This document shows, piece after piece, positions 1 to 64,000 of a stretch of DNA of 64,000 nucleotides (the stretch's first letter is position 1; every line of letters begins with the position of its first letter). The notes under the pieces are model-generated. The model was not told the origin of the DNA, ran no database searches, and was given only the letters and a program-made list of their open reading frames with translations. The position numbers and the translations under genes are program-made. Origin of the DNA: Rebecca billardiae RCC1528 (taxonomy: Eukaryota; Protista; Haptophyta); contig OZ251230.1 of assembly GCA_965240325.2 (NCBI GenBank), positions 744,001 to 808,000 of the forward strand. The letters are read 5' to 3'.

Positions 1-2
1 TG

Positions 3-833
3 ATGCGCATGAACGCGGCCAAGACGTCCGGCGTGGCCGTGCAGGACGTGGACGCGCCGGTCGACGTTGTGCTCGCGCAGATCAACGACGTGGAGGCGTA
101 CGTGGGCAAGGTGCAGAACTTGGCGTCCACGAAGAACTACGCGAAGAAGACGCGCGGGGACGGCTCGCTCGAGATCCGCAGCACGTACGTGCTCAACATC
201 GCGATGGGCTACAAGCTCGAGTACTTCATCCTGCACACGTACGTGCCCAAGCAACGGTGCGTCACCTGGACGCTCGACTACGCGCGGCACAGCGACCTGC
301 ACGACTCGGTGGGGTACTGGCGCGCAGACCCGCACCCGGACGACCCCGCGCGCACGCGGCTGTTCTACTCGTCCTCCTCGCTGGTGAACGGCATGCCGCA
401 GTTCGTCATGGACCTGCTCACGTCGCACGCGCTCAAGGCGTCCACCGCGTGGGTCAAGAAGCACTCGGAGCTCGCGGCCGGCGGCGGGGGCGCCAAGCCG
501 CGCGCCGCGGCACCGGCGGCGCCCGCCGCCACGCCCGCGGTGCCGTCGGCCGTGCTCTCGTGGCGCTGCGCCTTCGCCCTCGACAACGAGGACGTCACCG
601 ACCCGAGCGTCGTCGACGAATGTCGCGCCAACGGGAGCTCGACCGCGGCGGCAGGCGCGCAGCCGCTGCCCGCAGGGACCGGCTCTGCGACGCCGCGCGC
701 GGCGAGCGGCGCGCAGTCCCTGCCGTTCAGCGCCGATAGCCCCAACTCGTGGCTGACCGTCCTCATGATCAGCTCGATGATCGTGCTGTACGCCACATCG
801 CCCTACCAGCAGTTCCTCGTCGTCGCCTGCTGA
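3..833 (+). CDS. SRPBCC/START-like (polyketide cyclase/Coq10-like) domain protein, probably 5'-partial, with a C-terminal hydrophobic segment
   Basis: Strong GC3 codon bias. The segment YFILHTYVPKQRCVTWTLDYARHSDLHDSVGYWRADPHP..TRLFYS resembles SRPBCC/cyclase proteins. It is followed by an Ala/Pro linker and a hydrophobic tail (WLTVLMISSMIVLY). The ORF starts at the window edge. Confidence 0.6.
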   Translation: MRMNAAKTSGVAVQDVDAPVDVVLAQINDVEAYVGKVQNLASTKNYAKKTRGDGSLEIRSTYVLNIAMGYKLEYFILHTYVPKQRCVTWTLDYARHSDLHDSVGYWRADPHPDDPARTRLFYSSSSLVNGMPQFVMDLLTSHALKASTAWVKKHSELAAGGGGAKPRAAAPAAPAATPAVPSAVLSWRCAFALDNEDVTDPSVVDECRANGSSTAAAGAQPLPAGTGSATPRAASGAQSLPFSADSPNSWLTVLMISSMIVLYATSPYQQFLVVAC

Positions 834-1272
834 AAGGCGCTGCCGCTGGCCAGCTGCCGCCGCCAGGCCGCTTGGGTGCTCGGGCTCGTGCAGCTTGCGC
901 CGTTGCGTGGGTGGTCGATCGCGGGTTGTGCTTCCCACGCGGTGAGTCGAAGCTCCAGCGCGGGGTGTTGGGTTCGTCGCGTGCGCGTGCTCCGCTCAGG
1001 CCAGCGGCAGCGGCATCCGCCGCGCGGCGACGCCGTCCGGCCCAGCATCAATCGGCGGCGTGCGAACTGCGGTGCGACGCAACTACGCTGGCGCCGTGCC
1101 GCGTGTCACGAGTCAGAGCAGTGTGCGACGATCACAGAGTCACTGCGGCATGCAGGCACTCGCCACAGGTACGTATCGTGAGCAGCATTCATTAGCTATA
1201 GATAGGCGTCGTATTTTGCTGCTACTGCTACGATATATGCTCCAGCAGCACGATGTCATCAGCAGCAGCTCG

Positions 1273-2310
1273 TCAGTTGTCGCATTCAGCTGCTCGTGCC
1301 GTCCAGGAGGCAGCGAGCGCGCCACCGTCGGCCATCTTATTGTCCGCGAGAGCCGCCGCCTTGCGCGCCACCTTTGCGGTCGGGCGGAGCTCAAAGGCGG
1401 CCGTGTAATACCGCAGAGCATCGTCGACGCTCGCCTGCGGGGGCTCGCCAAAAAGTGCAGACGCAATTTTGCGCTCGATGAAGCTGATCTTCGCGACCTT
1501 GGCGCACCAATCGCCCAGCGCGTGCTGCACTGACGCGTCGGCTGGCAGCAGCTCAGCCGCGCGCTCCAGTGAACGGCGCACGGTGAAGGAGTTGGCGACC
1601 TTCTCCTTCGTGCTGACGAAATCGCTCAGCTTGCCGAGGAGGATCCCCGCCCACTTGTGCGCGTACCCGCTCGACGCGCCCACGGCGACCGCAGCGTCGG
1701 CGAGCTCGATCCCCGACCGGATCAGCTCCTCGCGCCGCGCCGCGTCATCGGCCGCCTGCTCGGACAGCTCGTAGCGCGCGCGCGCACGCCGCCAGAGGAG
1801 CTCGACGTCGTCAGCCGCGGGTGCAGCGGAGGCCTCCTGCTCGAGTAGTGCGTACAGCGCTTCGTATTCGCCCGCAGCGTGCATCTCGTCCGCGCGCGAG
1901 AAGCGCGCTGGGCTCTCTTCGAGGGGCGGTGCCATCTGCCCACTCGGCCTCTCGAGGCTGGTCGCACTTCTGGCGTCAGGTGAGGCCGAGCCGTCCAGTG
2001 CAGCCCGCGCTGCAGCCTCGCCCGGGGCGGCGGCATCGGGTTTGCGGCGGCGAAAGAGCCGCAGCGGCGAAAGGCGCGAGAGTACCCGACGTACGCGGCC
2101 AGGCGGCGCTGAAGCTCCCTCCTCACGTTCCTCCTCGCAGGACGAATCAACCATCATGGCAACCGACACGACACACGTGCGTGCAGGCGAAGGCGGCAGG
2201 AGCTTGCATCTGGGCGCGAGGGTCGGAGACGAGCCTGGCCAGTGCGTGCGAGGAATGTGGGCACCACCAAAGGGCACGGCGGCGAGCACTAGCACGACGG
2301 CCAACCGCAT
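1273..2310 (-). CDS. Regulator of microtubule dynamics (RMD1/FAM82)-like TPR protein; the only complete copy in the array
   Basis: Motifs ELLWRRARARYEL, AHKWAGILLG, TKEKVANSF, HALGDWC, ISFIERKIASALFGEPP and ALRYY match the RMDN family. The ATG at 2310 gives a signal-peptide-like N-terminus (MRLAVVLVLAAVPFGGA). Confidence 0.8.
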   Translation of the reverse strand: MRLAVVLVLAAVPFGGAHIPRTHWPGSSPTLAPRCKLLPPSPARTCVVSVAMMVDSSCEEEREEGASAPPGRVRRVLSRLSPLRLFRRRKPDAAAPGEAAARAALDGSASPDARSATSLERPSGQMAPPLEESPARFSRADEMHAAGEYEALYALLEQEASAAPAADDVELLWRRARARYELSEQAADDAARREELIRSGIELADAAVAVGASSGYAHKWAGILLGKLSDFVSTKEKVANSFTVRRSLERAAELLPADASVQHALGDWCAKVAKISFIERKIASALFGEPPQASVDDALRYYTAAFELRPTAKVARKAAALADNKMADGGALAASWTARAAECDN

Positions 2311-2458
2311 TACGCGGCCGTCCACGGCCGGGAGGACTCGCGCTCGTCACGAAAAGCTGAGACGAAAATGAAAGGCGCTTCGCATCCGGACCAGCACGCA
2401 CCGGAACTCCGGAAGGCATCGGCCATCGCCGCTCTCGGAGGCCGCCCAGCGCGAGAGC
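2311..2458. promoter_or_regulatory. Short (~150 bp) head-to-head intergenic region, probable bidirectional promoter, repeated in every unit
   Basis: Lies between divergent ATGs at 2310(-) and 2459(+). The motif GACTCGC(G/C)CTCGTCACGAAAAGCTGAGACGAAA recurs, with small indels, at ~11520, 22078, 34411, 45733 and 56208. Confidence 0.5.
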
Positions 2459-5400
2459 ATGGCTGACGGCGTGGACGCGTCCCCGCTCGCGGAGCTCGCC
2501 AAGCTGTGGGGGGAAGGCGGCGTGGCGGCGCTGCTCGGGGCGAGCGAGGTCAGCTTTACTCGCAACGCGGCTGTCTCCCAGGGCGTGCCGTGGCAGGGCG
2601 TGCTCGAGCTGCTCCTCACGTCCACACGCCTCGAGACACTCAACCTCCGGTGTGCGCAGAGCGGTGGGGCGGGCAGGTGGCGGCGCCACGTGGCGCGAGC
2701 AGACGGAGGCTTGTGGGCGCACAATGCCGTGCATGTGGCTTGTCCATCGGCACGTGTCAGCGCCGCTCCGGGCGCCGCGCCGCCGCCGCCGCGTACGCCG
2801 CACGCGGTGCTCACAGCGGCACGTGAGCGCGAGCACACAGGCGGTGCACGCGCACCGATGCGTGCGCGCGTGACGGGGTCGCGGGCGCTCGAGGCGCGCG
2901 CATGCATGCTGCATCGCGTACGCCATCGCACATGCCGCTCAGTCGCGCCCCGCCCCGCGCCCTCCCCTGCGCGCAGTGCCACCGACGTGGGTGACGAGGG
3001 TGCCACGCAGCTCGGCGCCGCCCTCGCGTCGGGCAAGACGCGCCTGCGGGTGCTGGGCCTCGAGTGAGCGCTGGGGTGGGCACTCGGCGCGGCGCGCGGC
3101 GCGCGGACGGTGGGTGGCGGGGGAGGAGGGTGGGTGGCTTGCGTTGTCGTGGGCATCGATGCGCGCGAGCCCGGGCTGCCGCGCGCGCGCCGCGCCGAGC
3201 GCCGCGCCGCCGCGGCCGCGCGCGCCGCACGCTGCGGCGGCGGCGCGCACACGCGAGCGCGCGCGCGTCGGCGCACGCGCGCCGATGCGTGCGCGCGTGA
3301 CGGGGGCGCGGAAGCTTGCGGCGCGCGTATGCATGCTGCATCACGTGCGCCATCGCACACGCCGCTCAGCCGCGCCCCGCCCCGCGCCCTCCCCTGCGTG
3401 CAGTAACACCGGCGTGGGTGACGAGGGTGCCACGCAGCTCGGCGCCGCCCTCGCGTCGGGCAAGACGCGCCTGCGGGTGCTGGACCTCGGGTGAGCGCTG
3501 GGGTGGGCACTCGGCGCGGCGCGCGGCGCGTGGACGGTGGGCGGCGGGGGAGGAGGGTGGGTGGCGCGCATCGTCACGGGCATCGATGCACGCGAGGCCG
3601 GGCTACCGCGCGCGCGCCGCGCCGAGCGCGGCGCCGCCACCACCGCGCGCGCCACACGCGGCGGCGGCGGCGGCGCGCACACGCGAGCGCGCGCGCATCG
3701 GCACACGCGCGCCGATGCGTGCGCGCGTGACGGGGGCGCGGGCGCTCTAGGCTAGGCGCGCGCATGCATGATGCATCGCGTGCGCCGTCGCACGCGCTGC
3801 TCAGCCGCGCCCCGCCGCGCGCCCTCCCCTGCGCGCAGTCACACCGGCGTGGGTGACGAGGGTGCCACGCAGCTCGGCGCCGCCCTCGCGTCGGGCAAGA
3901 CGCGCCTGCGGGTGCTGAACCTCAGGTGAGCGCTGGGGTGGGCACTCGGCGCGGCGCGCGGCGCGTGGACGGTGGGTGGCGAAGGAGGATGCTGGGTGGC
4001 GTGCATTGTCACGGGCATCGATGCGCACGAGCCCGAGCTGCCGCGCGCGCCCCGCGCCGAGCGCCGTGCCCCCGCCGCCGCGCGCGCCGCACGCGGCGGC
4101 GGCGGCGGCGCGCACACGCGAGCGCGCGCGCATCGGCGCACGCGCGCCGATGCGTGCGCGCGTGACGGGGGCGCGGGAGCTTGCGGCGCGCATGCGTGCT
4201 GCATCGCGTGTGCTATCGCACACGCCGCTCAGCCGCGCCCCGCCCCGCGCCCTCCCCTGCGCGCAGTGAGACCGGCGTGGGTGACGAGGGTGCCACGCAG
4301 CTCGGCGCCGCCCTCGCGTCGGGCAAGACGCGCCTGCGGAAGCTGTACCTCAGGTGAGCGCTGGGGTGGGCACTCGGCGCGGCGCGCGGCGCGTGGACGG
4401 TGGGTGGCGGGGGAGGATGCTGGGTGGCGTGCATTGTCACGGGCATCGATGCGCACGAGCCCGGGCTGCCGCGCGCGCCCCGCGCCGAGCGCCGTGCTGC
4501 CGCCGCCGCGCGCGCCGCACGCAGCGGCGGCGGCGCACACACGCGAGCGCGCGCGCATAGGCGCACGCGCGCCGATGCGTGCGCGCGTGACGGGGGCGCG
4601 GGAGCTTGCGGCGCGCATGCGTGCTGCATCGCGTGTGCTATCGCACACGCCGCTCAGCCGCGCCCCGCCCCGCGCCCTCCCCTGCGCGCAGTCACACCGG
4701 CGTGGGTGACGAGGGTGCCACGCAGCTCGGCGCCGCCCTCGCGTCGGGCAAGACGCGCCTGCGGGTGCTGTACCTCTAGTGAGCGCTGGGGTGGGCACTC
4801 GGCGCGGCGCGCGGCGCGTGGACGGTGGGTGGCGGGGGAGGATGCTGGGTGGCGTGCATTGTCACGGGCATCGATGCGCACGAGCCCGGGCTGCCGCGCG
4901 CGCCCCGCGCCGAGCGCCGTGCTGCCGCCGCCGCGCGCGCCGCACGCAGCGGCGGCGGCGCACACACGCGAGCGCGCGCGCATAGGCGCACGCGCGCCGA
5001 TGCGTGCGCGCGTGACGGGGGCGCGGGAGCTTGCGGCGCGCATGCGTGCTGCATCGCGTGTGCTATCGCACACGCCGCTCAGCCGCGCCCCGCCCCGCGC
5101 CCTCCCCTGCGCGCAGTGAGACCGGCGTGGGTGACGAGGGTGCCACGCAGCTCGGCGCCGCCCTCGCGTCGGGCAAGACGCGCCTGCGGGAGCTGTACCT
5201 CTAGTGAGCGCTGGGGTGGGAACTCGGCGCGGCGCGCGGCGCGTGGAATGTGGGCGGCGGGGGAGGAGGGTGGGTGGCTTGCGTTGTCGTGGGCATCGAT
5301 GCGCGCGAGCGCGGGCTGCCGCGCGCGCGCCGCGCCGAGCGCCACGCCGCCGCCACCGCGCGCGCCGCACGCTGCGGCGGCGGCGGCGCGCACACGCGAG

Positions 5401-8400
5401 CGCGCGCGCATCGGCACACGCGCGCTGATGCGTGCGCGCGTGACGGGGGGCGCGGGAGCTTGCGGCGCGCGCATGGATGCTACGTCGCGTGCGCCATCGC
5501 ACACGCCGCTCAGCCGCGCTCCGCCCCGCGCCCTCCCCTGCGCGCAGTTTCTGCCGCGGCGTGGGTGACGAGGGTGCCACGCAGCTCGGCGCCGCCCTCG
5601 CGTCGGGCAAGACGCGCCTGCGGGAGCTGCACCTCGGGTGAGCGCTGGGGTGGGCACTCGGCGCGGCGCGCGGCGCGTGGACGGTGGGCGGCGGGGGAGG
5701 AGGGTGGGTGGCGTGCATGGTCACGGGCATCGATGCGCGCGAGCCCGGGCTACCGCGCGCGCGCCGCGCCGAGCGCCGCGCCGCCGCCGCCGCGCGCGCC
5801 GCACGCGGCGGCAGCGGCTGCGCGCACACGCGAGCGCGCGCGCATCGCCACACGCGCGCCGATGCGTGCGCGCGTGACGGGGGCGCGGGAGCTTGCGGCG
5901 CGCACGTGTGCATGCTGCATCACGTGCCGCGGCGCGCACGTTTGCATGCTGCATGACGTGCGCCATGGCACACGCCGCTCAGCCGCGCCCCGCCCCGCGC
6001 CCTCCCCTGCGCGCAGTCACACCAGCGTGGGTGACGAGGGTGCCACGCAGCTCGGCGCCGCCCTCGCGTCGGGCAAGACGCGCCTGCGGGTGCTGGACCT
6101 CCGGTGAGCGCTGGGGTGGGCACTCGGCGCGGCGCGCGGCGCGTGGACTGTGGGCGGCGAGGGAGGAGGGTGGGTGGTGCACATCGTCACGGGCATCGAT
6201 GCGCTCGAGCCCGGGCCGCCGCCGCGCGCGCCGCGCCGAGCGCCGCGCCGCCGCCGCCGCGCGCGCCGCACGCTGCGGCAGCGGCGCGCACACGCGAGCG
6301 CGCGCGCATCGGCACATGCGCGCCGATGCGTGCGCGCGTGACGTGGGCGCGGAAGCTTGCGGCGCGCGCGTGCATGCTGCATCGCGTGCGCCATCGCACA
6401 CGCCGCTCAGTCGCGCCCCGCCCCACGCCCTCCCCTGCGCGCAGTGGCACCCCCGCGTCTAACAAGGTCAAGGCACGCGTTGATGAGGCCGTTAACAAGG
6501 CGCGGCTGCAGCAGGAGCCACCCAGGTGAAAGGGGTGGGGGGGATCCCACAACGCGCCACGCCCGTGCATGCGCGGGGCGCGCGGGAAAGGGGGCAGCGG
6601 GTTGCGGTGATTGGCCGCGCTATGCGCGGCGCACCCCGGTTCTGCCACCGCACGCCCCTGGCACGCACTTCGCCACCGCTCACGTGCGCGCCTCGCCCAC
6701 CGCCTGCCTGCGTGTGCAGTGATGACTCTGCTGATGACTCTGCTGACGACTCGGCCTCTGGCGACGAGGCGGGGGCGGAGGCAGCGGAGGAGGCGCAGGC
6801 CGCGCTCGGGGCGCTCGCGGAGCGGCGGCGCGCTGCGGACGCCGCGCGCGCCGCGCTCGGCGCCGAGCAGGCGGCCATCCGCGCCGCCCTCGGCCGCGGC
6901 GGCGTGGACGAGGCGCGGCTGGCGCGGCGCGACGCGCGCCGTGCCGAGCTGGGCGCCGCGCTCGACGCGCTCGGCGCGTGCGCGCTCGACGCGCACGCGG
7001 ACTCGCAGCAGCGCGCGGCGGCGCTGCGTCGCGAGGCGCGCGCGTTGCGCGCGGCGCTCGAGCGCGCGGGCACGCCAGAGCAGCCGCGCGCGCCGGCCGG
7101 CGACGGGTCCGCTCCGGCGCCCCTGCCGCCGTCTCGCGCGCTCGAGCGCGCGGTGGGCGCGGCGGTGCGCGCGCACGACGCCGCAGCGCAGCCCTCCGCC
7201 GCGGGCAGTGGCGGCGCGGCGCTCGCTGCCGCGTGGGCGGAGGTGGCGCGCCAGGCCATCGCCCTCGCGGCGCGCGGCGCGTACGCCGACGCGGACGACG
7301 GCGCGTGCGCCTCGGCGTGGGCGCTCGCCATGCCCGGCCTGTGCGACGCGGCGCGCGCTGCCGCCACAGGCGGCGGTGGCCTGACCGACGCGGCGCGTGC
7401 GCGCGCGGCCGCGTGCGACGAGCTCGCCGCAGTGGCCGAGCGCGCGCGCACGATCGCGCGCGAGGCGGAGGCGGAGGCGCGCGAGCTCCGCGCGCTGCCG
7501 TCCGCCGAGCGCGCGCACGGCGCGCACGAGCTGCGCGAGCGCGAGGAGGCGTGCAGGGCGGCGGCGCGCGCACTGCGCTACGCCCGCCTCGCTCTTGAAG
7601 ATGCGCAGGACGACGGCGGCGACGTGGACGGCGCACAGCGCGCGCTCGTCGACGCGCAGCGGCGCGCGCAGCGCACGCAGCGCGCGCGCGAGCGCTCGCT
7701 CGACCGCCTGTACGAGCTGGCGGGCGGGCCGTTCCCCGAGCTGCCCGCCATGCTGCCCGAGGCGTTCGACGGCGCGGGCGCGCTGCCCGCGGGCGCGCGG
7801 CCCGCGTGGCTGCACGGCCGCACGCTCGCGCAGTACGAGCCGTGCGAGTGGCCCGACGGCGCGGCGCCCGGCCGCGCGCGGCACGAGGTGCTGCTGCGCG
7901 CGTTCGCGGGCGAGCGCGTCGTGCTCAAGGTGTACCCGCTGGCGAGCGACACGGAGCGCCGGCGGCTCGGGCGCGAGGTGGAGTTTGCGCGGGCGCACGC
8001 GCACCCACACCTCGCGCGCGTGGCGGGCGTCTTTGTCGACGAGCCGCGCGGCGCGCGCTGCGCGCTCGTGCAGACGCCGCTCTACTCGGGCGGCACGCTG
8101 CGCGGCTGGCTCGAGCGCGACGAGGCGGTGATGGCCTTGCCGCCCGAGGCGGTGCGCGGCGGCGCGGCGGGCGCGCGAATGCTCGAGCCGGCGCACGCGC
8201 GCGTCGCGCCCGTGCGCGTGCGCGCGCTGCGGCAGCTGCTGGGCGCGCTCGCGCACCTGCACGCGCGCGGCGCGGTGCACGGCGACGTGAAGCTCGAGAA
8301 CGCGTTCGTGCAGCTGCCGGGCGACGACGCGGCCGAGCGGCCGCTCGGCGCGGCCGAGCCGTTCCGCGTGCTGCTCGGCGACTTTGACCTGGCGCGCGTG

Positions 8401-9567
8401 GAGGAGGCGCTGCAGCACGCGGCTGGCGGCGGCGTGCCGAGCGCGACGACGCGCGCGGGCGCGGGCACCGAGGGCCACATGGCGCCCGAGCTGCTCGTGC
8501 CGGGCGCGCGCGCGAGCGCGGCGTCGGACGTGTTCGCGTTCGGCGTGTGCGTGCTGCGCGCGCTCGCGGCCGACGAGCCGACGCGCGCCGCGCTCGTGGG
8601 CTCGCTCGAGGGCGCGCGCGCCGCGGCGGCTGCGCTGGGCGAGCCGCTCGTCGTGGCCGCGCTGGCGGACGCGCCGGGCGCGCGGCCGAGCGCGGCGCAG
8701 CTCGAGGGCGCGGCGCTGTGGGCGGCGAGCGACGAGGCGCTGCGCGCGGCCGAGGCCGAGCGCGAGGCGGCGGCCGCGAGCGCGCGCGCCGCGCTGCGCA
8801 CGTGCGCGGTGTGCTTGGACGAGGAGGTGCCGCCGGACGAGTGCGCCGAGTGCGCGGGCGGCGGGCACGCGGTGTGCTCGCTCTGCCTCTCCATGCACGT
8901 GCAGGTGTGCGCGCAGCCCGACGGCGGCGGCGGCGCGACGCTCGACGCGGACGGGCGCGTGCCGTGCGTCGAGGTGGGCAGCGGCTGCGCGCACGCGTAC
9001 CTGGACGGCGAGCTCGCGCGCCGCACGACCGCCGCGGCGTTCGGCGCGTACTGGCGCGCGCGCGAGCAGCACGCCGAGGCGCGCGGCGAGGAGCGCGCGG
9101 CCGAGCGCGCGCGCGCCGAGGCCGAGCGCCTCGCGGCGCTCAGCGCGGCCGAGCGCGTGCGCGAGCAGCGGCGCGCGCACATCATCGATCATATCCTCAC
9201 GCTCAAGTGCCCGCGCTGCGGCATGGCGTTTGCCGAGTGGCTCGACGGCGCGCGCGGCTTCGACGGCTGCTGCGCGCTGCGCTGCGCGCGCGATCGGTGC
9301 GGCTGCCACTTCTGCGCGTACTGCCTCGCCGACTGCGGCGCCGACGCGCACCCGCACGTGCGCGGCTGCGAGCACGGCAACGGCACGTACTTTGCGCAGC
9401 GCGGCGAGTTTGAGGCGGCGCAGCGCGCGCGGCGCGAGCGCGCGCTGCGCAGCTACCTCGCCGCCGAGGCGGGCGCGGACGACGCGGCGCGCCGAGCGAT
9501 CGTCGCGTCCGTCGAGCGCGAGCTGCGCGACCTCCGCATCGACCCAGACGCACTCGCGCGCGAGTGA
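2459..9567 (+). CDS. LRR - coiled coil - protein kinase - RING/RBR-like protein, copy 1 (8 LRR exons)
   Basis: Predicted exons, all GT-AG and phase 2: 2459-2649; LRR exons 2977-3063, 3404-3490, 3839-3925, 4267-4353, 4692-4778, 5117-5203, 5548-5637, 6017-6103; cap 6445-6525; terminal exon 6720-9567. The terminal exon has VVLK, HGDVKLEN, DFD, GTEGHMAPE, SDVFAFG, a C3HC4 RING and CPRC..GCCALRC..FCAYC. The frame stays open after splicing. Confidence 0.85.
2650..6444 (+). repeat. Tandem ~430-bp intron + LRR-exon cassettes, array 1
   Basis: Repeated unit GTGAGCGCTGGGGTGGG...GCTCAGCCGCGCCCCGCCCCGCGCCCTCCCCTGCGCGCAG followed by an 87-nt exon encoding xTxVGDEGATQLGAALASGKTRLRxLxLx. Confidence 0.95.
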
Positions 9568-9806
9568 CCGATGGGCCCCTGGGGCGTCGGCTGCGCGCAG
9601 TCAGGCGCTGGCGAGGACTAGGGCACGAGCTGAGCGCGATGATGCTCGGCGGGGGCCACGTGCGCGGATGCACCGCCACGCTGAACACGCTGGTGCCGAA
9701 TCGCACGTGGCGGCTGGGGGCGCTCACCCAGCTCCGCGCCGTCGAGAGCTCCGAGCCGGAGCTACGCCGGCCGCTGAGGGGCGTCGGGGAGAGGGATGAG
9801 ACGGAG

Positions 9807-11474
9807 GCGCGTGCTGCACTGACGCGTCGGCTGGCAGCAGCTCAGCCGCGCGCTCCAGTGAATGGCGCACGGTGAAGGAGTTGGCGACCTTCTCCTTCGT
9901 GCTGACGAAATCGCACAGCTTGCCGAGGAGGATCCCCGCCCACTTGTGCGCGTACCCGCTCGACGCGTCCACGGCGACGGCGGCGTCGGCGAGCTCGATC
10001 CCCGATCGGATCAGCTCCTCGCGCCGCGCCGCGTCATCGGCCGCCTGCTCGGACAGCTCGTAGCGCGCGCGCGCACGCCGCCAGCGGCTATGAGCTTATC
10101 AGTACTATATAAGTACTCGTCTTATAAGTACCTCGTAATACTGATAAGCGCTGTCGTCCACGGCGCGATCGCTCGCGGCGAGCCCTTGTGTTCGGGCGTC
10201 GAGCGGCCTTGACGCTGGGGCGTGCAGGGACGGGCGTGGGCACCATCCGGCGCCATCATTGCCGGCCGAGGGCGGTTTTTGGCGCGCTGCTCAGAAGCGG
10301 TACAGTTTAAGGCGTGATTTACGCCATCCAACACTGCACAAAGACACCGCCACAAAACAGACCGGCGCAGACAGGTGAGGGGCGCGTTGCCGCACCTCAT
10401 CGAGGTGGCCATTGCAGCAAGCGGCCGCCCCGCGCTCGGAGGCACGCGCTCGAGAGCGCGCTCTGACACCACACAGTACTGTGACAGCAGCCGGATTTCA
10501 GCATGGCGGTCGCCTCGGCTGGCGGAGCTGTCGCCCACGATGGCGTGCACGAGTCAAAACACTAGCGGATTTCGCGGCATGGTGCTGTGAGCCAGCCCTG
10601 CCGAAGGTAGGAGCCGCCCTGTGAACGCGCAGAGCCGTCGTCAGCGACCCCGTTGTGAGCGTGTGCACGCGTGCATTGCACCCGCGGCGACCGTACTTAT
10701 GATGGACGTTATCAGTATAAGTTATCAGTACGCGTACGCGTGTGCGCGCGCGCGCGCGCGACGCCACCACACTGTGACACTCACTCACAGGACCACACCG
10801 GGTGACGTCGGGTTGGGAAGAGGTCCATGCCCTTCCTGGGTCCATTTGCGACGACGCAAGCGTTCGTAGCTTCATTCATGTGATCATCATTCTAGCGCGT
10901 CTGCAGGAGTAAACGCTATCAGTACCGCGTACTGATTGTACTGATAAGGAGCTCATCATGGTCGCCAGAGGAGCTCGACGTCGTCAGCCGCGGGTGCAGC
11001 GGAGGCCTCCTGCTCGAGCAGTGCGTACAGCGCTTCGTATTCGCCCGCGGCGTGCATCTCGTCCGCGCGCGAGAAGCGCGCTGGGCTCTCTTCGAGCGGC
11101 GGTGCCATCTGCCCACTCGGCCTCTCGAGGCTGGTCGCACTCCCGGCGTCAGGTGAGGCCGAGCCGTCCAGTGCAGCCCGCTCTGCAGCCTCGCCCGGGG
11201 CGGCGGCATCGGGTTTGCGGCGGCGATAGAGCCGCAGCGGGGAAAGGCGCGAGAGAACCCGACGTACGCGGCCAGGCCGCGCTGAAGCTTCCTCCTCACG
11301 TTCCTCCTCGCAGGACGAATCAACCATCATGGCAACACACGTGCGTGCAGGCGAAGGCGGTAGGAGCTTGCATCTGGGCGCGAGGGTCGGAGATGAGCCT
11401 GGCCAGTGCGTGCGAGGAATGTGGGCACCACCAAAGGGCACGGCGGCGAGCACTAGCACGACGGCCAACCGCAT
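9807..11474 (-). pseudogene. RMD1-like copy 2, 3'-truncated and interrupted by a MITE
   Basis: Near-identical to 1518-2310, lacks the 3' end of the gene and is split by the insertion at 10085-10962. Confidence 0.8.
10085..10962. mobile_element. Non-autonomous DNA transposon (MITE-like), 878 bp
   Basis: Absent from the other RMD1 copies. Flanked by direct repeat CGCCAG (10079-10084 and 10963-10968). Imperfect inverted ends ATGAGC..TTATCAGTAC, with the TATCAGTA motif repeated internally. Confidence 0.7.
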
Positions 11475-11650
11475 TACGCGGCCGTCCACGGCCGCGGGAG
11501 ATTGGGCAGCCATCAAGACGACTCGCCCTCGTCACGAAAAGCTGAGACGAAAATCGAAAGGAGCGGGGAGCCTCGCATCCGGACAAGCACGCACCGGACT
11601 CCGGAAGGCATCGGCCATCGCCGCTCTCGGAGGCCGCCCAGCACGAGAGC

Positions 11651-14600
11651 ATGGCTGATGGCGTGGACGCGTCCCCGCTCGCGGAGCTCGCCAAGCTGTG
11701 GGGGGAAGGCGACGTGGCGGCGCTGCTCGGGGCGAGCGAGGTTGGCCTTCATGACGAAGCGGTCTCCCAGGGCGTGCCGTGGCAGGGCGTGCTCGAGCTG
11801 CTCCTCACGTCCACACGCCTCGAGAAACTCTGCCTCGGGTGTGCGCAGAGCGGTGGGGCGGGCAGGTGGCGGCGCCACGTGGCGCGTGCAGACGGAGGCA
11901 CATGGGCACACAATGTCGTGCATGTGGCTGGCCTGTCGGCACGTGTCAGCGCCGCTCCGGGCGCCGCGCCACCGCCGCCGCGTACGCCGCACGCGCTGCT
12001 CACAGCGGCACATGCGCGCGAGCACACAGGCGGTGCACGCGCGGAGATGCGTGCATGCGTGACGGGCGGACGGGAGCTGGAGGCGCGCGAATGCATGCTG
12101 CATCGCGTGCGCCATCGCACACGCCGCTCAGCCGCGCCCCGCCCCGCGCCCTCCCCTGCGCGCAGTCTCTGTAAAGGCGTGGGTGACGAGGGTGCCACGC
12201 AGCTCGGCGCCGCCCTCGCGTCGGGCAAGACGCGCCTGCGGACGCTGAGCCTCTAGTGAGTGCTGGGGTGGGCACTCGGCGCGGCGCGCGGCGCGTGGAC
12301 GGTGGGCGGCGGGGGAGGAGGGTGGGTGGCTTGCGTTGTCGCGGGCATCGATGCGCGCGAGCCCGGGCTGCCGCGCGCGCCCCGCGCCGAGCGCCGTGCC
12401 CCCGCCGCGGCGCGCGCCGCACGCTGCGGCGGCGGCGGCGCGCACACGCGAGCGCGCGCGCATCGGCGCACGCGCGCCGATGCGTGCGCGCGTGACGTGG
12501 GCGCGGGAGCTTGCGGCGCGCGTATGCATGCTGCATTACGTGTGCCATCGCACACGCCGCTCAGCCGCGCCCCGCCCCGCGCCCTCCCCTGCGCGCAGTC
12601 ACACCGGCGTGGGTGACGAGGGTGCCACGCAGCTCGGCGCCGCCCTCGCGTCGGGCAAGACGCGCCTGCGGGAGCTGGACCTCGAGTGAGCGCTGGGGTG
12701 GGCACTCGGCGCGGCGCGCGGCGCGTGGACTGTGGGCGGCGGGGGAGGAGGGTGGGTGGCTTGCGTTGTCGCGGGCATCGATGCGCGCGAGCCCGGGCTG
12801 CCGCGCGCGCCCCGCGCCGAGCGCCGTGCCCCCGCCGCGGCGCGCGCCCCACGCTGCGGCGGCGGCGGCGCGCACACGCGAGCGCGCGCGCATCGGCGCA
12901 CGCGCGCCGATGCGTGCGCGCGTGACGGGGGCGCGGGAGCTTGCGGCGCGCGTATGCATGCTGCATTACGTGTGCCATCGCACACGCCGCTCAGCCGCGC
13001 CCCGCCCCGCGCCCTCCCCTGCGCGCAGTGCCACCCGCGTGGGTGACGAGGGTGCCACGCAGCTCGGCGCCGCCCTCGCGTCGGGCAAGACGCGCCTGCG
13101 GAAGCTGTACCTCTTGTGAGCGCTGGGGTGGGCACTCGGCGCGGCGCGCGGCGCGTGGACGGTGGGCGGCGGGGGAGGAGGGTGGGTGGCGCGCATCGTC
13201 ACGGGCATCGATGCACGCGAGGCCGGGCTACCGCGCGCGCGCCGCGCCGAGCGCGGCGCCGCCACCACCGCGCGCGCCGCACGCGGCGGCGGCGGCGGCG
13301 CGCACACGCGAGCGCGCGCGCATCGGCGCACGCGCGCCGATGCGTGCGCGCGTGACGGGGGCGCGGGAGCTTGCGGCGCGCGCGTGCATGCTGGATCGCG
13401 TGCGCCATCGCACACGCCGCTCAGCCGCGCCCCGCCCCGCGCCCTCCCCTGCGCGCAGGTCCACCGGCGTGGGTGACGAGGGTGCCACGCAGCTCGGCGC
13501 CGCCCTCGCGTCGGGCAAGACGCGCCTGCGGGTGCTGGACCTCGGGTGAGCGCTGGGGTGGGCACTCGGCGCGGCGTGCGGCGCGTGGACGGTGGGCGGC
13601 GGGGGAGGAGGCTGGGTGGCGTGCATCGTCAAGGGCATCGATGCGCGCGAGCCCGGGCCACCGCGCGCGCGCCGCGCCGAGCGTCGCCGCCGCCGCCGCC
13701 GCGCGCACCGCACGCTGCGGCAGCGGCGGCGCGCACACGCGAGCGCGCGCGCATCGGCGCACGCGCGCCGATGCGTGCGCGCGTGACGGGGGCGCGGGAG
13801 CTTGCGTTTCGCGCGTGCATGCTGCATCGCGTGCGCCATTGCACACGCCGCTCAGCCGCGCCCCGCCCCACGCCCTCCCTTGCGCGCAGTGGCACCCACA
13901 CGTCTAACAAGGTCGAGGCACGCGTTGATGAGGCCGTGAAGGCGAACAGTGCTCGGCTGCAGCAGGAGCCACCCAGGTGCAAGCGGAGGGGGGCCACAAC
14001 GCGACGCGCCCGTGCACACGCGGGGCGGGCGGGAGAGGGAGCAGTGGGTTGCGATGATCGGCCGCCCGATGCGCGGTGCACCCCGGCTCTGCCACCGCAC
14101 ACCTGTGGCACGCACTTCGCCACCGCTCACGTGCGCGCCTCACCCACCGCCTGCCTGCGCGCGCAGTGACGACTCTGCTGACGACTCTGCTGACGATTCG
14201 GCCTCTGACGACGAGGCGGAGGCAGCGGAGGAGGCGCAGGCCGCGCTCGAGGCGCTCGCGGAGCGGCGGCGCGCTGCGGACGCCGCGCGCGCCGCGCTCG
14301 GCGCCGAGCAGGCGGCCATCCGCGCCGCCCTCGGCCGCGGCGGCGTGGACGAGGCGCGGCTGGCGCGGCGCGACGCGCGCCGTGCCGAGCTGGGCGCCGC
14401 GCTCGAGGCGCTCGGCGCGTGCGCGCTCGACGCGCACGCGGACTCGCAGCAGCGCGCGGCGGCGCTGCGTCGCGAGGCGCGCGCGTTGCGCGCGGCGCTC
14501 GAGCGCGCGGGCACGCCAGAGCAGCCGCGCGCGCCAGCGGGCGACGGCTCCGCTCCGGCGCCCCTGCCGCCGCCCCGCGCGCTCGAGCGCGCGGTGGGCG

Positions 14601-17005
14601 CGGCGGTGCGCGCGCACGACGCCGCAGCGCAGCCCTCCGCCGCGGGCAGTGGCGGCGCGGCGCTCGCTGCCGCGTGGGCGGAGGTGGCGCGCCAGGCCAT
14701 CGCCCTCGCGGCGCGCGGCACGTACGCCGACGCGGACGACGGCGCGTGCGCCTCGGCGTGGGCGCTCGCCATGCCCGGCCTGTGCGACGCGGCGCGCGCT
14801 GCCGCCACAGGCGGCGGTGGCCTGACCGACGCGGCGCGTGCGCGCGCGGCCGCGTGCGACGAGCTGGCCGCGGCTGCCGAGCGCGCGCGCACGATCGCGC
14901 GCGAGGCGGAGGCGGAGGCGCGCGAGCTCCGCGCGCTCCCGTCCGCCGAGCGCGCGCACGGCGCGCACGAGCTGCGCGAGCGCGAGGAGGCGTGCAGGGC
15001 GGCGGCGCGCGCGCTGCGCTACGCCCGCCTCGCTCTTGAAGATGCGCAGGACGACGGCGGCGACGTTGACGGCGCACAGCGCGCGCTCGTCGACGCGCAG
15101 CGGCGCGCGCAGCGCACGCAGCGCGCGCGCGAGCGCTCGCTCGACCGCCTGTACGAGCTGGCGGGCGGGCCGTTCCCCGAGCTGCCCGCCATGCTGCCCG
15201 AGGCGTTCGACGGCGCGGGCGCGCTGCCCGCGGGCGCGCGGCCCGCGTGGCTGCACGGCCGCACGCTCGCGCAGTACGAGCCGTGCGAGTGGCCCGACGG
15301 CGCGGCGCCCGGCCGCGCGCGGCACGAGGTGCTGCTGCGCGCGTTCGCGGGCGAGCGCGTCGTGCTCAAGGTGTACCCGCTGGCGAGCGACACGGAGCGC
15401 CGGCGGCTCGGGCGCGAGGTGGAGTTTGCGCGGGCGCACGCGCACCCACACCTCGCGCGCGTGGCGGGCGTCTTTGTCGACGAGCCGCGCGGCGCGCGCT
15501 GCGCGCTCGTGCAGACGCCGCTCTACTCGGGCGGCACGCTGCGCGGCTGGCTCGAGCGCGACGAGGCGACTGCCTTGCCGCCCGAGGCGGTGCGCGGCGG
15601 CGCGGCGGGCGCGCGAATGCTCGAGCCGGCGCACGCGCGCGTCGCGCCCGTGCGCGTGCGCGCGCTGCGGCAGCTGCTGGGCGCGCTCGCGCACCTGCAC
15701 GCGCGCGGCGCGGTGCACGGCGACGTGAAGCTCGAGAACGCGTTCGTGCAGCTGCCGGGCGACGACGCGGCCGAGCGGCCGCTCGGCGCGGCCGAGCCGT
15801 TCCGCGTGCTGCTCGGCGACTTTGACCTGGCGCGCGTGGAGGAGGCGCTGCAGCACGCGGCTGGCGGCGGCGTGCCGAGCGCGACGACGCGCGCGGGCGC
15901 GGGCACCGAGGGCCACATGGCGCCCGAGCTGCTCGTGCCGGGCGCGCGCGCGAGCGCGGCGTCGGACGTGTTCGCGTTTGGCGTGTGCGTGCTGCGCGCG
16001 CTCGCGGCCGACGAGCCGACGCGCGCCGCGCTCGTGGGCTCGGTGCAGGGCGCGCGCGCCGCGGCGGCTGCGCTGGGCGAGCCGCTCGTCGTGGCCGCGC
16101 TGTCGGACGCGCCGGGCGCGCGGCCGAGCGCGGCGCAGCTCGAGGGCGCGGCGCTGTGGGCGGCGAGCGACGAGGCGCTGCGCGCGGCCGAGGCCGAGCG
16201 CGAGGCGGCGGCCGCGAGCGCGCGCGCCGCGCTGCGCACGTGCGCGGTGTGCTTGGACGAGGAGGTGCCGCCGGACGAGTGCGCCGAGTGCGCGGGCGGC
16301 GGGCACGCGGTGTGCTCGCTCTGCCTCTCCATGCACGTGCAGGTGTGCGCGCAGCCCGACGGCGGCGGCGGCGCGGCGCTCGACGCGGACGGGCGCGTGC
16401 CGTGCGTCGAGGCGGGCACTGGCTGCGCGCACGCGTACCTGGACGGCGAGCTCGCGCGCCGCACGACCGCCGCCGCGTTCGGCGCGTACTGGCGCGCGCG
16501 CGAGCAGCACGCCGAGGCGCGCGGCGAGGAGCGGGCGGCCGAGCGCGCGCGCGCCGAGGCCTTGCGCCTCGCGGCGCTCAGCGCGGCCGAGCGCGTGCGC
16601 GAGCAGCGGCGCGCGCACATCATCGATCATATCCTCACGCTCAAGTGCCCGCGCTGCGGCATGGCGTTCGCCGAGTGGCTCGACGGCGCGCGCGGCTTCG
16701 ACGGCTGCTGCGCGCTGCAGTGCGCGCGCGATCGGTGCGGCTGCCACTTCTGCGCCTACTGCCTCGCCGACTGCGGCGCCGACGCGCACCCGCACGTGCG
16801 CGGCTGCGAGCACGGCAACGGCACGTACTTTGCGCAGCGCGGCGAGTTTGAGGCGGCGCAGCGCGCGCGGCGCGAGCGCGCGCTGCGCAGCTACCTCGCT
16901 GCCGAGGCGGGCGCGGACGGCGCGGCGCGCCAAGCGATCGTCGCGTCCGTCGAGCGCGAGCTGCGCGACCTGCGCATCGACCCAGACGCACTCGCGCGCG
17001 AGTGA
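11651..17005 (+). CDS. LRR - kinase - RING/RBR-like protein, copy 2 (4 LRR exons)
   Basis: Exons 11651-11838; LRR 12166-12255, 12599-12685, 13029-13115, 13459-13545; cap 13890-13976; terminal 14167-17005. Same motifs as copy 1. Confidence 0.85.
11839..13889 (+). repeat. Intron + LRR-exon cassettes, array 2
   Basis: Same ~430-bp unit, 4 exons. Confidence 0.95.
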
Positions 17006-17277
17006 CCGATGGGCCCTGGGGGCGTCGGCTGCGCGCAGCCAGGCGCTGGCGAGGACTAGGGCACGAGCTGAGCGCGATGATGCTCGGCGGGGGCCACGTG
17101 CGCGGATGCACCGCCACGCTGAACACGCTGGTGCCGAATCGCACGTGGCGGCTGGGGGCGCTCACCCAGCTCCGCGCCGTCGAGAGCTCCGAGCCGGAGC
17201 TACGCCGGCCGCTGAGGGGCGTCGGGGAGAGGGATGAGCCGGAGGCGCGCGCGGCGACGATGCGCGGCGCTGTGGCG

Positions 17278-19898
17278 GCGCGCTCCAGTGAACGGCGCAC
17301 GGTGAACGAGTTGGCGACCTTCTCCTTCGTGCTGACGAAATCGCTCAGCTTGCCGAGGAGGATCCCCGCCCACTTGTGCGCGTACCCGCTCGACGCGTCC
17401 ACGGCGACGGCGGCGTCGGCGAGCTCGATCCCCGATCGGATCAGCTCCTCGCGCCGCGCCGCGTCATCGGCCGCCTGCTCGGACAGCTCGTAGCGCGCGC
17501 ACGCACGCCGCCAGAGGAGCTCGACGTCGTCAGCCGCGGGTGCAGCGGAGGCCTCCTGCTCGAGCAGTGCGTACAGCGCTTCGTATTCGCCCGCGGCGTG
17601 CATCTCGTCCGCGCGCGAGAAGCGCGCTGGGCTCTCTTCGAGGGGTGGTGCCATCTGCCCACTCGGCCTCTCGAGGCTGGTCGCACTCCCGCCCCCGGTG
17701 TCAGGTGAGGCCGAGCCGTCCAGTGCAGCCCGCTCTGCAGCCTCGCCCGGGGCGGTACTACGCGTCGGCTTCTCCAATTCGCCTCGGGGTCGCGGCCGAA
17801 AAAAATCCGGCCTGCGCCCGCGACGGCGCGCGGCCGAGCTCGGGCCGACTCGGGAGGTCGGCGCGCGGCGCCACAACGCGTGGTGGCGCGCGTGCGTCCC
17901 GGAGCGCGATCTAGACTACGCGCGCGCGCTCACGTGCCCTCGGGGGTACAGAGGGCCTGCAACCGCCCCCGCGTAGTGCGGCATGCCGCCTGCACCGCGT
18001 TCGCGTCCAGTCATCGCCGAGCACCCAGATCCATCGGTGCACGCAAGCGTGACCGGCCTGAGGGCCGGTCGGCGAAGCCGCTGAGCGCGGATCTGATGCA
18101 TGCCATTCTGTGCATGCATGTGTACAGCACAGCGCCCACCGCGCTGACCACGACCGTCGTCATGACGTTCAGCGCGGGCATCACGCACTGCTGCTGCCGG
18201 CTGATGGGCGCGCGGCAAGCAGTGATGGCAAGCTGCCCCACCGCCCAGCAGCCGAGCTGGGGGGCTTAGCAGCCGCAGTACGCGTAGCTGGGTCCTGCAG
18301 CTGGGCGGCGGGGCAGTTACGAGTACTGCTGGGCGCTCGGAGTACATCAGCGCCACAGCGTTGCGGGCCGGCGGCGCGGCCGACGGCCGGCGGCGCGGCC
18401 GACGGCCGGCCGGCAGACGGCAGCCGGCCAGCACTTGGCAGTAGCCGGACAGGCGGAGCGATTCGAGCTGTGTTCTGAGGTGGGCAGGCTCCGCACTGAT
18501 GACAGTGTAATCGGTGTTCAGGATATCCGTCAGTGTCGTCGTGCCGCCAATACGCCCTGCCTTTCGGGCGACGGCGAGCCACCAGATACAGAGCGCGAGG
18601 TGGATCAGCGTGCCACCCTTCAGAAGTCCCGCCACCTGCTGTGTCGTCTCCTGAGCATGGCGAGTGCGACCGCGGTGGCGAAGATCTCCTCGCGCGCAGC
18701 TCGGGTACACGCGGAACAGCGCGTGATGAACTCGCGGCTTATGGTTGCGCGGCGGTTCACCGCAGCGGCGTGACCCGCGCGGCGGCCCCGCAGGCACATT
18801 GCACAAGCACATGCCACATCATCTTTGTCTGCTACTACGACTAAAGCGTATCACATATATGTCATCTGCTGTCATCAGTGCGGAGCCTGCCCACCTCAGA
18901 ACACAGCTCGAATCGCTCCGCCTGTCCGGCTACTGCCACTGGCCGGCTGCCGTCTGCCGGCCGGCCGTCGGCCGCGCCGCCGGCCGTCTGGCCGCGCCGC
19001 CGGCCCGCAACGCTGTGGCGCTGATGTACTCCGAGCGCCCAGCAGTACTCGTAACTGCCCCGCCGCCCAGCTGCAGGACCCAGCTACGCGTACTGCGGCT
19101 GCTAAGCCCCCCAGCTCGGCTGCTGGGCGGTGGGGCAGCTTGCCATCACTGCTTGCCGCGCGCCCATCAGCCGGCAGCAGCAGTGCGTGATGCCCGCGCT
19201 GAACGTCATGACGACGGTCGTGGTCAGCGCGGTGGGCGCTGTGCTGTACACATGCATGCACAGAATGGCATGCATCAGATCCGCGCTCAGCGGCTTCGCC
19301 GACCGGCCCTCAGGCCGGCCACGCTTGCGTGCACCGATGGATCTGGGTGCTCGGCGACGACTGGACGCGAACGCGGTGCAGGCGGCATGCCGCACTACGC
19401 GGGGGCGGTTGCAGGCCCTCTGTACCCCCGAGGGCACGTGAGCGCGCGCGCGTAGTCTAGATCGCGCTCCGGGACGCACGCGCGCCACCACGCGTTGTGG
19501 CGCCGCGCGCCGACCTCCCGAGTCGGCCCGAGCTCGGCCGCGCGCCGTCGCGGGCGCAGGCCGGATTTTTTTCGGCCGCGACCCCGAGGCGAATTGGAGA
19601 AGCCGACGCGTAGTAGCATCGGGTTTGCGGGCGATAGAGCCGCAGCGGGGAAAGGCGCGAGACGGAACCCGACGTACGCGGCCAGGCGGCGCTGAAGCTC
19701 CCTCCTCACGTTCCTCCTTATACTCGCAGGACGCGAATGGCAACCATTACATGGCAACTCACACGTGCGTGCAGGCGAAGGCGGCAGGAGCTTGCATCTG
19801 GGCGCGAGGGTCGGAGATGAGCCTGGCCAGTGCGTGCGAGGAATGTGGGCACCACCAAAGGGCACGGCGGCGAGCACTAGCACGACGGCCAACCGCAT
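17278..19898 (-). pseudogene. RMD1-like copy 3, truncated, frameshifted and interrupted by a foldback element
   Basis: Homologous to 1559-2310, split at 17757/19614, with several small indels between 19630 and 19760. Confidence 0.8.
17758..19613. mobile_element. Foldback-type non-autonomous transposon with ~750-bp terminal inverted repeats and TA target duplication (Tc1/mariner-like)
   Basis: Arms 17758-18505 and 18869-19613 are near-perfect reverse complements (CTACGCGTCGGCTTCTCC...GGAGAAGCCGACGCGTAG). TA is present at 17756-57 and 19614-15. The empty site GGGGCGGTAGCATC is seen in copies 4 and 5. Confidence 0.85.
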
Positions 19899-19938
19899 TA
19901 CGCGGCCGTCCACGGCCGCGGGAGATTGGGCAGCCATC

Positions 19939-20986
19939 GCAGTCGTATCCCCAAACAAACCTTTTGCCTGGTTCTGAAACCTTTTCCGGACCGCCAAACC
20001 GGCCGCACGATGGCGGATTCGGCATGGCGGTCCGGAAAGGCTCCAGAACCATGGCAAAAGGTTTGCCGATCCAAACACGCCGCTTGGGGAGAGCGACGCC
20101 CTGGGGGTCAAGCCTACACGGAAAATCGAGAACACACGAGATGCCCATGTATGTAGTATGTACTTGAGGTGACGTTGAGCGCCCGGTGTGCGAGCTCGCT
20201 GCTGCCGCGGGGCCGCCAGCCGACGCGCACGGTGCACGGTCGTGACCGAGTCGGATGAACAGGTCAAGGTGTAGTGAGAGGTGCAGTTTCAGACGCGTCG
20301 TGATCCACTCACGGTGGGCATCACGTCGGACAGTTGGCCGCCTGCGGCACCGGGACGCGGACGCAGGGGCGAGGGCCGTGGCGTGCGGAGCGGAGCACGA
20401 GTTGGCGAGCGCCGAGCGACACCGAACTTCAACTTTTACCGCGACGCGAGTCGGCCTTGTTGTGGCCACGCAGCTCGCACGGACAAACATAACTACAAGA
20501 TTCGGGCGGGCGAAGCTACCCTCCAACCAATAATCAGAAAGCACATTCGACTGCAAGATTCGGGCGGGCGAAGCTACCCTCCAACCAATAATCAGAAAGC
20601 ACATTCGGTAGTCTGAACTGCAGGGAATTCTAGCCTAATTCCCTAAATCGCGGCGCGATTCGTCGTCGCCGAAACACATGGCTGACCATTTGAGCGCACG
20701 AATGTTTCAGCGTACGAAGATACCTTGCAGTACGCTGAGATACCCCCGCGCCGTTCTAGATTCCCGAGATTGTGGGAGATGCCTACTCACTATTCTAAGC
20801 CGTCTCATGTTTGATGCGATTGTATGCGGGAGAACGCGGGGTCGCCGTGAAACTTTCAAATCAAGCACGGCAAGCGGGTACGGTGTGCGCCTCCGGACCT
20901 CAAGGGTGGGCTCGGGCGCTTTCAGCGCCCGAGCCTTTCCGCGTCCGAAACATTTAAGCATCCGAATTCAACGTCACACAACAATA
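19939..20986. mobile_element. Unclassified ~1-kb insertion in the unit-3 promoter
   Basis: Interrupts CAGCCATC|AAGACGAC as seen in units 2, 4 and 5. Contains a hairpin (19942-20097) and a 58-bp tandem duplication (20492-20607). No clear TIR or TSD. Confidence 0.45.
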
Positions 20987-22069
20987 CTGCGGTCATGTTG
21001 AAGCCCCCCCCCCCCATGTCCTTCTGTAGGGGGTAGGTGCACCCTGCTCGAAGGGCTGATGGGCTGCAGGGGGGGGGGGGTGCAACCTGCTCAAGCTCTA
21101 GGCTGGCAGGCTGCAGCCGCAGGGGGCGGGGTGCAGGCACCCCGACTTCAGCAGGCCCATGGTTGGGTGCTTCGCGCAGGCGCGCGCCGCGGGCCCAGGC
21201 CGTGGCTGTCACAGTGTAGCAAGTGGTACCAGAACTCTGGAGAGCGCGCCTGCGGCGCAGGGAGTGACCTTCATATCATAGTAGTCTTCATCACGTATCC
21301 ACCACCTCACGATATGCGCCTGCCCAGGGGCCACCGCACCTGCCTCGTGTCGGCGCGGCCCACCGTGCCGTCAGCGGACTGGCGACCGCAATCGTCGCCC
21401 CTGCCAGGGACTCGGCCGCCGACTCGGTATTCATGAGCGGCACCCTGCCTAGGGTGGTCGGCGCGTCGCTGCTCGCAAAGTGCCCACCCAAGCAGACGCC
21501 CCAGCCCGGCCCAAGCTCGGCCACTGCCATGCCACCGCGTGGCGAGCGCAACCGGTGCGCTCTGGGCTGACCAAGCCCGCAACGGCCGGGAGCGGCGCGG
21601 ACGCCGCGCCACCGCGTCTGCCTGCCGTCGCGGTTGGATTGAGCACGGACCGTAGCACGAAGACACATGGCGTGCCAGCGCGCTGCCAGCCTGGCACCAG
21701 CGCTCTCTGTTGCACGTACGCGCACAACGCACGGCTTCGGGCCGGGCGGCCGGGGGCAGCGGGGCGGAATCCAGCGCCGCCATCGTCTTGGGCGCGCGCC
21801 TTCGGCGATGCTGTTCTGTTCCGGTAGGAAAGCGCGCCAAAAAGGGCCAAAAATTTTCTTCGCCTCGGGCCGGCGGGGCCCCGGGGGAGGCCCCCCGGAC
21901 CCCCCGCTGTGGGTCCGGGGGCTGGCGCCCCCGGACTTCCGGTGCAGGGGGGGGGGGGGGGGCTACCGCCTCGGGGCCGCGAGACGCTCAGGAGGGGGTT
22001 GGTGCAACCTGCTCACACCCAGAAGGGCCCACAGAAGGACACAGTGGCCGGGTTACAACATGACTGCAG
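20987..22069. mobile_element. MITE with TA target duplication
   Basis: Ends TA|CTGCGGTCATGTTG ... CAACATGACTGCAG|TA, with subterminal inverted match TGTCCTTCTGT/ACAGAAGGACA. Confidence 0.7.
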
Positions 22070-22117
22070 TACAAGACGACTCGCGCTCGTCACGAAATGA
22101 CGAAAAGCTGAGACGAA

Positions 22118-24084
22118 GGTTGTATAACCGCTCGGTTATGCGGGTATAACTCACCGGTAGCCCTCATGAGGGCGGGCTGGCAGCCAGGGTCCGGCTGCCT
22201 GGAGGTTTTCCGGTCGTCAAGCAGAGCCAGGCCCGGATTGGGCGCGGGTCTGGATTTGCTCAGCAGCTGCTCGGCAAGCGATGCGCGTCTGGGTGCGGCC
22301 GCGCTCGCTGGCTGCACCCGCGGCGCTGCGGCCGGCGTGGCTGCTCTGGTCACCGCTGCGCTGGTGGCTGCTCCTCCTCTGGGAGTTGTTTCTTCCAGGT
22401 GCGTGTGCGTCGGCGGTAGGCCGCCCTCAGCCCTCGCTCTCTCCACTCGTGCACCTGCCCTGCTTGCTCTCTGCTTTCGATGGGGGCGCCTCGGAGCCGC
22501 TTCGAGGCGTCCCCGTCTGCAATCTTCTCATGCTCTATCTGCTTTCGATGGGGGCGCCTCGGAACCGCTTCGAGGCGTCCCCGTCTGCAATCTATCTTCT
22601 CATGCTCTGCTTTCGATGGGGGTGCCTCGGAACCGCTTCGAGGCGTCCCCGTCTGCAATCTTCTCATGCTCTGCTTTCGATGGGGGCGCCTCGGAACCGC
22701 TTCGAGGCGTCCCCGTCTGCAATCTTCTCATGCTCTGCTTTCGATGGGGGCGCCTGGGAACCGCTCCCAGGCGTCCCCGTCTGCAATCTTCTCACGCTTC
22801 GCAGTCTCGCTTGCCTTCATCGCCTGGCGGGTGGGTGCTGCTCTCTCCTTCTCTGCCGCCTCCTCTGCAGTCTGCCGTGCACTGCTGTGTGTGGGATGCG
22901 ACCTGCTACCTTATCTGACGCTACGCGTGCGTGTCTCGCGCCTGCTTCCCGCCTGCGCCGCCGCCGCCGCGCATGTCTTCGTGCCCACTGTCGCATGCCG
23001 TCTGGATCGTCCTTACTCATACAACCCTGCGGGGAGCCCCTCTGGGCCTCTGCCGCCTTCGGTCCTCGCGCTACCCCTTCGGCGGCCTCGGCCTCTTCGG
23101 GCCCCCGGCCACCACCCCTGCGGGGTGTGGCATTCCACACCTCCTTCTGGGTGGAGGCCCTCGAGGCCTCTGCCTCCTGGGGCGCCGCGCTCTGCCCAAA
23201 CTTGCGTTGGGGGGGGGGCGTCGGCTGCCAGCGCCTGCGGTCTACGTGCTCCATCGAGTACTTCCTCTTCGGCGTCTAGGCGGTCATCGGCTTCTGTCGG
23301 CGTAGTTGCTCGAATGCATCGGCGAGTCCTTCCTGGTCGGCGTCGCATCCTGGACGGCTTCGGGGGTGTGACCTAGTCACCTCACGCGTTTATCAACGCG
23401 GCCCCCACCTCAATCTACTCTCATGTGGGTCTACCGAGTGAGTTATGGTTGTATAACCGCTCGGTTATGCGGGTATAACTCACCGGTAGCCCTCATGAGG
23501 GCGGGCTGGCAGCCAGGGTCCGGCTGCCTGGAGGTTTTCCGGTCGTCAAGCCGAGCCAGGCCCGGATTGGGCGCGGGTCTGGATTTGCTCAGCAGCTGCT
23601 CGGCAAGCGATGCGCGTCTGGGTGCGGCCGCGCTCGCTGGCTGCACCCGCGGCGCTGCGGCCGGCGTGGCTGCTCTGGTCACCGCTGCGCTGGTGGCTGC
23701 TCCTCCTCTGGGAGTTGTTTCTCCCTGCCCTCCCACCCTGCTGGTTGCTGGGTGGGCATGGCCTTGGGTGCGCGCGGTGTCGGGGGGGTGGAGGCCCTCG
23801 AGGCCTCTGCCTCCTGGGGCGCCGCGCTCTGCCCAAACTTGCGTTGGGGGGGGGGGCGTCGGCTGCCAGCGCCTGCGGTCTACGTGCTCCATCGAGTACT
23901 TCCTCTTCGGCGTCTAGGCGGTCATCGGCTTCTGTCGGCGTAGTTGCTCGAATGCATCGGCGAGTCCTTCCTGGTCGGCGTCGCATCCTGGACGGCTTCG
24001 GGGGTGTGACCTAGTCACCTCACGCGTTTATCAACGCGGCCCCCACCTCAATCTACTCTCATGTGGGTCTACCGAGTGAGTTAT
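22118..24084 (-). mobile_element. Head-to-tail dimer (22118-23446 and 23447-24084) of a non-autonomous Helentron/Helitron2-like rolling-circle element
   Basis: No TSD; inserted between A|A (T|T on the minus strand) of GACGAA|ATGAAAGG. Asymmetric inverted repeats ATAACTCAC(T)CGGTAG..CATGAG, end hairpin ATAACCG-CT-CGGTTAT, internal tandem repeats. Confidence 0.6.
22471..22795 (+). repeat. Five tandem 64-68-bp repeats inside the Helentron-like element
   Basis: CTGCTTTCGATGGGGGCGCCTCGGAACCGCTTCGAGGCGTCCCCGTCTGCAATCTTCTCATGCT starting at 22471, 22539, 22607, 22671 and 22735. Confidence 0.9.
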
Positions 24085-24174
24085 ATGAAAGGCGCTTCGC
24101 ATCCGGACCAGCGGCACCGGAACTCCGGAAGGCATCGGCCATCGCCGCTCTCGGAGGCCGCCCAGCGCGAGAGC

Positions 24175-27100
24175 ATGGCTGATGGCGTGGACGCGTCCCC
24201 GCTCGCGGAGCTCGCCGAGCTGTGGGGGAAAGGCGACGTGGCGGCGCTGCTCGAGGCGAGCGAGTTTAGCCTTTATAACAACGCGGTCTCCCAGGGCGTG
24301 CCGTGGCAGGGCGTGCTCGAGCTGCTCCTCACGTCCACACGCCTTGAGAAACTCAGCCTTAGGTGTGCGCAGAGCGGTGGGGCGGGCAGGTGGCGGCGCC
24401 ACGTGGCGCGTGCAGACGGAGGCGCATGGGCGCACACTGCCCTGCATGTGGCTGGCCCATCGGCACGTGTCAGCGCCGCTCCGGGCGCCGCGCCGCCGCC
24501 GCCGCGTACGCCGCACGCGGTGCTCACAGCGGCTCGTGCGCGCGAGCACACAGGCGGTGCACGCGCGGAGATGCGTGCGTGCGTGACGGGGTCGCGGGCG
24601 CTCGAGGCGCGCTCATGCATGCTGCATCGCGTACGCCATCGCACATGCCGCTCAGTCGCGCCCCGCCCCGCGCCCTCCCCTGCGCGCAGTTCCACCGGCG
24701 TGGGTGACGAGGGTGCCACGCAGCTCGGCGCCGCCCTCGCGTCGGGCAAGACGCGCCTGCGGGAGCTGAACCTCTTGTGAGCGCTGGGGTGGGCACTCGG
24801 CACGGCGCGCGGCGCGTGGACGGTGGGCGGCGGGGAAGGGGGGGTGGGCGGCGCGCATCGTCACGGGCATCGATGCGCACGAGCCCGGGCTACCGCGCGT
24901 GTGCCGCGCCGAGCGCCGCGCCGCCGCCGCCACGCGCGCCGCACGCTGCGGCAGCGGCGGCGCGCACACGCGAGCGCGCGCGCATCGGCGCACGCGCGCC
25001 GATGCGTGCGCGCGTGACGGGGTCGCGGGCGCTCGAGGCGCGCTCATGCATGCTGCATCGCGTGCGCCATCGCACACGCCGCTCAGCCGCGCCCCGCCCC
25101 GCGCCCTCCCATGCGCGCAGTTGCACCCGCGTGGGTGACGAGGGTGCCACGCAGCTCGGCGCCGCCCTCGCGTCGGGCAAGACGCGCCTGCGGGTGCTGG
25201 ACCTCGGGTGAGCGCTGGGGTGGGCACTCGGCGCGGCGCGCGGTGCGTGGACGGTGGGCGGCGGGGGAGGAGGGTGGGTGGCGTGCGTTGTCACGGGCAT
25301 CGATGCGCACGAGCCCGGGCTACCACGCGCGCGCCACACCGAGCTCCGCGCCGCCGCCACCGCGCGCGCCGCACGCGGCAGCGGCGGCGGCGCGCACACG
25401 CGAGCGCGCGCGCATAGGCGCACGCGCGCCGATGCGTGCGCGCGTGACGGGGGCGCGGGAATTTGCGGCGCGCGCATGGAAGTTGCATCGCGTGCGCCAT
25501 CGCACACGCCGCTCTGTCGCGCCCCGCCCCGCGCCCTCCCCTGCGCGCAGTGGCACCGGCGTGGGTGACGAGGGTGCCACGCAGCTCGGCGCCGCCCTCG
25601 CGTCGGGCAAGACGCGCCTGCGGGTGCTGAACCTCTTGTGAGCGCTGGGGTGGGCACTCGGCGCGGCGCGCGGTGCGTGGACGGTGGGTGGCGGGGGAGG
25701 AGGCTGGGTGGCGTGCGTTGTCAAGGGCATCGATGCGCACGAGCCCGCCCCGCGCGCGCCGCGCCGAGCGCGGCGCCGCCACCACCGCGCGCGCCGCACG
25801 CTGCGGCAGCGGCGGCGCGCACACGCGAGCGCGCGCGCATCGGCGCACGCGCGCCGATGCGGGCGCGCGTGACGGGGTCGCGGGAGCTTGCGGCGCGCGC
25901 ATGCATGCTGCATCGCGTGCGCCATCTCACATGCCGCTCAGCCGCGCCCCGCCACGGCCCCTCCCCTGCGCGCAGTCAGACCGGCGTGGGTGACGAGGGT
26001 GCCACGCAGCTCGGCGCCGCCCTCGCGTCGGGCAAGACGCGCCTGCGGGTGCTGTACCTCCGGTGAGCGCTGGGGTGGGCACTCGGCGCGGCGCGCGGCG
26101 CGTGGACGGTGGGTGGCGGGGGAGGAGGCTGGGTGGCGCTTGTTGTCGCGGGCATCGATGCGCGCGAGCCCGGGCTGCCGCGCGCTTGCCGCGCCGAGCG
26201 CCGCGCCGCCGCCGCCGCGCGCGCCGCACGCTGTAGCAGCGGCGCGCACACGCGAGCGCGCGCGCATCGGCACACGCGCGCCGATGCGTGTGCGCGTGAC
26301 GGGCGGGCGTGAGCTTGCGGCGCGCGCATGAATGCTGCATCGCGTGCGCCATCGCACACGCCGCTCAGCCGCGCCCCGCCCCGTGCCCTTCCCTGCACGC
26401 AGTGAGACCGGCGTGGGTGACGAGGGTGCCACGCAGCTCGGCGCCGCCCTCGCGTCGGGCAAGACGCGCCTGCGGGAGCTGAACCTCTTGTGAGCGCTGG
26501 GGTGGGCACTCGGCGCGGTGGGCGGCGCGTGGACGGTGGGCGGCGGGGGAGGAGGGTGGGTGGCGTACATCGTCACGGGCATCGATGCGCTCGAGCCCGG
26601 GCTGCCGCGCGCGCCCCGCGCCGAGCGCCGTGCCCCTGCCGCCGCGTGCGCCGCACGCGGCGGCGGCGGCGGCGCGCACTCGCGAGCGCGCACGCATCGG
26701 CGCACGCGCGCCGATGCATGCGCGCGTGACGGGGGCGCTGGAATGTGCGTCGCGCGCATGCATGCTGCATCGCGTGCGCCATTGCACACGCCGCTCAGCC
26801 GCGCCCCGCCCCGCGCCCTCCCCTGCGCGCAGTTCCTGCGGCGGCGTGGGTGACGAGGGTGCCACGCAGCTCGGCGCCGCCCTCGCGTCGGGCAAGACGC
26901 GCCTGCGGGAGCTGGACCTCTTGTGAGCGCTGGGGTGGGCACTCGGCGCGGCGCGCGGCGCGTGGACGGTGGGTGGCGGGGGAGGAGGGTGGGTGGCGTG
27001 CATCGTCACGGGCATCGATGCGCTCGAGCCCGGGCCGCCGCCGGGCGCGCCGCGCCGAGCGCCGCGCCGCCGCCGCCGCCGCGTGCGCCGCACGCTGCGG

Positions 27101-30100
27101 CAGCGGCGCGCACACGCGAGCGCGCGCGCATCGGCGCACGCGCGCCGATGCGTGCGCGCGTGACGGGGGCGCGGAAGCTTGCGGCGCGCGCATGGATGCT
27201 GCATCGCGTGCGCCATCGCACACGCCGCTCAGCCGCGCCCCGCCCCGCGCCATCCTCTGCGTGCAGTAACACCGGCGTGGGTGACGAGGGTGCCACGCAG
27301 CTCGGCGCCGCCCTCGCGTCGGGCAAGACGCGCCTGCGGGAGCTGGTCCTCATGTGAGCGCTGGGGTGGGCACTCGGCGCGGCGCGCGGCGCGTGGACGG
27401 TGGGTGGCGGGGGAGGAGGGTGGGTGGCGTGCATCGTCACGGGCATCGATGCGCTCGAGCCCGGGCTGCCGCGCGCGCCCCGCGCCGAGCGCCGTGCCCC
27501 CGCCGCCGCGTGCGCCGCACGCGGCGGCGGCGGCGGCGCGCACTCGCGAGCGCGCACGCATCGGCGCACGCGCGCCGATGCATGCGCGCGTGACGGGGGC
27601 GCTGGAATGTGCGTCGCGCGCATGCATGCTGCATCGCGTGCGCCATTGCACACGCCGCTCAGCCGCGCCCCGCCCCGCGCCCTCCCCTGCGCGCAGTGCC
27701 ACCCGCGTGGGTGACGAGGGTGCCACGCAGCTCGGCGCCGCCCTCGCGGCGGGCAAGACGCGCCTGCGGGTGCTGCACCTCGGGTGAGCGCTGGGGTGGG
27801 CACTCGGCGCGGCGCGCGGTGCGTGGGTGGCGGGTCGCGGGGGAGGAGGGTGGGTGGCGCGCGTTGTCGCGGGCATCGATGCGCGCGAGCCCGGGCTACC
27901 ACGCGCGCGCCGCGCCGAGCGCCGCGCCGCCGCCGCCGCGCGCGCCGCACGCTGCGGCAGCGGCGCGCACACGCAAGCGCACACATCGGCGCACGCGCGC
28001 CGATGCGTGCGCGCGTGACGGGGTCGCGGGAGCTTGCGGCGCGCGCATGGATGCTGCATCGCGTGCGCCATCGCACACGCCGCTCAGCCGCGCCCCGCCC
28101 CGCGCCCTCCCCTGCGCGCAGTGCCACCCGCGTGGGTGACGAGGGTGCCACGCAGCTCGGCGCCGCCCTCGCGTCGGGCAAGACGCGCCTGTGGGAGCTG
28201 AGCCTCGGGTGAGCGCTGGGGTGTGCACTCGGCGCGGCGCGCGGCGCGTGGACGGTGGGTGGCGGGGGAGGAGGCTGGGTGGCGCGCGTTGTCGCGGGCA
28301 TCGATGCGCGCGAGCCCGGGCTGCCGCGCGCGCGCTGCGCCGAGCGCCGCGCCGCAGCCGCCGTGCGCGCCGCCGCTGCTGCAGCGGCGGCGCGCACACG
28401 CGAGCGCGCGCGCATCGGCACACGCGCGCCGATGCGTGCGCGTGTGACGGGGTCGCGGGAGCTTGCGGCGCGCCCATGCATGCTGCATCACGTGCGCCAC
28501 CGCACACGCCGCTCAGCCGCGCCCCGCGCCGCGCCCTCCCCTGCGCGCAGGTCCACCGGCGTGGGTGACGAGGGTGCCACGCAGCTCGGCGCCGCCCTCG
28601 CGTCGGGCAAGACGCGCCTGCGGAAGCTGGACCTCCAGTGAGCGCTGGGGTGGGCACTCGGCGCGGCGCGCGGCGCGTGAACGGTGGGCGGCGGGGGAGG
28701 AGGGTGGGTGGCGCGCATCGTCACGGGCATCGATGCGCACGAGCCCGGGCTACCACGCGCGCGCCGCGCCGAGCGCCGCGCCGCCGCCGCCGCACGCGCC
28801 GCACGCTGCGGCAGCGGCGCGCACACGCAAGCGCACACATCGGCGCACGCGCGCCGATGCGTGCGCGCGTGACGGGGGCGCGGGAGCTTGTGTTTCGCGC
28901 GTGCATGCTGCATCACGTGCGCCATTGCACACGCCGCTCAGTCGCGCCCCGTCCCGCGCCCTCCCCTGCGCGCAGTGACACCGGCGTGGGTGACGAGGGT
29001 GCCACGCAGCTCGGCGCCGCCCTCGCGTCGGGCAAGACGCGCCTGCGGGAGCTGAACCTCAGGTGAGCGCTGGGGTGGGCACTCGGCGCGGCGCGCGGCG
29101 CGTGGACGATGGGCGGCGGGGGAGGGGGGTGGGCGGCGCGCATCGTCACGGGCATCGATGCGCACGAGCCCGGGCCACCACGCGCGCGCCGCGCCGAGCG
29201 CCGCGCCGCCACCGCCGCGCGCGCCGCGCGCTGCGGCAGCGGCGGCGCGCACACGCGAGCGCGCGCGCATAGGCGCACGCGCGCCGATGCGTGCGCGCGT
29301 GACGGGGGCGCGGGAGCTTGCGTTTCGCGCGTGCATGCTGCATCGCGTGCGCCATTGCACACGCCGCTCAGCCGCGCCCCGCCCCTCGCCCTCCCCTGCG
29401 CGCAGTACCATGCACACGTCTAACAAGGTCTGGGAACGCGTCCGTGAGGCCGTGAAGGCGAACAGTGCGCGGCTGCAGCAGGAGCCACCCAGGTGAAAGG
29501 GGGGGGGGGGGGCACAACGCGCCGCGCCCGTGCATGCGCGGGGCGGGCGGGAAAGGGGGCAGCGGTCGGCGGTGATTGCCCGCCCGACGCGCGGCGCACC
29601 CCGGCTCTGCCACCGCACGCCCCTGGCACGCACTTCGCCACCGCTCACGTGCGCACCTCGCCCACCGCCTGCCTGCGCCCGCAGTGATGACTCTGCTGAT
29701 GACTCTGCTGACGACTCTGCTGATGACTCTGCTGACGACTCTGCCTCTGGCGACGAGGCGGAGGCAGCGGAGGAGGCGGAGGCCGCGCTCGACGCGCTCA
29801 CGGAGCGGCGGCGCGCGGCGGACGCCGCGCGCGCCGCGCTCGGCGCCGAGCAGGCGGCCATCCGCGCCGCCCTCGGCCGCGGCGGCGTGGACGAGGCGCG
29901 GCTGGCGCGGCGCGACGCGCGCCGTGCCGAGCTGGGCGCCGCGCTCGACGCGCTCGGCGCGTGCGCGCTCGACGCGCACGCGGACTCGCAGCAGCGCGCG
30001 GCGGCGCTGCGTCGCGAGGCGCGCGCGTTGCGCGCGGCGCTCGAGCGCGCGGGCACGCCAGAGCAGCCGCGCGCGCCAGCCGGCGACGGGTCCGCTCCGG

Positions 30101-32550
30101 CGCCCCTGCCGCCGTCTCGCGCGCTCGAGCGCGCGGTGGGCGCGGCGGTGCGCGCGCACGACGCCGCAGCGCCGCCCTCCGGCGCGGGCGGTGGCGGCGC
30201 GGCGCTCGCTGCCGCGTGGGCGGAGGTCGCGCGTCAGGCCATCGCCCTCGCGGCGCGCGGCGCGTACGCCGACGCGGACGACGGCGCGTGCGCCTCGGCG
30301 TGGGCGCTCGCCATGCCCGGCCTGTGCGACGCGGCGCGCGCTGCCGCCACAAGCGGCGGCGGCCTGACCGACGCGGCGCGTGCGCGCGCGGCCGCGTGCG
30401 ACGAGCTCGCCGCAGTGGCCGAGCGCGCGCGCACGATCGCGCGCGAGGCGGAGGCGGAGGCGCGCGAGCTCCGCGCGCTGCCGTCCGCCGAGCGCGCGCA
30501 CGGCGCGCACGAGCTGCGCGAGCGCGAGGAGGCGTGCAGGGCGGCGGCGCGCGCACTGCGCTACGCCCGCCTCGCTCTTGAAGATGCGCAGGACGACGGC
30601 GGCGACGTGGACGGCGCACAGCGCGCGCTCGTCGACGCGCAGCGGCGCGCGCAGCGCACGCAGCGCGCGCGCGAGCGCTCGCTCGGCCGCCTGTACGAGC
30701 TGGCGGGCGGGCCGTTCCCCGAGCTGCCCGCCATGCTGCCCGAGGCGTTCGACGGCGCGGGCGCGCTGCCCGCGGGCGCGCGGCCCGCGTGGCTGCACGG
30801 CCGCACGCTCGCGCAGTACGAGCCGTGCGAGTGGCCCGACGGCGCGGCGCCCGGCCGCGCGCGGCACGAGGTGCTGCTGCGCGCGTTCGCGGGCGAGCGC
30901 GTCGTGCTCAAGGTGTACCCGCTGGCGAGCGACACGGAGCGCCGGCGGCTCGGGCGCGAGGTGGAGTTTGCGCGGGCGCACGCGCACCCACACCTCGCGC
31001 GCGTGGCGGGCGTCTTTGTCGACGAGCCGCGCGGCGCGCGCTGCGCGCTCGTGCAGACGCCGCTCTACTCGGGCGGCACGCTGCGCGGCTGGCTCGAGCG
31101 CGACGAGGCGGTGATGGCCTTGCCGCCCGAGGCGGTGCGCGGCGGCGCGGCGGGCGCGCGAATGCTCGAGCCGGCGCACGCGCGCGTCGCGCCCGTGCGC
31201 GTGCGCGCGCTGCGGCAGCTGCTGGGCGCGCTCGCGCACCTGCACGCGCGCGGCGCGGTGCACGGCGACGTGAAGCTCGAGAACGCGTTCGTGCAGCTGC
31301 CGGGCGACGACGCGGCCGAGCGGCCGCTCGGCGCGGCCGAGCCGTTCCGCGTGCTGCTCGGCGACTTTGACCTGGCGCGCGTGGAGGAGGCGCTGCAGCA
31401 CGCGGCTGGCGGCGGCGTGCCGAGCGCGACGACGCGCGCGGGCGCGGGCACCGAGGGCCACATGGCGCCCGAGCTGCTCGTGCCCGGCGCGCGCGCGAGC
31501 GCGGCGTCGGACGTGTTCGCGTTCGGCGTGTGCGTGCTGCGCGCGCTCGCGGCCGACGAGCCGACCCGCGCCGCGCTCGTGGGCTCGCTCGAGGGCGCGC
31601 GCGCCGCGGCGGCTGCGCTGGGCGAGCCGCTCGTCGTGGCCGCGCTGGCGGACGCGCCGGGCGCGCGGCCGAGCGCGGCGCAGCTCGAGGGCGCGGCGCT
31701 GTGGGCGGCGAGCGACGAGGCGCTGCGCGCGGCCGAGGCCGAGCGCGAGGCGGCGGCCGCGAGCGCGCGCGCCGCGCTGCGCACGTGCGCGGTGTGCTTG
31801 GACGAGGAGGTGCCGCCGGACGAGTGCGCCGAGTGCGCGGGCGGCGGGCACGCGGTGTGCTCGCTCTGCCTCTCCATGCACGTGCAGGTGTGCGCGCAGC
31901 CCGACGGCGGCGGCGGCGCGGCGCTCGACGCGGACGGGCGCGTGCCGTGCGTCGAGGCGGGCAGCGGCTGCGCGCACGCGTACCTGGACGGCGAGCTCGC
32001 GCGCCGCACGACCGCTGCGGCGTTCGGCGCGTACTGGCGCGCGCGCGAGCAGCACGCCGAGGCGCGCGGCGAGGAGCGCGCGGCAGAGCGCGCGCGCGCC
32101 GAGGCCTTGCGCCTCGCGGCGCTCAGCGCGGCCGAGCGCGTGCGCGAGCAGCGGCGCGCGCACATCATCGATCATATCCTCACGCTCAAGTGCCCGCGCT
32201 GCGGCATGGCGTTCGCCGAGTGGCTCGACGGCGCGCGCGGCTTCGACGGCTGCTGCGCGCTGCAGTGCGCGCGCGATCGGTGCGGCTGCCACTTCTGCGC
32301 CTACTGCCTCGCCGACTGCGGCGCCGACGCGCACCCGCACGTGCTCGGCTGCGAGCACGGCAACGGCACGCACTTTGCGCAGCGCGGCGAGTTTGAGGCG
32401 GCGCAGCGCGCGCGGCGCGAGCGCGCGCTGCGCAGCTACCTCGCTGCCGAGGCGGGCGCGGACGACGCGGCGCGCCGAGCGATCGTCGCGTCCGTCGAGC
32501 GCGAGCTGCGCGACCTCCGCATCGACCCAGACGCACTCGCGCGCGAGTGA
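24175..32550 (+). CDS. LRR - kinase - RING/RBR-like protein, copy 3 (11 LRR exons)
   Basis: Exons 24175-24362; LRR exons start at 24690, 25121, 25551, 25976, 26403, 26833 (90 nt), 27267, 27697, 28122, 28551, 28976; cap 29406-29492; terminal 29685-32550. Confidence 0.85.
24363..29405 (+). repeat. Intron + LRR-exon cassettes, array 3
   Basis: Same ~430-bp unit, 11 exons. Confidence 0.95.
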
Positions 32551-32823
32551 CCGGTGGGCCCCGGGGGCGTCGGCTGCGCGCAGCCAGGCGCGGGCGGGCA
32601 CGTGGGCACGAGCTGAGCGCGATGATGCTCTGCGGGGGCCACGTGCGCGGATGCACCGCCACGCTGAACACGCTGGTGCCGAATCGCACGTGGCGGCTGG
32701 GGGCGCTCACCCAGTTCAGCGCCGTCGAGATCTCCGAGCCGGAGCTACGCCGGCCGCTGAGGGGCGTCGGGGAGAGGGATGAGACGGAGGCGCGCGCAGC
32801 GACGATGCGCGGCTCGGTGGCTA

Positions 32824-34366
32824 CGCGCTCCAGTGAACGGCGCACGGTGAACGAGTTGGCGACCTTCTCCTTCGTGATGACGATTAAATCGCTCAGCTTG
32901 CCGAGGAGGATCCCCGCCCACTTGTGCGCGTACCCGCTCGACGCGCCCACGGCGACCGCAGCGTCGGCGAGCTCGATCCCCGATCGGATCAGCTCCTCGC
33001 GCCGCGCCGCGTCCTCGGCCGCCTGCTTGGACAGCTCGTAGCGCGCGCGCGCACGCCGCCAGAGGAGCTCGACGTCGTCAGCCGCGGGTGCAGCGGAGGC
33101 CTCCTGCTCGAGCAGTGCGTACAGCGCTTCGTATTCGCCCGCGGCGTGCATCTCGTCCGCGCGCGAGAAGCGCGCTGGGCTCTCTTCGAGGGGCGGTGCC
33201 ATCTGCCCACTCGGCCTCTCGAGGCTGGTCGCACTCCCGGCGTCAGGTGAGGCCGAGCCGTCCAGTGCAGCCCGCGCTGCAGCCTCGCCCGGGGCGGTAG
33301 CATCGGGTTTGCGGCGGCGATAGAGCCGCAGCGGGGAAAGGCGCGAGAGAACCCGACGTACGCGGCCAGGCGGCGCTGAAGCTCCCTCCTCACGTTCCTC
33401 CTCGCAGGACGAATCCGCCGCATCATGGCAACACACGTGCGTGCAGGCGAAGGCGGCAGGAGCTTGCATCCGGGCGCGAGGGTCGGAGATGAGCCTGGCC
33501 AGTGCGTGCGAGGAATGTGGGCACCACCAAAGGGCACGGCGGCGATTATAGTGACCCACAAATTTAGTTGCCGGCTGCAGCAGGCACGACTTTGTCTCAG
33601 CCCGCACGCCCGCTACGCGCCGACCCGGGCAGAGCCCATCCGCCCGCGCATGCACCAGGCCCAGCCGCGTCAGTACATACCCACCCGGCCGCGGCACCCG
33701 CGCTCTGTGCGCCACGGTGTCGATGCGCCCGGCAGTCGGTGCGCATGCACGAGCCAGCCGGCGGGCAGCTACGGGCTGGTTTTCGGCGTGGAGCGCGGTC
33801 GTGTGAGCTGCATTAATTCAGCTGACCCCCGGCTTTTGTGCATTCGGGAGTCGTGCTGCTACGGTGGGCGTGCCACGCGCCAACTCGACGCTGGCAAAAT
33901 TAGGCGACGAAAGTGCACGCGCAGCCACACGCAGCCCATATTGATGCTCTCGGAGCAGGCTCGGGCATGCACTCGATCGGCTCTGGCTGACGGCAGCGCC
34001 AAGCTGGCGGCGCGGCGCGAGGGTGCATGCGTGGCGTGGGCGGAGCTACGTCGCACACGCACCGCGCGGCGCGCGGCTCAGCGCACGGAGGCTGCCGACA
34101 GCCGGCGGCACGCAGGCAGGTCTGCTCGCCGCCAGTCGAGCTCGCCGGCCGCCGGGTACCAAACGTCAACCCAGGATGCACAGCCACGCCTATTTGCGAG
34201 GACTCGAGCAATCGGGTCCGGGCGCACCTCATGTGCACGGCAGTGGAGTGGGCCAAGTACGCCCCTGGTATGGTGGCGCGCCGCTGCTTTGCTGCGCTGA
34301 TATGGCGAACAATGTCGGGAGGCTTAAACTTGTGAGGGACTATACTAGCACGACGGCCAACCGCAT
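32824..34366 (-). pseudogene. RMD1-like copy 4, truncated, frameshifted and interrupted by a MITE
   Basis: Homologous to 1559-2310, frameshift near 33415, insertion at 33549-34342. Confidence 0.8.
33549..34342. mobile_element. MITE, 794 bp, TA target duplication
   Basis: TA|TAGTGACCCACAAATTTA ... TAAACTTGTGAGGGACTA|TA (imperfect 18-bp TIR). Empty site GGCGATTACTAGC at ~45658. Confidence 0.75.
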
Positions 34367-34542
34367 TACCGGCCGTCCACCGCCGCGGGAGATTGGGCAG
34401 CCATCAAGACGACTCGCCCTCGTCACGAAAAGGCAAAAGCTGAGACGAAATGAAAGGCTCGCATCCGGACCAGCAACCACCGGAACTCCGGAAGGCATCG
34501 GCCACCAGCCTCGCCACTCTCGGAGGCGCCCAGTGCGACAGC

Positions 34543-37500
34543 ATGGCTGATGGCGTGGACGCGTCCCCGCTCGCGGAGCTCGCCAAGCTGTGGGGGAAAG
34601 GCGACGTGGCGGCGCTGCTCGAGGCGAGCGAGGTCAGCCTTGATGGCAACGCGGCTGTCTCTCAGGGCGTGCCGTGGCAGGGCGTGCTCCAGCTGCTCCT
34701 CACGTCCACACGCCTTGAGACACTCAACCTCTGGTGTGCGCAGAGCGGTGGGGCGGGCAGGTGGCGGCGCCACGTGGCGCGTGCAGACGGAGGCGTATGG
34801 GCACACACTGCCCTGCATGTGGCTGGCCCATCGGCACGTGTCAGCGCCGCTCCGGGTGCCGCGCCGCCGCCGCCGTGTACGCCGCACGCGCTGCTCACAG
34901 CGGCACGTGCGCGCGAGCACACAGGCGGCACACGCGCGCCGATGCGTGCGTGCGTGACGGGCGGGCGGGAGCTTGAGGCGCGCGCATGCATGCTGCATCG
35001 CGTGCGCCATCGCACACGCCGCTCAGCCGCGCCCCGCCCCGCGCCCTCCCCTGCGCGCAGTGAGACCGGCGTGGGTGACGAGGGTGCCACGCAGCTCGGC
35101 GCCGCCCTCGCGTCGGGCAAGACGCGCCTGCGGGAGCTGGACCTCAGGTGAGCGCTGGGGTGGGCACTCCGCGCGGCGCGCGGCGCGTGGACGTTGGGTG
35201 GCGGGGGGGGAGGCTGGGTGGTGCGCATCGTCACGGGCATCGATGCGCACGAGCCCGGGCCGCCGCGCGCGCGCCGCGCCGAGCGCCGCGCCGCCGCCGC
35301 CGCGCGCGCCCGCGCGGCGGCGGCGGCGGCGCGCACACGCAAGCGCGCGCGCATCGGCGCACGCGCGCCGATGCGTGCGCGCGTGACGGGGGCGCGGGAG
35401 CTTGCGGCGCGCGCATGCATGCTGCCTCACGTGTACCATCGCACACGCCGCTCAGCCGCGCCCCGCCCCGCGCCCTCCCCTGCGCGCAGTGAGACCGGCG
35501 TGGGTGACGAGGGTGCCACGCAGCTCGGCGCCGCCCTCGCGTCGGGCAAGACGCGCCTGCGGGTGCTGGACCTCTGGTGAGCGCTGGGGTGGGCACTCGG
35601 CGCGGCGCGCGGCGCGTGGACGTTGGGTGTCGGGGGGGGAGGCTGGGTGGCGCGCGTTGTCGCGGGCATCGATGCGCACGAGCCCGGGCTGCCGCGCGCG
35701 CGCCGCGCCGAGCGCCGTGCCCCCGCGGCCGCGCGCGCCGCCTTCGGCGGCGGCGGCGGCGCGCACACGCGAGCGCGCGCACATCGGCGCACGCGCGCCG
35801 ATGCGTGTGCGCGTGACGGGGGCGCGGGCGCTTGCGGCGCGCGCATGGATGCTGCATCGCGTGTGCCATCGCACACGCCGCTCAGCCGCGCCCCGCCCCG
35901 CGCCCTCCCCTGCGCACAGTTGGACCGGCGTGGGTGACGAGGGTGCCACGCAGCTCGGCGCCGCCCTCGCGTCGGGCAAGACGCGCCTGCGGGAGCTGAA
36001 CCTCTGGTGAGCGCTGGGGTGGGCACTCGGCGCGGCGCGCGGCGCGTGGACGGTGGGTGGCGGGGGAGGAGGCTGGGTGGCGCGCGTTGTCGCGGGCATC
36101 GATGCGCGCGAGCCCGGGCTGCCGCGCGCTTGCCGCGCCGAGCGCCGCGCCGCCGCCGCCGCGCGCGCCGCACGCTGTGGCGGCGGCGCGCACACGCGAG
36201 CGCGCGCGCATCGGCGCACGCGCGCCGATGCGTGCGCGCGTGACGGGGGCGCGGGCGCTTGCGGCGCGCGCATGGATGCTGCATCGCGTGTGCCATCGCA
36301 CACGCCGCTCAGCCGCGCCCCGCCCACCGCCCTCCCCTGCGCACAGTTGGACCGGCGTGGGTGACGAGGGTGCCACGCAGCTCGGCGCCGCCCTCGCGTC
36401 GGGCAAGACGCGCCTGCGGAAGCTGAACCTCGGGTGAGCGCTGGGGTGGGCACTCGGCGCGGCGCGCGGCGCGTGGACGGTGGGTGGCGGGGGGGGGGGC
36501 TGGGTGGCGCGCGTTGCCGCGGGCATCGATGCGCACGAGCCCGGGCTGCCGCGCGCGCGCCGCGCCGAGCGCCGTGCCGCCGCGGCCGCGCGCGCCGCCT
36601 TCGGCGGCGGCGGCGGCGCGCACACGCGAGCGCGCGCGCATCGGCGCACGCGCGCCGATGCGTGCGCGCGTGACGGGGGCGCGGGAGCGTGCGGCGCGCG
36701 TATGCATGCTGCATCGCGTGCGCCATCGCACACGCCGCTCAGCCGCGCCCCGCCCCGCGCCCTCCCCTGCGCGCAGTTACACCGGCGTGGGTGACGAGGG
36801 TGCCACGCAGCTCGGCGCCGCCCTCGCGTCGGGCAAGACGCGCCTGCGGGAGCTGCACCTCTTGTGAGCGCTGGGGTGGGCACTCGGCGCGGCGCGCGGT
36901 GCGTGGACGGTGGGCGGCGGGGGAGGAGGGTGGTTGGCGTGCATCGTCACGGGCATCGATGCGCTCGAGCCCGGGCCGCCGCCGCGCGCGCCGCGCCGAG
37001 CGCCGCGCCGCCGCCGCCGCGCACGCCGCACGCTGCGGCGGCGGCACGCACACGCGAGCGCGCGCGCATCGGCACACGCGCGCCGATGCGTGCGCGCGTG
37101 ACGGGCGGGCGGGAGCTTGCGGCGCGCGCATGCATGCTGCATGGCGCGCGCCATCGCACACGCCGCTCAGCCGCGCCCCGCCCCGCGCCCTCCCCTGCGC
37201 GCAGTGACGACACCCACGTGGGTGACGAGGGTGCCACGCAGCTCGGCGCCGCCCTCGCGTCGGGCAAGACGCGCCTGCGGGTGCTGGGCCTCAGGTGAGC
37301 GCTGGGGTGGGCACTCGGCGCGGCGCGTGGTGCGTGGATGTTGGACGGCGGGGGAGGAGGGTGGGTGACGCGCATCGTCACGGGCATCGATGCGCGCGAG
37401 CCCGGGCTGCCGCGCGCGCCCCGCGCCGAGCGCCGCGCCGCCGCCGCCGAGCGGGCCGCACGCTGCGGCAGCGGCGGCGCGCACACGCGAGCGCGCGCGC

Positions 37501-40500
37501 ATCGGCGCACGCGCGCCGATGCGTGCGCGCAAGACGGGGGTGCTGGAGCTTGCGGCGCGTGCATGCATGCTGCATCGCGTGTGCCATCGCACACGCCGCT
37601 CAGCCGCGCCCCGCCCCGCGCCCTCCCCTGCGCGCAGTGACACCCGCGTGGGTGACGAGGGTGCCACGCAGCTCGGCGCCGCCCTCGCGTCGGGCAAGAC
37701 GCGCCTGCGGGAGCTGTACCTCTGGTGAGCGCTGGGGTGGGCACTCGGCGCGGCGCGCGGTGCGTGGACGGTGGGCGGCGGGGGAGGAGGGTGGGTTGCG
37801 TGCGTTGTCACGGGCATCGATGCGCGCGAGCCCGGGCCACCACGCGCGCCCCGCGCCGAGCGCCGCGCCGTCGCCGCCGAGCGCGCCGCACGCTGCGGCA
37901 GTGGTCGCGCGCACACGCGAGCGCACACGCATCGGCGCACGCGCGCCGATGCGTGTGCGCGTGACGGGGTCGCGGGCGCTCGAGGCGCGCGCATGCATGC
38001 TGCATCGCGTGCGCCATTGCACACGCCGCTCAGCCGCGCCCCGCCCCGCGCCCTCCCCTGCGCGCAGTCGCACCGGCGTGGGTGACGAGGGTGCCACGCA
38101 GCTCGGCGCCGCCCTCGCGTCGGGCAAGACGCGCCTGCGGGTGCTGAGCCTCCAGTGAGCGCTGGGGTGGGCACTCGGCGCGGCGTGCGGCGCGTGGACG
38201 GTGGGTGGCGGGGGAGGAGGGTGGGTGGCGCACAGCACCATAGGCATCGATGCGCGCGAGCCCGGGCGGCCGCGCGCGCGCCGCGCCGAGCGCGGCGCCG
38301 CCACCACCGCGCACGGCGCACGCTGCGGCAGCGGCGGCGCGCACACGCGAGCGCGCGCGCATCGGCGCACGCGCGCCGATGAGTGCGCGCGTGTCGGGGG
38401 CGCGGGAGCTTGCGGCGCGCACGTTTGCATGCTGCATCACGTGCGCCATCGCACACGCCGCTCAGCCGCGCCCCGCCCCGCGCCCTCCCCTGCGCGCAGT
38501 CGCACCCGCGTGGGTGACGAGCGTGCCACGCAGCTCGGCGCCGCCCTCGCGTCGGGCAAGACGCGCCTGCGGGAGCTGCACCTCAAGTGAGCGCTGGGGT
38601 GGGCACTCGGCGCGGCGCGCGGTGCGCGGACGGTGGGCGGCGGGGCAGGAGGCTGGGTGGCGCGCATTGCCACGGGCATCGATGCGCACGAGCCCGGGCT
38701 GCCGCGCGCGCCCCGCGCCGAGCGCCGTGCCCCCGCCGCCGCGCGCGCCGCACGCGGCGGCGGCGGCGGTGCGCACACGCGAGCGCGCGCGCATCGGCGC
38801 ACGCGCGCCGATGCGTGTGCGCGTGACTGGGTCGCTGGCGCTCGAGGCGCGCGCATGCATGCTACATCGCGTGCGCCATCGCACATGCCGCTCAGCCGCG
38901 CCCCGCCCCGCGCCCTCCCCTGCGCGCAGTGAGACCGGCGTGGGTGACGAGGGTGCCACGCAGCTCGGCGCCGCCCTCGCGTCGGGCAAGACGCGCCTGC
39001 GGGTGCTGAACCTCGGGTGAGCGCTGGGGTGGGCACTCGGCGCGGCGCGCGGCGCGTGGACGGTGGGCGGCGGGGGAGGAGGGTGGGTGGCGTGCATGGT
39101 CACGGGCATCGATGCGCGCGAGCCCGGGCTACCGCGCGCGCCCCGCGCCGAGCGCCGCGCCGTCGCCGCCGCGCGCGCCGCACGCTGCGGCAGTGGTCGC
39201 GCGCACACGCGAGCGCACACGCATCGGCGCACGCGCGCCGATGCGTGTGCGCGTGACGGGGTCGCGGGCGCTCGAGGCGCGCGCATGCATGCTGCATCGC
39301 GTGCGCCATTGCACACGCCGCTCAGCCGCGCCCCGCCCCGCGCCCTCCCCTGCGCGCAGTCGCACCGGCGTGGGTGACGAGGGTGCCACGCAGCTCGGCG
39401 CCGCCCTCGCGTCGGGCAAGACGCGCCTGCGGGTGCTGAGCCTCCAGTGAGCGCTGGGGTGGGCACTCGGCGCGGCGTGCGGCGCGTGGACGGTGGGTGG
39501 CGGGGGAGGAGGGTGGGTGGCGCACAGCACCATAGGCATCGATGCGCGCGAGCCCGGGCGGCCGCGCGCGCGCCGCGCCGAGCGCGGCGCCGCCACCACC
39601 GCGCACGGCGCACGCTGCGGCAGCGGCGGCGCGCACACGCGAGCGCGCGCGCATCGGCGCACGCGCGCCGATGAGTGCGCGCGTGTCGGGGGCGCGGGAG
39701 CTTGCGGCGCGCACGTTTGCATGCTGCATCACGTGCGCCATCGCACACGCCGCTCAGCCGCGCCCCGCCCCGCGCCCTCCCCTGCGCGCAGTCGCACCCG
39801 CGTGGGTGACGAGGGTGCCACGCAGCTCGGCGCCGCCCTCGCGTCGGGCAAGACGCGCCTGCGGGTGCTGAGCCTCCAGTGAGCGCTGGGGTGGGCACTC
39901 GGCGCGGCGTGCGGCGCGTGGACGGTGGGTGGCGGGGGAGGAGGGTGGGTGGCGCACAGCACCATAGGCATCGATGCGCGCGAGCCCGGGCGGCCGCGCG
40001 CGCGCCGCGCCGAGCGCGGCGCCGCCACCACCGCGCACGGCGCACGCTGCGGCAGCGGCGGCGCGCACACGCGAGCGCGCGCGCATCGGCGCACGCGCGC
40101 CGATGCGTGTGCGCGTGACTGGGTCGCTGGCGCTCGAGGCGCGCGCATGCATGCTACATCGCGTGCGCCATCGCACATGCCGCTCAGCCGCGCCCCGCCC
40201 CGCGCCCTCCCCTGCGCGCAGTGAGACCGGCGTGGGTGACGAGGGTGCCACGCAGCTCGGCGCCGCCCTCGCGTCGGGCAAGACGCGCCTGCGGGTGCTG
40301 AACCTCTTGTGAGCGCTGGGGTGGGCACTCGGCGCGGCGCGCGGCGCGTGGACGGTGGGCGGCGGGGGAGGAGGCTGGGTGGCGATCATCGTCACGGGCA
40401 TCGATGCGCGCGAGCCCGGGCCGCCGCCGCGCGCGCCGCGCCGAGCGCCGCGCCGCCGCCGCCGCGCGCGCCGCACGCTGCGGCGGCGGCGGCACGCACA

Positions 40501-43500
40501 CGTGAGCGCGCGCGCATCGGCACACGCGCGCTGATGCGTGCGCGCGTGACGGGCGGGCGGGAGCTTGCGGCGCGCGCATGCATGCTGCATCGCGCGCGCC
40601 ATCGCACACGCCGCTCAGCCGCGCTCCGCCCCGCGCCCTCCCCTGCGCGCAGTCTCACCGGCGTGGGTGACGAGGGTGCCACGCAGCTCGGCGCCGCCCT
40701 CGCGTCGGGCAAGACGCGCCTGCGGAAGCTGGACCTCGAGTGAGCGCTGGGGTGGGCACTCGGCGCGGCGCGTGGTGCGTGGATGATGGACGGCGGGGGA
40801 GGAGGCTGGGTGACGCGCATCGTCACGGGCATCGATGCGCGCGAGCCCGGGCTGCCGCGCGCGCCCCGCGCCGAGCGCCGCGCCGCCGCCGCCGAGCGGG
40901 CCGCACGCTGCGGCAGCGGCGGCGCGCACACGCGAGCGCGCGCGCATCGGCGCACGCGCGCCGATGCGTGCGCGCGTGACGGGGGCGCGGGAGCTTGCGG
41001 CGCGCGCATGCATGCTGCCTCACGTGCGCCATCGCACACGCCGCTCAGCCGCGCCCCGCCCCGCGCCCTCCCCTGCGCGCAGTCGCACCGGCGTGGGTGA
41101 CGAGGGTGCCACGCAGCTCGGCGCCGCCCTCGCGTCGGGCAAGACGCGCCTGCGGGAGCTGAACCTCTAGTGAGCGCTGGGGTGGGCACTCGGCGCGGCG
41201 CGCGGCGCGTGGACGGTGGGCGGCGGGGGAGGAGGCTGGGTGGCGATCATCGTCACGGGCATCGATGCGCACGAGCCCGGGCTACCGCGCGCGCGCCGCG
41301 CCGAGCGCCGCGCCGCCGCGGCCGCGCGCGCCGCACGCTGCGGCAGCGGCGGCGCGCACACGCGAGCGCGCGCGCATCGGCGCACGCGCGCCGATGCGTG
41401 CGCGCGTGACGGGGGCGCGGGCGCTTGCGGCGCGCGCATGGATGCTGCATCGCGTGCGCCATCGCACACGCCGCTCAGCCGCGCCCCGCCCCGCGCCCTC
41501 CTCTGCGCGCAGTTACACCCCCGCGTCTGACGAGGTCAAGGAACGCGTCAATCAGGCCCTGGAGGCGAACAGTGCTCGGCTGCAGCAGGAGCCACCCAGG
41601 TGCAAGGGGGGGGGGGGGGGCACAACGCGCCGCGCCCGTGCATGCGCGGGGCGGGCGGGAAAGGGGGCAGCGGCTGGCTGTGATTGGCCGCCCCATGCGC
41701 AACGCACCCCGGCTCTGCCACCGCACGCCCGTGGCACGCGCTTGGCCGCCGCTCACGTGCGCACCTCGCCCACCGCCTGCCTGCGCGCGCAGTGATGACT
41801 CTGCTGACGACTCTGCTGATGACTCTGCTGACGACTCTGCTGACGACTCTGCTGACGACTCGGCCTCTGGCGACGAGGCGGAGGCGGAGGAGCCGGAGAC
41901 CGCGCTCGAGGCGCTCGCGGAGCGGCGGCGCGCTGCGGACGCCGCGCGCGCCGCGCTCGGCGCCGAGCAGGCGGCCATCCGCGCCGCCCTCGGCCGCGGC
42001 GGCGTGGACGAGGCGCGGCTGGCGCGGCGCGACGCGCGCCGTGCCGAGCTGGGCGCCGCGCTCGAGGCGCTCGGCGCGTGCGCGCTCGACGCGCACGCGG
42101 ACTCGCAGCAGCGCGCGGCGGCGCTGCGTCGCGAGGCGCGCGCGTTGCGCGCGGCGCTCGAGCGCGCGGGCACGCCAGAGCAGCCGCGCGCGCCAGCCGG
42201 CGACGGCTCCGCTCCGGCGCCCCTGCCGCCGCCTCGCGCGCTCGAGCGCGCGGTGGGCGCGGCGGTGCGCGCGCACGACGCCGCAGCGCCCACCTCAGGC
42301 GCGGGCGGTGGCGGCGCGGCGCTCGCTGCCGCGTGGGCGGAGGTGGCGCGCCAGGCCATCGCCCTCGCGGCGCGCGGCACGTACGCCGACGCGGACGACG
42401 GCGCGTGCGCCTCGGCGTGGGCGCTCGCCATGCCCGGCCTGTGCGACGCGGCGCGCGCTGCCGCCACAAGCGGCGGCGGCCTGACCGACGCGGCGCGCGC
42501 GCGCGCGGCCGCGTGCGACGAGCGCGCCGCAGTGGCCGAGCGCGCGCGCACGATCGCGCGCGAGGCGGAGGCGGAGGCGCGCGAGCTGCGCGCGCTGCCG
42601 TCCGCCGAGCGCGCGCACGGCGCGCACGAGCTGCGCGAGCGCGAGGAGGCGTGCAGGGCGGCGGCGCGCGCGCTGCGCCTCGCGCGCCACGCTTTAGAAA
42701 ACGCGCAGGACGACGGCGGCGACGTGGACGGCGCACAGCGCGCACTCGTCGACGCGCAGCGGCGCGCGCAGCGCACGCAGCGCGCGCGCGAGCGCTCGCT
42801 CGACCGCCTGTACGAGCTGGCGGGCGGGCCGTTCCCCGAGCTGCCCGCCATGCTGCCCGAGGCGTTCGACGGCGCGGGCGCGCTGCCCGCGGGCGCGCGG
42901 CCCGCGTGGCTGCACGGCCGCACGCTCGCGCAGTACGAGCCGTGCGAGTGGCCCGACGGCGCGGCGCCCGGCCGCGCGCGGCACGAGGTGCTGCTGCGCG
43001 CGTTCGCGGGCGAGCGCGTTGTGCTCAAGGTGTACCCGCTGGCGAGCGACACGGAGCGCCGGCTGCTCGGGCGCGAGGTGGAGTTTGCGCTGGCGCACGC
43101 GCACCCACACCTCGCGCGCGTGGCGGGCGTCTTTGTCGACGAGCCGCGCGGCGCGCGCTGCGCGCTCGTGCAGACGCCGCTCTACTCGGGCGGCACGCTG
43201 CGCGGCTGGCTCGAGCGCGACGAGGCGGCGGCGGGCTTGCCGCCCGAGGCGGTGCGCGGTGGCGCGGCGGGCGCGCGTATGCTCGAGCCGGCGCACGCGC
43301 GCGTCGCGCCCGTGCGCGTGCGCGCGCTGCGGCAGCTGCTGGGCGCGCTCGCGCACCTGCACGCGCGCGGCGCGGTGCACGGCGACGTGAAGCTCGAGAA
43401 CGCGTTCGTGCAGCTGCCGGGCGACGACGCGGCCGAGCGGCCGCTCGGCGCGGCCGAGCCGTTCCGCGTGCTGCTCGGCGACTTTGACCTGGCGCGCGTG

Positions 43501-44667
43501 GAGGAGGCGCTGCAGCACGCGGCTGGCGGCGGCGTGCCGAGCGCGACGACGCGCGCGGGCGCGGGCACCGAGGGCCACATGGCGCCCGAGCTGCTCGTGC
43601 CCGGCGCGCGCGCGAGCGCGGCGTCGGACGTGTTCGCGTTCGGCGTGTGCGTGCTGCGCGCGCTCGCGGCCGACGAGCCGACGCGCGCCGCGCTCGTGGG
43701 CTCGGTGCAGGGCGCGCGCGCCGCGGCGGCTGCGCTGGGCGAGCCGCTCGTCGTGGCCGCGCTGTCGGACGCGCCGGGCGCGCGGCCGAGCGCGGCGCAG
43801 CTCGAGGGCGCGGCGCTGTGGGCGGCGAGCGACGAGGCGCTGCGCGCGGCCGAGGCCGAGCGCGAGGCGGCGGCCGCGAGCGCGCGCGCCGCGCTGCGCA
43901 CGTGCGCGGTGTGCTTGGACGAGGAGGTGCCGCCGGACGAGTGCGCCGAGTGCGCGGGCGGCGGGCACGCGGTGTGCTCGCTCTGCCTCTCCACGCACGT
44001 GCAGCTGTGCGCGCAGCCCGACGGCGGCGGCGGCGCGACGCTCGACGCGGACGGGCGCGTGCCGTGCGTCGAGGTGGGCAGCGGCTGCGCGCACGCGTAC
44101 CTGGACGGCGAGCTCGCGCGCCGCACGACCGCCGCGGCGTTCGGCGCGTACTGGCGCGCGCGCGAGCAGCACGCCGAGGCGCGCGGCGAGGAGCGCGCGG
44201 CCGAGCGCGCGCGCGCCGAGGCCTTGCGCCTCGCGGCGCTCAGCGCGGCCGAGCGCGTGCGCGAGCAGCGGCGCGCGCACATCATCGATCATATCCTCAC
44301 GCTCAAGTGCCCGCGCTGCGGCATGGCGTTTGCCGAGTGGCTCGACGGCGCGCGCGGCTTCGACGGCTGCTGCGCGCTGCAGTGCGCGCGCGATCGGTGC
44401 GGCTGCCACTTCTGCGCCTACTGCCTCGCCGACTGCGGCGCCGACGCGCACCCGCACGTGCGCGGCTGCGAGCACGGCAACGGCACGTACTTTGCGCAGC
44501 GCGGCGAGTTTGAGGCGGCGCAGCGCGCGCGGCGTGAGCGCGCGCTGCGCCGCTACCTCGCCGACGAGGCGGGCGCGGACGACGCGGCGCGCCGAGCGAT
44601 CGTCGCGTCCGTCGAGCGCGAGCTGCGCGACCTCCGCATCGACCCAGACGCACTCGCGCGCGAGTGA
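34543..44667 (+). CDS. LRR - kinase - RING/RBR-like protein, copy 4 (15 LRR exons)
   Basis: Exons 34543-34733; LRR exons start at 35061, 35490, 35920, 36347, 36777, 37205 (90 nt), 37638, 38068, 38500, 38930, 39360, 39792, 40222, 40653, 41083; cap 41513-41599; terminal 41793-44667. Confidence 0.85.
34734..41512 (+). repeat. Intron + LRR-exon cassettes, array 4
   Basis: Same ~430-bp unit, 15 exons. Confidence 0.95.
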
Positions 44668-44940
44668 CCGGTGGGCCCCGGGGGCGTCGGCTGCGCGCAG
44701 CCAGGCGCGGGCGGGCACGTGGGCACGAGCTGAGCGCGATGATGCTCTGCGGGGGCCACGTGCGCGGATGCACCGCCACGCTGAACACGCTGGTGCCGAA
44801 TCGCACGTGGCGGCTGGGGGCGCTCACCCAGCTCCGCGCCGTCGAGAGCTCCGAGCCGGAGCTACGCCGGCCGCTGAGGGGCGTCGGGGAGAGGGATGAG
44901 ACGGAGGCGCGCGCAGCGACGATGCGCGGCTCGGTGGCTA

Positions 44941-45687
44941 CGCGCTCCAGTGAACGGCGCACGGTGAACGAGTTGGCGACCTTCTCCTTCGTGATGACGA
45001 TTAAATCGCTCAGCTTGCCGAGGAGGATCCCCGCCCACTTGTGCGCGTACCCGCTCGACGCGCCCACGGCGACCGCAGCGTCGGCGAGCTCGATCCCCGA
45101 TCGGATCAGCTCCTCGCGCCGCGCCGCGTCCTCGGCCGCCTGCTTGGACAGCTCGTAGCGCGCGCGCGCACGCCGCCAGAGGAGCTCGACGTCGTCAGCC
45201 GCGGGTGCAGCGGAGGCCTCCTGCTCGAGCAGTGCGTACAGCGCTTCGTATTCGCCCGCGGCGTGCATCTCGTCCGCGCGCGAGAAGCGCGCTGGGCTCT
45301 CTTCGAGGGGCGGTGCCATCTGCCCACTCGGCCTCTCGAGGCTGGTCGCACTCCCGGCGTCAGGTGAGGCCGAGCCGTCCAGTGCAGCCCGCGCTGCAGC
45401 CTCGCCCGGGGCGGTAGCATCGGGTTTGCGGCGGCGATAGAGCCGCAGCGGGGAAAGGCGCGAGAGAACCCGACGTACGCGGCCAGGCGGCGCTGAAGCT
45501 CCCTCCTCACGTTCCTCCTCGCAGGACGAATCCGCCGCATCATGGCAACACACGTGCGTGCAGGCGAAGGCGGCAGGAGCTTGCATCCGGGCGCGAGGGT
45601 CGGAGATGAGCCTGGCCAGTGCGTGCGAGGAATGTGGGCACCACCAAAGGGCACGGCGGCGATTACTAGCACGACGGCCAACCGCAT
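44941..45687 (-). pseudogene. RMD1-like copy 5, 3'-truncated with a 5' frameshift
   Basis: Nearly identical to copy 4 but without the MITE. Confidence 0.8.
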
Positions 45688-45864
45688 TACGCGGCCGTCC
45701 ACCGCCGCGGGAGATTGGGCAGCCATCAAGACGACTCGCCCTCGTCACGAAAAGGCAAAAGCTGAGACGAAATGAAAGGCTCGCATCCGGACCAGCAACC
45801 ACCGGAACTCCGGAAGGCATCGGCCACCAGCCTCGCCACTCTCGGAGGCGCCCAGTGCGACAGC

Positions 45865-48800
45865 ATGGCTGATGGCGTGGACGCGTCCCCGCTCGCGGAG
45901 CTCGCCAAGCTGTGGGGGAAAGGCGACGTGGCGGCGCTGCTCGAGGCGAGCGAGGTCAGCCTTGATGGCAACGCGGCTGTCTCTCAGGGCGTGCCGTGGC
46001 AGGGCGTGCTCCAGCTGCTCCTCACGTCCACACGCCTTGAGACACTCAACCTCTGGTGTGCGCAGAGCGGTGGGGCGGGCAGGTGGCGGCGCCACGTGGC
46101 GCGTGCAGACGGAGGCGTATGGGCACACACTGCCCTGCATGTGGCTGGCCCATCGGCACGTGTCAGCGCCGCTCCGGGTGCCGCGCCGCCGCCGCCGTGT
46201 ACGCCGCACGCGCTGCTCACAGCGGCACGTGCGCGCGAGCACACAGGCGGTGCACGCGCGGAGATGCGTGCGCGCGTGACGGGCGGGCGGGAGCTTGAGG
46301 CGCGCGCATGCATGCTGCATCGCGTGCGCCATCGCACACGCCGCTCAGCCGCGCCCCGCCCCGCGCCCTCCCCTGCGCGCAGTGAGACCGGCGTGGGTGA
46401 CGAGGGTGCCACGCAGCTCGGCGCCGCCCTCGCGTCGGGCAAGACGCGCCTGCGGGAGCTGGACCTCAGGTGAGCGCTGGGGTGGGCACTCCGCGCGGCG
46501 CGCGGCGCGTGGACGTTGGGTGGCGGGGGGGGAGGCTGGGTGGTGCGCATCGTCACGGGCATCGATGCGCACGAGCCCGGGCCGCCGCGCGCGCGCCGCG
46601 CCGAGCGCCGCGCCGCCGCCGCCGCGCGCGCCCGCGCGGCGGCGGCGGCGGCGCGCACACGCAAGCGCGCGCGCATCGGCGCACGCGCGCCGATGCGTGC
46701 GCGCGTGACGGGGGCGCGGGAGCTTGCGGCGCGCGCATGCATGCTGCCTCACGTGTACCATCGCACACGCCGCTCAGCCGCGCCCCGCCCCGCGCCCTCC
46801 CCTGCGCGCAGTGAGACCGGCGTGGGTGACGAGGGTGCCACGCAGCTCGGCGCCGCCCTCGCGTCGGGCAAGACGCGCCTGCGGGTGCTGGACCTCTGGT
46901 GAGCGCTGGGGTGGGCACTCGGCGCGGCGCGCGGCGCGTGGACGTTGGGTGTCGGGGGGGGAGGCTGGGTGGCGCGCGTTGTCGCGGGCATCGATGCGCA
47001 CGAGCCCGGGCTGCCGCGCGCGCGCCGCGCCGAGCGCCGTGCCCCCGCGGCCGCGCGCGCCGCCTTCGGCGGCGGCGGCGGCGCGCACACGCGAGCGCGC
47101 GCGCATCGGCGCACGCGCGCCGATGCGTGCGCGCGTGACGGGGGCGCGGGAGCGTGCGGCGCGCGTATGCATGCTGCATCGCGTGCGCCATCGCACACGC
47201 CGCTCAGCCGCGCCCCGCCCCGCGCCCTCCCCTGCGCGCAGTTTCACCGGCGTGGGTGACGAGGGTGCCACGCAGCTCGGCGCCGCCCTCGCGTCGGGCA
47301 AGACGCGCCTGCGGAAGCTGAACCTCGGGTGAGCGCTGGGGTGGGCACTCGGCGCGGCGCGCGGCGCGTGGACGGTGGGTGGCGGGGGGGGGGGCTGGGT
47401 GGCGCGCGTTGTCGCGGGCATCGATGCGCACGAGCCCGGGCTGCCGCGCGCGCGCCGCGCCGAGCGCCGTGCCGCCGCCGCCGCGCGCGCCGCACGCTGT
47501 GGCGGCGGCGCGCACACGCGAGCGCGCGCGCATCGGCGCACGCGCGCCGATGCGTGCGCGCGTGACGGGCGGGCGGGAGCTTGCGGCGCGCGCATGCATG
47601 CTGCATCGCGCGCGCCATCGCACACGCCGCTCAGCCGCGCTCCGCCCCGCGCCCTCCCCTGCGCGCAGTCTCACCGGCGTGGGTGACGAGGGTGCCACGC
47701 AGCTCGGCGCCGCCCTCGCGTCGGGCAAGACGCGCCTGCGGAAGCTGAACCTCGGGTGAGCGCTGGGGTGGGCACTCGGCGCGGCGCGCGGCGCGTGGAC
47801 GGTGGGTGGCGGGGGGGGGGGCTGGGTGGCGCGCGTTGTCGCGGGCATCGATGCGCACGAGCCCGGGCTGCCGCGCGCGCGCCGCGCCGAGCGCCGTGCC
47901 GCCGCGGCCGCGCGCGCCGCCTTCGGCGGCGGCGGCGGCGCGCACACGCGAGCGCGCGCGCATCGGCGCACGCGCGCCGATGCGTGCGCGCGTGACGGGG
48001 GCGCGGGAGCGTGCGGCGCGCGTATGCATGCTGCATCGCGTGCGCCATCGCACACGCCGCTCAGCCGCGCCCCGCCCCGCGCCCTCCCCTGCGCGCAGTT
48101 TCACCGGCGTGGGTGACGAGGGTGCCACGCAGCTCGGCGCCGCCCTCGCGTCGGGCAAGACGCGCCTGCGGGAGCTGGGCCTCTTGTGAGCGCTGGGGTG
48201 GGCACTCGGCGCGGCGCGCGGCGCGTGGACGGTGGGCGGCGGGGGAGGAGGGTGGTTGGCGTGCATCGTCACGGGCATCGATGCGCTCGAGCCCGGGCCG
48301 CCGCCGCGCGCGCCGCGCCGAGCGCCGCGCCGCCGCCGCCGCGCACGCCGCACGCTGCGGCGGCGGCACGCACACGCGAGCGCGCGCGCATCGGCGCACG
48401 CGCGCCGATGCGTGCGCGCGTGACGGGCGGGCGGGAGCTTGCGGCGCGCGCATGCATGCTGCATGGCGCGCGCCATCGCACACGCCGCTCAGCCGCGCTC
48501 CGCCCCGCGCTCTGCCCTGCGCGCAGTTGCACCGGCGTGGGTGACGAGGGTGCCACGCAGCTCGGCGCCGCCCTCGCGTCGGGCAAGACGCGCCTGCGGG
48601 TGCTGGGCCTCAGGTGAGCGCTGGGGTGGGCACTCGGCGCGGCGCGTGGTGCGTGGACGGTGGGCGGCGGGGGAGGAGGGTGGGTTGCGTGCGTTGTCAC
48701 GGGCATCGATGCGCGCGAGCCCGGGCCACCACGCGCGCCCCGCGCCGAGCGCCGCGCCGTCGCCGCCGCGCGCGCCGCACGCTGCGGCAGTGGTCGCGCG

Positions 48801-51800
48801 CACACGCGAGCGCACACGCATCGGCGCACGCGCGCCGATGCGTGTGCGCGTGACGGGGTCGCGGGCGCTCGAGGCGCGCGCATGCATGCTGCATCGCGTG
48901 CGCCATTGCACACGCCGCTCAGCCGCGCCCCGCCCCGCGCCCTCCCCTGCGCGCAGTGCCACCCGCGTGGGTGACGAGGGTGCCACGCAGCTCGGCGCCG
49001 CCCTCGCGTCGGGCAAGACGCGCCTGCGGGCGCTGCACCTCTAGTGAGCGCTGGGGTGGGCACTCGGCGCGGCGTGCGGCGCGTGGACGGTGGGTGGCGG
49101 GGGAGGAGGGTGGTTGGCGTGCATCGTCACGGGCATCGATGCGCTCGAGCCCGGGCCGCCGCCGCGCGCGCCGCGCCGAGCGCCGCGCCGCCGCCGCCGC
49201 GCACGCCGCACGCTGCGGCGGCGGCACGCACACGCGAGCGCGCGCGCATCGGCGCACGCGCGCCGATGCGTGCGCGCGTGACGGGCGGGCGGGAGCTTGC
49301 GGCGCGCGCATGCATGCTGCATGGCGCGCGCCATCGCACACGCCGCTCAGCCGCGCCCCGCCCCGCGCCCTCCCCTGCGCGCAGTGACACCCACGTGGGT
49401 GACGAGGGTGCCACGCAGCTCGGCGCCGCCCTCGCGTCGGGCAAGACGCGCCTGCGGGTGCTGGGCCTCAGGTGAGCGCTGGGGTGGGCACTCGGCGCGG
49501 CGCGTGGTGCGTGGATGTTGGACGGCGGGGGAGGAGGGTGGGTGACGCGCATCGTCACGGGCATCGATGCGCGCGAGCCCGGGCTGCCGCGCGCGCCCCG
49601 CGCCGAGCGCCGCGCCGCCGCCGCCGAGCGGGCCGCACGCTGCGGCAGCGGCGGCGCGCACACGCGAGCGCGCGCGCATCGGCGCACGCGCGCCGATGCG
49701 TGCGCGCGAGACGGGGGTGCTGGAGCTTGCGGCGCGTGCATGCATGCTGCATCGCGTGTGCCATCGCACACGCCGCTCAGCCGCGCCCCGCCCCGCGCCC
49801 TCCCCTGCGCGCAGTGACACCCGCGTGGGTGACGAGGGTGCCACGCAGCTCGGCGCCGCCCTCGCGTCGGGCAAGACGCGCCTGCGGGAGCTGTACCTCT
49901 GGTGAGCGCTGGGGTGGGCACTCGGCGCGGCGCGCGGTGCGTGGACGGTGGGCGGCGGGGGAGGAGGGTGGGTTGCGTGCGTTGTCACGGGCATCGATGC
50001 GCGCGAGCCCGGGCCACCACGCGCGCCCCGCGCCGAGCGCCGCGCCGTCGCCGCCGCGCGCGCCGCACGCTGCGGCAGTGGTCGCGCGCACACGCGAGCG
50101 CACACGCATCGGCGCACGCGCGCCGATGCGTGTGCGCGTGACGGGGTCGCGGGCGCTCGAGGCGCGCGCATGCATGCTGCATCGCGTGCGCCATTGCACA
50201 CGCCGCTCAGCCGCGCCCCGCCCCGCGCCCTCCCCTGCGCGCAGTCGCACCGGCGTGGGTGACGAGGGTGCCACGCAGCTCGGCGCCGCCCTCGCGTCGG
50301 GCAAGACGCGCCTGCGGGTGCTGAGCCTCCAGTGAGCGCTGGGGTGGGCACTCGGCGCGGCGTGCGGCGCGTGGACGGTGGGTGGCGGGGGAGGAGGGTG
50401 GGTGGCGCACAGCACCATAGGCATCGATGCGCGCGAGCCCGGGCGGCCGCGCGCGCGCCGCGCCGAGCGCGGCGCCGCCACCACCGCGCACGGCGCACGC
50501 TGCGGCAGCGGCGGCGCGCACACGCGAGCGCGCGCGCATCGGCGCACGCGCGCCGATGAGTGCGCGCGTGTCGGGGGCGCGGGAGCTTGCGGCGCGCACG
50601 TTTGCATGCTGCATCACGTGCGCCATCGCACACGCCGCTCAGCCGCGCCCCGCCCCGCGCCCTCCCCTGCGCGCAGTCGGACCCGCGTGGGTGACGAGGG
50701 TGCCACGCAGCTCGGCGCCGCCCTCGCGTCGGGCAAGACGCGCCTGCGGGTGCTGAACCTCTTGTGAGCGCTGGGGTGGGCACTCGGCGCGGCGCGCGGC
50801 GCGTGGACGGTGGGCGGCGGGGGAGGAGGCTGGGTGGCGATCATCGTCACGGGCATCGATGCGCACGAGCCCGGGCCGCCGCCGCGCGCGCCGCGCCGAG
50901 CGCCGCGCCGCCGCCGCCGCGCGCGCCGCACGCTGCGGCGGCGGCGGCACGCACACGCGAGCGCGCGCGCATCGGCGCACGCGCGCCGATGCGTGCGCGC
51001 GTGACGGGCGGGCGGGAGCTTGCGGCGCGCGCATGCATGCTGCATCGCGCGCGCCATCGCACACGCCGCTCAGCCGCGCTCCGCCCCGCGCCCTCCCCTG
51101 CGCGCAGTCTCACCGGCGTGGGTGACGAGGGTGCCACGCAGCTCGGCGCCGCCCTCGCGTCGGGCAAGACGCGCCTGCGGAAGCTGGACCTCGAGTGAGC
51201 GCTGGGGTGGGCACTCGGCGCGGCGCGTGGTGCGTGGATGATGGACGGCGGGGGAGGAGGCTGGGTGACGCGCATCGTCACGGGCATCGATGCGCGCGAG
51301 CCCGGGCTGCCGCGCGCGCCCCGCGCCGAGCGCCGCGCCGCCGCCGCCGAGCGGGCCGCACGCTGCGGCAGCGGCGGCGCGCACACGCGAGCGCGCGCGC
51401 ATCGGCGCACGCGCGCCGATGCGTGCGCGCATGACGGGGGCGCGGGAGCTTGCGGCGCGCGCATGCATGCTGCCTCACGTGCGCCATCGCACACGCCGCT
51501 CAGCCGCGCCCCGCCCCGCGCCCTCCCCTGCGCGCAGTCGCACCGGCGTGGGTGACGAGGGTGCCACGCAGCTCGGCGCCGCCCTCGCGTCGGGCAAGAC
51601 GCGCCTGCGGGAGCTGCGCCTCGGGTGAGCGCTGGGGTGGGCACTCGGCGCGGCGCGCGGCGCGTGGACGGTGGGCGGCGGGGGAGGAGGCTGGGTGGCG
51701 ATCATCGTCACGGGCATCGATGCGCACGAGCCCGGGCTACCGCGCGCGCGCCGCGCCGAGCGCCGCGCCGCCGCGGCCGCGCGCGCCGCACGCTGCGGCA

Positions 51801-54800
51801 GCGGCGGCGCGCACACGCGAGCGCGCGCGCATCGGCGCACGCGCGCCGATGCGTGCGCGCGTGACGGGGGCGCGGGCGCTTGCGGCGCGCGCATGGATGC
51901 TGCATCGCGTGCGCCATCGCACACGCCGCTCAGCCGCGCCCCGCCCCGCGCCCTCCTCTGCGCGCAGTTACACCCCCGCGTCTGACGAGGTCAAGGAACG
52001 CGTCAATCAGGCCCTGGAGGCGAACAGTGCTCGGCTGCAGCAGGAGCCACCCAGGTGCAAGGGGGGGGGGGGGGGCACAACGCGCCGCGCCCGTGCATGC
52101 GCGGGGCGGGCGGGAAAGGGGGCAGCGGCTGGCTGTGATTGGCCGCCCCATGCGCAACGCACCCCGGCTCTGCCACCGCACGCCCGTGGCACGCGCTTGG
52201 CCGCCGCTCACGTGCGCACCTCGCCCACCGCCTGCCTGCGCGCGCAGTGATGACTCTGCTGACGACTCTGCTGATGACTCTGCTGACGACTCTGCTGACG
52301 ACTCTGCTGACGACTCGGCCTCTGGCGACGAGGCGGAGGCGGAGGAGCCGGAGACCGCGCTCGAGGCGCTCGCGGAGCGGCGGCGCGCTGCGGACGCCGC
52401 GCGCGCCGCGCTCGGCGCCGAGCAGGCGGCCATCCGCGCCGCCCTCGGCCGCGGCGGCGTGGACGAGGCGCGGCTGGCGCGGCGCGACGCGCGCCGTGCC
52501 GAGCTGGGCGCCGCGCTCGAGGCGCTCGGCGCGTGCGCGCTCGACGCGCACGCGGACTCGCAGCAGCGCGCGGCGGCGCTGCGTCGCGAGGCGCGCGCGT
52601 TGCGCGCGGCGCTCGAGCGCGCGGGCACGCCACAGCAGCCGCGCGCGCCAGCGGGCGACGGGTCCGCTCCGGCGCCCCTGCCGCCGTCTCGCGCGCTCGA
52701 GCGCGCGGTGGGCGCGGCGGTGCGCGCGCACGACGGCGCAGCGCCGCCCTCCGCCGCGGGCGGTGGCGGCGCGGCGCTCGCTGCCGCGTGGGCGGAGGTC
52801 GCGCGCCAGGCCATCGCCCTCGCGGCGCGCGGCACGTACGCCGACGCGGACGACGGCGCGTGCGCCTCGGCGTGGGCGCTCGCCATGCCCGGCCTGTGCG
52901 ACGCGGCGCGCGCTGCCGCCACAGGCGGCGGTGGCCTGACCGACGCGGCGCGTGCGCGCGCGGCCGCGTGCGACGAGCTCGCCGCAGTGGCCGAGCGCGC
53001 GCGCACGATCGCGCGCGAGGCGGAGGCGGAGGCGCGCGAGCTCCGCGCGCTGCCGTCCGCCGAGCGCGCGCACGGCGCGCACGAGCTGCGCGAGCGCGAG
53101 GAGGCGTGCAGGGCGGCTGCGCGCGCGCTGCGCCTCGCGCGCCGCGCTCTAGAAGATGCTCAGGACGACGGCGGCGACGTGGACGGCGCACAGCGCGCGC
53201 TCGTCGACGCGCAGCGGCGCGCGCAGCGCACGCAGCGCGCGCGCGAGCGCTCGCTCGACCGCCTGTACGAGCTGGCGGGCGGGCCGTTCCCCGAGCTGCC
53301 CGCGATGCTGCCCGAGGCGTTCGACGGCGCGGGCGCGCTGCCCGCGGGCGCGCGGCCCGCGTGGCTGCACGGCCGCACGCTCGCGCAGTACGAGCCGTGC
53401 GAGTGGCCCGACGGCGCGGCGCCCGGCCGCGCGCGGCACGAGGTGCTGCTGCGCGCGTTCGCGGGCGAGCGCGTCGTGCTCAAGGTGTACCCGCTGGCGA
53501 GCGACACGGAGCGCCGGCTGCTCGGGCGCGAGGTGGAGTTTGCGCGGGCGCACGCGCACCCACACCTCGCGCGCGTGGCGGGCGTCTTTGTCGACGAGCC
53601 GCGCGGCGCGCGCTGCGCGCTCGTGCAGACGCCGCTCTACTCGGGCGGCACGCTGCGCGGCTGGCTCGAGCGCGACGAGGCGGCGGCGGGCTTGCCGCCC
53701 GAGGCGGTGCGCGGCGGCGCGCCGGGCGCGCGTATGCTCGAGCCGGCGCACGCGCGCGTCGCGCCCGTGCGCGTGCGCGCGCTGCGGCAGCTGCTGGGCG
53801 CGCTCGCGCACCTGCACGCGCGCGGCGCGGTGCACGGCGACGTGAAGCTCGAGAACGCGTTCGTGCAGCTGCCGGGCGACGACGCGGCGGAGCGGCCGCT
53901 CGGCGCGGCCGAGCCGTTCCGCATGCTGCTCGGCGACTTTGACCTGGCGCGCGTGGAGGAGGCGCTGCAGCACGCGGCTGGCGGCGGCGTGCCGAGCGCG
54001 ACGACGCGCGCGGGCGCGGGCACCGAGGGCCACATGGCGCCCGAGCTGCTCGTGCCCGGCGCGCGCGCGAGCGCGGCGTCGGACGTGTTCGCGTTCGGCG
54101 TGTGCGTGCTGCGCGCGCTCGCGGCCGACGAGCCGACGCGCGCCGCGCTCGTGGGCTCGCTCGAGGGCGCGCGCGCCGCGGCGGCTGCGCTGGGCGAGCC
54201 GCTCGTCGTGGCCGCGCTGTCGGACGCGCCGGGCGCGCGGCCGAGCGCGGCGCAGCTCGAGGGCGCGGCGCTGTGGGCGGCGAGCGACGAGGCGCTGCGC
54301 GCGGCCGAGGCCGAGCGCGAGGCGGCGGCCGCGAGCGCGCGCGCCGCGCTGCGCACGTGCGCGGTGTGCTTGGACGAGGAGGTGCCGCCGGACGAGTGCG
54401 CCGAGTGCGCGGGCGGCGGGCACGCGGTGTGCTCGCTCTGCCTCTCCATGCACGTGCAGGTGTGCGCGCAGCCCGACGGCGGCGGCGGCGCGGCGCTCGA
54501 CGCGGACGGGCGCGTGCCGTGCGTCGAGGCGGGCACTGGCTGCGCGCACGCGTACCTAGACGGCGAGCTCGCGCGCCGCACGACCGCCGCGGCGTTTGGC
54601 GCGTACTGGCGCGCGCGCGAGCAGCACGCCGAGGCGCGCGGCGAGGAGCGGGCGGCCGAGCGCGCGCGCGCCGAGGCCTTGCGCCTCGCGGCGCTCAGCG
54701 CGGCCGAGCGCGTGCGCGAGCAGCGGCGCGCGCACATCATCGATCATATCCTCACGCTCAAGTGCCCGCGCTGCGGCATGGCGTTTGCCGAGTGGCTCGA

Positions 54801-55122
54801 CGGCGCGCGCGGCTTCGACGGCTGCTGCGCGCTGCAGTGCGCGCGCGATCGGTGCGGCTGCCACTTCTGCGCCTACTGCCTCGCCGACTGCGGCGCCGAC
54901 GCGCACGCGCACGTGCGCGGCTGCGAGCACGGCAACGGCACGCACTTTGCGCAGCGCGGCGAGTTTGAGGCGGCGCAGCGCGCGCGGCGCGAGCGCGCGC
55001 TGCGCAGCTACCTCGCCGCCGAGGCGGGCGCGGACGACGCGGCGCGCCGAGCGATCGTCGCGTCCGTCGAGCGCGAGCTGCGCGACCTCCGCATCGACCC
55101 AGACGCACTCGCGCGCGAGTGA
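45865..55122 (+). CDS. LRR - kinase - RING/RBR-like protein, copy 5 (13 LRR exons)
   Basis: Exons 45865-46055; LRR exons start at 46383, 46812, 47242, 47669, 48099, 48527, 48957, 49385, 49815, 50245, 50677, 51108, 51538; cap 51968-52054; terminal 52248-55122. Confidence 0.85.
46056..51967 (+). repeat. Intron + LRR-exon cassettes, array 5
   Basis: Same ~430-bp unit, 13 exons. Confidence 0.95.
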
Positions 55123-55361
55123 CCGATGGGCCCCGGGGGCGTCAGCTGCGCGCAGTCGGGTGCGGGCGGGCACGAGAGCACGAGCTGAGTGCGATGATGC
55201 TCGGCGGGGGCCACGTGCGCGGATGCACCGCCACGCTGAACACGCTGGTGCCGAATCGCACGTGGCGGCTGGGGGCGCTCACCCAGCTCCGCGCCGTCGA
55301 GATCTCCGAGCCGGAGCTACGCCGGCCGCGGAGGGGCGTCGGGGAGAGGGATGAGACGGAG

Positions 55362-56159
55362 GCGCGTGCTGCACTGACGCGTCGGCTGGCAGCAGCTCAG
55401 CCGCGCGCTCCAGTGAACGGCGCACGGTGAACGAGTTGGCGACCTTCTCCTTCGTGCTGACGAAATCGCACAGCTTGCCGAGGAGGATCCCCGCCCACTT
55501 GTGCGCGTACCCATTACACGCGTCCACGGCGACGGCGGCGTCGGCGAGCTCGATCCCCGACCGGATCAGCTCCTCGCGCCGCGCCGTGTCATCAGCCGCC
55601 TGCTCGGACAGCTCGTAGCGCGCGCGCGCACGCCGCCAGAGGAGCTCGACGTCGTCAGCCGCGGGTGCAGCGGAGGGCTCCTGCTCGAGCAGTGCGTACA
55701 GCGCTTCGTATTCGCCCGCGGCGTGCATCTCGTCCGCGCGCGAGAAGCGCGCTGGGCTCTCTTCGAGCGGCGGTGCCATCTGCCCACTCGGCCTCTCGAG
55801 GCTGGTCGCACTCCCGGCGTCAGGTGAGGCCGAGCCGTCTAGTGCAGCCCGCTCTGCAGCCTCGCCCGGTGCGGTAGCATCGGGCTTGCGGCGGCGATAG
55901 AGCCGCAGCGGGGAAAGGCGCGAGAGAAGCCGACGTACGCGGCCAGGCCGCGCTGAAGCTCCCTCCTCCTCACGTTCCTCCTCGCAGTAGGACGAATCAA
56001 CCATCACGGCAACACATGTGCGTGCAGGCGAAGGCGGCAGGAGCCGTTGCATCTGGGCGCGAGGGTCGGAGATGAGCCTGGCCAGTGCGTGCGAGGAATG
56101 TGGGCACCACCAAAGGGCACGGCGGCGAGCACTAGCTGTAGCACGACGGCCAACCGCAT
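55362..56159 (-). pseudogene. RMD1-like copy 6, truncated and frameshifted
   Basis: Homologous to 1518-2310 with several 2-6-bp insertions. Followed by the promoter motif up to ~56257, then by unrelated DNA. Confidence 0.8.
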
Positions 56160-58096
56160 TACGCGGCCGTCCACCGCCGCGGGAGATTGGGCAGCCATCC
56201 GCAAGACGACTCATCATCGCGCTCGTCACGAAAAGCCGCTGAGACGTAGACGAAAATAACCCCTCTTAGACCACAGTGTCTAACGAGAACTTTAGTCGGG
56301 CCAGCCGTCGGCGGCCCTTGGCAACATAGCCACTGACGGCCGGTAGAGGCCGGCAGTAAGGCAGGATACAGGCGGAGGCTCTCACCAGAGTTGGCGGCGC
56401 CGCGCGCGCCGCGCGCGCGCGCAAGAGAGACTCCATTCGGATCGTAGCTGGCAGCCAAGGGCCCAGTAGGCAGCCGAACGCGTGAGGCCTCGGAGAGAGG
56501 TAGCTGGCAAATGGAACATCCGGGACGTACAAACGTACGACTCGGATGCAGCCGTACGGGCAATACGTATGATGCAGAGGTACACTGTCGCGCCACAGGA
56601 AGTGATGATGAAGTACGGTCAGTCATCGCCGCCGCGCGCGCGCGCGCGCCAGTGCAGAAGTGAGAGGACAGGCGGAGCCGGGACCAAACGCGGAGCCCAC
56701 GAAGGCAGAGGCTCGTGCGACACACGAGGATCACACGCCGAGCGAGGACCGTGGCCGGGTGCGGCCCCCGAGCAGCGGGCAGAGGCGATCCATCGACGGT
56801 CGCCGCACCGAGTGGCAGCCATCGTCTTGCGGCGAAGTCTTCCGGCCGGGCACGCCTCCTGCGCCGCGCCCCTGGCGCGGAGCGTGGACGGGCGCAGGTT
56901 TGCGCCTAGCGCCGGCGCATCTTGGGCGCGTGCCCGTCGAAGAGCAAGTGTTTGCGTCGCGCTTCGAAGGAGGGGGCTGGCACCTATCTTGGGGAGGGAG
57001 GCTCGAAGACGGCATGCCGGCTGAAGAGCAGGGTCGCTCCCCCCCGCACAGTAGGAATCAAAGCTCTTTCGTTGGTTGGTATGGATCGATTGACATTGTA
57101 TAGAGGGCGACATACATTGTATCCTCCGGGTCGAGAGTCTCGACAGCTGCGTTGAACAATCGTGTTGAGTGACGATGCTGTGTCTGCGGTAGCTCGCGAG
57201 CTCCGCCCAGCGCGCCTAACTACACTGGACCTTGCGGCGGACGCACTCATCAGTGGAACCACATACGATGAGTGCACGCACGCACAGAGCAAGCCCAGAG
57301 GTGGGAAGGAAGCCACTCGAGTACTGGTTTGGCAGGCTTAGAAGCTTTCCTTGGAGTTGACGATGTTGAATCCCACGTTACAGTGACGATCGAGGTAGTT
57401 GGGCCTCCTGCATCAGGCTGTGGAGGTTGAGTGACGACACTGTGTTTGCGGAACTGCTCGCGAGCGCCGCCCAGTTGATTTACTCAGCTGATCAACAATC
57501 GATGCATAGGGTATACATACAGTATGGGGAACGATCTGCTCGGGGTAGAGAGTCTTGAAAGCCTGTAGTGGGCCCAAAGTCTTTCCCTCTGGAGTTGACA
57601 AGTACCGCTGATACAACCGACTACCGAGCCAAAACATCATGAACTGAGCTGAGAGGGCTGCGCTGGACATTAATAAACGTGAAAGAGTAGGCTGTTGACA
57701 TTCAATCAACAGCCACTCCAGTAGCGGTTCAGCCTCTGTGCTGGTGACTCGCGGGGTGTAGGGGGGCGGTACAGCCGCTTGCCCAACCCCCACGACTCAC
57801 TTAGACCCACCCCCCGGTAGGGACGCTGACTGACGATTCAGATGCGACCCATCTTCATCTTCTGTCTGTGTCCCTGCCGGGGGAACAATTCCCGCCGGGT
57901 GCAAGCCGTGGAGCACCCCTCAGTGGCAGTCGGCAGATACTGGGTTAGGGGGCGGGTAATAAATCCCCTGAATACGTCGCCGTGGAGCAGAGAGAGTGGC
58001 GAACTCGCTGTCACGTTGAAAAAAAGAACAGCCCTCTTACTGTCAGCGGCAGCAGTAGGAGCAAACGGACCGCACTATCCCCGACTGGGGTCCTGC

Positions 58097-59225
58097 CAAG
58101 GGCGGTAAGGGCTGTCAACTCCCAGTGGCGGCGGTGGCAGAGGTTGGTCGCCGCTTCGTCGCTGCGCGGCCTCGCTCCAGCGACTAACTCTCGTGGGCGC
58201 CCGCCCTGGGGGGCGAGTGGGGCGCGCACGGCGCGAGCTCCTGTGGCCGTGTACGCGCGCGCGGAGGCGGCGCGCGTGGCTGGGCAGGTGCTAAGGAGTG
58301 TATGTCGCCCTCCCACGCCGCGCGCCTTGCTCGCCGCCGCTTTCGCCGCGCCTCAGGCCAGCGCGCACGCGTGCGCCGCCTCCAGAGCCAGCCTCGGGCA
58401 ATCGGCAGCCGCCCGCGCATGTGTGGTGCGCGGTCTGGTCGGCGCGAGTCGGTCGGGGCCATCGGGCGAGGCTCGCATACTATAGACGCGCGCCATGCTG
58501 CCTCGCGCCGCCGCGCGTGGGTTGTCATGGGTCGACACGCAAGCATCTTAGGTCTGACACGAACTGCAGCACGAATGCGAAAATGCTCATGTTTGGACGC
58601 TCATGGAGACGCTGGAGAGCACAATAGACGCGCGCAGGCGATGAAGAGCGGGGCAATGCACTCATAGGACGCCGTACACGCGCCCAATGCGGCCGCCTAT
58701 CACGCGCATGTGCGCTCACTGTCACGTATTCGAGCTCATTTCTGCTTGTCGTGCATTCATCGATCAGCTTCCTTCAACAGCTTCACGGGATGGGACCGGG
58801 CCCACGCGCGGCGGCGCGAGGCAGCATGGCGCGCGTCTATAGTATGCGAGCCTCGCCCGATGGCCCCGACCGACTCGCGCCGACCAGACCGCGCACCACA
58901 CATGCGCGGGCGGCTGCCGATTGCCCGAGGCTGGCTCTGGAGGCGGCGCACGCGTGCGCGCTGGCCTGAGGCGCGGCGAAAGCGGCGGCGAGCAAGGCGC
59001 GCGGCGTGGGAGGGCGACATACACTCCTTAGCACCTGCCCAGCCACGCGCGCCGCCTCCGCGCGCGCGTACACGGCCACAGGAGCTCGCGCCGTGCGCGC
59101 CCCACTCGCCCCCCAGGGCGGGCGCCCACGAGAGTTAGTCGCTGGAGCGAGGCCGCGCAGCGACGAAGCGGCGACCAACCTCTGCCACCGCCGCCACTGG
59201 GAGTTGACAGCCCTTACCGCCCTTG
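58097..59225. mobile_element. Foldback non-autonomous DNA transposon with ~425-bp TIRs
   Basis: Arms ~58097-58521 and ~58801-59225 are reverse complements (CAAGGGCGGTAAGG...CCTTACCGCCCTTG). Flanking direct repeat GTCCTGC at 58090-96 and 59226-32. Confidence 0.8.
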
Positions 59226-59243
59226 GTCCTGCGTAAGGCAAAT

Positions 59244-60776
59244 ATGACTAAAGCTTCTGTTTCCAAAACTACGCGTAACCAAGGGGGCCGGGCCGCGCCT
59301 AAACAGGCGGCGCGCCGCGGGCCATCAACAAGGAAGAAGGTACCGAACCGGGAGGAGAACGAGTCGGACCACAGGGGGGAAAACGATTCGGAAGTGGACC
59401 AGGATGACGATGACGACGATGATGCCCACCAGGAAGAGACTACTTTCCAGGAGGGTCGGATGATCAGATCGATTGAACCGCCTCTCCAGGTGGAGGACAT
59501 CGTCCCCCAGACAAGGAACGACGTTGACTATGAAGTAGATCCCAACGCAAGGAGAGGGCTGAAAGGATCACAGGCGGGGCGAGCAGGAGCTGCCGCCCGC
59601 CCGCGCGCCACCAGGGCCGAGACTCGGGGTGGTTATCGCGCACAAGAAAACAACGCCCGTCGTGCAAAGGCAGCACAGTCAACCCCGCCGGTTGCAAACC
59701 GTGCAGCCGGCGCTGACAAGAAACGGAAAGGCCAGGCAGATGAAGGTCGAGAACTCAGGCAAGGGCCCCCGTCGAATAAACGACAGAGGGTAGCCACGCC
59801 AGAGCCCGACCAAGATGGTGACTCAGGCAGTGATTCCGAATTAGGCGAAGATACGGACGATGGCATTCCGAGGGAGGGGTATGAAGACGACTAGTTCCTT
59901 TCTGATAGGGAAACCGAAGTTACTCCGGTCACGAAAAAGCGACTGCGCAGGCCCAAGCATCGAGGCGGCAAGAGTCGCAAAGGGGCACTAGTCGGCATCG
60001 AGGGCGAGTCACAATCTGGCTCTCGGGCGGGCGAGGATAGCCTCCGGGGAGCTGGGCTGCTACAGTCGATACCGCCACAGCTAGGGGGCATGGGAGGACC
60101 GTTGGCAGGCCCCTGGCCATTGTTGAATTTAGCCATCCAAAATTCGCTGCAGCAAGCACTGACAGGGCAAGCGATCGCCCCGATTGTGGCCCTGCAGGCT
60201 TATCTGCCCCAGACAGCAAACATGCTGGACGACGCACAAATCACACACGGGGCTGATGGATCAGTGCAAACGAAGTTTAGCGTGCGAGCGGCGCTGCGCA
60301 TTCGTACGCTCGAAGATTTTGTCATAGCATACTCTCGGTTTCTCCGCAACCAACACCAGGCTGACATGGGCTCCGTCCTCAAGGCAGCCCTCGAGCACCT
60401 TGAGCGGGTGGCATCTATGTCTCGGGACCACAACCCACAAACGGCTGTGGCGTACGACGAATTAGTGCGGATGCACGCGGGGGAGACCTGCTTAATGGGC
60501 GAACTGCAGCAGTATGCTTTCAACTCTGAGGCAATGACTAAGGCCACCACGAAGCATAATTTCCGCTGCCCGCACGAGTCAGGGGGCGGTGGAGACGGCG
60601 GGCCGATTTGCCGCCTATTCAACAAACCGGGAGGCTGCTCATACAGTAAATGTAAATTCGCACACAAATGCACACGTTGTCAGGGGAAATTCAGCAGGGA
60701 TGTCAAATATTGTCCGAGGTGCTGCAGCGACAAGCCGGGCAGGGATCCGAAGGGGAGAGCCAAAACGGACGGCTAG
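59244..60776 (+). pseudogene. DIRS-type retrotransposon gag-like ORF with a C-terminal CCCH/Zn knuckle and one in-frame TAG at 59892
   Basis: ORFs 59223-59894 and 60090-60776 share a frame, and the region between them is open apart from the TAG. AVAYDELVR and ICRLFNKPGGCSYSKCKFAHKCTRC resemble DIRS Gag. Lies directly upstream of the RT. Confidence 0.65.
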
Positions 60777-60930
60777 TCCACTAGCCCGATCATTCGACCG
60801 TAACCTCACCAGCAAGTAATCCCGCCCGGCAAGATAGTAGCAGCAACATCCCCTCAGCAATATCCGACGACCCCCTGCTCAACCCCCCTGAGCCAATTCC
60901 ACAATGTCCAGTGTGTAGTCTAGCATGTTA

Positions 60931-61711
60931 TGCTAACTTTTGCGCCGAGTCCTTAACCACTCGGACACGCAAAAGCTCCCACGACGCGCCGTGGGAGCTT
61001 TTGCGTGTCCGAGTGGTTAAGGACTTGGCGCAAGAGTTAGCATAACGCGGTTCCTTCCGGCGGGTTTGTTCTTTAGCCTGGTGTTGTTCCTTCACCAGCG
61101 TTCCGACGGGCCGCGGGCCATCCGCCGTCCCGCTCTCATGAGCCTTTCAGGGACTGATCTTCACCTCGTTCAGCGGGAGTGAAGAAGAAGCGCACTTTCG
61201 GGCGAAAGAGCGTTGCGCAACCGGACTCGAACCGCGCTATGCTAACTTTTGCGCCGAGTCCTTAACCACTCGGACACGCAAAAGCTCCCACGACGCTGCG
61301 CCGAGTACTTAACCACTCGGACACGCAAAAGCTCCCAACGACGCGTCGTGGGAGCTTTTGCGTGTCCGAGTGGTTAAGGACTCGGCGCAAAAGTTAGCAT
61401 AGCGCGGTTCGAGTCCGGTTGCGCAACGCTCTTTCGCCCGAAAGTGCGCTTCTTCTTCACTCCCGCTGAACGGGGTGAAGATCCGTCCCTGAAAGGCTCA
61501 TGAGAGCTGGACGGCGATGGCCCGCTGCCCGTCGGAACGCTGGTGAAGGAACAATGTTCACCAGGCTAAAGAACAAACCCGCCGGAAGGAACCGCGTTAT
61601 GCTAACTTTTGCGCCGAGTACTTAACCACTCGGACACGCAAAAGCTCCCACGACGCGTCGTGGGAGCTTTTGCGTGTCCGAGTGGTTAAGGACTCGGCGC
61701 AAAAGTTAGCA
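60931..61711. mobile_element. 781-bp nested palindromic insertion with tRNA-like A and B boxes
   Basis: Flanked by TGTTA (60926-30 and 61712-16). Removing it restores the pol frame (PQCPVCSLACYDCAC). Three palindromes are separated by mutually inverted spacers. Confidence 0.7.
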
Positions 61712-63319
61712 TGTTACGACTGTGCGTGCCAGCACAGTCAATTTTACGATAAAATCTACCGAGGCTGCCCGCTCTTCGACACACGGGCGAGTTGGCGGCA
61801 GCTCCTCCCGCCAGGCGACAGCACCGACGAGGCAGCACATGTTACAAGATACGTGGTGGCATGTGTGTACAGCGGTTTTAGCTGCTTCCAGGGACTGGCG
61901 TCGGCGGGGGGCAATGATCCAACATACTCGTTAGCGCAGAGCAGCCTCGCCCATTGTGATCAGTACAATTATGATTCAGTACACAAACATCAAGACAAGG
62001 CAGCAGACCAGGTCGAGGACTGGCTCAAAAACGGATGGGCGGTGCAAGCTGAACCAGATCGCTCTGTTTTTACGCCCCTCCCCGACGGCTCAGTCAGGCA
62101 CGACCTGCTCTGTGTCACACCACTCGGGGTAGTCCCGAAACACGGCTCGTACGATGAAATCCGCATGATATTTGACTGTCGGCGCTCCTGGTTGAACGAA
62201 ACTATACCCGATATTCCGTTTCGCTACCGCGAAGTGAATCACGCGTGTAAGGCTCTGCAGCCAGGTTATTGGATGGCGAAGGTGGACATTGAAAGTGCGT
62301 TCCCACACATTCATCTCCGTCCAGACGACTGGCGACACTTGGGCTTTGCCTGGCAGGATGGGTTCTGCCACATGACTCGCATGCCTTTCGGGGCAAAGAG
62401 TGCGCCGTATGTATTTTCACTGGTCGGAGATGCAGTTCGCCAGGCCTTCATGGCAATCGCTCCCGACGGGGTAGTGGCACTAGTCAACTACCTCGACGAT
62501 TTTCTACTGATCTGCAGAGACAAAGCCTCGTGTGAGGCGGCACTGGAGGCTTTTCACGCGCTCCTGGCCAAACTCGGCCTGGTCGTGAGGGAGGATAAGA
62601 CAGTACCGCCGACCCGTCGCTGTGAGTTTTTAGGAGTCGTCCTCGACTCGGTGAAGTGCGAGCTGACAGTCACCAGGGAGCGGCTTACCAACGTAAAAAT
62701 CGAAATCGACAGTATTTTGCGGCGGCGGACGGCGGCGTCAGTGGCTCAGCTTGAGTCCCTGTGCGGCCGACTAGGCTGGCCCGCGCGAGCCAACCCTCGG
62801 TGCCGTCCGTACCTACGCCGCTTGCTCGTGCTCGTGCACGCGCGCGCGCGCGACGCGAGTCAGCAGACGACGACGAAAATAGCGAAGCGGCGTGACGGCG
62901 CGGCGAGGAGGGGGACCAAAAACCTGCCCGTGCGCTTGTCCGCAACAACAAAAGACGATCTGCGCTGGTGGGCGCGCGCGGTGCGCCACTGGCAGCCGCG
63001 CACATTGTTTTTAGAAGAACGACCTAAGCCTTGCGTAGCCGTTTTCTCGGACGCCTCGGACAATGGCTGGGGCGCCACTGCACACGGCGAAGATACATTT
63101 GGCACTGGGTTCGCACAACATTCCTTTTCACACATCTACCCAAAAGAATTATACGCGGTAGTCCGCGCCGCACAACGCTGGGGGCCGAAGTGGAAGGCCC
63201 AAAGGGTGCTTGCCTTTGTGGATAAAACTCTGCCCTGGCGGGCGGGGGGGTCAGCGGGCCGTGCCAGTGCTGTCGCAATATTTCCCCAGCGGGTTCGCGC
63301 CTTTTATTTAGCGGTTTGA
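61712..63319 (+). CDS. Reverse transcriptase - RNase H (DIRS-type pol), 5' end interrupted and 3' end probably frameshifted
   Basis: RT motifs PLGVVPK, RMIFDCR, WMAKVDIESAF, MPFGAKSAP, NYLDDFL and EFLGVVLD; RNase H motifs FSDAS..GWG and HIYPKELYAV. Confidence 0.85.
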   Translation, partial: CYDCACQHSQFYDKIYRGCPLFDTRASWRQLLPPGDSTDEAAHVTRYVVACVYSGFSCFQGLASAGGNDPTYSLAQSSLAHCDQYNYDSVHKHQDKAADQVEDWLKNGWAVQAEPDRSVFTPLPDGSVRHDLLCVTPLGVVPKHGSYDEIRMIFDCRRSWLNETIPDIPFRYREVNHACKALQPGYWMAKVDIESAFPHIHLRPDDWRHLGFAWQDGFCHMTRMPFGAKSAPYVFSLVGDAVRQAFMAIAPDGVVALVNYLDDFLLICRDKASCEAALEAFHALLAKLGLVVREDKTVPPTRRCEFLGVVLDSVKCELTVTRERLTNVKIEIDSILRRRTAASVAQLESLCGRLGWPARANPRCRPYLRRLLVLVHARARDASQQTTTKIAKRRDGAARRGTKNLPVRLSATTKDDLRWWARAVRHWQPRTLFLEERPKPCVAVFSDASDNGWGATAHGEDTFGTGFAQHSFSHIYPKELYAVVRAAQRWGPKWKAQRVLAFVDKTLPWRAGGSAGRASAVAIFPQRVRAFYLAV

Positions 63320-63619
63320 CGGGCAGGATGACGAATAACAATGCGACACACAGATGATGGTGAGCTACCTGACTCACTGACGAATCATAACGCGACAGAT
63401 GACTCTGGTGATCTCACCGACAGTGTGATTGCGCGTGTATTCGTGCACCCACTGCGCTACTCGTCATCGTGCCGAGCCGTCGACTGCGCGCACGCACTGC
63501 CAACTGATTGGCGTGCGACGGCGGCTTGCTTGTGACGCCTGACGGTGACGGTTCAATGTCCTCGGAGCTAAACAGTGGTGGCGGAGTGTGATGTCATGTT
63601 TCATGACATCGCCTGACTC

Positions 63620-63860
63620 CGCCGACCGCACAGCGGCCCGCGCCCGCGCGAGCTGATGACAGTTGGCTGCGCGCACGGCTGGCGCTCGTGCACGCGTGCG
63701 CGTACGCGCTGGCCTGAGACGAGGCGAACGTGGCGCGAGCGAGGCGCGCGGCATGGGAGGGCGCCGCGCGCTCTCTCGCGGCTGCCCAGAGGCGGCTTCG
63801 GCCTGCACGGCCGCATCCACGGCCGTACGAGCGCGCGCTGTGCGCGCCCCCAGCGCCGCC
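63620..63860 (+). repeat. Diverged relative of the 58097-59225 foldback arm
   Basis: CACGCGTGCGCG..CTGGCCTGAG..GGCGAA..GCGAGC.AGGCGCGCGGC.TGGGAGGGCG matches ~58949-59017. Confidence 0.55.
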
Positions 63861-64000
63861 AGGGCTGCGTCCCAGGAGACTTAGGCTCTGCAGCAGCGGC
63901 GCAAGGCCAACTCTCAAGCTGCTCCCCCAACCTGCACGCCGCCGACTGCTCGGCGCCCCCACGGATCTGTTCAGCGAGCATACGCACATCTGCAGGGCAA

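Follow-up and report, generated by a model that had tools for sequence, protein, structure and literature searches.

A 64,000-nt stretch of contig OZ251230.1 from the alga Rebecca billardiae RCC1528, referred to below as the window, contains five intact tandem genes on the forward strand that code for predicted proteins of 1154 to 1486 amino acid residues (Table 1). Each gene consists of a first exon, a series of short exons that encode a single leucine-rich repeat (LRR) each (the cassettes), a linker exon, and a long last exon. When these are joined, all five predicted models yield open frames with no internal stops, with GT-AG splice boundaries throughout and phase 2 at every intron; each of the 51 cassettes is flanked by AG and GT. 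An earlier note, made from the sequence alone, had counted five intact paralogues with 8, 4, 11, 15, and 13 LRR exons, and this count is borne out by the open spliced frames, by the tandem units of 425 to 430 nt that TRF places at positions 2760-6445, 11952-13890, 24473-29406, and 34844-51968, and by the conserved 57-nt exon core, which is present in the window in 51 copies on the forward strand and none on the reverse strand.

Table 1. Features of the R. billardiae locus (positions are those of the window)
Feature	Position	Strand	Description	Basis
RMD1-3-like (TPR-like) gene	1273-2325	-	Intact, head-to-head with gene 1	Pfam RMD1-3, E 1e-21
Gene 1	2459-9567	+	11 exons, 1272 aa; exon 1, 2459-2649; 8 LRR cassettes within 2977-6103; linker exon, 6445-6525; last exon, 6720-9567	GT-AG phase-2 open-frame model
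Gene 2	11651-17005	+	7 exons, 1154 aa; exon 1, 11651-11838; 4 LRR cassettes within 12166-13545; linker exon, 13890-13976; last exon, 14167-17005	Gene model; AlphaFold model of the last exon
Gene 3	24175-32550	+	14 exons, 1366 aa; exon 1, 24175-24362; 11 LRR cassettes within 24690-29062; linker exon, 29406-29492; last exon, 29685-32550	Gene model
Gene 4	34543-44667	+	18 exons, 1486 aa; exon 1, 34543-34733; 15 LRR cassettes within 35061-41169; linker exon, 41513-41599; last exon, 41793-44667	Gene model
Gene 5	45865-55122	+	16 exons, 1427 aa; exon 1, 45865-46055; 13 LRR cassettes within 46383-51624; linker exon, 51968-52054; last exon, 52248-55122	Gene model
Adjacent pair of exon-plus-intron units, 425 nt each	4267-4691 and 4692-5116	+	6 differences, each at a hypervariable codon base
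Long-helix (coiled-coil-like) region, gene 2	14201-15163	+	Last exon, aa 12-332	AlphaFold model m77cd1fc42fa3, helices H12-332, pLDDT 50-90
Protein kinase domain, gene 2	15320-16147	+	Generic kinase fold	Pfam Pkinase, E 9e-15; conserved residues in alignments
Kinase motifs, gene 2	15359-15379; 15713-15739; 15815-15832; 15917-15928	+	β3 Lys; HGD-x-K-x-x-N; DFD; APE	Alignments
RING1 (C3HC4-type)	Gene 2, 16241-16426; gene 1, 8803-8988	+		Family profile vs parkin RING1, domain E 2.7e-5; Foldseek 1wim, TM 0.65
Rcat-like zinc module	Gene 2, 16640-16813; gene 1, 9202-9375	+		Profile alignment to parkin RING2/Rcat; Foldseek parkin Rcat 9c5e and HHARI catalytic domain 2m9y
RMD1-3-like copies without the 3' end	~9568-11650 (interrupted); 17006-19940 (interrupted); 32551-33715; 44668-45820; 55123-56229		One per 1.2-kb spacer	Pfam, E 1e-4 to 2e-5; spacer homology map

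The description of the cassettes in that note as phase-2 exons separated by homogenized introns of ~340 nt holds as well: all 51 are in phase 2 at either end, and homology extends across the LRR introns, which are 338 to 379 nt long and ~90% identical. The exon length of 87 nt that it gave for every cassette is correct for 47 of them, but the remaining four (starting at positions 5548, 12166, 26833, and 37205) are 90 nt long. The last exon does not begin with the raw open reading frame but ~190 to 370 nt further downstream; in all five genes, it is preceded by an additional linker exon of 81 to 87 nt, which the earlier note does not mention. The last exons are 97 to 98% identical at the protein level, in line with the near-identical effector reported initially. 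Similarly, the predicted lack of transmembrane segments is supported by the Kyte-Doolittle maximum of 1.53 (in 19-aa windows), which is located within the kinase domain and is too low for a membrane helix. Scans of the window against Rfam and for tRNA genes returned no matches, and a homologue search with the intact RMD1-3-like open reading frame was equally negative. The DNA of the host alga is very GC-rich.

The cassettes encode 28- to 29-aa repeats of the ribonuclease inhibitor (RI)-like type, with the consensus LxxLxLxx(N/C/T)x(L/V)GDxGaxxLaxaL. Single LRR exons are not recognized by Pfam because the intron splits the repeat; exon 1 and the linker exon produced no Pfam matches either. When a 44-aa peptide spanning the exon junction was used for the searches, LRR_6 was the best Pfam family (E 0.006 for one repeat), and in the PDB, 1.5 repeats matched the porcine ribonuclease inhibitor best (E 7e-13), with human RI and the LRRs of NLRP5 coming next, which agrees with the repeat type assigned in the earlier note. 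The β-strand is divided by the intron, with the upstream exon supplying three of its hypervariable residues (see below) and the downstream exon the other two. With phase 2 at every junction and nearly all cassettes starting with T, the frame is kept in any cassette order. All four cassette length variants represent in-frame 3-nt changes. The exon-plus-intron units are mostly 425 to 435 nt long, with a single unit of 466 nt.

Sequence variation among the cassettes has a very uneven distribution. The 72 framework nucleotides are nearly invariant across the 51 copies, silent sites included, and the diversity is concentrated at positions 1 and 2 of five codons in the LxxLxLxx strand, resulting in ten or eleven variable bases per repeat. 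Nucleotide diversity amounts to 0.52 at these two positions of the hypervariable codons, compared with 0.005 at the 72 framework bases and 0.0016 at framework third positions; in the introns, it reaches 0.12 in the centers and 0.035 in the 50 nt adjoining the exons. Exon diversity is 25 times below that of the intron centers. The hypervariable positions line up with the x positions of the LxxLxLxxN motif in the ribonuclease inhibitor. The third base is fixed for each hypervariable codon position (NNC, NNT, or NNG), so that stop codons are impossible at four of the five. To connect the 44 alleles of these codons, at least 38 amino-acid-changing steps and a single silent one are required. By comparison, the effector exons of genes 4 and 5 differ by 23 amino-acid-changing and 20 silent substitutions, a contrast with the hypervariable codons that is significant in the Fisher test (p 2e-6). 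These diversity figures and step counts at the predicted concave-face codons argue for diversification of the predicted receptors, as had been suggested for this locus.

The same pattern is seen in pairwise comparisons of individual units. All six differences between the two adjacent units of gene 1 listed in Table 1 fall on the 12 hypervariable bases (p ~5e-10). Units that have 0 or 1 differences over the ~340-nt intron may still differ in 6 or 7 of 11 hypervariable bases, all of which are located within 1 to 14 nt of the splice sites. Approximately 38 of the 46 strand combinations occur only once, and there are unit-specific differences in the introns as well. Apart from gained or lost cassettes, genes 4 and 5 are collinear, and in gene 4, the cassette-8 unit is found again at cassette 11, where positions 38068-38499 equal positions 39360-39791, including an identical 345-nt intron. 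In genes 4 and 5, several cassettes that arose by recent duplication are identical in their hypervariable codons. The introns fold more stably than shuffled sequences (z, -2.8) and contain a conserved palindrome. Strong diversifying selection combined with intron homogenization would explain these cassette data. Since the whole exon-plus-intron unit is tandemly duplicated, there is no need to invoke an 'introner' origin of the introns.

The constant part of these proteins is encoded in the last exon, which specifies ~330 residues of long helices, a non-RD protein kinase, and a C-terminal RING1-helix-Rcat module. In gene 2, the helical region, which had no matches in Pfam, is preceded by an acidic linker rich in Ser and Asp. 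The kinase domain, proposed earlier for each paralogue, is recognized by Pfam in all five last exons (Pkinase, E ~1e-14) and showed a generic kinase fold in Foldseek. Alignments revealed that the β3 Lys, αC Glu, HxD-x-K-x-x-N, DFD, and APE motifs are invariant or nearly so, with the HxD motif reading HGD, which makes this a non-RD kinase. However, the glycine-rich GxGxxG loop is degenerate (AFAGE, with only one Gly), and the Pfam alignments begin at profile position 24, which makes the kinase activity uncertain. No NB-ARC or NACHT NTPase domain was detected by Pfam in any exon, and no ROC-COR GTPase was found, the only Pfam matches in the last exon being Pkinase and a weak RING.

The C-terminal module looks like a predicted RBR-type ubiquitin ligase that lacks the IBR domain. 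The RING1 and Rcat-like elements that the earlier note had assigned to the effector are supported by profile and Foldseek matches to parkin and HHARI: the family profile covers RING1 and Rcat of parkin with a whole-sequence E value of 1e-6, and the structural model of the module (pLDDT 93) has PDB matches that are nearly all RBR ligases (RNF216, HHARI, parkin, HOIP, and HOIL-1). The Cys/His ligands of RING1 are invariant in 50 homologues. An invariant Cys, encoded at positions 9268-9270 in gene 1, is placed by the profile alignment opposite the catalytic Cys of parkin and represents the candidate catalytic residue. Pfam IBR_1 matched 11 of the 50 homologues, and none of the Pfam RBR families reached the threshold on the protein from the window itself. 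The central IBR is absent: residues 78-142 of the model are helical, forming a hairpin of ~70 residues that connects RING1 to Rcat, and there are no conserved Cys or His residues in between. Thus, the putative ligase shares with parkin, HHARI/ARIH1, RNF216, and HOIP the order of RING1 and an Rcat-type zinc module, with a Cys aligned to the catalytic one, but has the helical hairpin in place of the IBR and is not a canonical RBR.

This uncurated module is widespread, being represented in at least 1874 sequence clusters, where it sits mostly C-terminally to kinases and SF1 helicases. Among 45 long carriers of the module that were sampled, the partners included kinases and SF1 helicases (one of the latter also matching the Pfam ZNFX1 domain), as well as ubiquitin, CCCH zinc fingers, RRM, and ankyrin; none of the 45 had LRRs. 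The helical region, kinase, and RING1-Rcat are found together, at 34 to 51% identity, in several unnamed and functionally undescribed protist proteins, among them MMETSP transcript P0001, AlphaFold DB clusters A0A0M0JNM1 ('Kinase family protein') and A0A812MRB9, and the product of a metagenomic contig (L001). In the latter, a 44%-identical effector is combined with another N-terminal repeat sensor, seven near-identical WD40 repeats that are encoded without introns and occupy the place of the LRR exons of the R. billardiae genes. The replacement of LRRs by WD40 marks the effector as a reusable output for repeat sensors and strengthens the idea of a variable sensor on a constant effector. The view of the earlier note, which knew of no described family with this architecture, can be retained in part: given that the kinase and RING-Rcat half is already present, unnamed, in public databases, only its fusion with LRRs appears to be unrecorded. 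A literature search for the combination of LRR, kinase, and RBR found no relevant report, and the joining of this effector with an LRR array appears undescribed. A metagenome scan for relatives with long flanks retrieved mainly generic kinases, with the kinase-RING-Rcat combination on just three short contigs that had no usable upstream sequence, and neither the LRR cassette nor the E3 module was found in viral contigs.

The closest parallel to the cassette arrays is offered by the LRR-ROC-COR (ROCO) genes of brown algae (Ectocarpus and others), in which each LRR has an exon to itself (Zambounis et al. 2012, PMC3341825; Teng et al. 2024, PMC11378527). This comparison, already drawn in the earlier note, is an apt one, as the LRR exons of R. 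billardiae also hold a single repeat each, are symmetric in phase, and lie between homologous introns. The two families further share repeated exon-intron units, exon shuffling, tandem clustering, the signs of positive selection on concave-face residues, and the status of candidate cytosolic immune receptors. The brown-algal genes, however, have 24-aa repeats encoded in 72-nt exons and a ROC-COR GTPase, whereas those described here combine 29-aa RI-like repeats and 87-nt exons with a kinase and an RBR-like E3. In addition, the introns of the R. billardiae genes are free of inactivated or reverse-strand cassettes, the framework is essentially invariant, and only ten or eleven bases vary in each repeat.

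The LRR cassettes, invariant framework, and hypervariable concave-face residues are also reminiscent of lamprey variable lymphocyte receptors (VLRs). The assembly of VLRs is a somatic process that draws on non-coding donor cassettes lying beside an incomplete germline gene. In R. billardiae, in contrast, all five genes are complete, the cassettes are predicted spliced exons, and the window contains no donor cassettes; a VLR-like donor-cassette system was rejected due to the lack of such orphan copies. Recognition domains and ligases are combined in a single polypeptide in several proteins of animal cell-autonomous immunity and in bacterial effectors, including LRSAM1, TRIM5α/TRIM21, RNF213, ZNFX1, and the IpaH-type LRR-NEL ligases; LRSAM1 and IpaH use an LRR for recognition. 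None of these proteins is known to contain a kinase or a hypervariable sensor built from cassettes, and their ligase chemistry and domain families are different. Phosphorylation is known to regulate RBR ligases, as exemplified by PINK1 and parkin, an obvious analogy for a kinase that is fused upstream.

Taken together, these genes probably represent a family of cytosolic recognition proteins that is encoded in the germline, diversifies rapidly, and has a kinase and E3 output. An RI-like LRR horseshoe made of 4 to 15 cassette repeats plus the caps would bind the ligand on its concave face, where the five hypervariable residues of each β-strand form the predicted ligand-facing surface. In-register unequal crossing-over or gene conversion among the near-identical units could add, remove, and reorder the repeats, with diversifying selection likely retaining amino acid changes at the five codons and the rest being kept uniform. 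The acidic linker and the ~330-aa helices can be expected to connect the sensor to the constant kinase and IBR-less RBR-type output. Ligand binding might relieve autoinhibition or cause oligomerization via the helical region; the kinase might then phosphorylate the ligase module or its substrates, much like PINK1 does with parkin, except within one chain; and the ligase might ubiquitinate either the ligand held by the sensor or some downstream target. Such proteins would most likely serve in the surveillance of non-self, e.g., viruses or intracellular parasites of the alga, even though diversification of the concave face fits immunity, mating or allorecognition, and changing endogenous substrates equally well.

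That last point leaves room for a different reading, in which these proteins are single-chain E3 ligases akin to F-box-LRR proteins, LRSAM1, and IpaH, with no part in defense and with the LRRs serving as a receptor for endogenous substrates or as a mating/allorecognition determinant. Combining LRRs and an E3 in one chain is an established substrate-receptor logic, and many of the partners of the E3 module, such as ubiquitin, CCCH zinc fingers, RRM, and ankyrin, do not look immune. This reading still appears fairly unlikely: housekeeping substrate receptors are usually conserved, whereas here, amino acid replacements account for 38 of the 39 steps inferred at the binding face and almost every strand is unique, and the tandem birth-and-death with changes in cassette number is typical of fast-evolving recognition genes. 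Its allorecognition version is hard to exclude. It is highly improbable that the arrays are an assembly artifact or the genes dead repeats. Although ~90%-identical tandem repeats of 430 nt are hard to assemble, all five models are open with every splice site intact, all four length variants are in frame, the strand combinations and introns are largely unit specific, and the 25-fold contrast in diversity between exons and intron centers is predicted by selection for function but not by decay or misassembly.

Two further alternatives concern the source of the variation. One is diversity within an individual, caused by combinatorial skipping of cassettes or by mitotic/somatic rearrangement of the arrays that would lead to clonal variants. 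The symmetry of all 51 cassettes (phase 2 on both sides and 87 or 90 nt) means that any subset would splice in frame; alternative splicing has been reported for the one-LRR exons of brown-algal ROCO genes (PMC11378527), and the homogenized, stably folding introns with their palindrome are also compatible with this possibility. Nevertheless, it seems quite improbable, as all five genes are intact in their germline form and the window, unlike VLR loci, has no orphan or reverse-strand donor cassettes. The other is targeted mutation, i.e., site-directed hypermutation or templated micro-conversion creating the hypervariable bases in place of selection on ordinary mutations. It would fit the units with near-identical introns and strongly diverged hypervariable bases close to the splice sites, as well as the restriction of changes to the first two codon positions. 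However, substitutions of all types are present with no base-specific signature, and neither a template copy nor a reverse transcriptase accompanies the genes; the recent duplicates with identical hypervariable codons indicate that change is not obligatory. Such an origin is very unlikely, and DGR-like mechanisms were judged unlikely for the same reasons.

Viruses and parasites kill unicellular marine algae on a massive scale. These algae are not known to possess repertoires of NLRs and receptor kinases such as plants and animals have, and their recognition of these attackers is hardly understood. A germline-encoded family of diversifying receptors at this locus would be a concrete candidate for such recognition, with a sensor wired to two predicted enzymatic outputs. 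The sensor displays one of the cleanest diversification signatures met by the author, an invariant scaffold with ten or eleven variable bases per repeat, and the PINK1-parkin switch would have a natural single-chain counterpart in a kinase that directly precedes an RBR-type ligase in the same protein. That one effector exists with LRRs and with WD40 repeats shows that protists exchange the repeat sensors placed on a shared output, much as happens with NLRs in fungi, plants, and animals. An improbable extension of this idea envisages a genome-wide plug-in system, in which stop-proof, phase-locked LRR arrays with palindrome-bearing introns would be placed on several effectors (here, a kinase switching on an IBR-less RBR ligase in cis) and would be re-dealt, either in clonal lineages by unequal mitotic recombination or in RNA by exon skipping, to produce an individually variable receptor repertoire.

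Besides the five genes and the RMD1-3-like sequences (Table 1), the window contains a single reverse transcriptase (RT) open reading frame, located at positions 61670-63319 in a separate stretch downstream of gene 5.

Gene models for the cluster were built around a 57-nt conserved core of the LRR repeat, which is found in 51 copies on the + strand of the window, grouped 8, 4, 11, 15, and 13, the same counts of LRR exons that the earlier note had given. There are no copies on the − strand, and the core detected no orphan cassettes (one-LRR exons) beyond the genes on either strand of the window. Every core sits in a segment with an AG acceptor before it and a GTGAGCGC donor after it; 47 of these segments are 87 nt long and 4 are 90 nt, so the previously proposed uniform 87-nt exon holds for the former only. 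Each cassette group is preceded by exon 1 (188 to 191 nt, with an ATG start) and followed by a linker exon of 81 to 87 nt, which the earlier note had overlooked. The last exon measures 2.84 to 2.88 kb and does not comprise the whole raw open reading frame (ORF), as had been assumed, but starts at an AG acceptor 190 to 370 nt inside it. The spliced models of genes 1 to 5 encode 1272, 1154, 1366, 1486, and 1427 amino acids with zero internal stops, and all their introns are GT-AG and, as expected, in phase 2. In no 19-residue window of the proteins does hydrophobicity reach the level of a membrane helix, and the N terminus is unlike a signal peptide, in agreement with the earlier note; we read the five predicted proteins as cytosolic. 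The G+C content of the window ranges from 57 to 82% (2-kb windows).

Positions of features in and around the LRR-kinase-E3 gene cluster (window coordinates)
Feature	Position	Strand	Remarks
RMD1-3-like (TPR-like) gene, complete	1273-2325	−	Sole full copy; head-to-head with gene 1
RMD1-3-like copies without 3' end	9568-11650, 17006-19940, 32551-33715, 44668-45820, 55123-56229	−	
425-430 nt tandem array	2760-6445		Tandem Repeats Finder
425-430 nt tandem array	11952-13890		Tandem Repeats Finder
425-430 nt tandem array	24473-29406		Tandem Repeats Finder
425-430 nt tandem array	34844-51968		Tandem Repeats Finder; spans two genes
Adjacent units of gene 1	4267-4691, 4692-5116		425 nt each
LRR intron (example)	4354-4691		Palindrome near 4550-4590
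Acidic Ser/Asp linker (examples)	6720-6780, 41793-41880		12-nt microsatellite
Spacer insertions	10085-10962, 17756-19612, 19940-24170, 33546-34342		Lower G+C
58-nt and 64-nt tandem repeats	20492-20607, 22469-22798		In largest insertion
Reverse-transcriptase ORF, 549 aa	61670-63319	+	RVT_1, E = 1e-16; downstream of cluster

The LRRs are of the RI-like type, as originally proposed: a 44-residue peptide spanning one exon junction has porcine ribonuclease inhibitor as its best match in the PDB (E = 7e-13), with designed RI-type repeats, human RI, and NLRP5 next in rank, and the best Pfam family for the repeat is LRR_6. The exon boundary (slash) splits the β-strand, L-R-x3-L-x4-L-x5/x1-T-x2-V-G-D-E-G, with x3 to x5 encoded by the 3' end of the upstream exon and x1 and x2 by the 5' end of the next one. 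The x5 codon is itself split 2/1; its final base opens the following cassette and is T in 49 of the 51.

Across the 51 copies, mean pairwise diversity reaches 0.52 at the first and second bases of these five hypervariable codons (n = 10), compared with 0.005 at the 72 framework bases, 0.0016 at framework third positions (n = 24), 0.12 in intron centers, and ∼0.035 in the 50 nt of intron on either exon flank. Together the five positions have 44 codon alleles, and connecting these takes at least 39 mutational steps, 38 of them amino-acid-changing, whereas the last exons of genes 4 and 5 differ by 23 amino-acid-changing and 20 silent codons (Fisher P = 2e-6). The sharpest single result comes from two adjacent units (cassette plus intron) of gene 1: all 6 of their differences are hypervariable, with a probability under random placement of ∼5e-10, and the same pair compared across 512 nt shows 9 differences, again all hypervariable. 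Similarly, a comparison of cassettes 6 and 9 of gene 5, introns included, gives 15 differences in 517 bases, 14 of them hypervariable. Where two introns differ at 0 or 1 bases, divergence at the hypervariable bases is ∼100 times that of the intron; for average intron pairs the ratio is 5, because the hypervariable bases saturate near 0.5. The third base is fixed at each position (NNG at x3, NNC at x4 and x2, NNT at x5, and mostly NNC at x1), so that at four of the five positions stop codons are unreachable by first- or second-base changes. This stop-proof pattern may simply be inherited from a single ancestral codon in a genome of extreme GC3.

Intron distances are 0.05 to 0.10 within a gene and 0.075 to 0.10 between genes, so the cassettes are not grouped by gene. 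Genes 4 and 5 arose by recent duplication, with 99.6% identity between their upstream spacers and with mostly collinear cassettes, 15 in gene 4 versus 13 in gene 5. The cassette-8 unit of gene 4 (exon plus 345-nt intron) appears again, unaltered, at cassette 11, and gene 5 carries additional cassettes akin to neighboring ones. These gains argue that in-register unequal exchange alters copy number, the source of cassette-number change that had been suspected. The five-residue combination is unique in ∼38 of the 46 inter-exon strands; repeated combinations belong solely to gene 4/gene 5 orthologues or to the repeated unit within gene 4.

The last exons, described in the earlier note as near-identical, share 97 to 98% protein identity. 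Paralogues differ by ∼20 silent and ∼23 amino-acid-changing codons, which we take to indicate moderate purifying selection. An AlphaFold model of this effector (21-sequence alignment, mean pLDDT 71) has long helices at residues 12 to 332, a kinase fold at about 385 to 660 with three low-confidence inserts, and a C-terminal zinc module. The kinase matches Pfam Pkinase at ∼1e-14 and keeps the β3 Lys, αC Glu, HGD-V-K-x-x-N, DFD, and APE; the HGD motif bears out its non-RD assignment. The glycine-rich loop is degenerate, and no close kinase family was found, only weak matches to WNK, IRE1, and RIPK3 with a generic kinase fold. The acidic Ser/Asp linker at the start of the last exon is made of DDSA units, ∼2 to 5 depending on the paralogue.

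The C-terminal 264 residues were modeled at pLDDT 93 with a 50-sequence alignment supplied. Foldseek matches of this module in the PDB are almost entirely RBR ligases (RNF216, HHARI, parkin, HOIP, HOIL-1), with domain-level matches to RING1 1wim, parkin Rcat 9c5e, and the HHARI catalytic domain 2m9y. The family profile matches louse parkin (E = 1e-6) through both RING1 and RING2/Rcat, upholding the proposed RING1 and Rcat-like module, and aligns an invariant Cys with the parkin catalytic Cys. The spacing after this candidate catalytic Cys in the window's copy is C-x4-C-x4-C-x4-C-x2-C, the spacing of HHARI. Pfam IBR_1 matches 11 of the 50 homologues; in the alignment and model there is no IBR, the stretch from RING1 to Rcat being a helical hairpin without conserved zinc ligands. 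Since the IBR is missing, we call the module an RBR-like candidate E3 rather than a canonical RBR. Pfam has no curated entry for such an IBR-less RING1-Rcat module.

Used as the query of an exhaustive HMMER search (E up to 1e-3), the C-terminal 288 residues retrieved 1874 cluster representatives, in most of which the module is C-terminal, in carrier proteins of 113 to 3398 aa. The partners in 45 long carriers include kinases (22), SF1 helicases (13, one matching Pfam's ZNFX1 domain), ubiquitin (3), ankyrin repeats (2), and CCCH zinc fingers (2); Pfam found LRRs or WD40 repeats in none of the 45. AlphaFold DB gives the module only automatic names ("RING-type domain-containing protein," "Kinase family protein," "PERK14 protein"), and the nearest ESM Atlas clusters, most commonly from Haptophyta, have none. 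On metagenome contig L002 from ENA (1070-9009), an SF1 helicase gene (AAA_11/AAA_12) lies directly 5' of a gene for a 1251-aa protein with this module at its end; elsewhere, in different organisms, helicase and module are joined in a single polypeptide.

For the effector as a whole, the nearest relatives are an MMETSP transcript family (48 to 51% identity) and a protein encoded on L001, a 7.8-kb JGI metagenome contig of 71% G+C (44% over 712 aa). The latter is encoded by a single uninterrupted, intronless ORF (1116-5033): seven highly similar 45-residue WD40 repeats come first, and after them the helical region, the kinase (inserts included), RING1, and Rcat all recur. Two unrelated repeat sensors thus share one output module, which is the strongest comparative evidence for the earlier note's view of a "variable sensor, constant effector" system. 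The observation behind that reading was confirmed and sharpened, and the interpretation is plausible and partly supported: the split into sensor and effector stands, and beyond it we infer an immune role, a kinase-to-ligase switch, and ubiquitination of the bound ligand. Variation in the L001 repeats falls at a few positions per blade, reminiscent of the hypervariable WD40 repeats in NLR-like proteins of fungi.

The cassette principle is shared with the brown-algal LRR-ROC-COR genes: there too each LRR has its own exon, phases are symmetric, introns are repeated, exons are shuffled, and the concave face is under positive selection (PMC3341825). Later work on brown algae adds alternative splicing of the LRR exons (PMC11378527). 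The sensor design is therefore not new. What appears to be new is the effector combination, a kinase and an RBR-like ligase on an LRR array, which we could not find in the literature searched or among the 45 scanned carriers.

A 1.2-kb spacer lies ahead of every gene; these spacers are homologous to one another and carry, in antisense, the 5' three-quarters of the RMD1-3-like gene. The start codons of the complete RMD1-3-like gene and gene 1 are ∼130 nt apart. The partial copies place the duplication breakpoint inside the RMD1-3-like gene; the duplication unit runs from there to the stop of the LRR-kinase gene. The spacer copies retain open antisense ORFs that continue into the 3' end of the kinase gene before them. 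The four spacer insertions, whose ORFs have no match in Pfam, are probably transposon remnants; the largest is markedly rich in T over part of its length (AT skew −0.36 at 22-24 kb). The reverse-transcriptase ORF is probably a retroelement, with no link to the LRR genes seen, and the cluster appears limited to five genes within the window. A GC-rich palindrome, CATCGGCGC...GCGCCGATG, is well conserved with its flanks in every ∼340-nt LRR intron, and the fold of the entire intron is more stable than that of shuffled sequence (z = −2.8). The palindrome could aid splicing in very GC-rich introns or promote recombination.

Follow-up and report, generated by a model that had tools for sequence, protein, structure and literature searches.

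Five intact genes are arranged in tandem on the forward strand of the window, by which we mean the whole 64-kb stretch of DNA that was analyzed (Table 1). In each gene an array of LRR exons is followed by a cap exon and then by one large last exon encoding a coiled coil, a protein kinase and RBR-like zinc fingers, and the first, cap and last exons are intact in all five. Genes 1 to 5 carry 8, 4, 11, 15 and 13 LRR exons respectively, spaced at 425-466 nt. The predicted exon model was drawn from the logic of the sequence together with conservation. The host sequence is very GC-rich, with a GC3 bias of 95%, and the alga probably belongs to the pavlovophyte haptophytes. A reverse-transcriptase ORF, having a generic RVT_1 match only (Pfam), was also observed about 10 kb downstream.

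Table 1. Coordinates of the five genes and of the features discussed in the text (positions in the window)
Feature	Position	Strand	Details
Gene 1	2459..9567	+	exon 1 2459-2649 (ATG, N-terminal cap ending in L-x-L motif); cap exon 6445-6525; last exon 6720-9567
Gene 1 LRR array	2977..6103	+	8 exons, one of 90 nt (5548-5637); introns 338-379 nt
Gene 1 C-terminal 288 residues	8701..9564	+	RING-like module, long helix, second Cys/His module of IBR/Rcat type
Gene 2	11651..17005	+	exon 1 from 11651; 4 LRR exons 12166-13545; cap exon 13890-13976; last exon 14167-17005
Gene 3	24175..32550	+	exon 1 from 24175; 11 LRR exons 24690-29062; cap exon 29406-29492; last exon 29685-32550
Gene 4	34543..44667	+	exon 1 from 34543; 15 LRR exons 35061-41169; cap exon 41513-41599; last exon 41793-44667
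Gene 5	45865..55122	+	exon 1 from 45865; 13 LRR exons 46383-51624; cap exon 51968-52054; last exon 52248-55122
Identical intron pair	4354-4691 and 4779-5116	+	gene 1; same over 338 nt, yet 6/11 flanking variable nucleotides differ
Core change	27749		T>G, Ser>Ala; singleton, gene 3
Core change	28192		C>T, Arg>Trp; singleton, gene 3
Core change	38522		G>C, Gly>Arg; singleton, gene 4
90-nt exons	5548-5637, 12166-12255, 26833-26922, 37205-37294		one extra codon each
Exons with initial G in place of T	13459, 28551

The LRR exon has 87 nt, or 29 codons, in phase 2: its first nucleotide completes a split codon and its last two begin the next one. All 51 cassettes have AG/GT borders, the introns between them are about 343 nt long, and exon indels are of whole codons only. 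One LRR is thus carried by each symmetric phase-2 exon (87 or 90 nt) in tandem, as in the ROCO-type arrays of brown algae. A 63-nt core is common to these exons, and the search of the 64-kb window with up to 3 mismatches allowed returned 51 copies, all on the + strand, of which 48 are exact; none was returned from 100 shuffled controls. The sequence-only reading of this DNA had described a core nearly identical in 51 exons with only three single changes, and exactly these three were recovered; each is a singleton and each changes an amino acid.

Per repeat, 24 of the 29 residues are fixed and five, named x1 to x5, are variable in the motif L-R-x1-L-x2-L-x3-x4-T-x5-V-G-D-E-G-A. By the exon model the intron splits this putative binding motif, so that one exon carries x1, x2 and most of x3 at its 3′ end and the next has x4 and x5 at its 5′ end. 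The codons found at x1 are GTG, GAG, AAG, ACG and GCG; x2 has eight NNC codons; x3 has ten NN dinucleotides, its third base coming from the start of the next exon; x4 has 15 single codons along with four longer variants; and x5 has GGC, CGC, CAC, GAC and AGC. Amino-acid entropy is highest at x4 (3.5 bits), followed by x3 (3.1), x2 (2.6), x1 (1.6) and x5 (1.2). At the other 24 positions it is at most 0.1 bits, which agrees with the earlier claim that variation is confined to x1-x5; every allele listed there for these positions was also found, and the seven strands quoted for the first copy read as given. It had further been claimed that changes fall almost only on codon positions 1-2: the layout of NNG, NNC and NN/T (split by the intron) stands, but x4 has either C or G as its third base. 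The variable codons include a single synonymous pair (CGC/CGG at x4) and no stop codon among 255. All transitions and transversions are represented, most variable positions carry all four bases, and variable codons just 6 nt apart are in linkage equilibrium.

Diversity falls into three contrasting levels. It is lowest in the 24 fixed codons (pi 0.002, with 0 silent variants), intermediate in the introns between LRR exons (pi 0.081) and highest at the first two positions of codons x1-x5 (pi 0.08-0.73, with a mean of 0.52). Segregating columns number 3/63 in the core and 176/340 in the introns (Fisher P = 7e-14). Classical dN/dS is not computable for the LRR exons because silent variation there is zero, hence introns and four-fold sites were used instead; the silent rate, calibrated on four-fold sites of the last exon of the same genes, is about 0.4 times the noncoding rate. 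After JC correction, the distance at the variable positions exceeds that of the introns about 10-fold and the silent rate of these genes about 25-fold. In the youngest gene 4/gene 5 pairs the variable/intron ratio is still about 8 (2/77 vs 8/2403, P = 0.036). The rate at the variable sites is far above neutral and relaxed constraint is therefore excluded, so the diversifying selection proposed in the sequence-only reading passes this rate check. The last exon evolves normally, having pS of 0.02-0.038 and pN/pS of 0.3-0.6; its silent differences show that silent change is possible in these genes, yet the 24 fixed LRR codons have 0 where 3.6-5.7 are expected (P = 0.003-0.026).

Exchange between copies was seen directly. 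No difference separates genes 4 and 5 in the 623 nt past the array or in the opening tenth of the last exon; further on there are 46 differing sites and then 8% divergence in the 3′ flank, a stretch in which gene 4 instead matches gene 3 (3/500 differences). Gene 4 is a mosaic with a gene 5-like 5′ part and a gene 3-like 3′ flank, and such mosaic paralogues show that exchange between the genes is ongoing, that is, concerted evolution. On a smaller scale, there are introns without a single difference over 338-343 nt whose flanking variable sites nevertheless disagree at 6-7 of 11 positions, and for all intron pairs with d<0.01 the flanking variable sites are either all the same or fully different. 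This all-or-none pattern fits block replacement, though a burst-like targeted process would look similar. Identical codon triplets also adjoin introns that are 7-10% apart, the Mantel r between intron and variable-codon distances is about 0 with the gene 4/5 duplicates excluded, and Rmin is 22; intron genealogy and variable codons are uncoupled. Owing to the linkage equilibrium at 6 nt, block exchange alone is insufficient and recurrent mutation in a large, old pool of cassettes must be assumed.

The 29-residue repeat conforms to RI-like (ribonuclease-inhibitor-like) LRRs, which have 28-29 residues and a helix after the motif LxxLxLxx(N/C/T)xL. Taken singly, an exon can be aligned with porcine RI (1dfj/2bnh, E=0.002), and its best sequence match in PDB is the designed consensus RI-like LRR 4r5d (E=2e-4). 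The LRR domain of a homologue (P0009:35-300), used in place of the window's own protein, gave an AlphaFold model with pLDDT 82.7 and regular strand/helix alternation, which Foldseek matched to RI 1a4y/2bex (TM 0.85) and also to NOD2 and NLRPs. On these models the predicted sensor domain is an LRR solenoid of the ribonuclease-inhibitor type. By the register on the homologue's model, x1-L-x2 forms the strand, so x1 and x2 would flank its buried Leu, and x3, x4 and x5 would lie in the strand-to-helix loop; the exposed surface proposed earlier for the variable sites would agree with this homologue-based register.

The last exon has Pfam matches to Pkinase, PK_Tyr_Ser-Thr and, weakly, zf-C3HC4 (E=0.006, below the Pfam cut-off) only. 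Pkinase was found in gene 1 with E=1.2e-14 and in gene 4 with E=2.2e-13, the latter along with zf-C3HC4 (E=0.0088). The Pfam search gave no NACHT or NB-ARC domain and no Roc or COR match; a kinase is present instead. RBR E3 ligases carry RING1, IBR and RING2/Rcat zinc modules in series. In the tail of gene 1 two Cys/His modules are set apart by a long helix, and their Cys/His columns are invariant in the alignment with homologues. The AlphaFold model of this C-terminus has pLDDT 84, and all 50 listed Foldseek matches are RBR ligases or RING/Rcat domains, these being weak (best E 1.4e-3, TM about 0.24); a PDB sequence search for the tail found nothing. The homologue P0009, a distant database protein, has the same LRR, kinase and IBR-like architecture, with a weak IBR_1 match (E=0.043). 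Plant-type LRR receptor kinases have a signal peptide, LRRs of 24 residues outside the cell and a membrane-spanning helix that precedes the kinase. Here no hydrophobic N-terminus was found and no membrane-type segment, as Kyte-Doolittle means over 19 residues stay below 1.6 and peak at 1.53 within the kinase; a cytosolic location is probable for this reason. With RI-type repeats and neither hydrophobic feature, they are not plant-type receptor kinases.

The probable explanation is germline concerted evolution together with diversifying selection on tandem LRR-kinase-RBR-like paralogues. Unequal crossing-over and gene conversion within and between genes would hold the scaffold identical and shuffle blocks of variable codons, the invariant 63-nt core and the conserved intron ends providing the homology for these exchanges. 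Diversifying selection would retain amino-acid-changing point mutations at the five ligand-contact codons and nowhere else. The role may be fast-evolving intracellular recognition, signalling via the kinase and the ubiquitin-ligase-like tail. We infer selection as the cause, conversion as the homogeniser and an immune-type function.

It is also conceivable, though rather unlikely, that the core is frozen by purifying selection on its nucleotides instead of by gene conversion, either through exonic splicing signals which define 87-nt exons among near-identical splice sites or through RNA structure, with the variable codons still under diversifying selection. Silent variants are absent and the rare GGT codons are kept in 102 of 102 cases. 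The silent deficit is just moderately significant after allowing for the 95% GC3 bias, and splicing or RNA constraint could cause it rather than conversion. Conservation also tapers off into the intron from either side, with pi at 0.007 for its first 20 nt and at 0.03 for its last 40, but the conversion or crossing-over visible between the paralogues would yield the same gradient. The predicted intron fold pairs its two ends (z = -3.9), but this end pairing taken alone barely beats composition-matched shuffles (z -1.4 to -2.2) and the terminal stem has no compensatory double changes. Nucleotide constraint and conversion are not mutually exclusive.

We consider it improbable that the five codons are rewritten by a programmed process, somatically or at meiosis, whether by templated cassette conversion of the lamprey VLR or chicken Ig type or by a local mutator, the core and intron ends serving as homology arms. 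Such a process would suit the identical introns between differing variable sites and their all-or-none pattern, the frozen silent sites and the library-like layout of the codons. The sequence gives no positive evidence of a targeted or somatic mutator. Against such a process, each of the 51 core copies belongs to an in-frame exon that has canonical splice sites and sits in a complete gene, and the window holds no orphan donor cassettes or template copy. The occurrence of all substitution types means that they are not adenine-specific or deaminase-like, the youngest pairs are set apart by single point changes, including a synonymous one, and selection along with the GC3 bias spares third positions naturally; we know of no mutator that leaves them untouched. 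The specific form in which half-strand cassettes are exchanged by template among LRR arrays, as in VLR or chicken Ig genes, somatically or per meiosis, is hardly probable; if true, each clone of a unicellular alga would have its own receptor repertoire.

Neutral drift at five unconstrained surface positions of recently amplified repeats is very improbable: by register these positions face the solvent, where many residues could be tolerated, but neutral sites cannot outpace the neutral rate, which the introns between the same exons and the silent sites provide, and stop codons are absent. Least credible of all is a repeat homogenised by assembly or polishing, to which long tandem repeats are prone, for the introns and variable codons retain copy-specific differences in a codon-aware pattern, the frames of all five genes are open and exon indels keep whole codons.

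Comparable designs have been described in other lineages. In brown-algal ROCO (LRR-ROC-COR) genes each exon holds one LRR, is in phase 2 and has a length divisible by 3, tandem duplication copies an exon along with an intron, a few concave-face sites are positively selected, and the products are proposed to be fast-evolving immune-type receptors (Zambounis et al. 2012, PMC3341825; Teng et al. 2024, PMC11378527). The present genes share the phase-2 repeat exon and the tandem exon and intron duplication, but the exons are of 87 nt and encode 29-residue RI-type repeats (72 nt and 23-24 residues in brown algae), the output is a kinase with RBR-like fingers in place of ROC-COR, and the host is haptophyte-like. 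The scaffold DNA is moreover identical in 48/51 exons without silent change, whereas for the Ectocarpus exons dS was estimated and used. In fungal NLRs (HET-E/D/R, NWD WD40; ANK; TPR) the repeats have >85% mutual identity and evolve in concert by exchange within and between paralogues, with positive selection at about 4 positions per repeat which map to the binding surface; LRR motifs were not found in fungal NLRs, and RIP was proposed as the mutator (Dyrka et al. 2014, PMC4986451). Exchange between paralogues is common to both, and so is high internal conservation of the fungal type (>85% identity over at least 100 residues), the mean pairwise repeat identity here being 86.7% for protein and 93.4% for DNA over arrays of 116-435 residues. 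The repeats here are LRR in place of WD40/ANK/TPR, NACHT/NB-ARC was not found, and nothing comparable to the RIP mutator was seen.

In lamprey and hagfish the germline carries incomplete VLR genes, which somatic assembly completes with cassettes from their flanks. An LRR solenoid with concave-face diversity (predicted here), an invariant scaffold and a modular cassette logic are common to both systems; the lamprey-type germline layout was rejected, because all five genes here are complete and spliceable in the germline (ATG, cap and last exons, AG/GT borders on every cassette) and the window has no orphan cassettes. Diversity-generating retroelements consist of a template/variable repeat pair with adenine-specific changes and an adjoining RT. 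They resemble the locus in NNC-type variable codons with a fixed third base and in the RT ORF downstream; this candidate was also rejected, there being no repeat copy outside the exons in the window and no adenine-anchored pattern, and the RT being generic. Consensus-designed repeat-protein libraries (such as the RI-like LRR 4R5D) likewise keep one scaffold and randomise a few positions on its surface; the likeness is no more than an analogy, the present arrays being natural genes.

An invariant scaffold with hypervariable contact residues and exchange of copies is already known from brown algae (LRR exons) and fungi (WD/ANK/TPR), and the arrays described here are an unusually clean case of this pattern, in which 24 residues are fixed and 5 are free. 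The LRRs here are of the RI type found in animal NLRs and are linked to a kinase and a ubiquitin-ligase-like tail. Haptophytes account for a major part of the primary producers in the sea, and giant viruses attack them; to our knowledge their recognition receptors are largely unknown, and the word 'leucine' is absent from the genome paper of Diacronema lutheri, the published genome closest by GC content. The arrays offer a natural model for concerted evolution and diversifying selection coexisting within a few nucleotides, as well as a ready-made scaffold map for binder engineering, and their products are candidate antiviral or pathogen sensors that are testable in culture.

The 63-nt core of the leucine-rich repeat (LRR) exons was searched in the window at up to three mismatches, where 51 matches were found, all on the + strand, against none in 100 shuffles, and 48 of the 51 copies are exact. 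The three core changes which a sequence-only reading had listed are present; they are singletons and all are amino-acid-changing. The copies form arrays of 8, 4, 11, 15 and 13 LRR exons in genes 1-5, five tandem paralogues, with a unit spacing of 425-466 nt. Each core-bearing exon is preceded by CAG and followed by GTGAGC, and is made of 87 nt (28 codons flanked by the closing base of one split codon and the first two bases of another) encoding 29 residues, in phase 2 on both sides. The first base is G and not T in two LRR exons, and four have an extra codon, where F-C-R, L-C-K, S-C-G or D-D replaces x4-T of the strand motif L-R-x1-L-x2-L-x3-x4-T-x5, in which the intron splits x3. Three of these four 90-nt exons have Cys for Thr at the Asn/Cys position with one added residue, and that of gene 2 uses the rare codons TGT and AAA. 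Single LRR exons gave no match in Pfam because the LRR_6 model crosses the exon junction; a 36-nt piece of the core had no exact match in JGI metagenome contigs, and no Rfam family was found in the whole window.

Positions of features in the window (lists run in gene order)
Feature	Position	Strand	Remarks
Exon 1, opening with ATG, genes 1-5	starts 2459, 11651, 24175, 34543, 45865	+	
Last exon, genes 1-5	starts 6720, 14167, 29685, 41793, 52248	+	946-958 codons
90-nt LRR exon variants, one each in genes 1-4	5548-5637, 12166-12255, 26833-26922, 37205-37294	+	
Single changes in the core	27749, 28192, 38522		
Stretch of gene 4 compared	34343-45200		
Stretch of gene 5 compared with gene 4	45664-55640		
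Stretch of gene 3 compared with gene 4	29063-33100		
LRR intron, example of predicted fold	35148-35489		
Acidic Ser-Ala-Asp-Asp type microrepeat, gene 1	6720-6770		opens the last exon, as in genes 2-5
ORF with RMD1-3 (regulator of microtubule dynamics) domain	1273-2325	-	E=1.2e-21; divergent, upstream of gene 1
64-bp unit, five repeats	22469-22798		92% matches; lower-GC spacer of genes 2/3
Reverse transcriptase (RT) ORF	61670-63319	+	549 codons; RVT_1 E=1.3e-16; ~6.5 kb downstream of gene 5 stop

At the protein level the variability is limited to x1-x5, with an entropy of 1.2-3.5 bits against at most 0.1 at the other 24 positions, and the alleles found there match those reported earlier. The claim that changes fall almost only on codon positions 1-2 holds for x1, x2 and x5, whose third positions are invariant like the intervening codons CTG, CTC and ACC, but the third position of x4 is C or G. 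At the first two positions of the variable codons pi is 0.08-0.73 (mean 0.52); it is 0.081 in the 46 internal introns (338-379 nt), where 176 of 340 columns segregate, and 0.0019 in the core, where 3 of 63 do (Fisher P = 7e-14 versus introns). The Jukes-Cantor distance at the variable sites is about 10 times the intron value.

Classical dN/dS cannot be computed, because the LRR exons have no silent variation, and was replaced by calibrations on the introns and on the last exon of genes 1-5, the latter serving as silent-site yardstick. A tree-based site model was dropped as the copies are reticulate (Rmin 22; mean intron distance within genes equal to that between genes, 0.0816). Among the five paralogues the last exon has a pS of 0.02-0.038 and a pN/pS of 0.3-0.6, and 35 of its 629 four-fold sites are segregating versus 0.11-0.17 per site in paralogous noncoding stretches; four-fold sites evolve at about 0.4 times the noncoding rate. 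Scaled via these four-fold sites, the variable codons evolve at a rate about 25-fold that of silent sites. Seven unit pairs of genes 4 and 5 give the youngest comparisons: their variable sites differ at 2 of 77 and their introns at 8 of 2403 positions, roughly an eightfold excess (P = 0.036). The strong diversifying selection proposed from the sequence is supported by the excess over both introns and silent sites.

The concerted evolution on which it was said to act is directly visible in the equal intron distances, in Rmin and in the mosaic gene 4. Near-identity of the latter with gene 5 extends from ahead of the array through roughly the first 290 nt of the last exon. No difference is seen between the two genes in the 623 nt that separate the last LRR exon from the last exon, nor in the opening tenth of the last exon itself; past this point they have 46 differing sites and then 8% difference in the 3' flank, where gene 4 matches gene 3 with 3 differences in 500. 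Gene 4, being like gene 5 in its 5' part and like gene 3 in its 3' flank, therefore arose by recombination of tandem paralogues.

Among 11 intron pairs less than 1% apart, eight have 0-1 and three have 6-7 differences among the 11 flanking variable nucleotides, and the latter three include two neighbouring introns identical over 338 nt; in the reverse case, the same x1-x2-x3 triplets adjoin introns 7-10% apart. This all-or-none pattern fits small-block replacement and speaks against gradual accumulation. Small blocks of variable codons may be replaced, and their junctions would not show because they lie in the invariant core and in the conserved ends of the introns. When the gene 4/5 duplicates are excluded, the similarity of variable sites is uncorrelated with any part of the adjacent intron, and that of one strand half is uncorrelated with that of the other half. 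Block exchange is only part of the story: linkage equilibrium holds even between codons separated by 6 nt (mutual information of x1 and x2 equals the permutation mean), and there are 35 distinct x1-x2-x3 triplets in 51 exons and 40 distinct full strands in 46. Therefore point mutation would have to recur for a long time and in a large pool, alongside block exchange.

Nothing supports targeted mutation, by which the five codons would be rewritten. All 51 copies in the window are spliceable exons in genes with open frames, and there is neither an orphan cassette nor a template copy; every substitution type is present at the variable codons, and the 255 variable codons have no stop codon. The sparing of third positions follows from GC3 bias together with loss of silent variants, whereas a mutator would need codon-phase resolution for it. 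The NNC codons and an RT ORF close by had suggested a DGR, which was rejected since nothing resembling a template repeat of the LRR exon is found around this ORF, all substitution types occur and the RVT_1 match is generic; the ORF is probably a retroelement. Relaxed constraint at the variable codons is ruled out, as it cannot yield above-neutral rates.

The core is frozen even at silent sites, and this case is weaker than at first sight. GC3 is 95% in genes 1-5, and 100 of 148 biallelic intron changes are GC to AT with only 19 between G and C, so most third-position changes would make disfavoured codons. In the 24 fixed codons no silent segregating site is seen versus 3.6-5.7 expected from the empirical silent/noncoding ratio of 0.32-0.5 (P = 0.003-0.026). 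The codon GGT is rare for Gly (7 of 439 in the last exons), yet every one of the 51 LRR exons keeps it at core codons 2 and 5 (102/102). Intron ends are conserved in a gradient (pi 0.007 over the initial 20 nt and 0.03 over the final 40), which either exon-centred gene conversion or splicing-signal constraint would produce. The predicted fold of the LRR introns pairs the G-rich 5' end with the C-rich 3' end (z = -3.9), which would bring the splice sites together, and G-U-compatible variants outnumber pair-breaking ones in it. Compared with composition-matched shuffles, the gain in pairing of the intron ends alone is small (z -1.4 to -2.2), the stem has no compensatory double changes, and end pairing was set aside as a weakly supported cause of the conservation. 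A conserved 9-bp palindromic hairpin, CATCGGCGC ... GCGCCGATG, lies inside the LRR introns.

Searched singly, an LRR exon aligns to porcine ribonuclease inhibitor (RI) repeats and to a designed RI-like LRR, which sets the T of the motif at the Asn/Cys position of LxxLxLxxN. The structure was mapped via the LRR domain of P0009, a distant homologue, whose model (pLDDT 82.7) matches RI complexes (TM 0.85) and the LRR domains of NOD2 and NLRP. In this model every three-residue strand corresponds to x1-L-x2, and the equivalents of x3, x4, T and x5 lie between strand and helix. In LRR solenoids the strand x residues point to the concave surface, and in RI most ligand contacts are made by strand-to-helix loops. 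The concave-surface placement given earlier to the five residues is supported in its strand and loop register, in the P0009 model only, and their facing would follow from knowledge of the family. The same mapping has been applied to brown-algal receptors (PMC3341825, PMC11378527).

All five arrays sit in complete genes. In all five, exon 1 closes with L-x-L and a variable codon that is split, a cap exon opening with x4-T/M-x5 comes after the LRR exons, and one large last exon ends the gene, its length differing because the copy number of the Ser-Ala-Asp-Asp microrepeat varies among paralogues. A protein kinase (Pfam E = 1e-13 to 1e-14) with catalytic-loop Asp and Asn, DFD metal site and APE motif is encoded by the last exon, between acidic Ser-Asp repeats and a coiled-coil region rich in Ala on one side and a C-terminal Cys/His region on the other. 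The C-terminal 288 residues had no match in a PDB sequence search; in Foldseek, with a model built from homologues (pLDDT 84), all PDB matches listed are RBR ubiquitin ligases or RING/Rcat domains of such ligases, though weak (best E 1.4e-3), and we call the region RBR-like, withholding the name RBR. No signal peptide or membrane helix was seen in the proteins of genes 1-5, which are therefore probably cytosolic.

The nearest database proteins, from an MMETSP transcriptome and JGI samples, share 45-47% identity with the last exon in its stretch from kinase to zinc fingers, a Pavlovales sp. CCMP2436 protein shows 35% identity, and the more distant P0009 has RI-like LRRs, kinase and IBR-like fingers in the same order. 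GC is 57-82% per 2-kb window, in line with the 73% of the pavlovophyte Diacronema lutheri genome (PMC8379373). The region upstream of gene 1, with the RMD1-3 ORF, is partly duplicated before gene 5, and the 7-kb spacer between genes 2 and 3 has no significant Pfam match.

By defining features the locus is not NLR, ROCO, VLR or DGR. In brown-algal ROCO genes each 72-nt phase-2 exon holds a single LRR, the exons are shuffled and four sites on the concave face are under selection (PMC3341825, PMC11378527), and the window genes likewise have one LRR per phase-2 exon. In fungal NLRs the repeats are highly conserved internally, evolve in concert and carry about four selected sites each, a design which the window genes share; those repeats are WD/ANK/TPR, LRRs being absent from fungal NLRs in the survey (PMC4986451). 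The design of this Rebecca billardiae locus matches two described systems; the locus differs from both in the RI-type 29-residue repeats, the kinase and RBR-like output domains, the lineage and the degree of scaffold DNA identity.

What the first reader, a model, noticed from the sequence alone, without database searches (positions are those of the whole stretch)
37205..51624. Traces of shuffling: chimeric exons and chimeric introns recombine halves of the binding strand
Seen: each intron sits in the middle of the variable strand, with x1, x2 and two-thirds of x3 upstream and x4, x5 downstream. Introns marked GCACAGCACCATAG always follow VLSL-CA (38154, 39446, 39878, 50331) and normally precede RTR. 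Intron 39879-40221 instead switches midway to the GTGACTGGGTCGCTGG...GCTACATC type of intron 38587-38929 and leads into ETG, creating a new strand combination. Copy-5 exon 50677 (RTR...VLNL-TT) joins the 5' end of copy-4 exon 38500/39792 to the 3' end of exon 40222, implying a crossover in the invariant core that removed or added whole cassettes. Inference: two homology tracts per unit give two shuffling modes, with core crossovers moving whole strands and intron crossovers mixing half-strands.
Basis: partly seen in the sequence, partly recalled or inferred. Interest (0 to 1): 0.8.

Follow-up and report, generated by a model that had tools for sequence, protein, structure and literature searches.

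The report
Recombination scars in LRR exon arrays
Two neighbouring copies of an algal sensor-like gene, whose binding domain is built from near-identical one-repeat exons, carry clear scars of copy-and-paste recombination that re-pair halves of binding strands; the scars look real, but the process is the ordinary one seen in tandem repeat genes and no reads were available to confirm the assembly.

Summary
The window holds five tandem genes. Each has an array of 87-bp exons that each encode one 29-residue ribonuclease-inhibitor-type LRR, separated by about 343-bp introns, then a kinase and an RBR-like zinc-finger tail.

Every intron lies after the second base of the x3 codon, inside the β-strand.

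- **Unit 39792-40221** is a clean mosaic. It matches unit 38500 at its start and from 40063 on. It is identical to units 38068/39360/50245 over 39800-40105 (exact 3SEQ-type p=2.5e-10, Bonferroni 3e-5).
- **Exon 50677** joins two contexts that lie one or four units apart in gene 4. The junction lies within 50685-50750, in the invariant core.
- **Further mosaics** exist at 47045-47102 and 48601-47. The two halves of an intron carry uncorrelated relationships (r=0.03 against 0.33 expected).

I read this as germline unequal crossover and gene conversion in a homogenised repeat array whose five binding-face codons diverge 18 times faster than the introns. That matches brown-alga ROCO LRR exons and fungal NLR repeats.

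There is no evidence of a programmed system or of clustered breakpoints. No independent reads exist, so a polishing artefact is not excluded.

The scan had already noted this family, and similar footprints, elsewhere in this genome.

The parts
35061..41169 (+). Gene 4 LRR array: 15 exons of 87 nt (one of 90 nt), each encoding one 29-residue RI-type LRR, separated by 340-345-bp introns
   Evidence: A single exon translation hits porcine ribonuclease inhibitor 1dfj_I at E=0.0013.
46383..51624 (+). Gene 5 LRR array: 13 exons, partly collinear with gene 4 at 99.7-100% identity
39800..40105 (+). Conversion patch in unit 39792-40221 (largest extent shown; smallest extent 39814-40062). It is identical to units 38068, 39360 and 50245. 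It carries VLSL-CA and the first 184-227 nt of the GCACAGCACCATAG-type intron into a unit otherwise like unit 38500.
   Evidence: positions of differences; p=2.5e-10, corrected 3.2e-5; identical to one clade in the 5' intron tree and to the other in the 3' tree.
40063..40306 (+). Tract identical to 38771-39014: the 3' part of the GTGACTGGGTCGCTGG...GCTACATC intron plus the ETG exon. This is the second identical tract at an offset of 1292 bp (3 units).
39173..39813 (+). 641-bp tract identical to 37881-38521, at an offset of 1292 bp. It is the footprint of a very recent three-unit duplication or conversion inside gene 4.
50677..50763 (+). Chimeric exon RTR...VLNL-TT. The upstream context equals gene 4 up to 38521/39813 and the downstream context equals gene 4 from 40230. 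The junction lies within 50685-50750, in the invariant core. Gene 4 has 1 or 4 more units here.
   Evidence: (double unit u47+u48, p=3.6e-15).
47045..47102 (+). Breakpoint interval in intron 46899-47241. All 11 informative sites match unit 35490 up to 47044, and all 8 match units 36347/47669 from 47103.
   Evidence: p=6.2e-8, corrected 5.7e-3.
48601..48647 (+). Short patch in unit 48527. The exon 3' end VLGL-AG plus the first 34 nt of the intron match units 49385/37205, while the rest of the intron (30 sites from 48658 on) matches unit 49815. A half-strand has moved together with the start of its intron.
51617..51624 (+). Exon-end block ELRL-GG, against ELNL-TA at 41162-41169. Four nucleotides differ, while the downstream 343-bp introns are identical and the upstream introns differ at one site. 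Neither version has a donor in the window.
41513..41599 (+). 87-nt cap exon (YTPASDEVKERVNQALEANSARLQQEPP) that supplies the last half-strand. It is identical at 51968-52054.
41793..44667 (+). Tail exon of gene 4: DDSA repeat, coiled coil, protein kinase, RING-like finger and parkin/Ariadne RING2-like finger. It is 97.1% identical to the gene 5 tail.
   Evidence: Pkinase 1.7e-13; parkin RING2, E=0.019; fold hits to RBR ligases, best E 5e-3.

Best explanation
These are germline footprints of unequal crossover and gene conversion within and between two recently homogenised tandem paralogs of an LRR-kinase-RBR-like gene.

The LRR domain is an array of 430-bp exon-plus-intron units. Mispaired units can exchange anywhere along the unit. 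All exons are 87 nt with the same intron phase (2), so every gain, loss or swap of units stays in frame.

Because the intron splits each β-strand, the position of an exchange end decides its effect. A tract ending in an intron makes a new strand from two half-strands. A tract ending in the exon core moves whole strands.

Repeated exchange keeps the scaffold homogeneous. The five concave-face codons diverge fast, most likely under diversifying selection.

Shown here: the mosaics, their significance, the in-frame architecture and the rate contrast. Inferred: the molecular mechanism (conversion versus double crossover), the direction of each event, selection, and a receptor role.
For: - Clean mosaics with zero-difference tracts.
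- Exact recombination tests survive Bonferroni correction.
- The PHI statistic is 0.162 against 0.218±0.008 in permutations.
- Distance matrices of the 5' and 3' intron halves are uncorrelated: r=0.026 against 0.327±0.10 for random column splits, p=0.0035. Across the exon, r=0.231 against 0.438±0.096, p=0.024.
- Trees of the two intron parts place units 39792, 46812 and 47242 in different clades.
- Collinear array segments of genes 4 and 5 are 99.7-100% identical. Their tails are 97.1% identical and the 3' non-coding DNA about 90-95%, so the arrays were exchanged more recently than the rest of the gene.
- Genes 4 and 5 differ by whole units (15 against 13 exons) and both stay open.
- Nucleotide diversity is 0.0014 in the 57-nt exon core, 0.080 in introns and 0.3-0.73 at x sites.
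- x sites differ 18 times more than introns between collinear units.
- The same process is published for brown-alga ROCO LRR exons (PMC3341825, PMC11378527) and fungal NLR WD repeats (PMC1805685).
Against: - There is no independent sequence. The only public run holding any words gave two 101-nt contigs at 40961-41061, and collection scans found nothing. The mosaics rest on one assembly.
- No RNA data exist, so the splicing model is inferred from GT-AG sites, phase and the RI-type repeat.
- Some sharing of exon ends could be convergence, because the x alphabets are small.
- The order and direction of events cannot be rooted.
Confidence: 0.8

Rival explanations
1. Assembly or polishing artefact. 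In a 430-bp repeat array, mis-mapped reads used for polishing, or a collapsed or expanded repeat, could write a neighbour's sequence into unit 39792 and could create the difference in unit number between genes 4 and 5.
For: The patch is 249-306 bp, about the size of a read or fragment, and is 100% identical to three other units. No reads could be laid to check it.
Against: - Several independent mosaics of different sizes occur in both genes.
- The global signal spans all five genes.
- The array keeps unit-specific differences and open frames throughout.
- A short-read assembly could hardly have resolved five such arrays in one 64-kb stretch.
- An earlier scan note reports similar footprints in a further copy (s1-372104, not checked here).
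Confidence: 0.1
2. A selected or programmed cassette-shuffling system. The invariant core and homogenised introns would be kept as recombination substrates, and exchange (germline at a raised rate, or somatic) would generate receptor diversity, as in lamprey VLR assembly.
For: - Synonymous sites of the exon core are frozen: 1 of 24 third positions varies against 180 of 340 intron columns, p=1.5e-6.
- x-site changes come in bursts per exon end (dispersion 2.3, p=0.0014).
- Short patches move a half-strand together with its intron start.
- Every rearrangement is in frame by construction.
Against: - All five genes are complete and open. There is no incomplete germline gene with flanking donor cassettes.
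- Breakpoints are not clustered.
- No recombination signal or enzyme was identified, there is no Rfam match, and intron folding is unremarkable.
- Codon bias and splicing constraints could explain the frozen core.
- Ordinary concerted evolution explains everything seen.
Confidence: 0.05
3. No recombination: the apparent chimeras arise from independent point mutations, and from convergence at a few selected codons, in units that duplicated in place.
For: The exon-end alphabets are small. Identical 5' end haplotypes sit next to unrelated upstream introns no less often than chance predicts.
Against: The runs seen would not arise by independent mutation: 30 consecutive informative sites of one parent followed by 16 of the other, most of them in intron sequence; zero-difference tracts of 641, 306 and 244 bp; and test p-values of 1e-10 to 1e-15.
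Confidence: 0.02

Closest known systems
Brown-alga (Ectocarpus and kelp) ROCO genes with one-LRR-per-exon arrays and exon shuffling (Zambounis 2012, PMC3341825; Teng 2024, PMC11378527)
   Same: One LRR per exon of fixed length, symmetric intron phase (phase 2 according to PMC11378527), unit number varying between paralogs, variation concentrated on the concave face, and a proposed cytosolic receptor role.
   Different: - Here the repeat is the 29-residue RI type, not the 24-residue type.
- The intron cuts the LxxLxLxx strand itself, whereas the Ectocarpus type I exon holds the whole LxxLxLxxN strand.
- Introns are homogenised along with the exons.
- The effector part is kinase plus RBR-like fingers, not ROC-COR.
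- No reverse-strand or inactivated intronic LRR copies were found (no core on the minus strand).
Fungal HNWD/NLR genes with highly internally conserved WD, ANK or TPR repeats (Paoletti, Saupe and Clavé 2007, PMC1805685)
   Same: Nucleotide-level homogeneity of the repeats, exchange of repeat units within and between paralogs, variable repeat number, and a handful of hypervariable interaction-surface codons per repeat.
   Different: The fungal repeats lie in one exon with no intron per repeat. The fold (WD40) and the effector (NACHT) differ. RIP does not apply here.
Vertebrate NLR and ribonuclease-inhibitor genes with strict exonic modularity of RI-type LRRs (Hoss 2019, PMC6642158)
   Same: RI-type LRRs, with the exon border always at the same place inside the β-sheet, so every exon carries the end of one strand and the start of the next. 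Exon gain or loss stays in frame.
   Different: - Vertebrate exons hold two repeats (171 bp), not one.
- Their introns are not homogenised.
- The known use there is alternative splicing, not recent unit exchange.
Lamprey and hagfish VLR assembly
   Same: LRR cassettes are combined through short homology, which gives chimeric LRR modules.
   Different: VLR assembly is somatic. It starts from an incomplete germline gene with hundreds of flanking donor cassettes and is linked to AID-like deaminases. Here all genes are complete, and nothing somatic is shown.

Membership tests
RI-type (ribonuclease-inhibitor-like) LRR | 28-29-residue repeat matching LxxLxLxx(N/C)xLxxxGxxxLxxxLxxxxx, with similarity to RI repeats | tested here: met
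   The repeat reads LRxLxLx|xTxVGDEGATQLGAALASGKTR. A single exon (window:38069-38152) hits porcine RI 1dfj_I at E=0.0013 over six repeats, and a designed RI-type LRR protein, 4r5d. The consensus is quoted in PMC6642158. T stands where N/C is usual.
RI-type (ribonuclease-inhibitor-like) LRR | Pfam LRR_6 (PF13516) match | tested here: inconclusive
Single 28-residue exon translations gave no Pfam hit at E up to 10. The distant relative P0003 has a weak LRR_6 hit (E=0.0012).
Exon-cassette LRR arrays evolving by exon shuffling (brown-alga ROCO kind) | One LRR per exon, equal exon length and symmetric intron phase | tested here: met
   There are 51 exons: 47 of 87 nt and 4 of 90 nt. All have phase 2 on both sides.
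Exon-cassette LRR arrays evolving by exon shuffling (brown-alga ROCO kind) | Evidence that units were duplicated, lost or exchanged | tested here: met
Exon-cassette LRR arrays evolving by exon shuffling (brown-alga ROCO kind) | ROC-COR GTPase effector | tested here: not met
   Pfam finds a protein kinase and a weak RING hit, but no ROC or COR. This locus works like the ROCO arrays but is not a ROCO gene.
Exon-cassette LRR arrays evolving by exon shuffling (brown-alga ROCO kind) | Positive selection on concave-face residues (codon models) | not tested
   Only descriptive measures were made: x-site diversity 0.3-0.73 against 0.0014 in the core, an 18-fold excess over introns, and variation confined to first and second codon positions. 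No codeml-type test was run, and recombination would bias one.
Concerted evolution of highly internally conserved repeats (fungal HNWD kind) | Repeats exchanged both within and between paralogs | tested here: met
   Within gene 4. Between genes 4 and 5, the arrays are 99.7-100% identical against 97.1% for the tails.
Concerted evolution of highly internally conserved repeats (fungal HNWD kind) | NACHT or NB-ARC nucleotide-binding domain | tested here: not met
   No such Pfam or NCBIfam hit was found in the tail. The short N-terminal exon has no domain.
VLR-type somatic cassette assembly | Incomplete germline gene plus separate donor cassettes | tested here: not met
   All five arrays are complete, spliceable and open, and sit inside full genes. 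There are no cores on the minus strand or between genes.
VLR-type somatic cassette assembly | Somatic differences between cells | not testable with these tools
   No raw reads of this organism were available.
RBR (RING-between-RING) E3 ligase tail | RING1, IBR and RING2 (Rcat) with a catalytic cysteine | tested here: inconclusive
   - zf-C3HC4 scores E=0.0015-0.0076, below the Pfam cut-off.
- A profile of 7 sequences hits parkin and Ariadne RING2 domains at E=0.019-0.076.
- The AF2 model (pLDDT 80) has RBR ligases as its top Foldseek hits, but none at E<=0.001.
- No IBR was recognised.

The most novel reading that the evidence does not exclude
The unit design would be a selected diversity engine of a cytosolic LRR-kinase-ubiquitin-ligase receptor family in a GC-rich microalga. 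The design has three parts: an exon core frozen at nucleotide level, homogenised introns, and a phase-2 intron that splits every binding strand. Short conversion tracts, germline at a raised rate or even somatic, would move half-strand blocks between cassettes genome-wide and build new binding strands combinatorially. The burst-like replacement of exon-end blocks without any flanking change (41162-41169 against 51617-51624; 48601-48647) would be its signature.
Probability: 0.06. Interest if true: 0.85.

Novelty: new member of a known kind. Interest (0 to 1): 0.42.

Why it matters
Candidate immune-type receptors of marine microalgae are almost unknown, although these algae are under heavy attack by viruses and parasites. 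This locus gives a very clean, base-resolved picture of how an LRR binding surface is renewed. Whole units are gained, lost and pasted between paralogs. Because the intron sits inside the strand, some exchanges create binding strands that neither parent had.

The work gives concrete junctions to test by long reads and in population data. It also raises one open question: why the exon core is frozen even at synonymous sites while the introns drift.

The process itself is the known one for tandem repeat receptors, so the finding extends the phenomenon to a new lineage and a new domain architecture. It does not reveal a new mechanism.

Tried and rejected
- **Reads.** The look-up of sequencing runs gave one run with 9% of the words. 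Laying it gave only two 101-nt contigs at 95% identity, so the spanning-read test was impossible.
- **Collection scans.** Exact scans for the exon core in metagenome contigs (57-mer and 29-mer) and in viral contigs (29-mer) found nothing.
- **First 3SEQ-type scan.** It was contaminated by the insertion in intron 5638-6016, which counted as many differences. I redid it on gap-free columns.
- **AU tests on the half-intron trees.** They could not run because the mosaic unit is identical to its relatives in each half.
- **Breakpoint hot spot.** The incompatibility profile along the unit is flat within noise. Four of seven narrow intron intervals fall in unit positions 234-328, which is not significant.
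- **Intron function.** The RNA fold z-score is -1.7 and there is no Rfam family.
- **Tail homologs.** The first word search found nothing because of low-complexity words. The search restricted to residues 690-957 found four relatives.
- **Tail structure.** The single-sequence AF2 model was too poor to use (pLDDT 54).
- **Single exons against Pfam.** No hit.
- **Linkage between exon-end blocks.** There was no power outside the recent gene 4/5 duplicates.
- **Big representative-protein search.** Not used.

Full report
**What is there**

The window is about 80% G+C in the relevant parts. It holds five tandem paralogs on the + strand. Their LRR exons lie at 2977-6103, 12166-13545, 24690-29062, 35061-41169 and 46383-51624.

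Each gene is built as follows:
- a short first exon that ends in a half-strand (LETLNL-TG);
- an array of 87-nt exons (four are 90 nt) separated by introns of 338-348 nt (one is 379 nt);
- an 87-nt cap exon;
- one long exon with a DDSA repeat, a coiled coil, a protein kinase (Pfam 1.7e-13) and a Cys-rich end.

All donors are GT. All acceptors are AG, apart from one boundary that my script set one base off. No exon has an in-frame stop.

One exon encodes xTxVGDEGATQLGAALASGKTRLRxLxL plus two bases. This is a 29-residue ribonuclease-inhibitor-type LRR. A single exon translation hits porcine RI at E=0.0013 over six repeats.

Exons were searched one by one, by reference.

**The rate contrast**

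| Region | Nucleotide diversity among 51 units | Source |
|---|---|---|
| 57-nt exon core (identical in 49 of 51) | 0.0014 | |
| Introns | 0.080 | |
| Variable bases of the five x codons | 0.3-0.73 | |

- In x1, x2 and x5 only the first and second codon positions vary.
- Third positions of the 24 other codons vary in 1 case, against 180 of 340 intron columns (Fisher p=1.5e-6).
- Between collinear units of genes 4 and 5, x sites differ at 10.2% and introns at 0.56%. The x changes come in bursts per exon end (dispersion 2.3, p=0.0014).

**Check of the observation**

Every intron lies after the second base of the x3 codon, which is phase 2. x1, x2 and two thirds of x3 are upstream, and x4 and x5 are downstream.

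The marker GCACAGCACCATAG occurs four times, only after the four VLSL-CA exon ends. GTGACTGGGTCGCTGG and GCTACATC occur only in introns 38587-38929 and 39879-40221.

Unit 39792-40221 compares as follows:
- Against unit 38500-38929: 30 differences, all within 39814-40062.
- Against units 38068 and 39360: one difference at 39799 and 16 within 40106-40178.

So the unit resembles unit 38500 at both ends and carries a 249-306-bp patch identical to units 38068/39360/50245.
- An exact max-descent (3SEQ-type) test on gap-free columns gives p=2.5e-10, or 3.2e-5 after correction for 124,950 triplets.
- In trees of the two intron parts, the unit is identical to one clade in the 5' part and to the other clade in the 3' part.

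For exon 50677:
- Gene 5 49385-50698 equals gene 4 37208-38521 apart from 4 sites.
- Gene 5 50685-51967 equals gene 4 40230-41512 apart from 9 sites.

The junction therefore lies in the invariant core (50685-50750). Gene 4 holds one or four more units at this place.

**More of the same**

- At an offset of 1292 bp (three units), gene 4 has zero-difference tracts of 641 bp (37881-38521 = 39173-39813) and 244 bp (38771-39014 = 40063-40306). This is a very recent three-unit duplication or conversion, interrupted by two replaced patches.
- Intron 46899-47241 switches from unit 35490 (11 of 11 sites) to units 36347/47669 (8 of 8 sites) between 47045 and 47102.
- Unit 48527 has the exon end VLGL-AG and 34 nt of intron from the 49385 type, inside a unit of the 49815 type.
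- Gene 5 has two extra units (858 bp) relative to intron 36864-37204 of gene 4.
- Over all 51 units, the PHI statistic is 0.162 against 0.218±0.008.
- Distances from the 5' and 3' intron halves are uncorrelated: r=0.026 against 0.327±0.10 for random column splits, p=0.0035. Across the exon the loss is milder: r=0.231 against 0.438±0.096, p=0.024.
- I found no significant clustering of breakpoints.

**Exchange between paralogs**

Three measures of identity between genes 4 and 5 stand apart:
- The tails are 97.1% identical.
- The 3' non-coding DNA is about 90-95% identical.
- Collinear parts of the arrays, the 719 bp upstream and the first 500 bp of the tail are 99.2-100% identical.

The arrays have therefore been homogenised between genes more recently than the rest of the gene.

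**Interpretation**

The simplest account is germline unequal crossover and gene conversion among mispaired 430-bp units, together with fast divergence of the five binding-face codons.

- A tract that ends in an intron creates a strand neither parent had. Unit 39792 gives VLSL-H|ETG.
- A junction in the exon core keeps strands whole. Exon 50677 keeps VLSL-H|RTR upstream and VLNL-F|LTG downstream.

The idea of two discrete homology tracts and two dedicated modes goes beyond the data. The whole unit is homologous (introns 92% identical). The showcase intron chimera is one end of a patch whose other end lies in the exon.

**What I could not exclude**

No independent reads or contigs exist in the tools. 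A polishing or assembly artefact therefore stays possible; I put it at about 0.1. No RNA data were available, so splicing is inferred.

**The gene family**

The tail has relatives elsewhere:
- an MMETSP transcript (47% identity);
- a JGI protein;
- an ENA protein (P0004, 36% identity, no Pfam hit);
- a 1528-residue protein with RI-type LRRs, a kinase and the same Cys-rich end (34% identity).

A profile of the Cys-rich end hits the RING2 domains of parkin and Ariadne at E=0.02-0.08. An AF2 model (pLDDT 80) has RBR ligases as its top fold hits, best E 5e-3. This is a weak but consistent RBR-like reading, and it agrees with earlier scan note s1-371886.

**Comparison with what is known**

- Brown-alga ROCO genes have one LRR per exon, shuffled and under selection (PMC3341825, PMC11378527).
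- Fungal HNWD genes exchange nucleotide-identical repeats within and between paralogs, with four hypervariable codons per repeat (PMC1805685).
- Vertebrate NLR genes place the exon border at a fixed point inside the β-sheet of RI-type LRRs (PMC6642158).

This locus combines these known features in a new lineage, with a kinase and RBR-like effector.

The scan had already noted this family 10 kb beyond the window, similar recombination footprints 19 kb beyond it, and gene-conversion mosaics in other tandem families of this genome.

**Verdict**

I class it as a new member of a known kind. Interest is moderate, 0.42.

Noticed in passing
window 41096-41152 and all 51 exon cores (for example 38081-38137): Synonymous sites of the exon core are frozen: 1 of 24 third positions varies against 53% of intron columns. 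This includes two GGT codons in an ~80% G+C locus. Codon bias, splicing signals in short exons, or exon-centred conversion could each explain it.
   Followed up: partly
window 41162-41169 vs 51617-51624: Four of eight bases differ (ELNL-TA against ELRL-GG). The flanking introns are identical downstream and differ at one site upstream. Neither version has a donor in the window. This points to micro-conversion from cassettes elsewhere, or to strong selection.
   Followed up: partly
window 40085-40105 (same place in every intron, unit positions ~294-314): A conserved inverted repeat, CATCGGCGC-ACGC-GCGCCGATG, sits in each intron. It lies next to the zone where four of seven narrow intron breakpoint intervals fall. 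The overlap is not significant.
   Followed up: partly
window 44900-45820 (- strand), repeated after each gene copy: An ORF on the opposite strand resembles RMD1-3 (regulator of microtubule dynamics), Pfam E=6e-5, below the cut-off. It is part of the ~11-kb duplicated block.
   Followed up: partly
window 41793-41861, 52248-52316, 29685-29744, 6720-6752, 14167-14196: A 12-bp repeat, TGA(C/T)GACTCTGC, encodes DDSA at the start of the tail exon. It has 2.5 to 5.8 copies in different paralogs.
   Followed up: no
window 61670-63316 (+): A reverse-transcriptase ORF (RVT_1, 1.3e-16) marks a retroelement at the lower-GC end of the window.
   Followed up: partly
window 46166-46382 (and 34844-35060): The last ~220 nt of the first intron, before the first LRR exon, are ~85% similar to the 3' part of the array introns. 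The array unit therefore extends into the first intron.
   Followed up: partly
window 22469-22798 and 20492-20607: A 64-bp x5 and a 58-bp x2 tandem repeat lie in the long spacer between genes 2 and 3.
   Followed up: no
P0003 (Logan protein, 1528 aa): A distant relative (34% identity in the tail) has diverse, non-homogenised RI-type LRRs followed by a coiled coil, a kinase and the same Cys-rich end. The architecture therefore predates the homogenised arrays seen here.
   Followed up: partly
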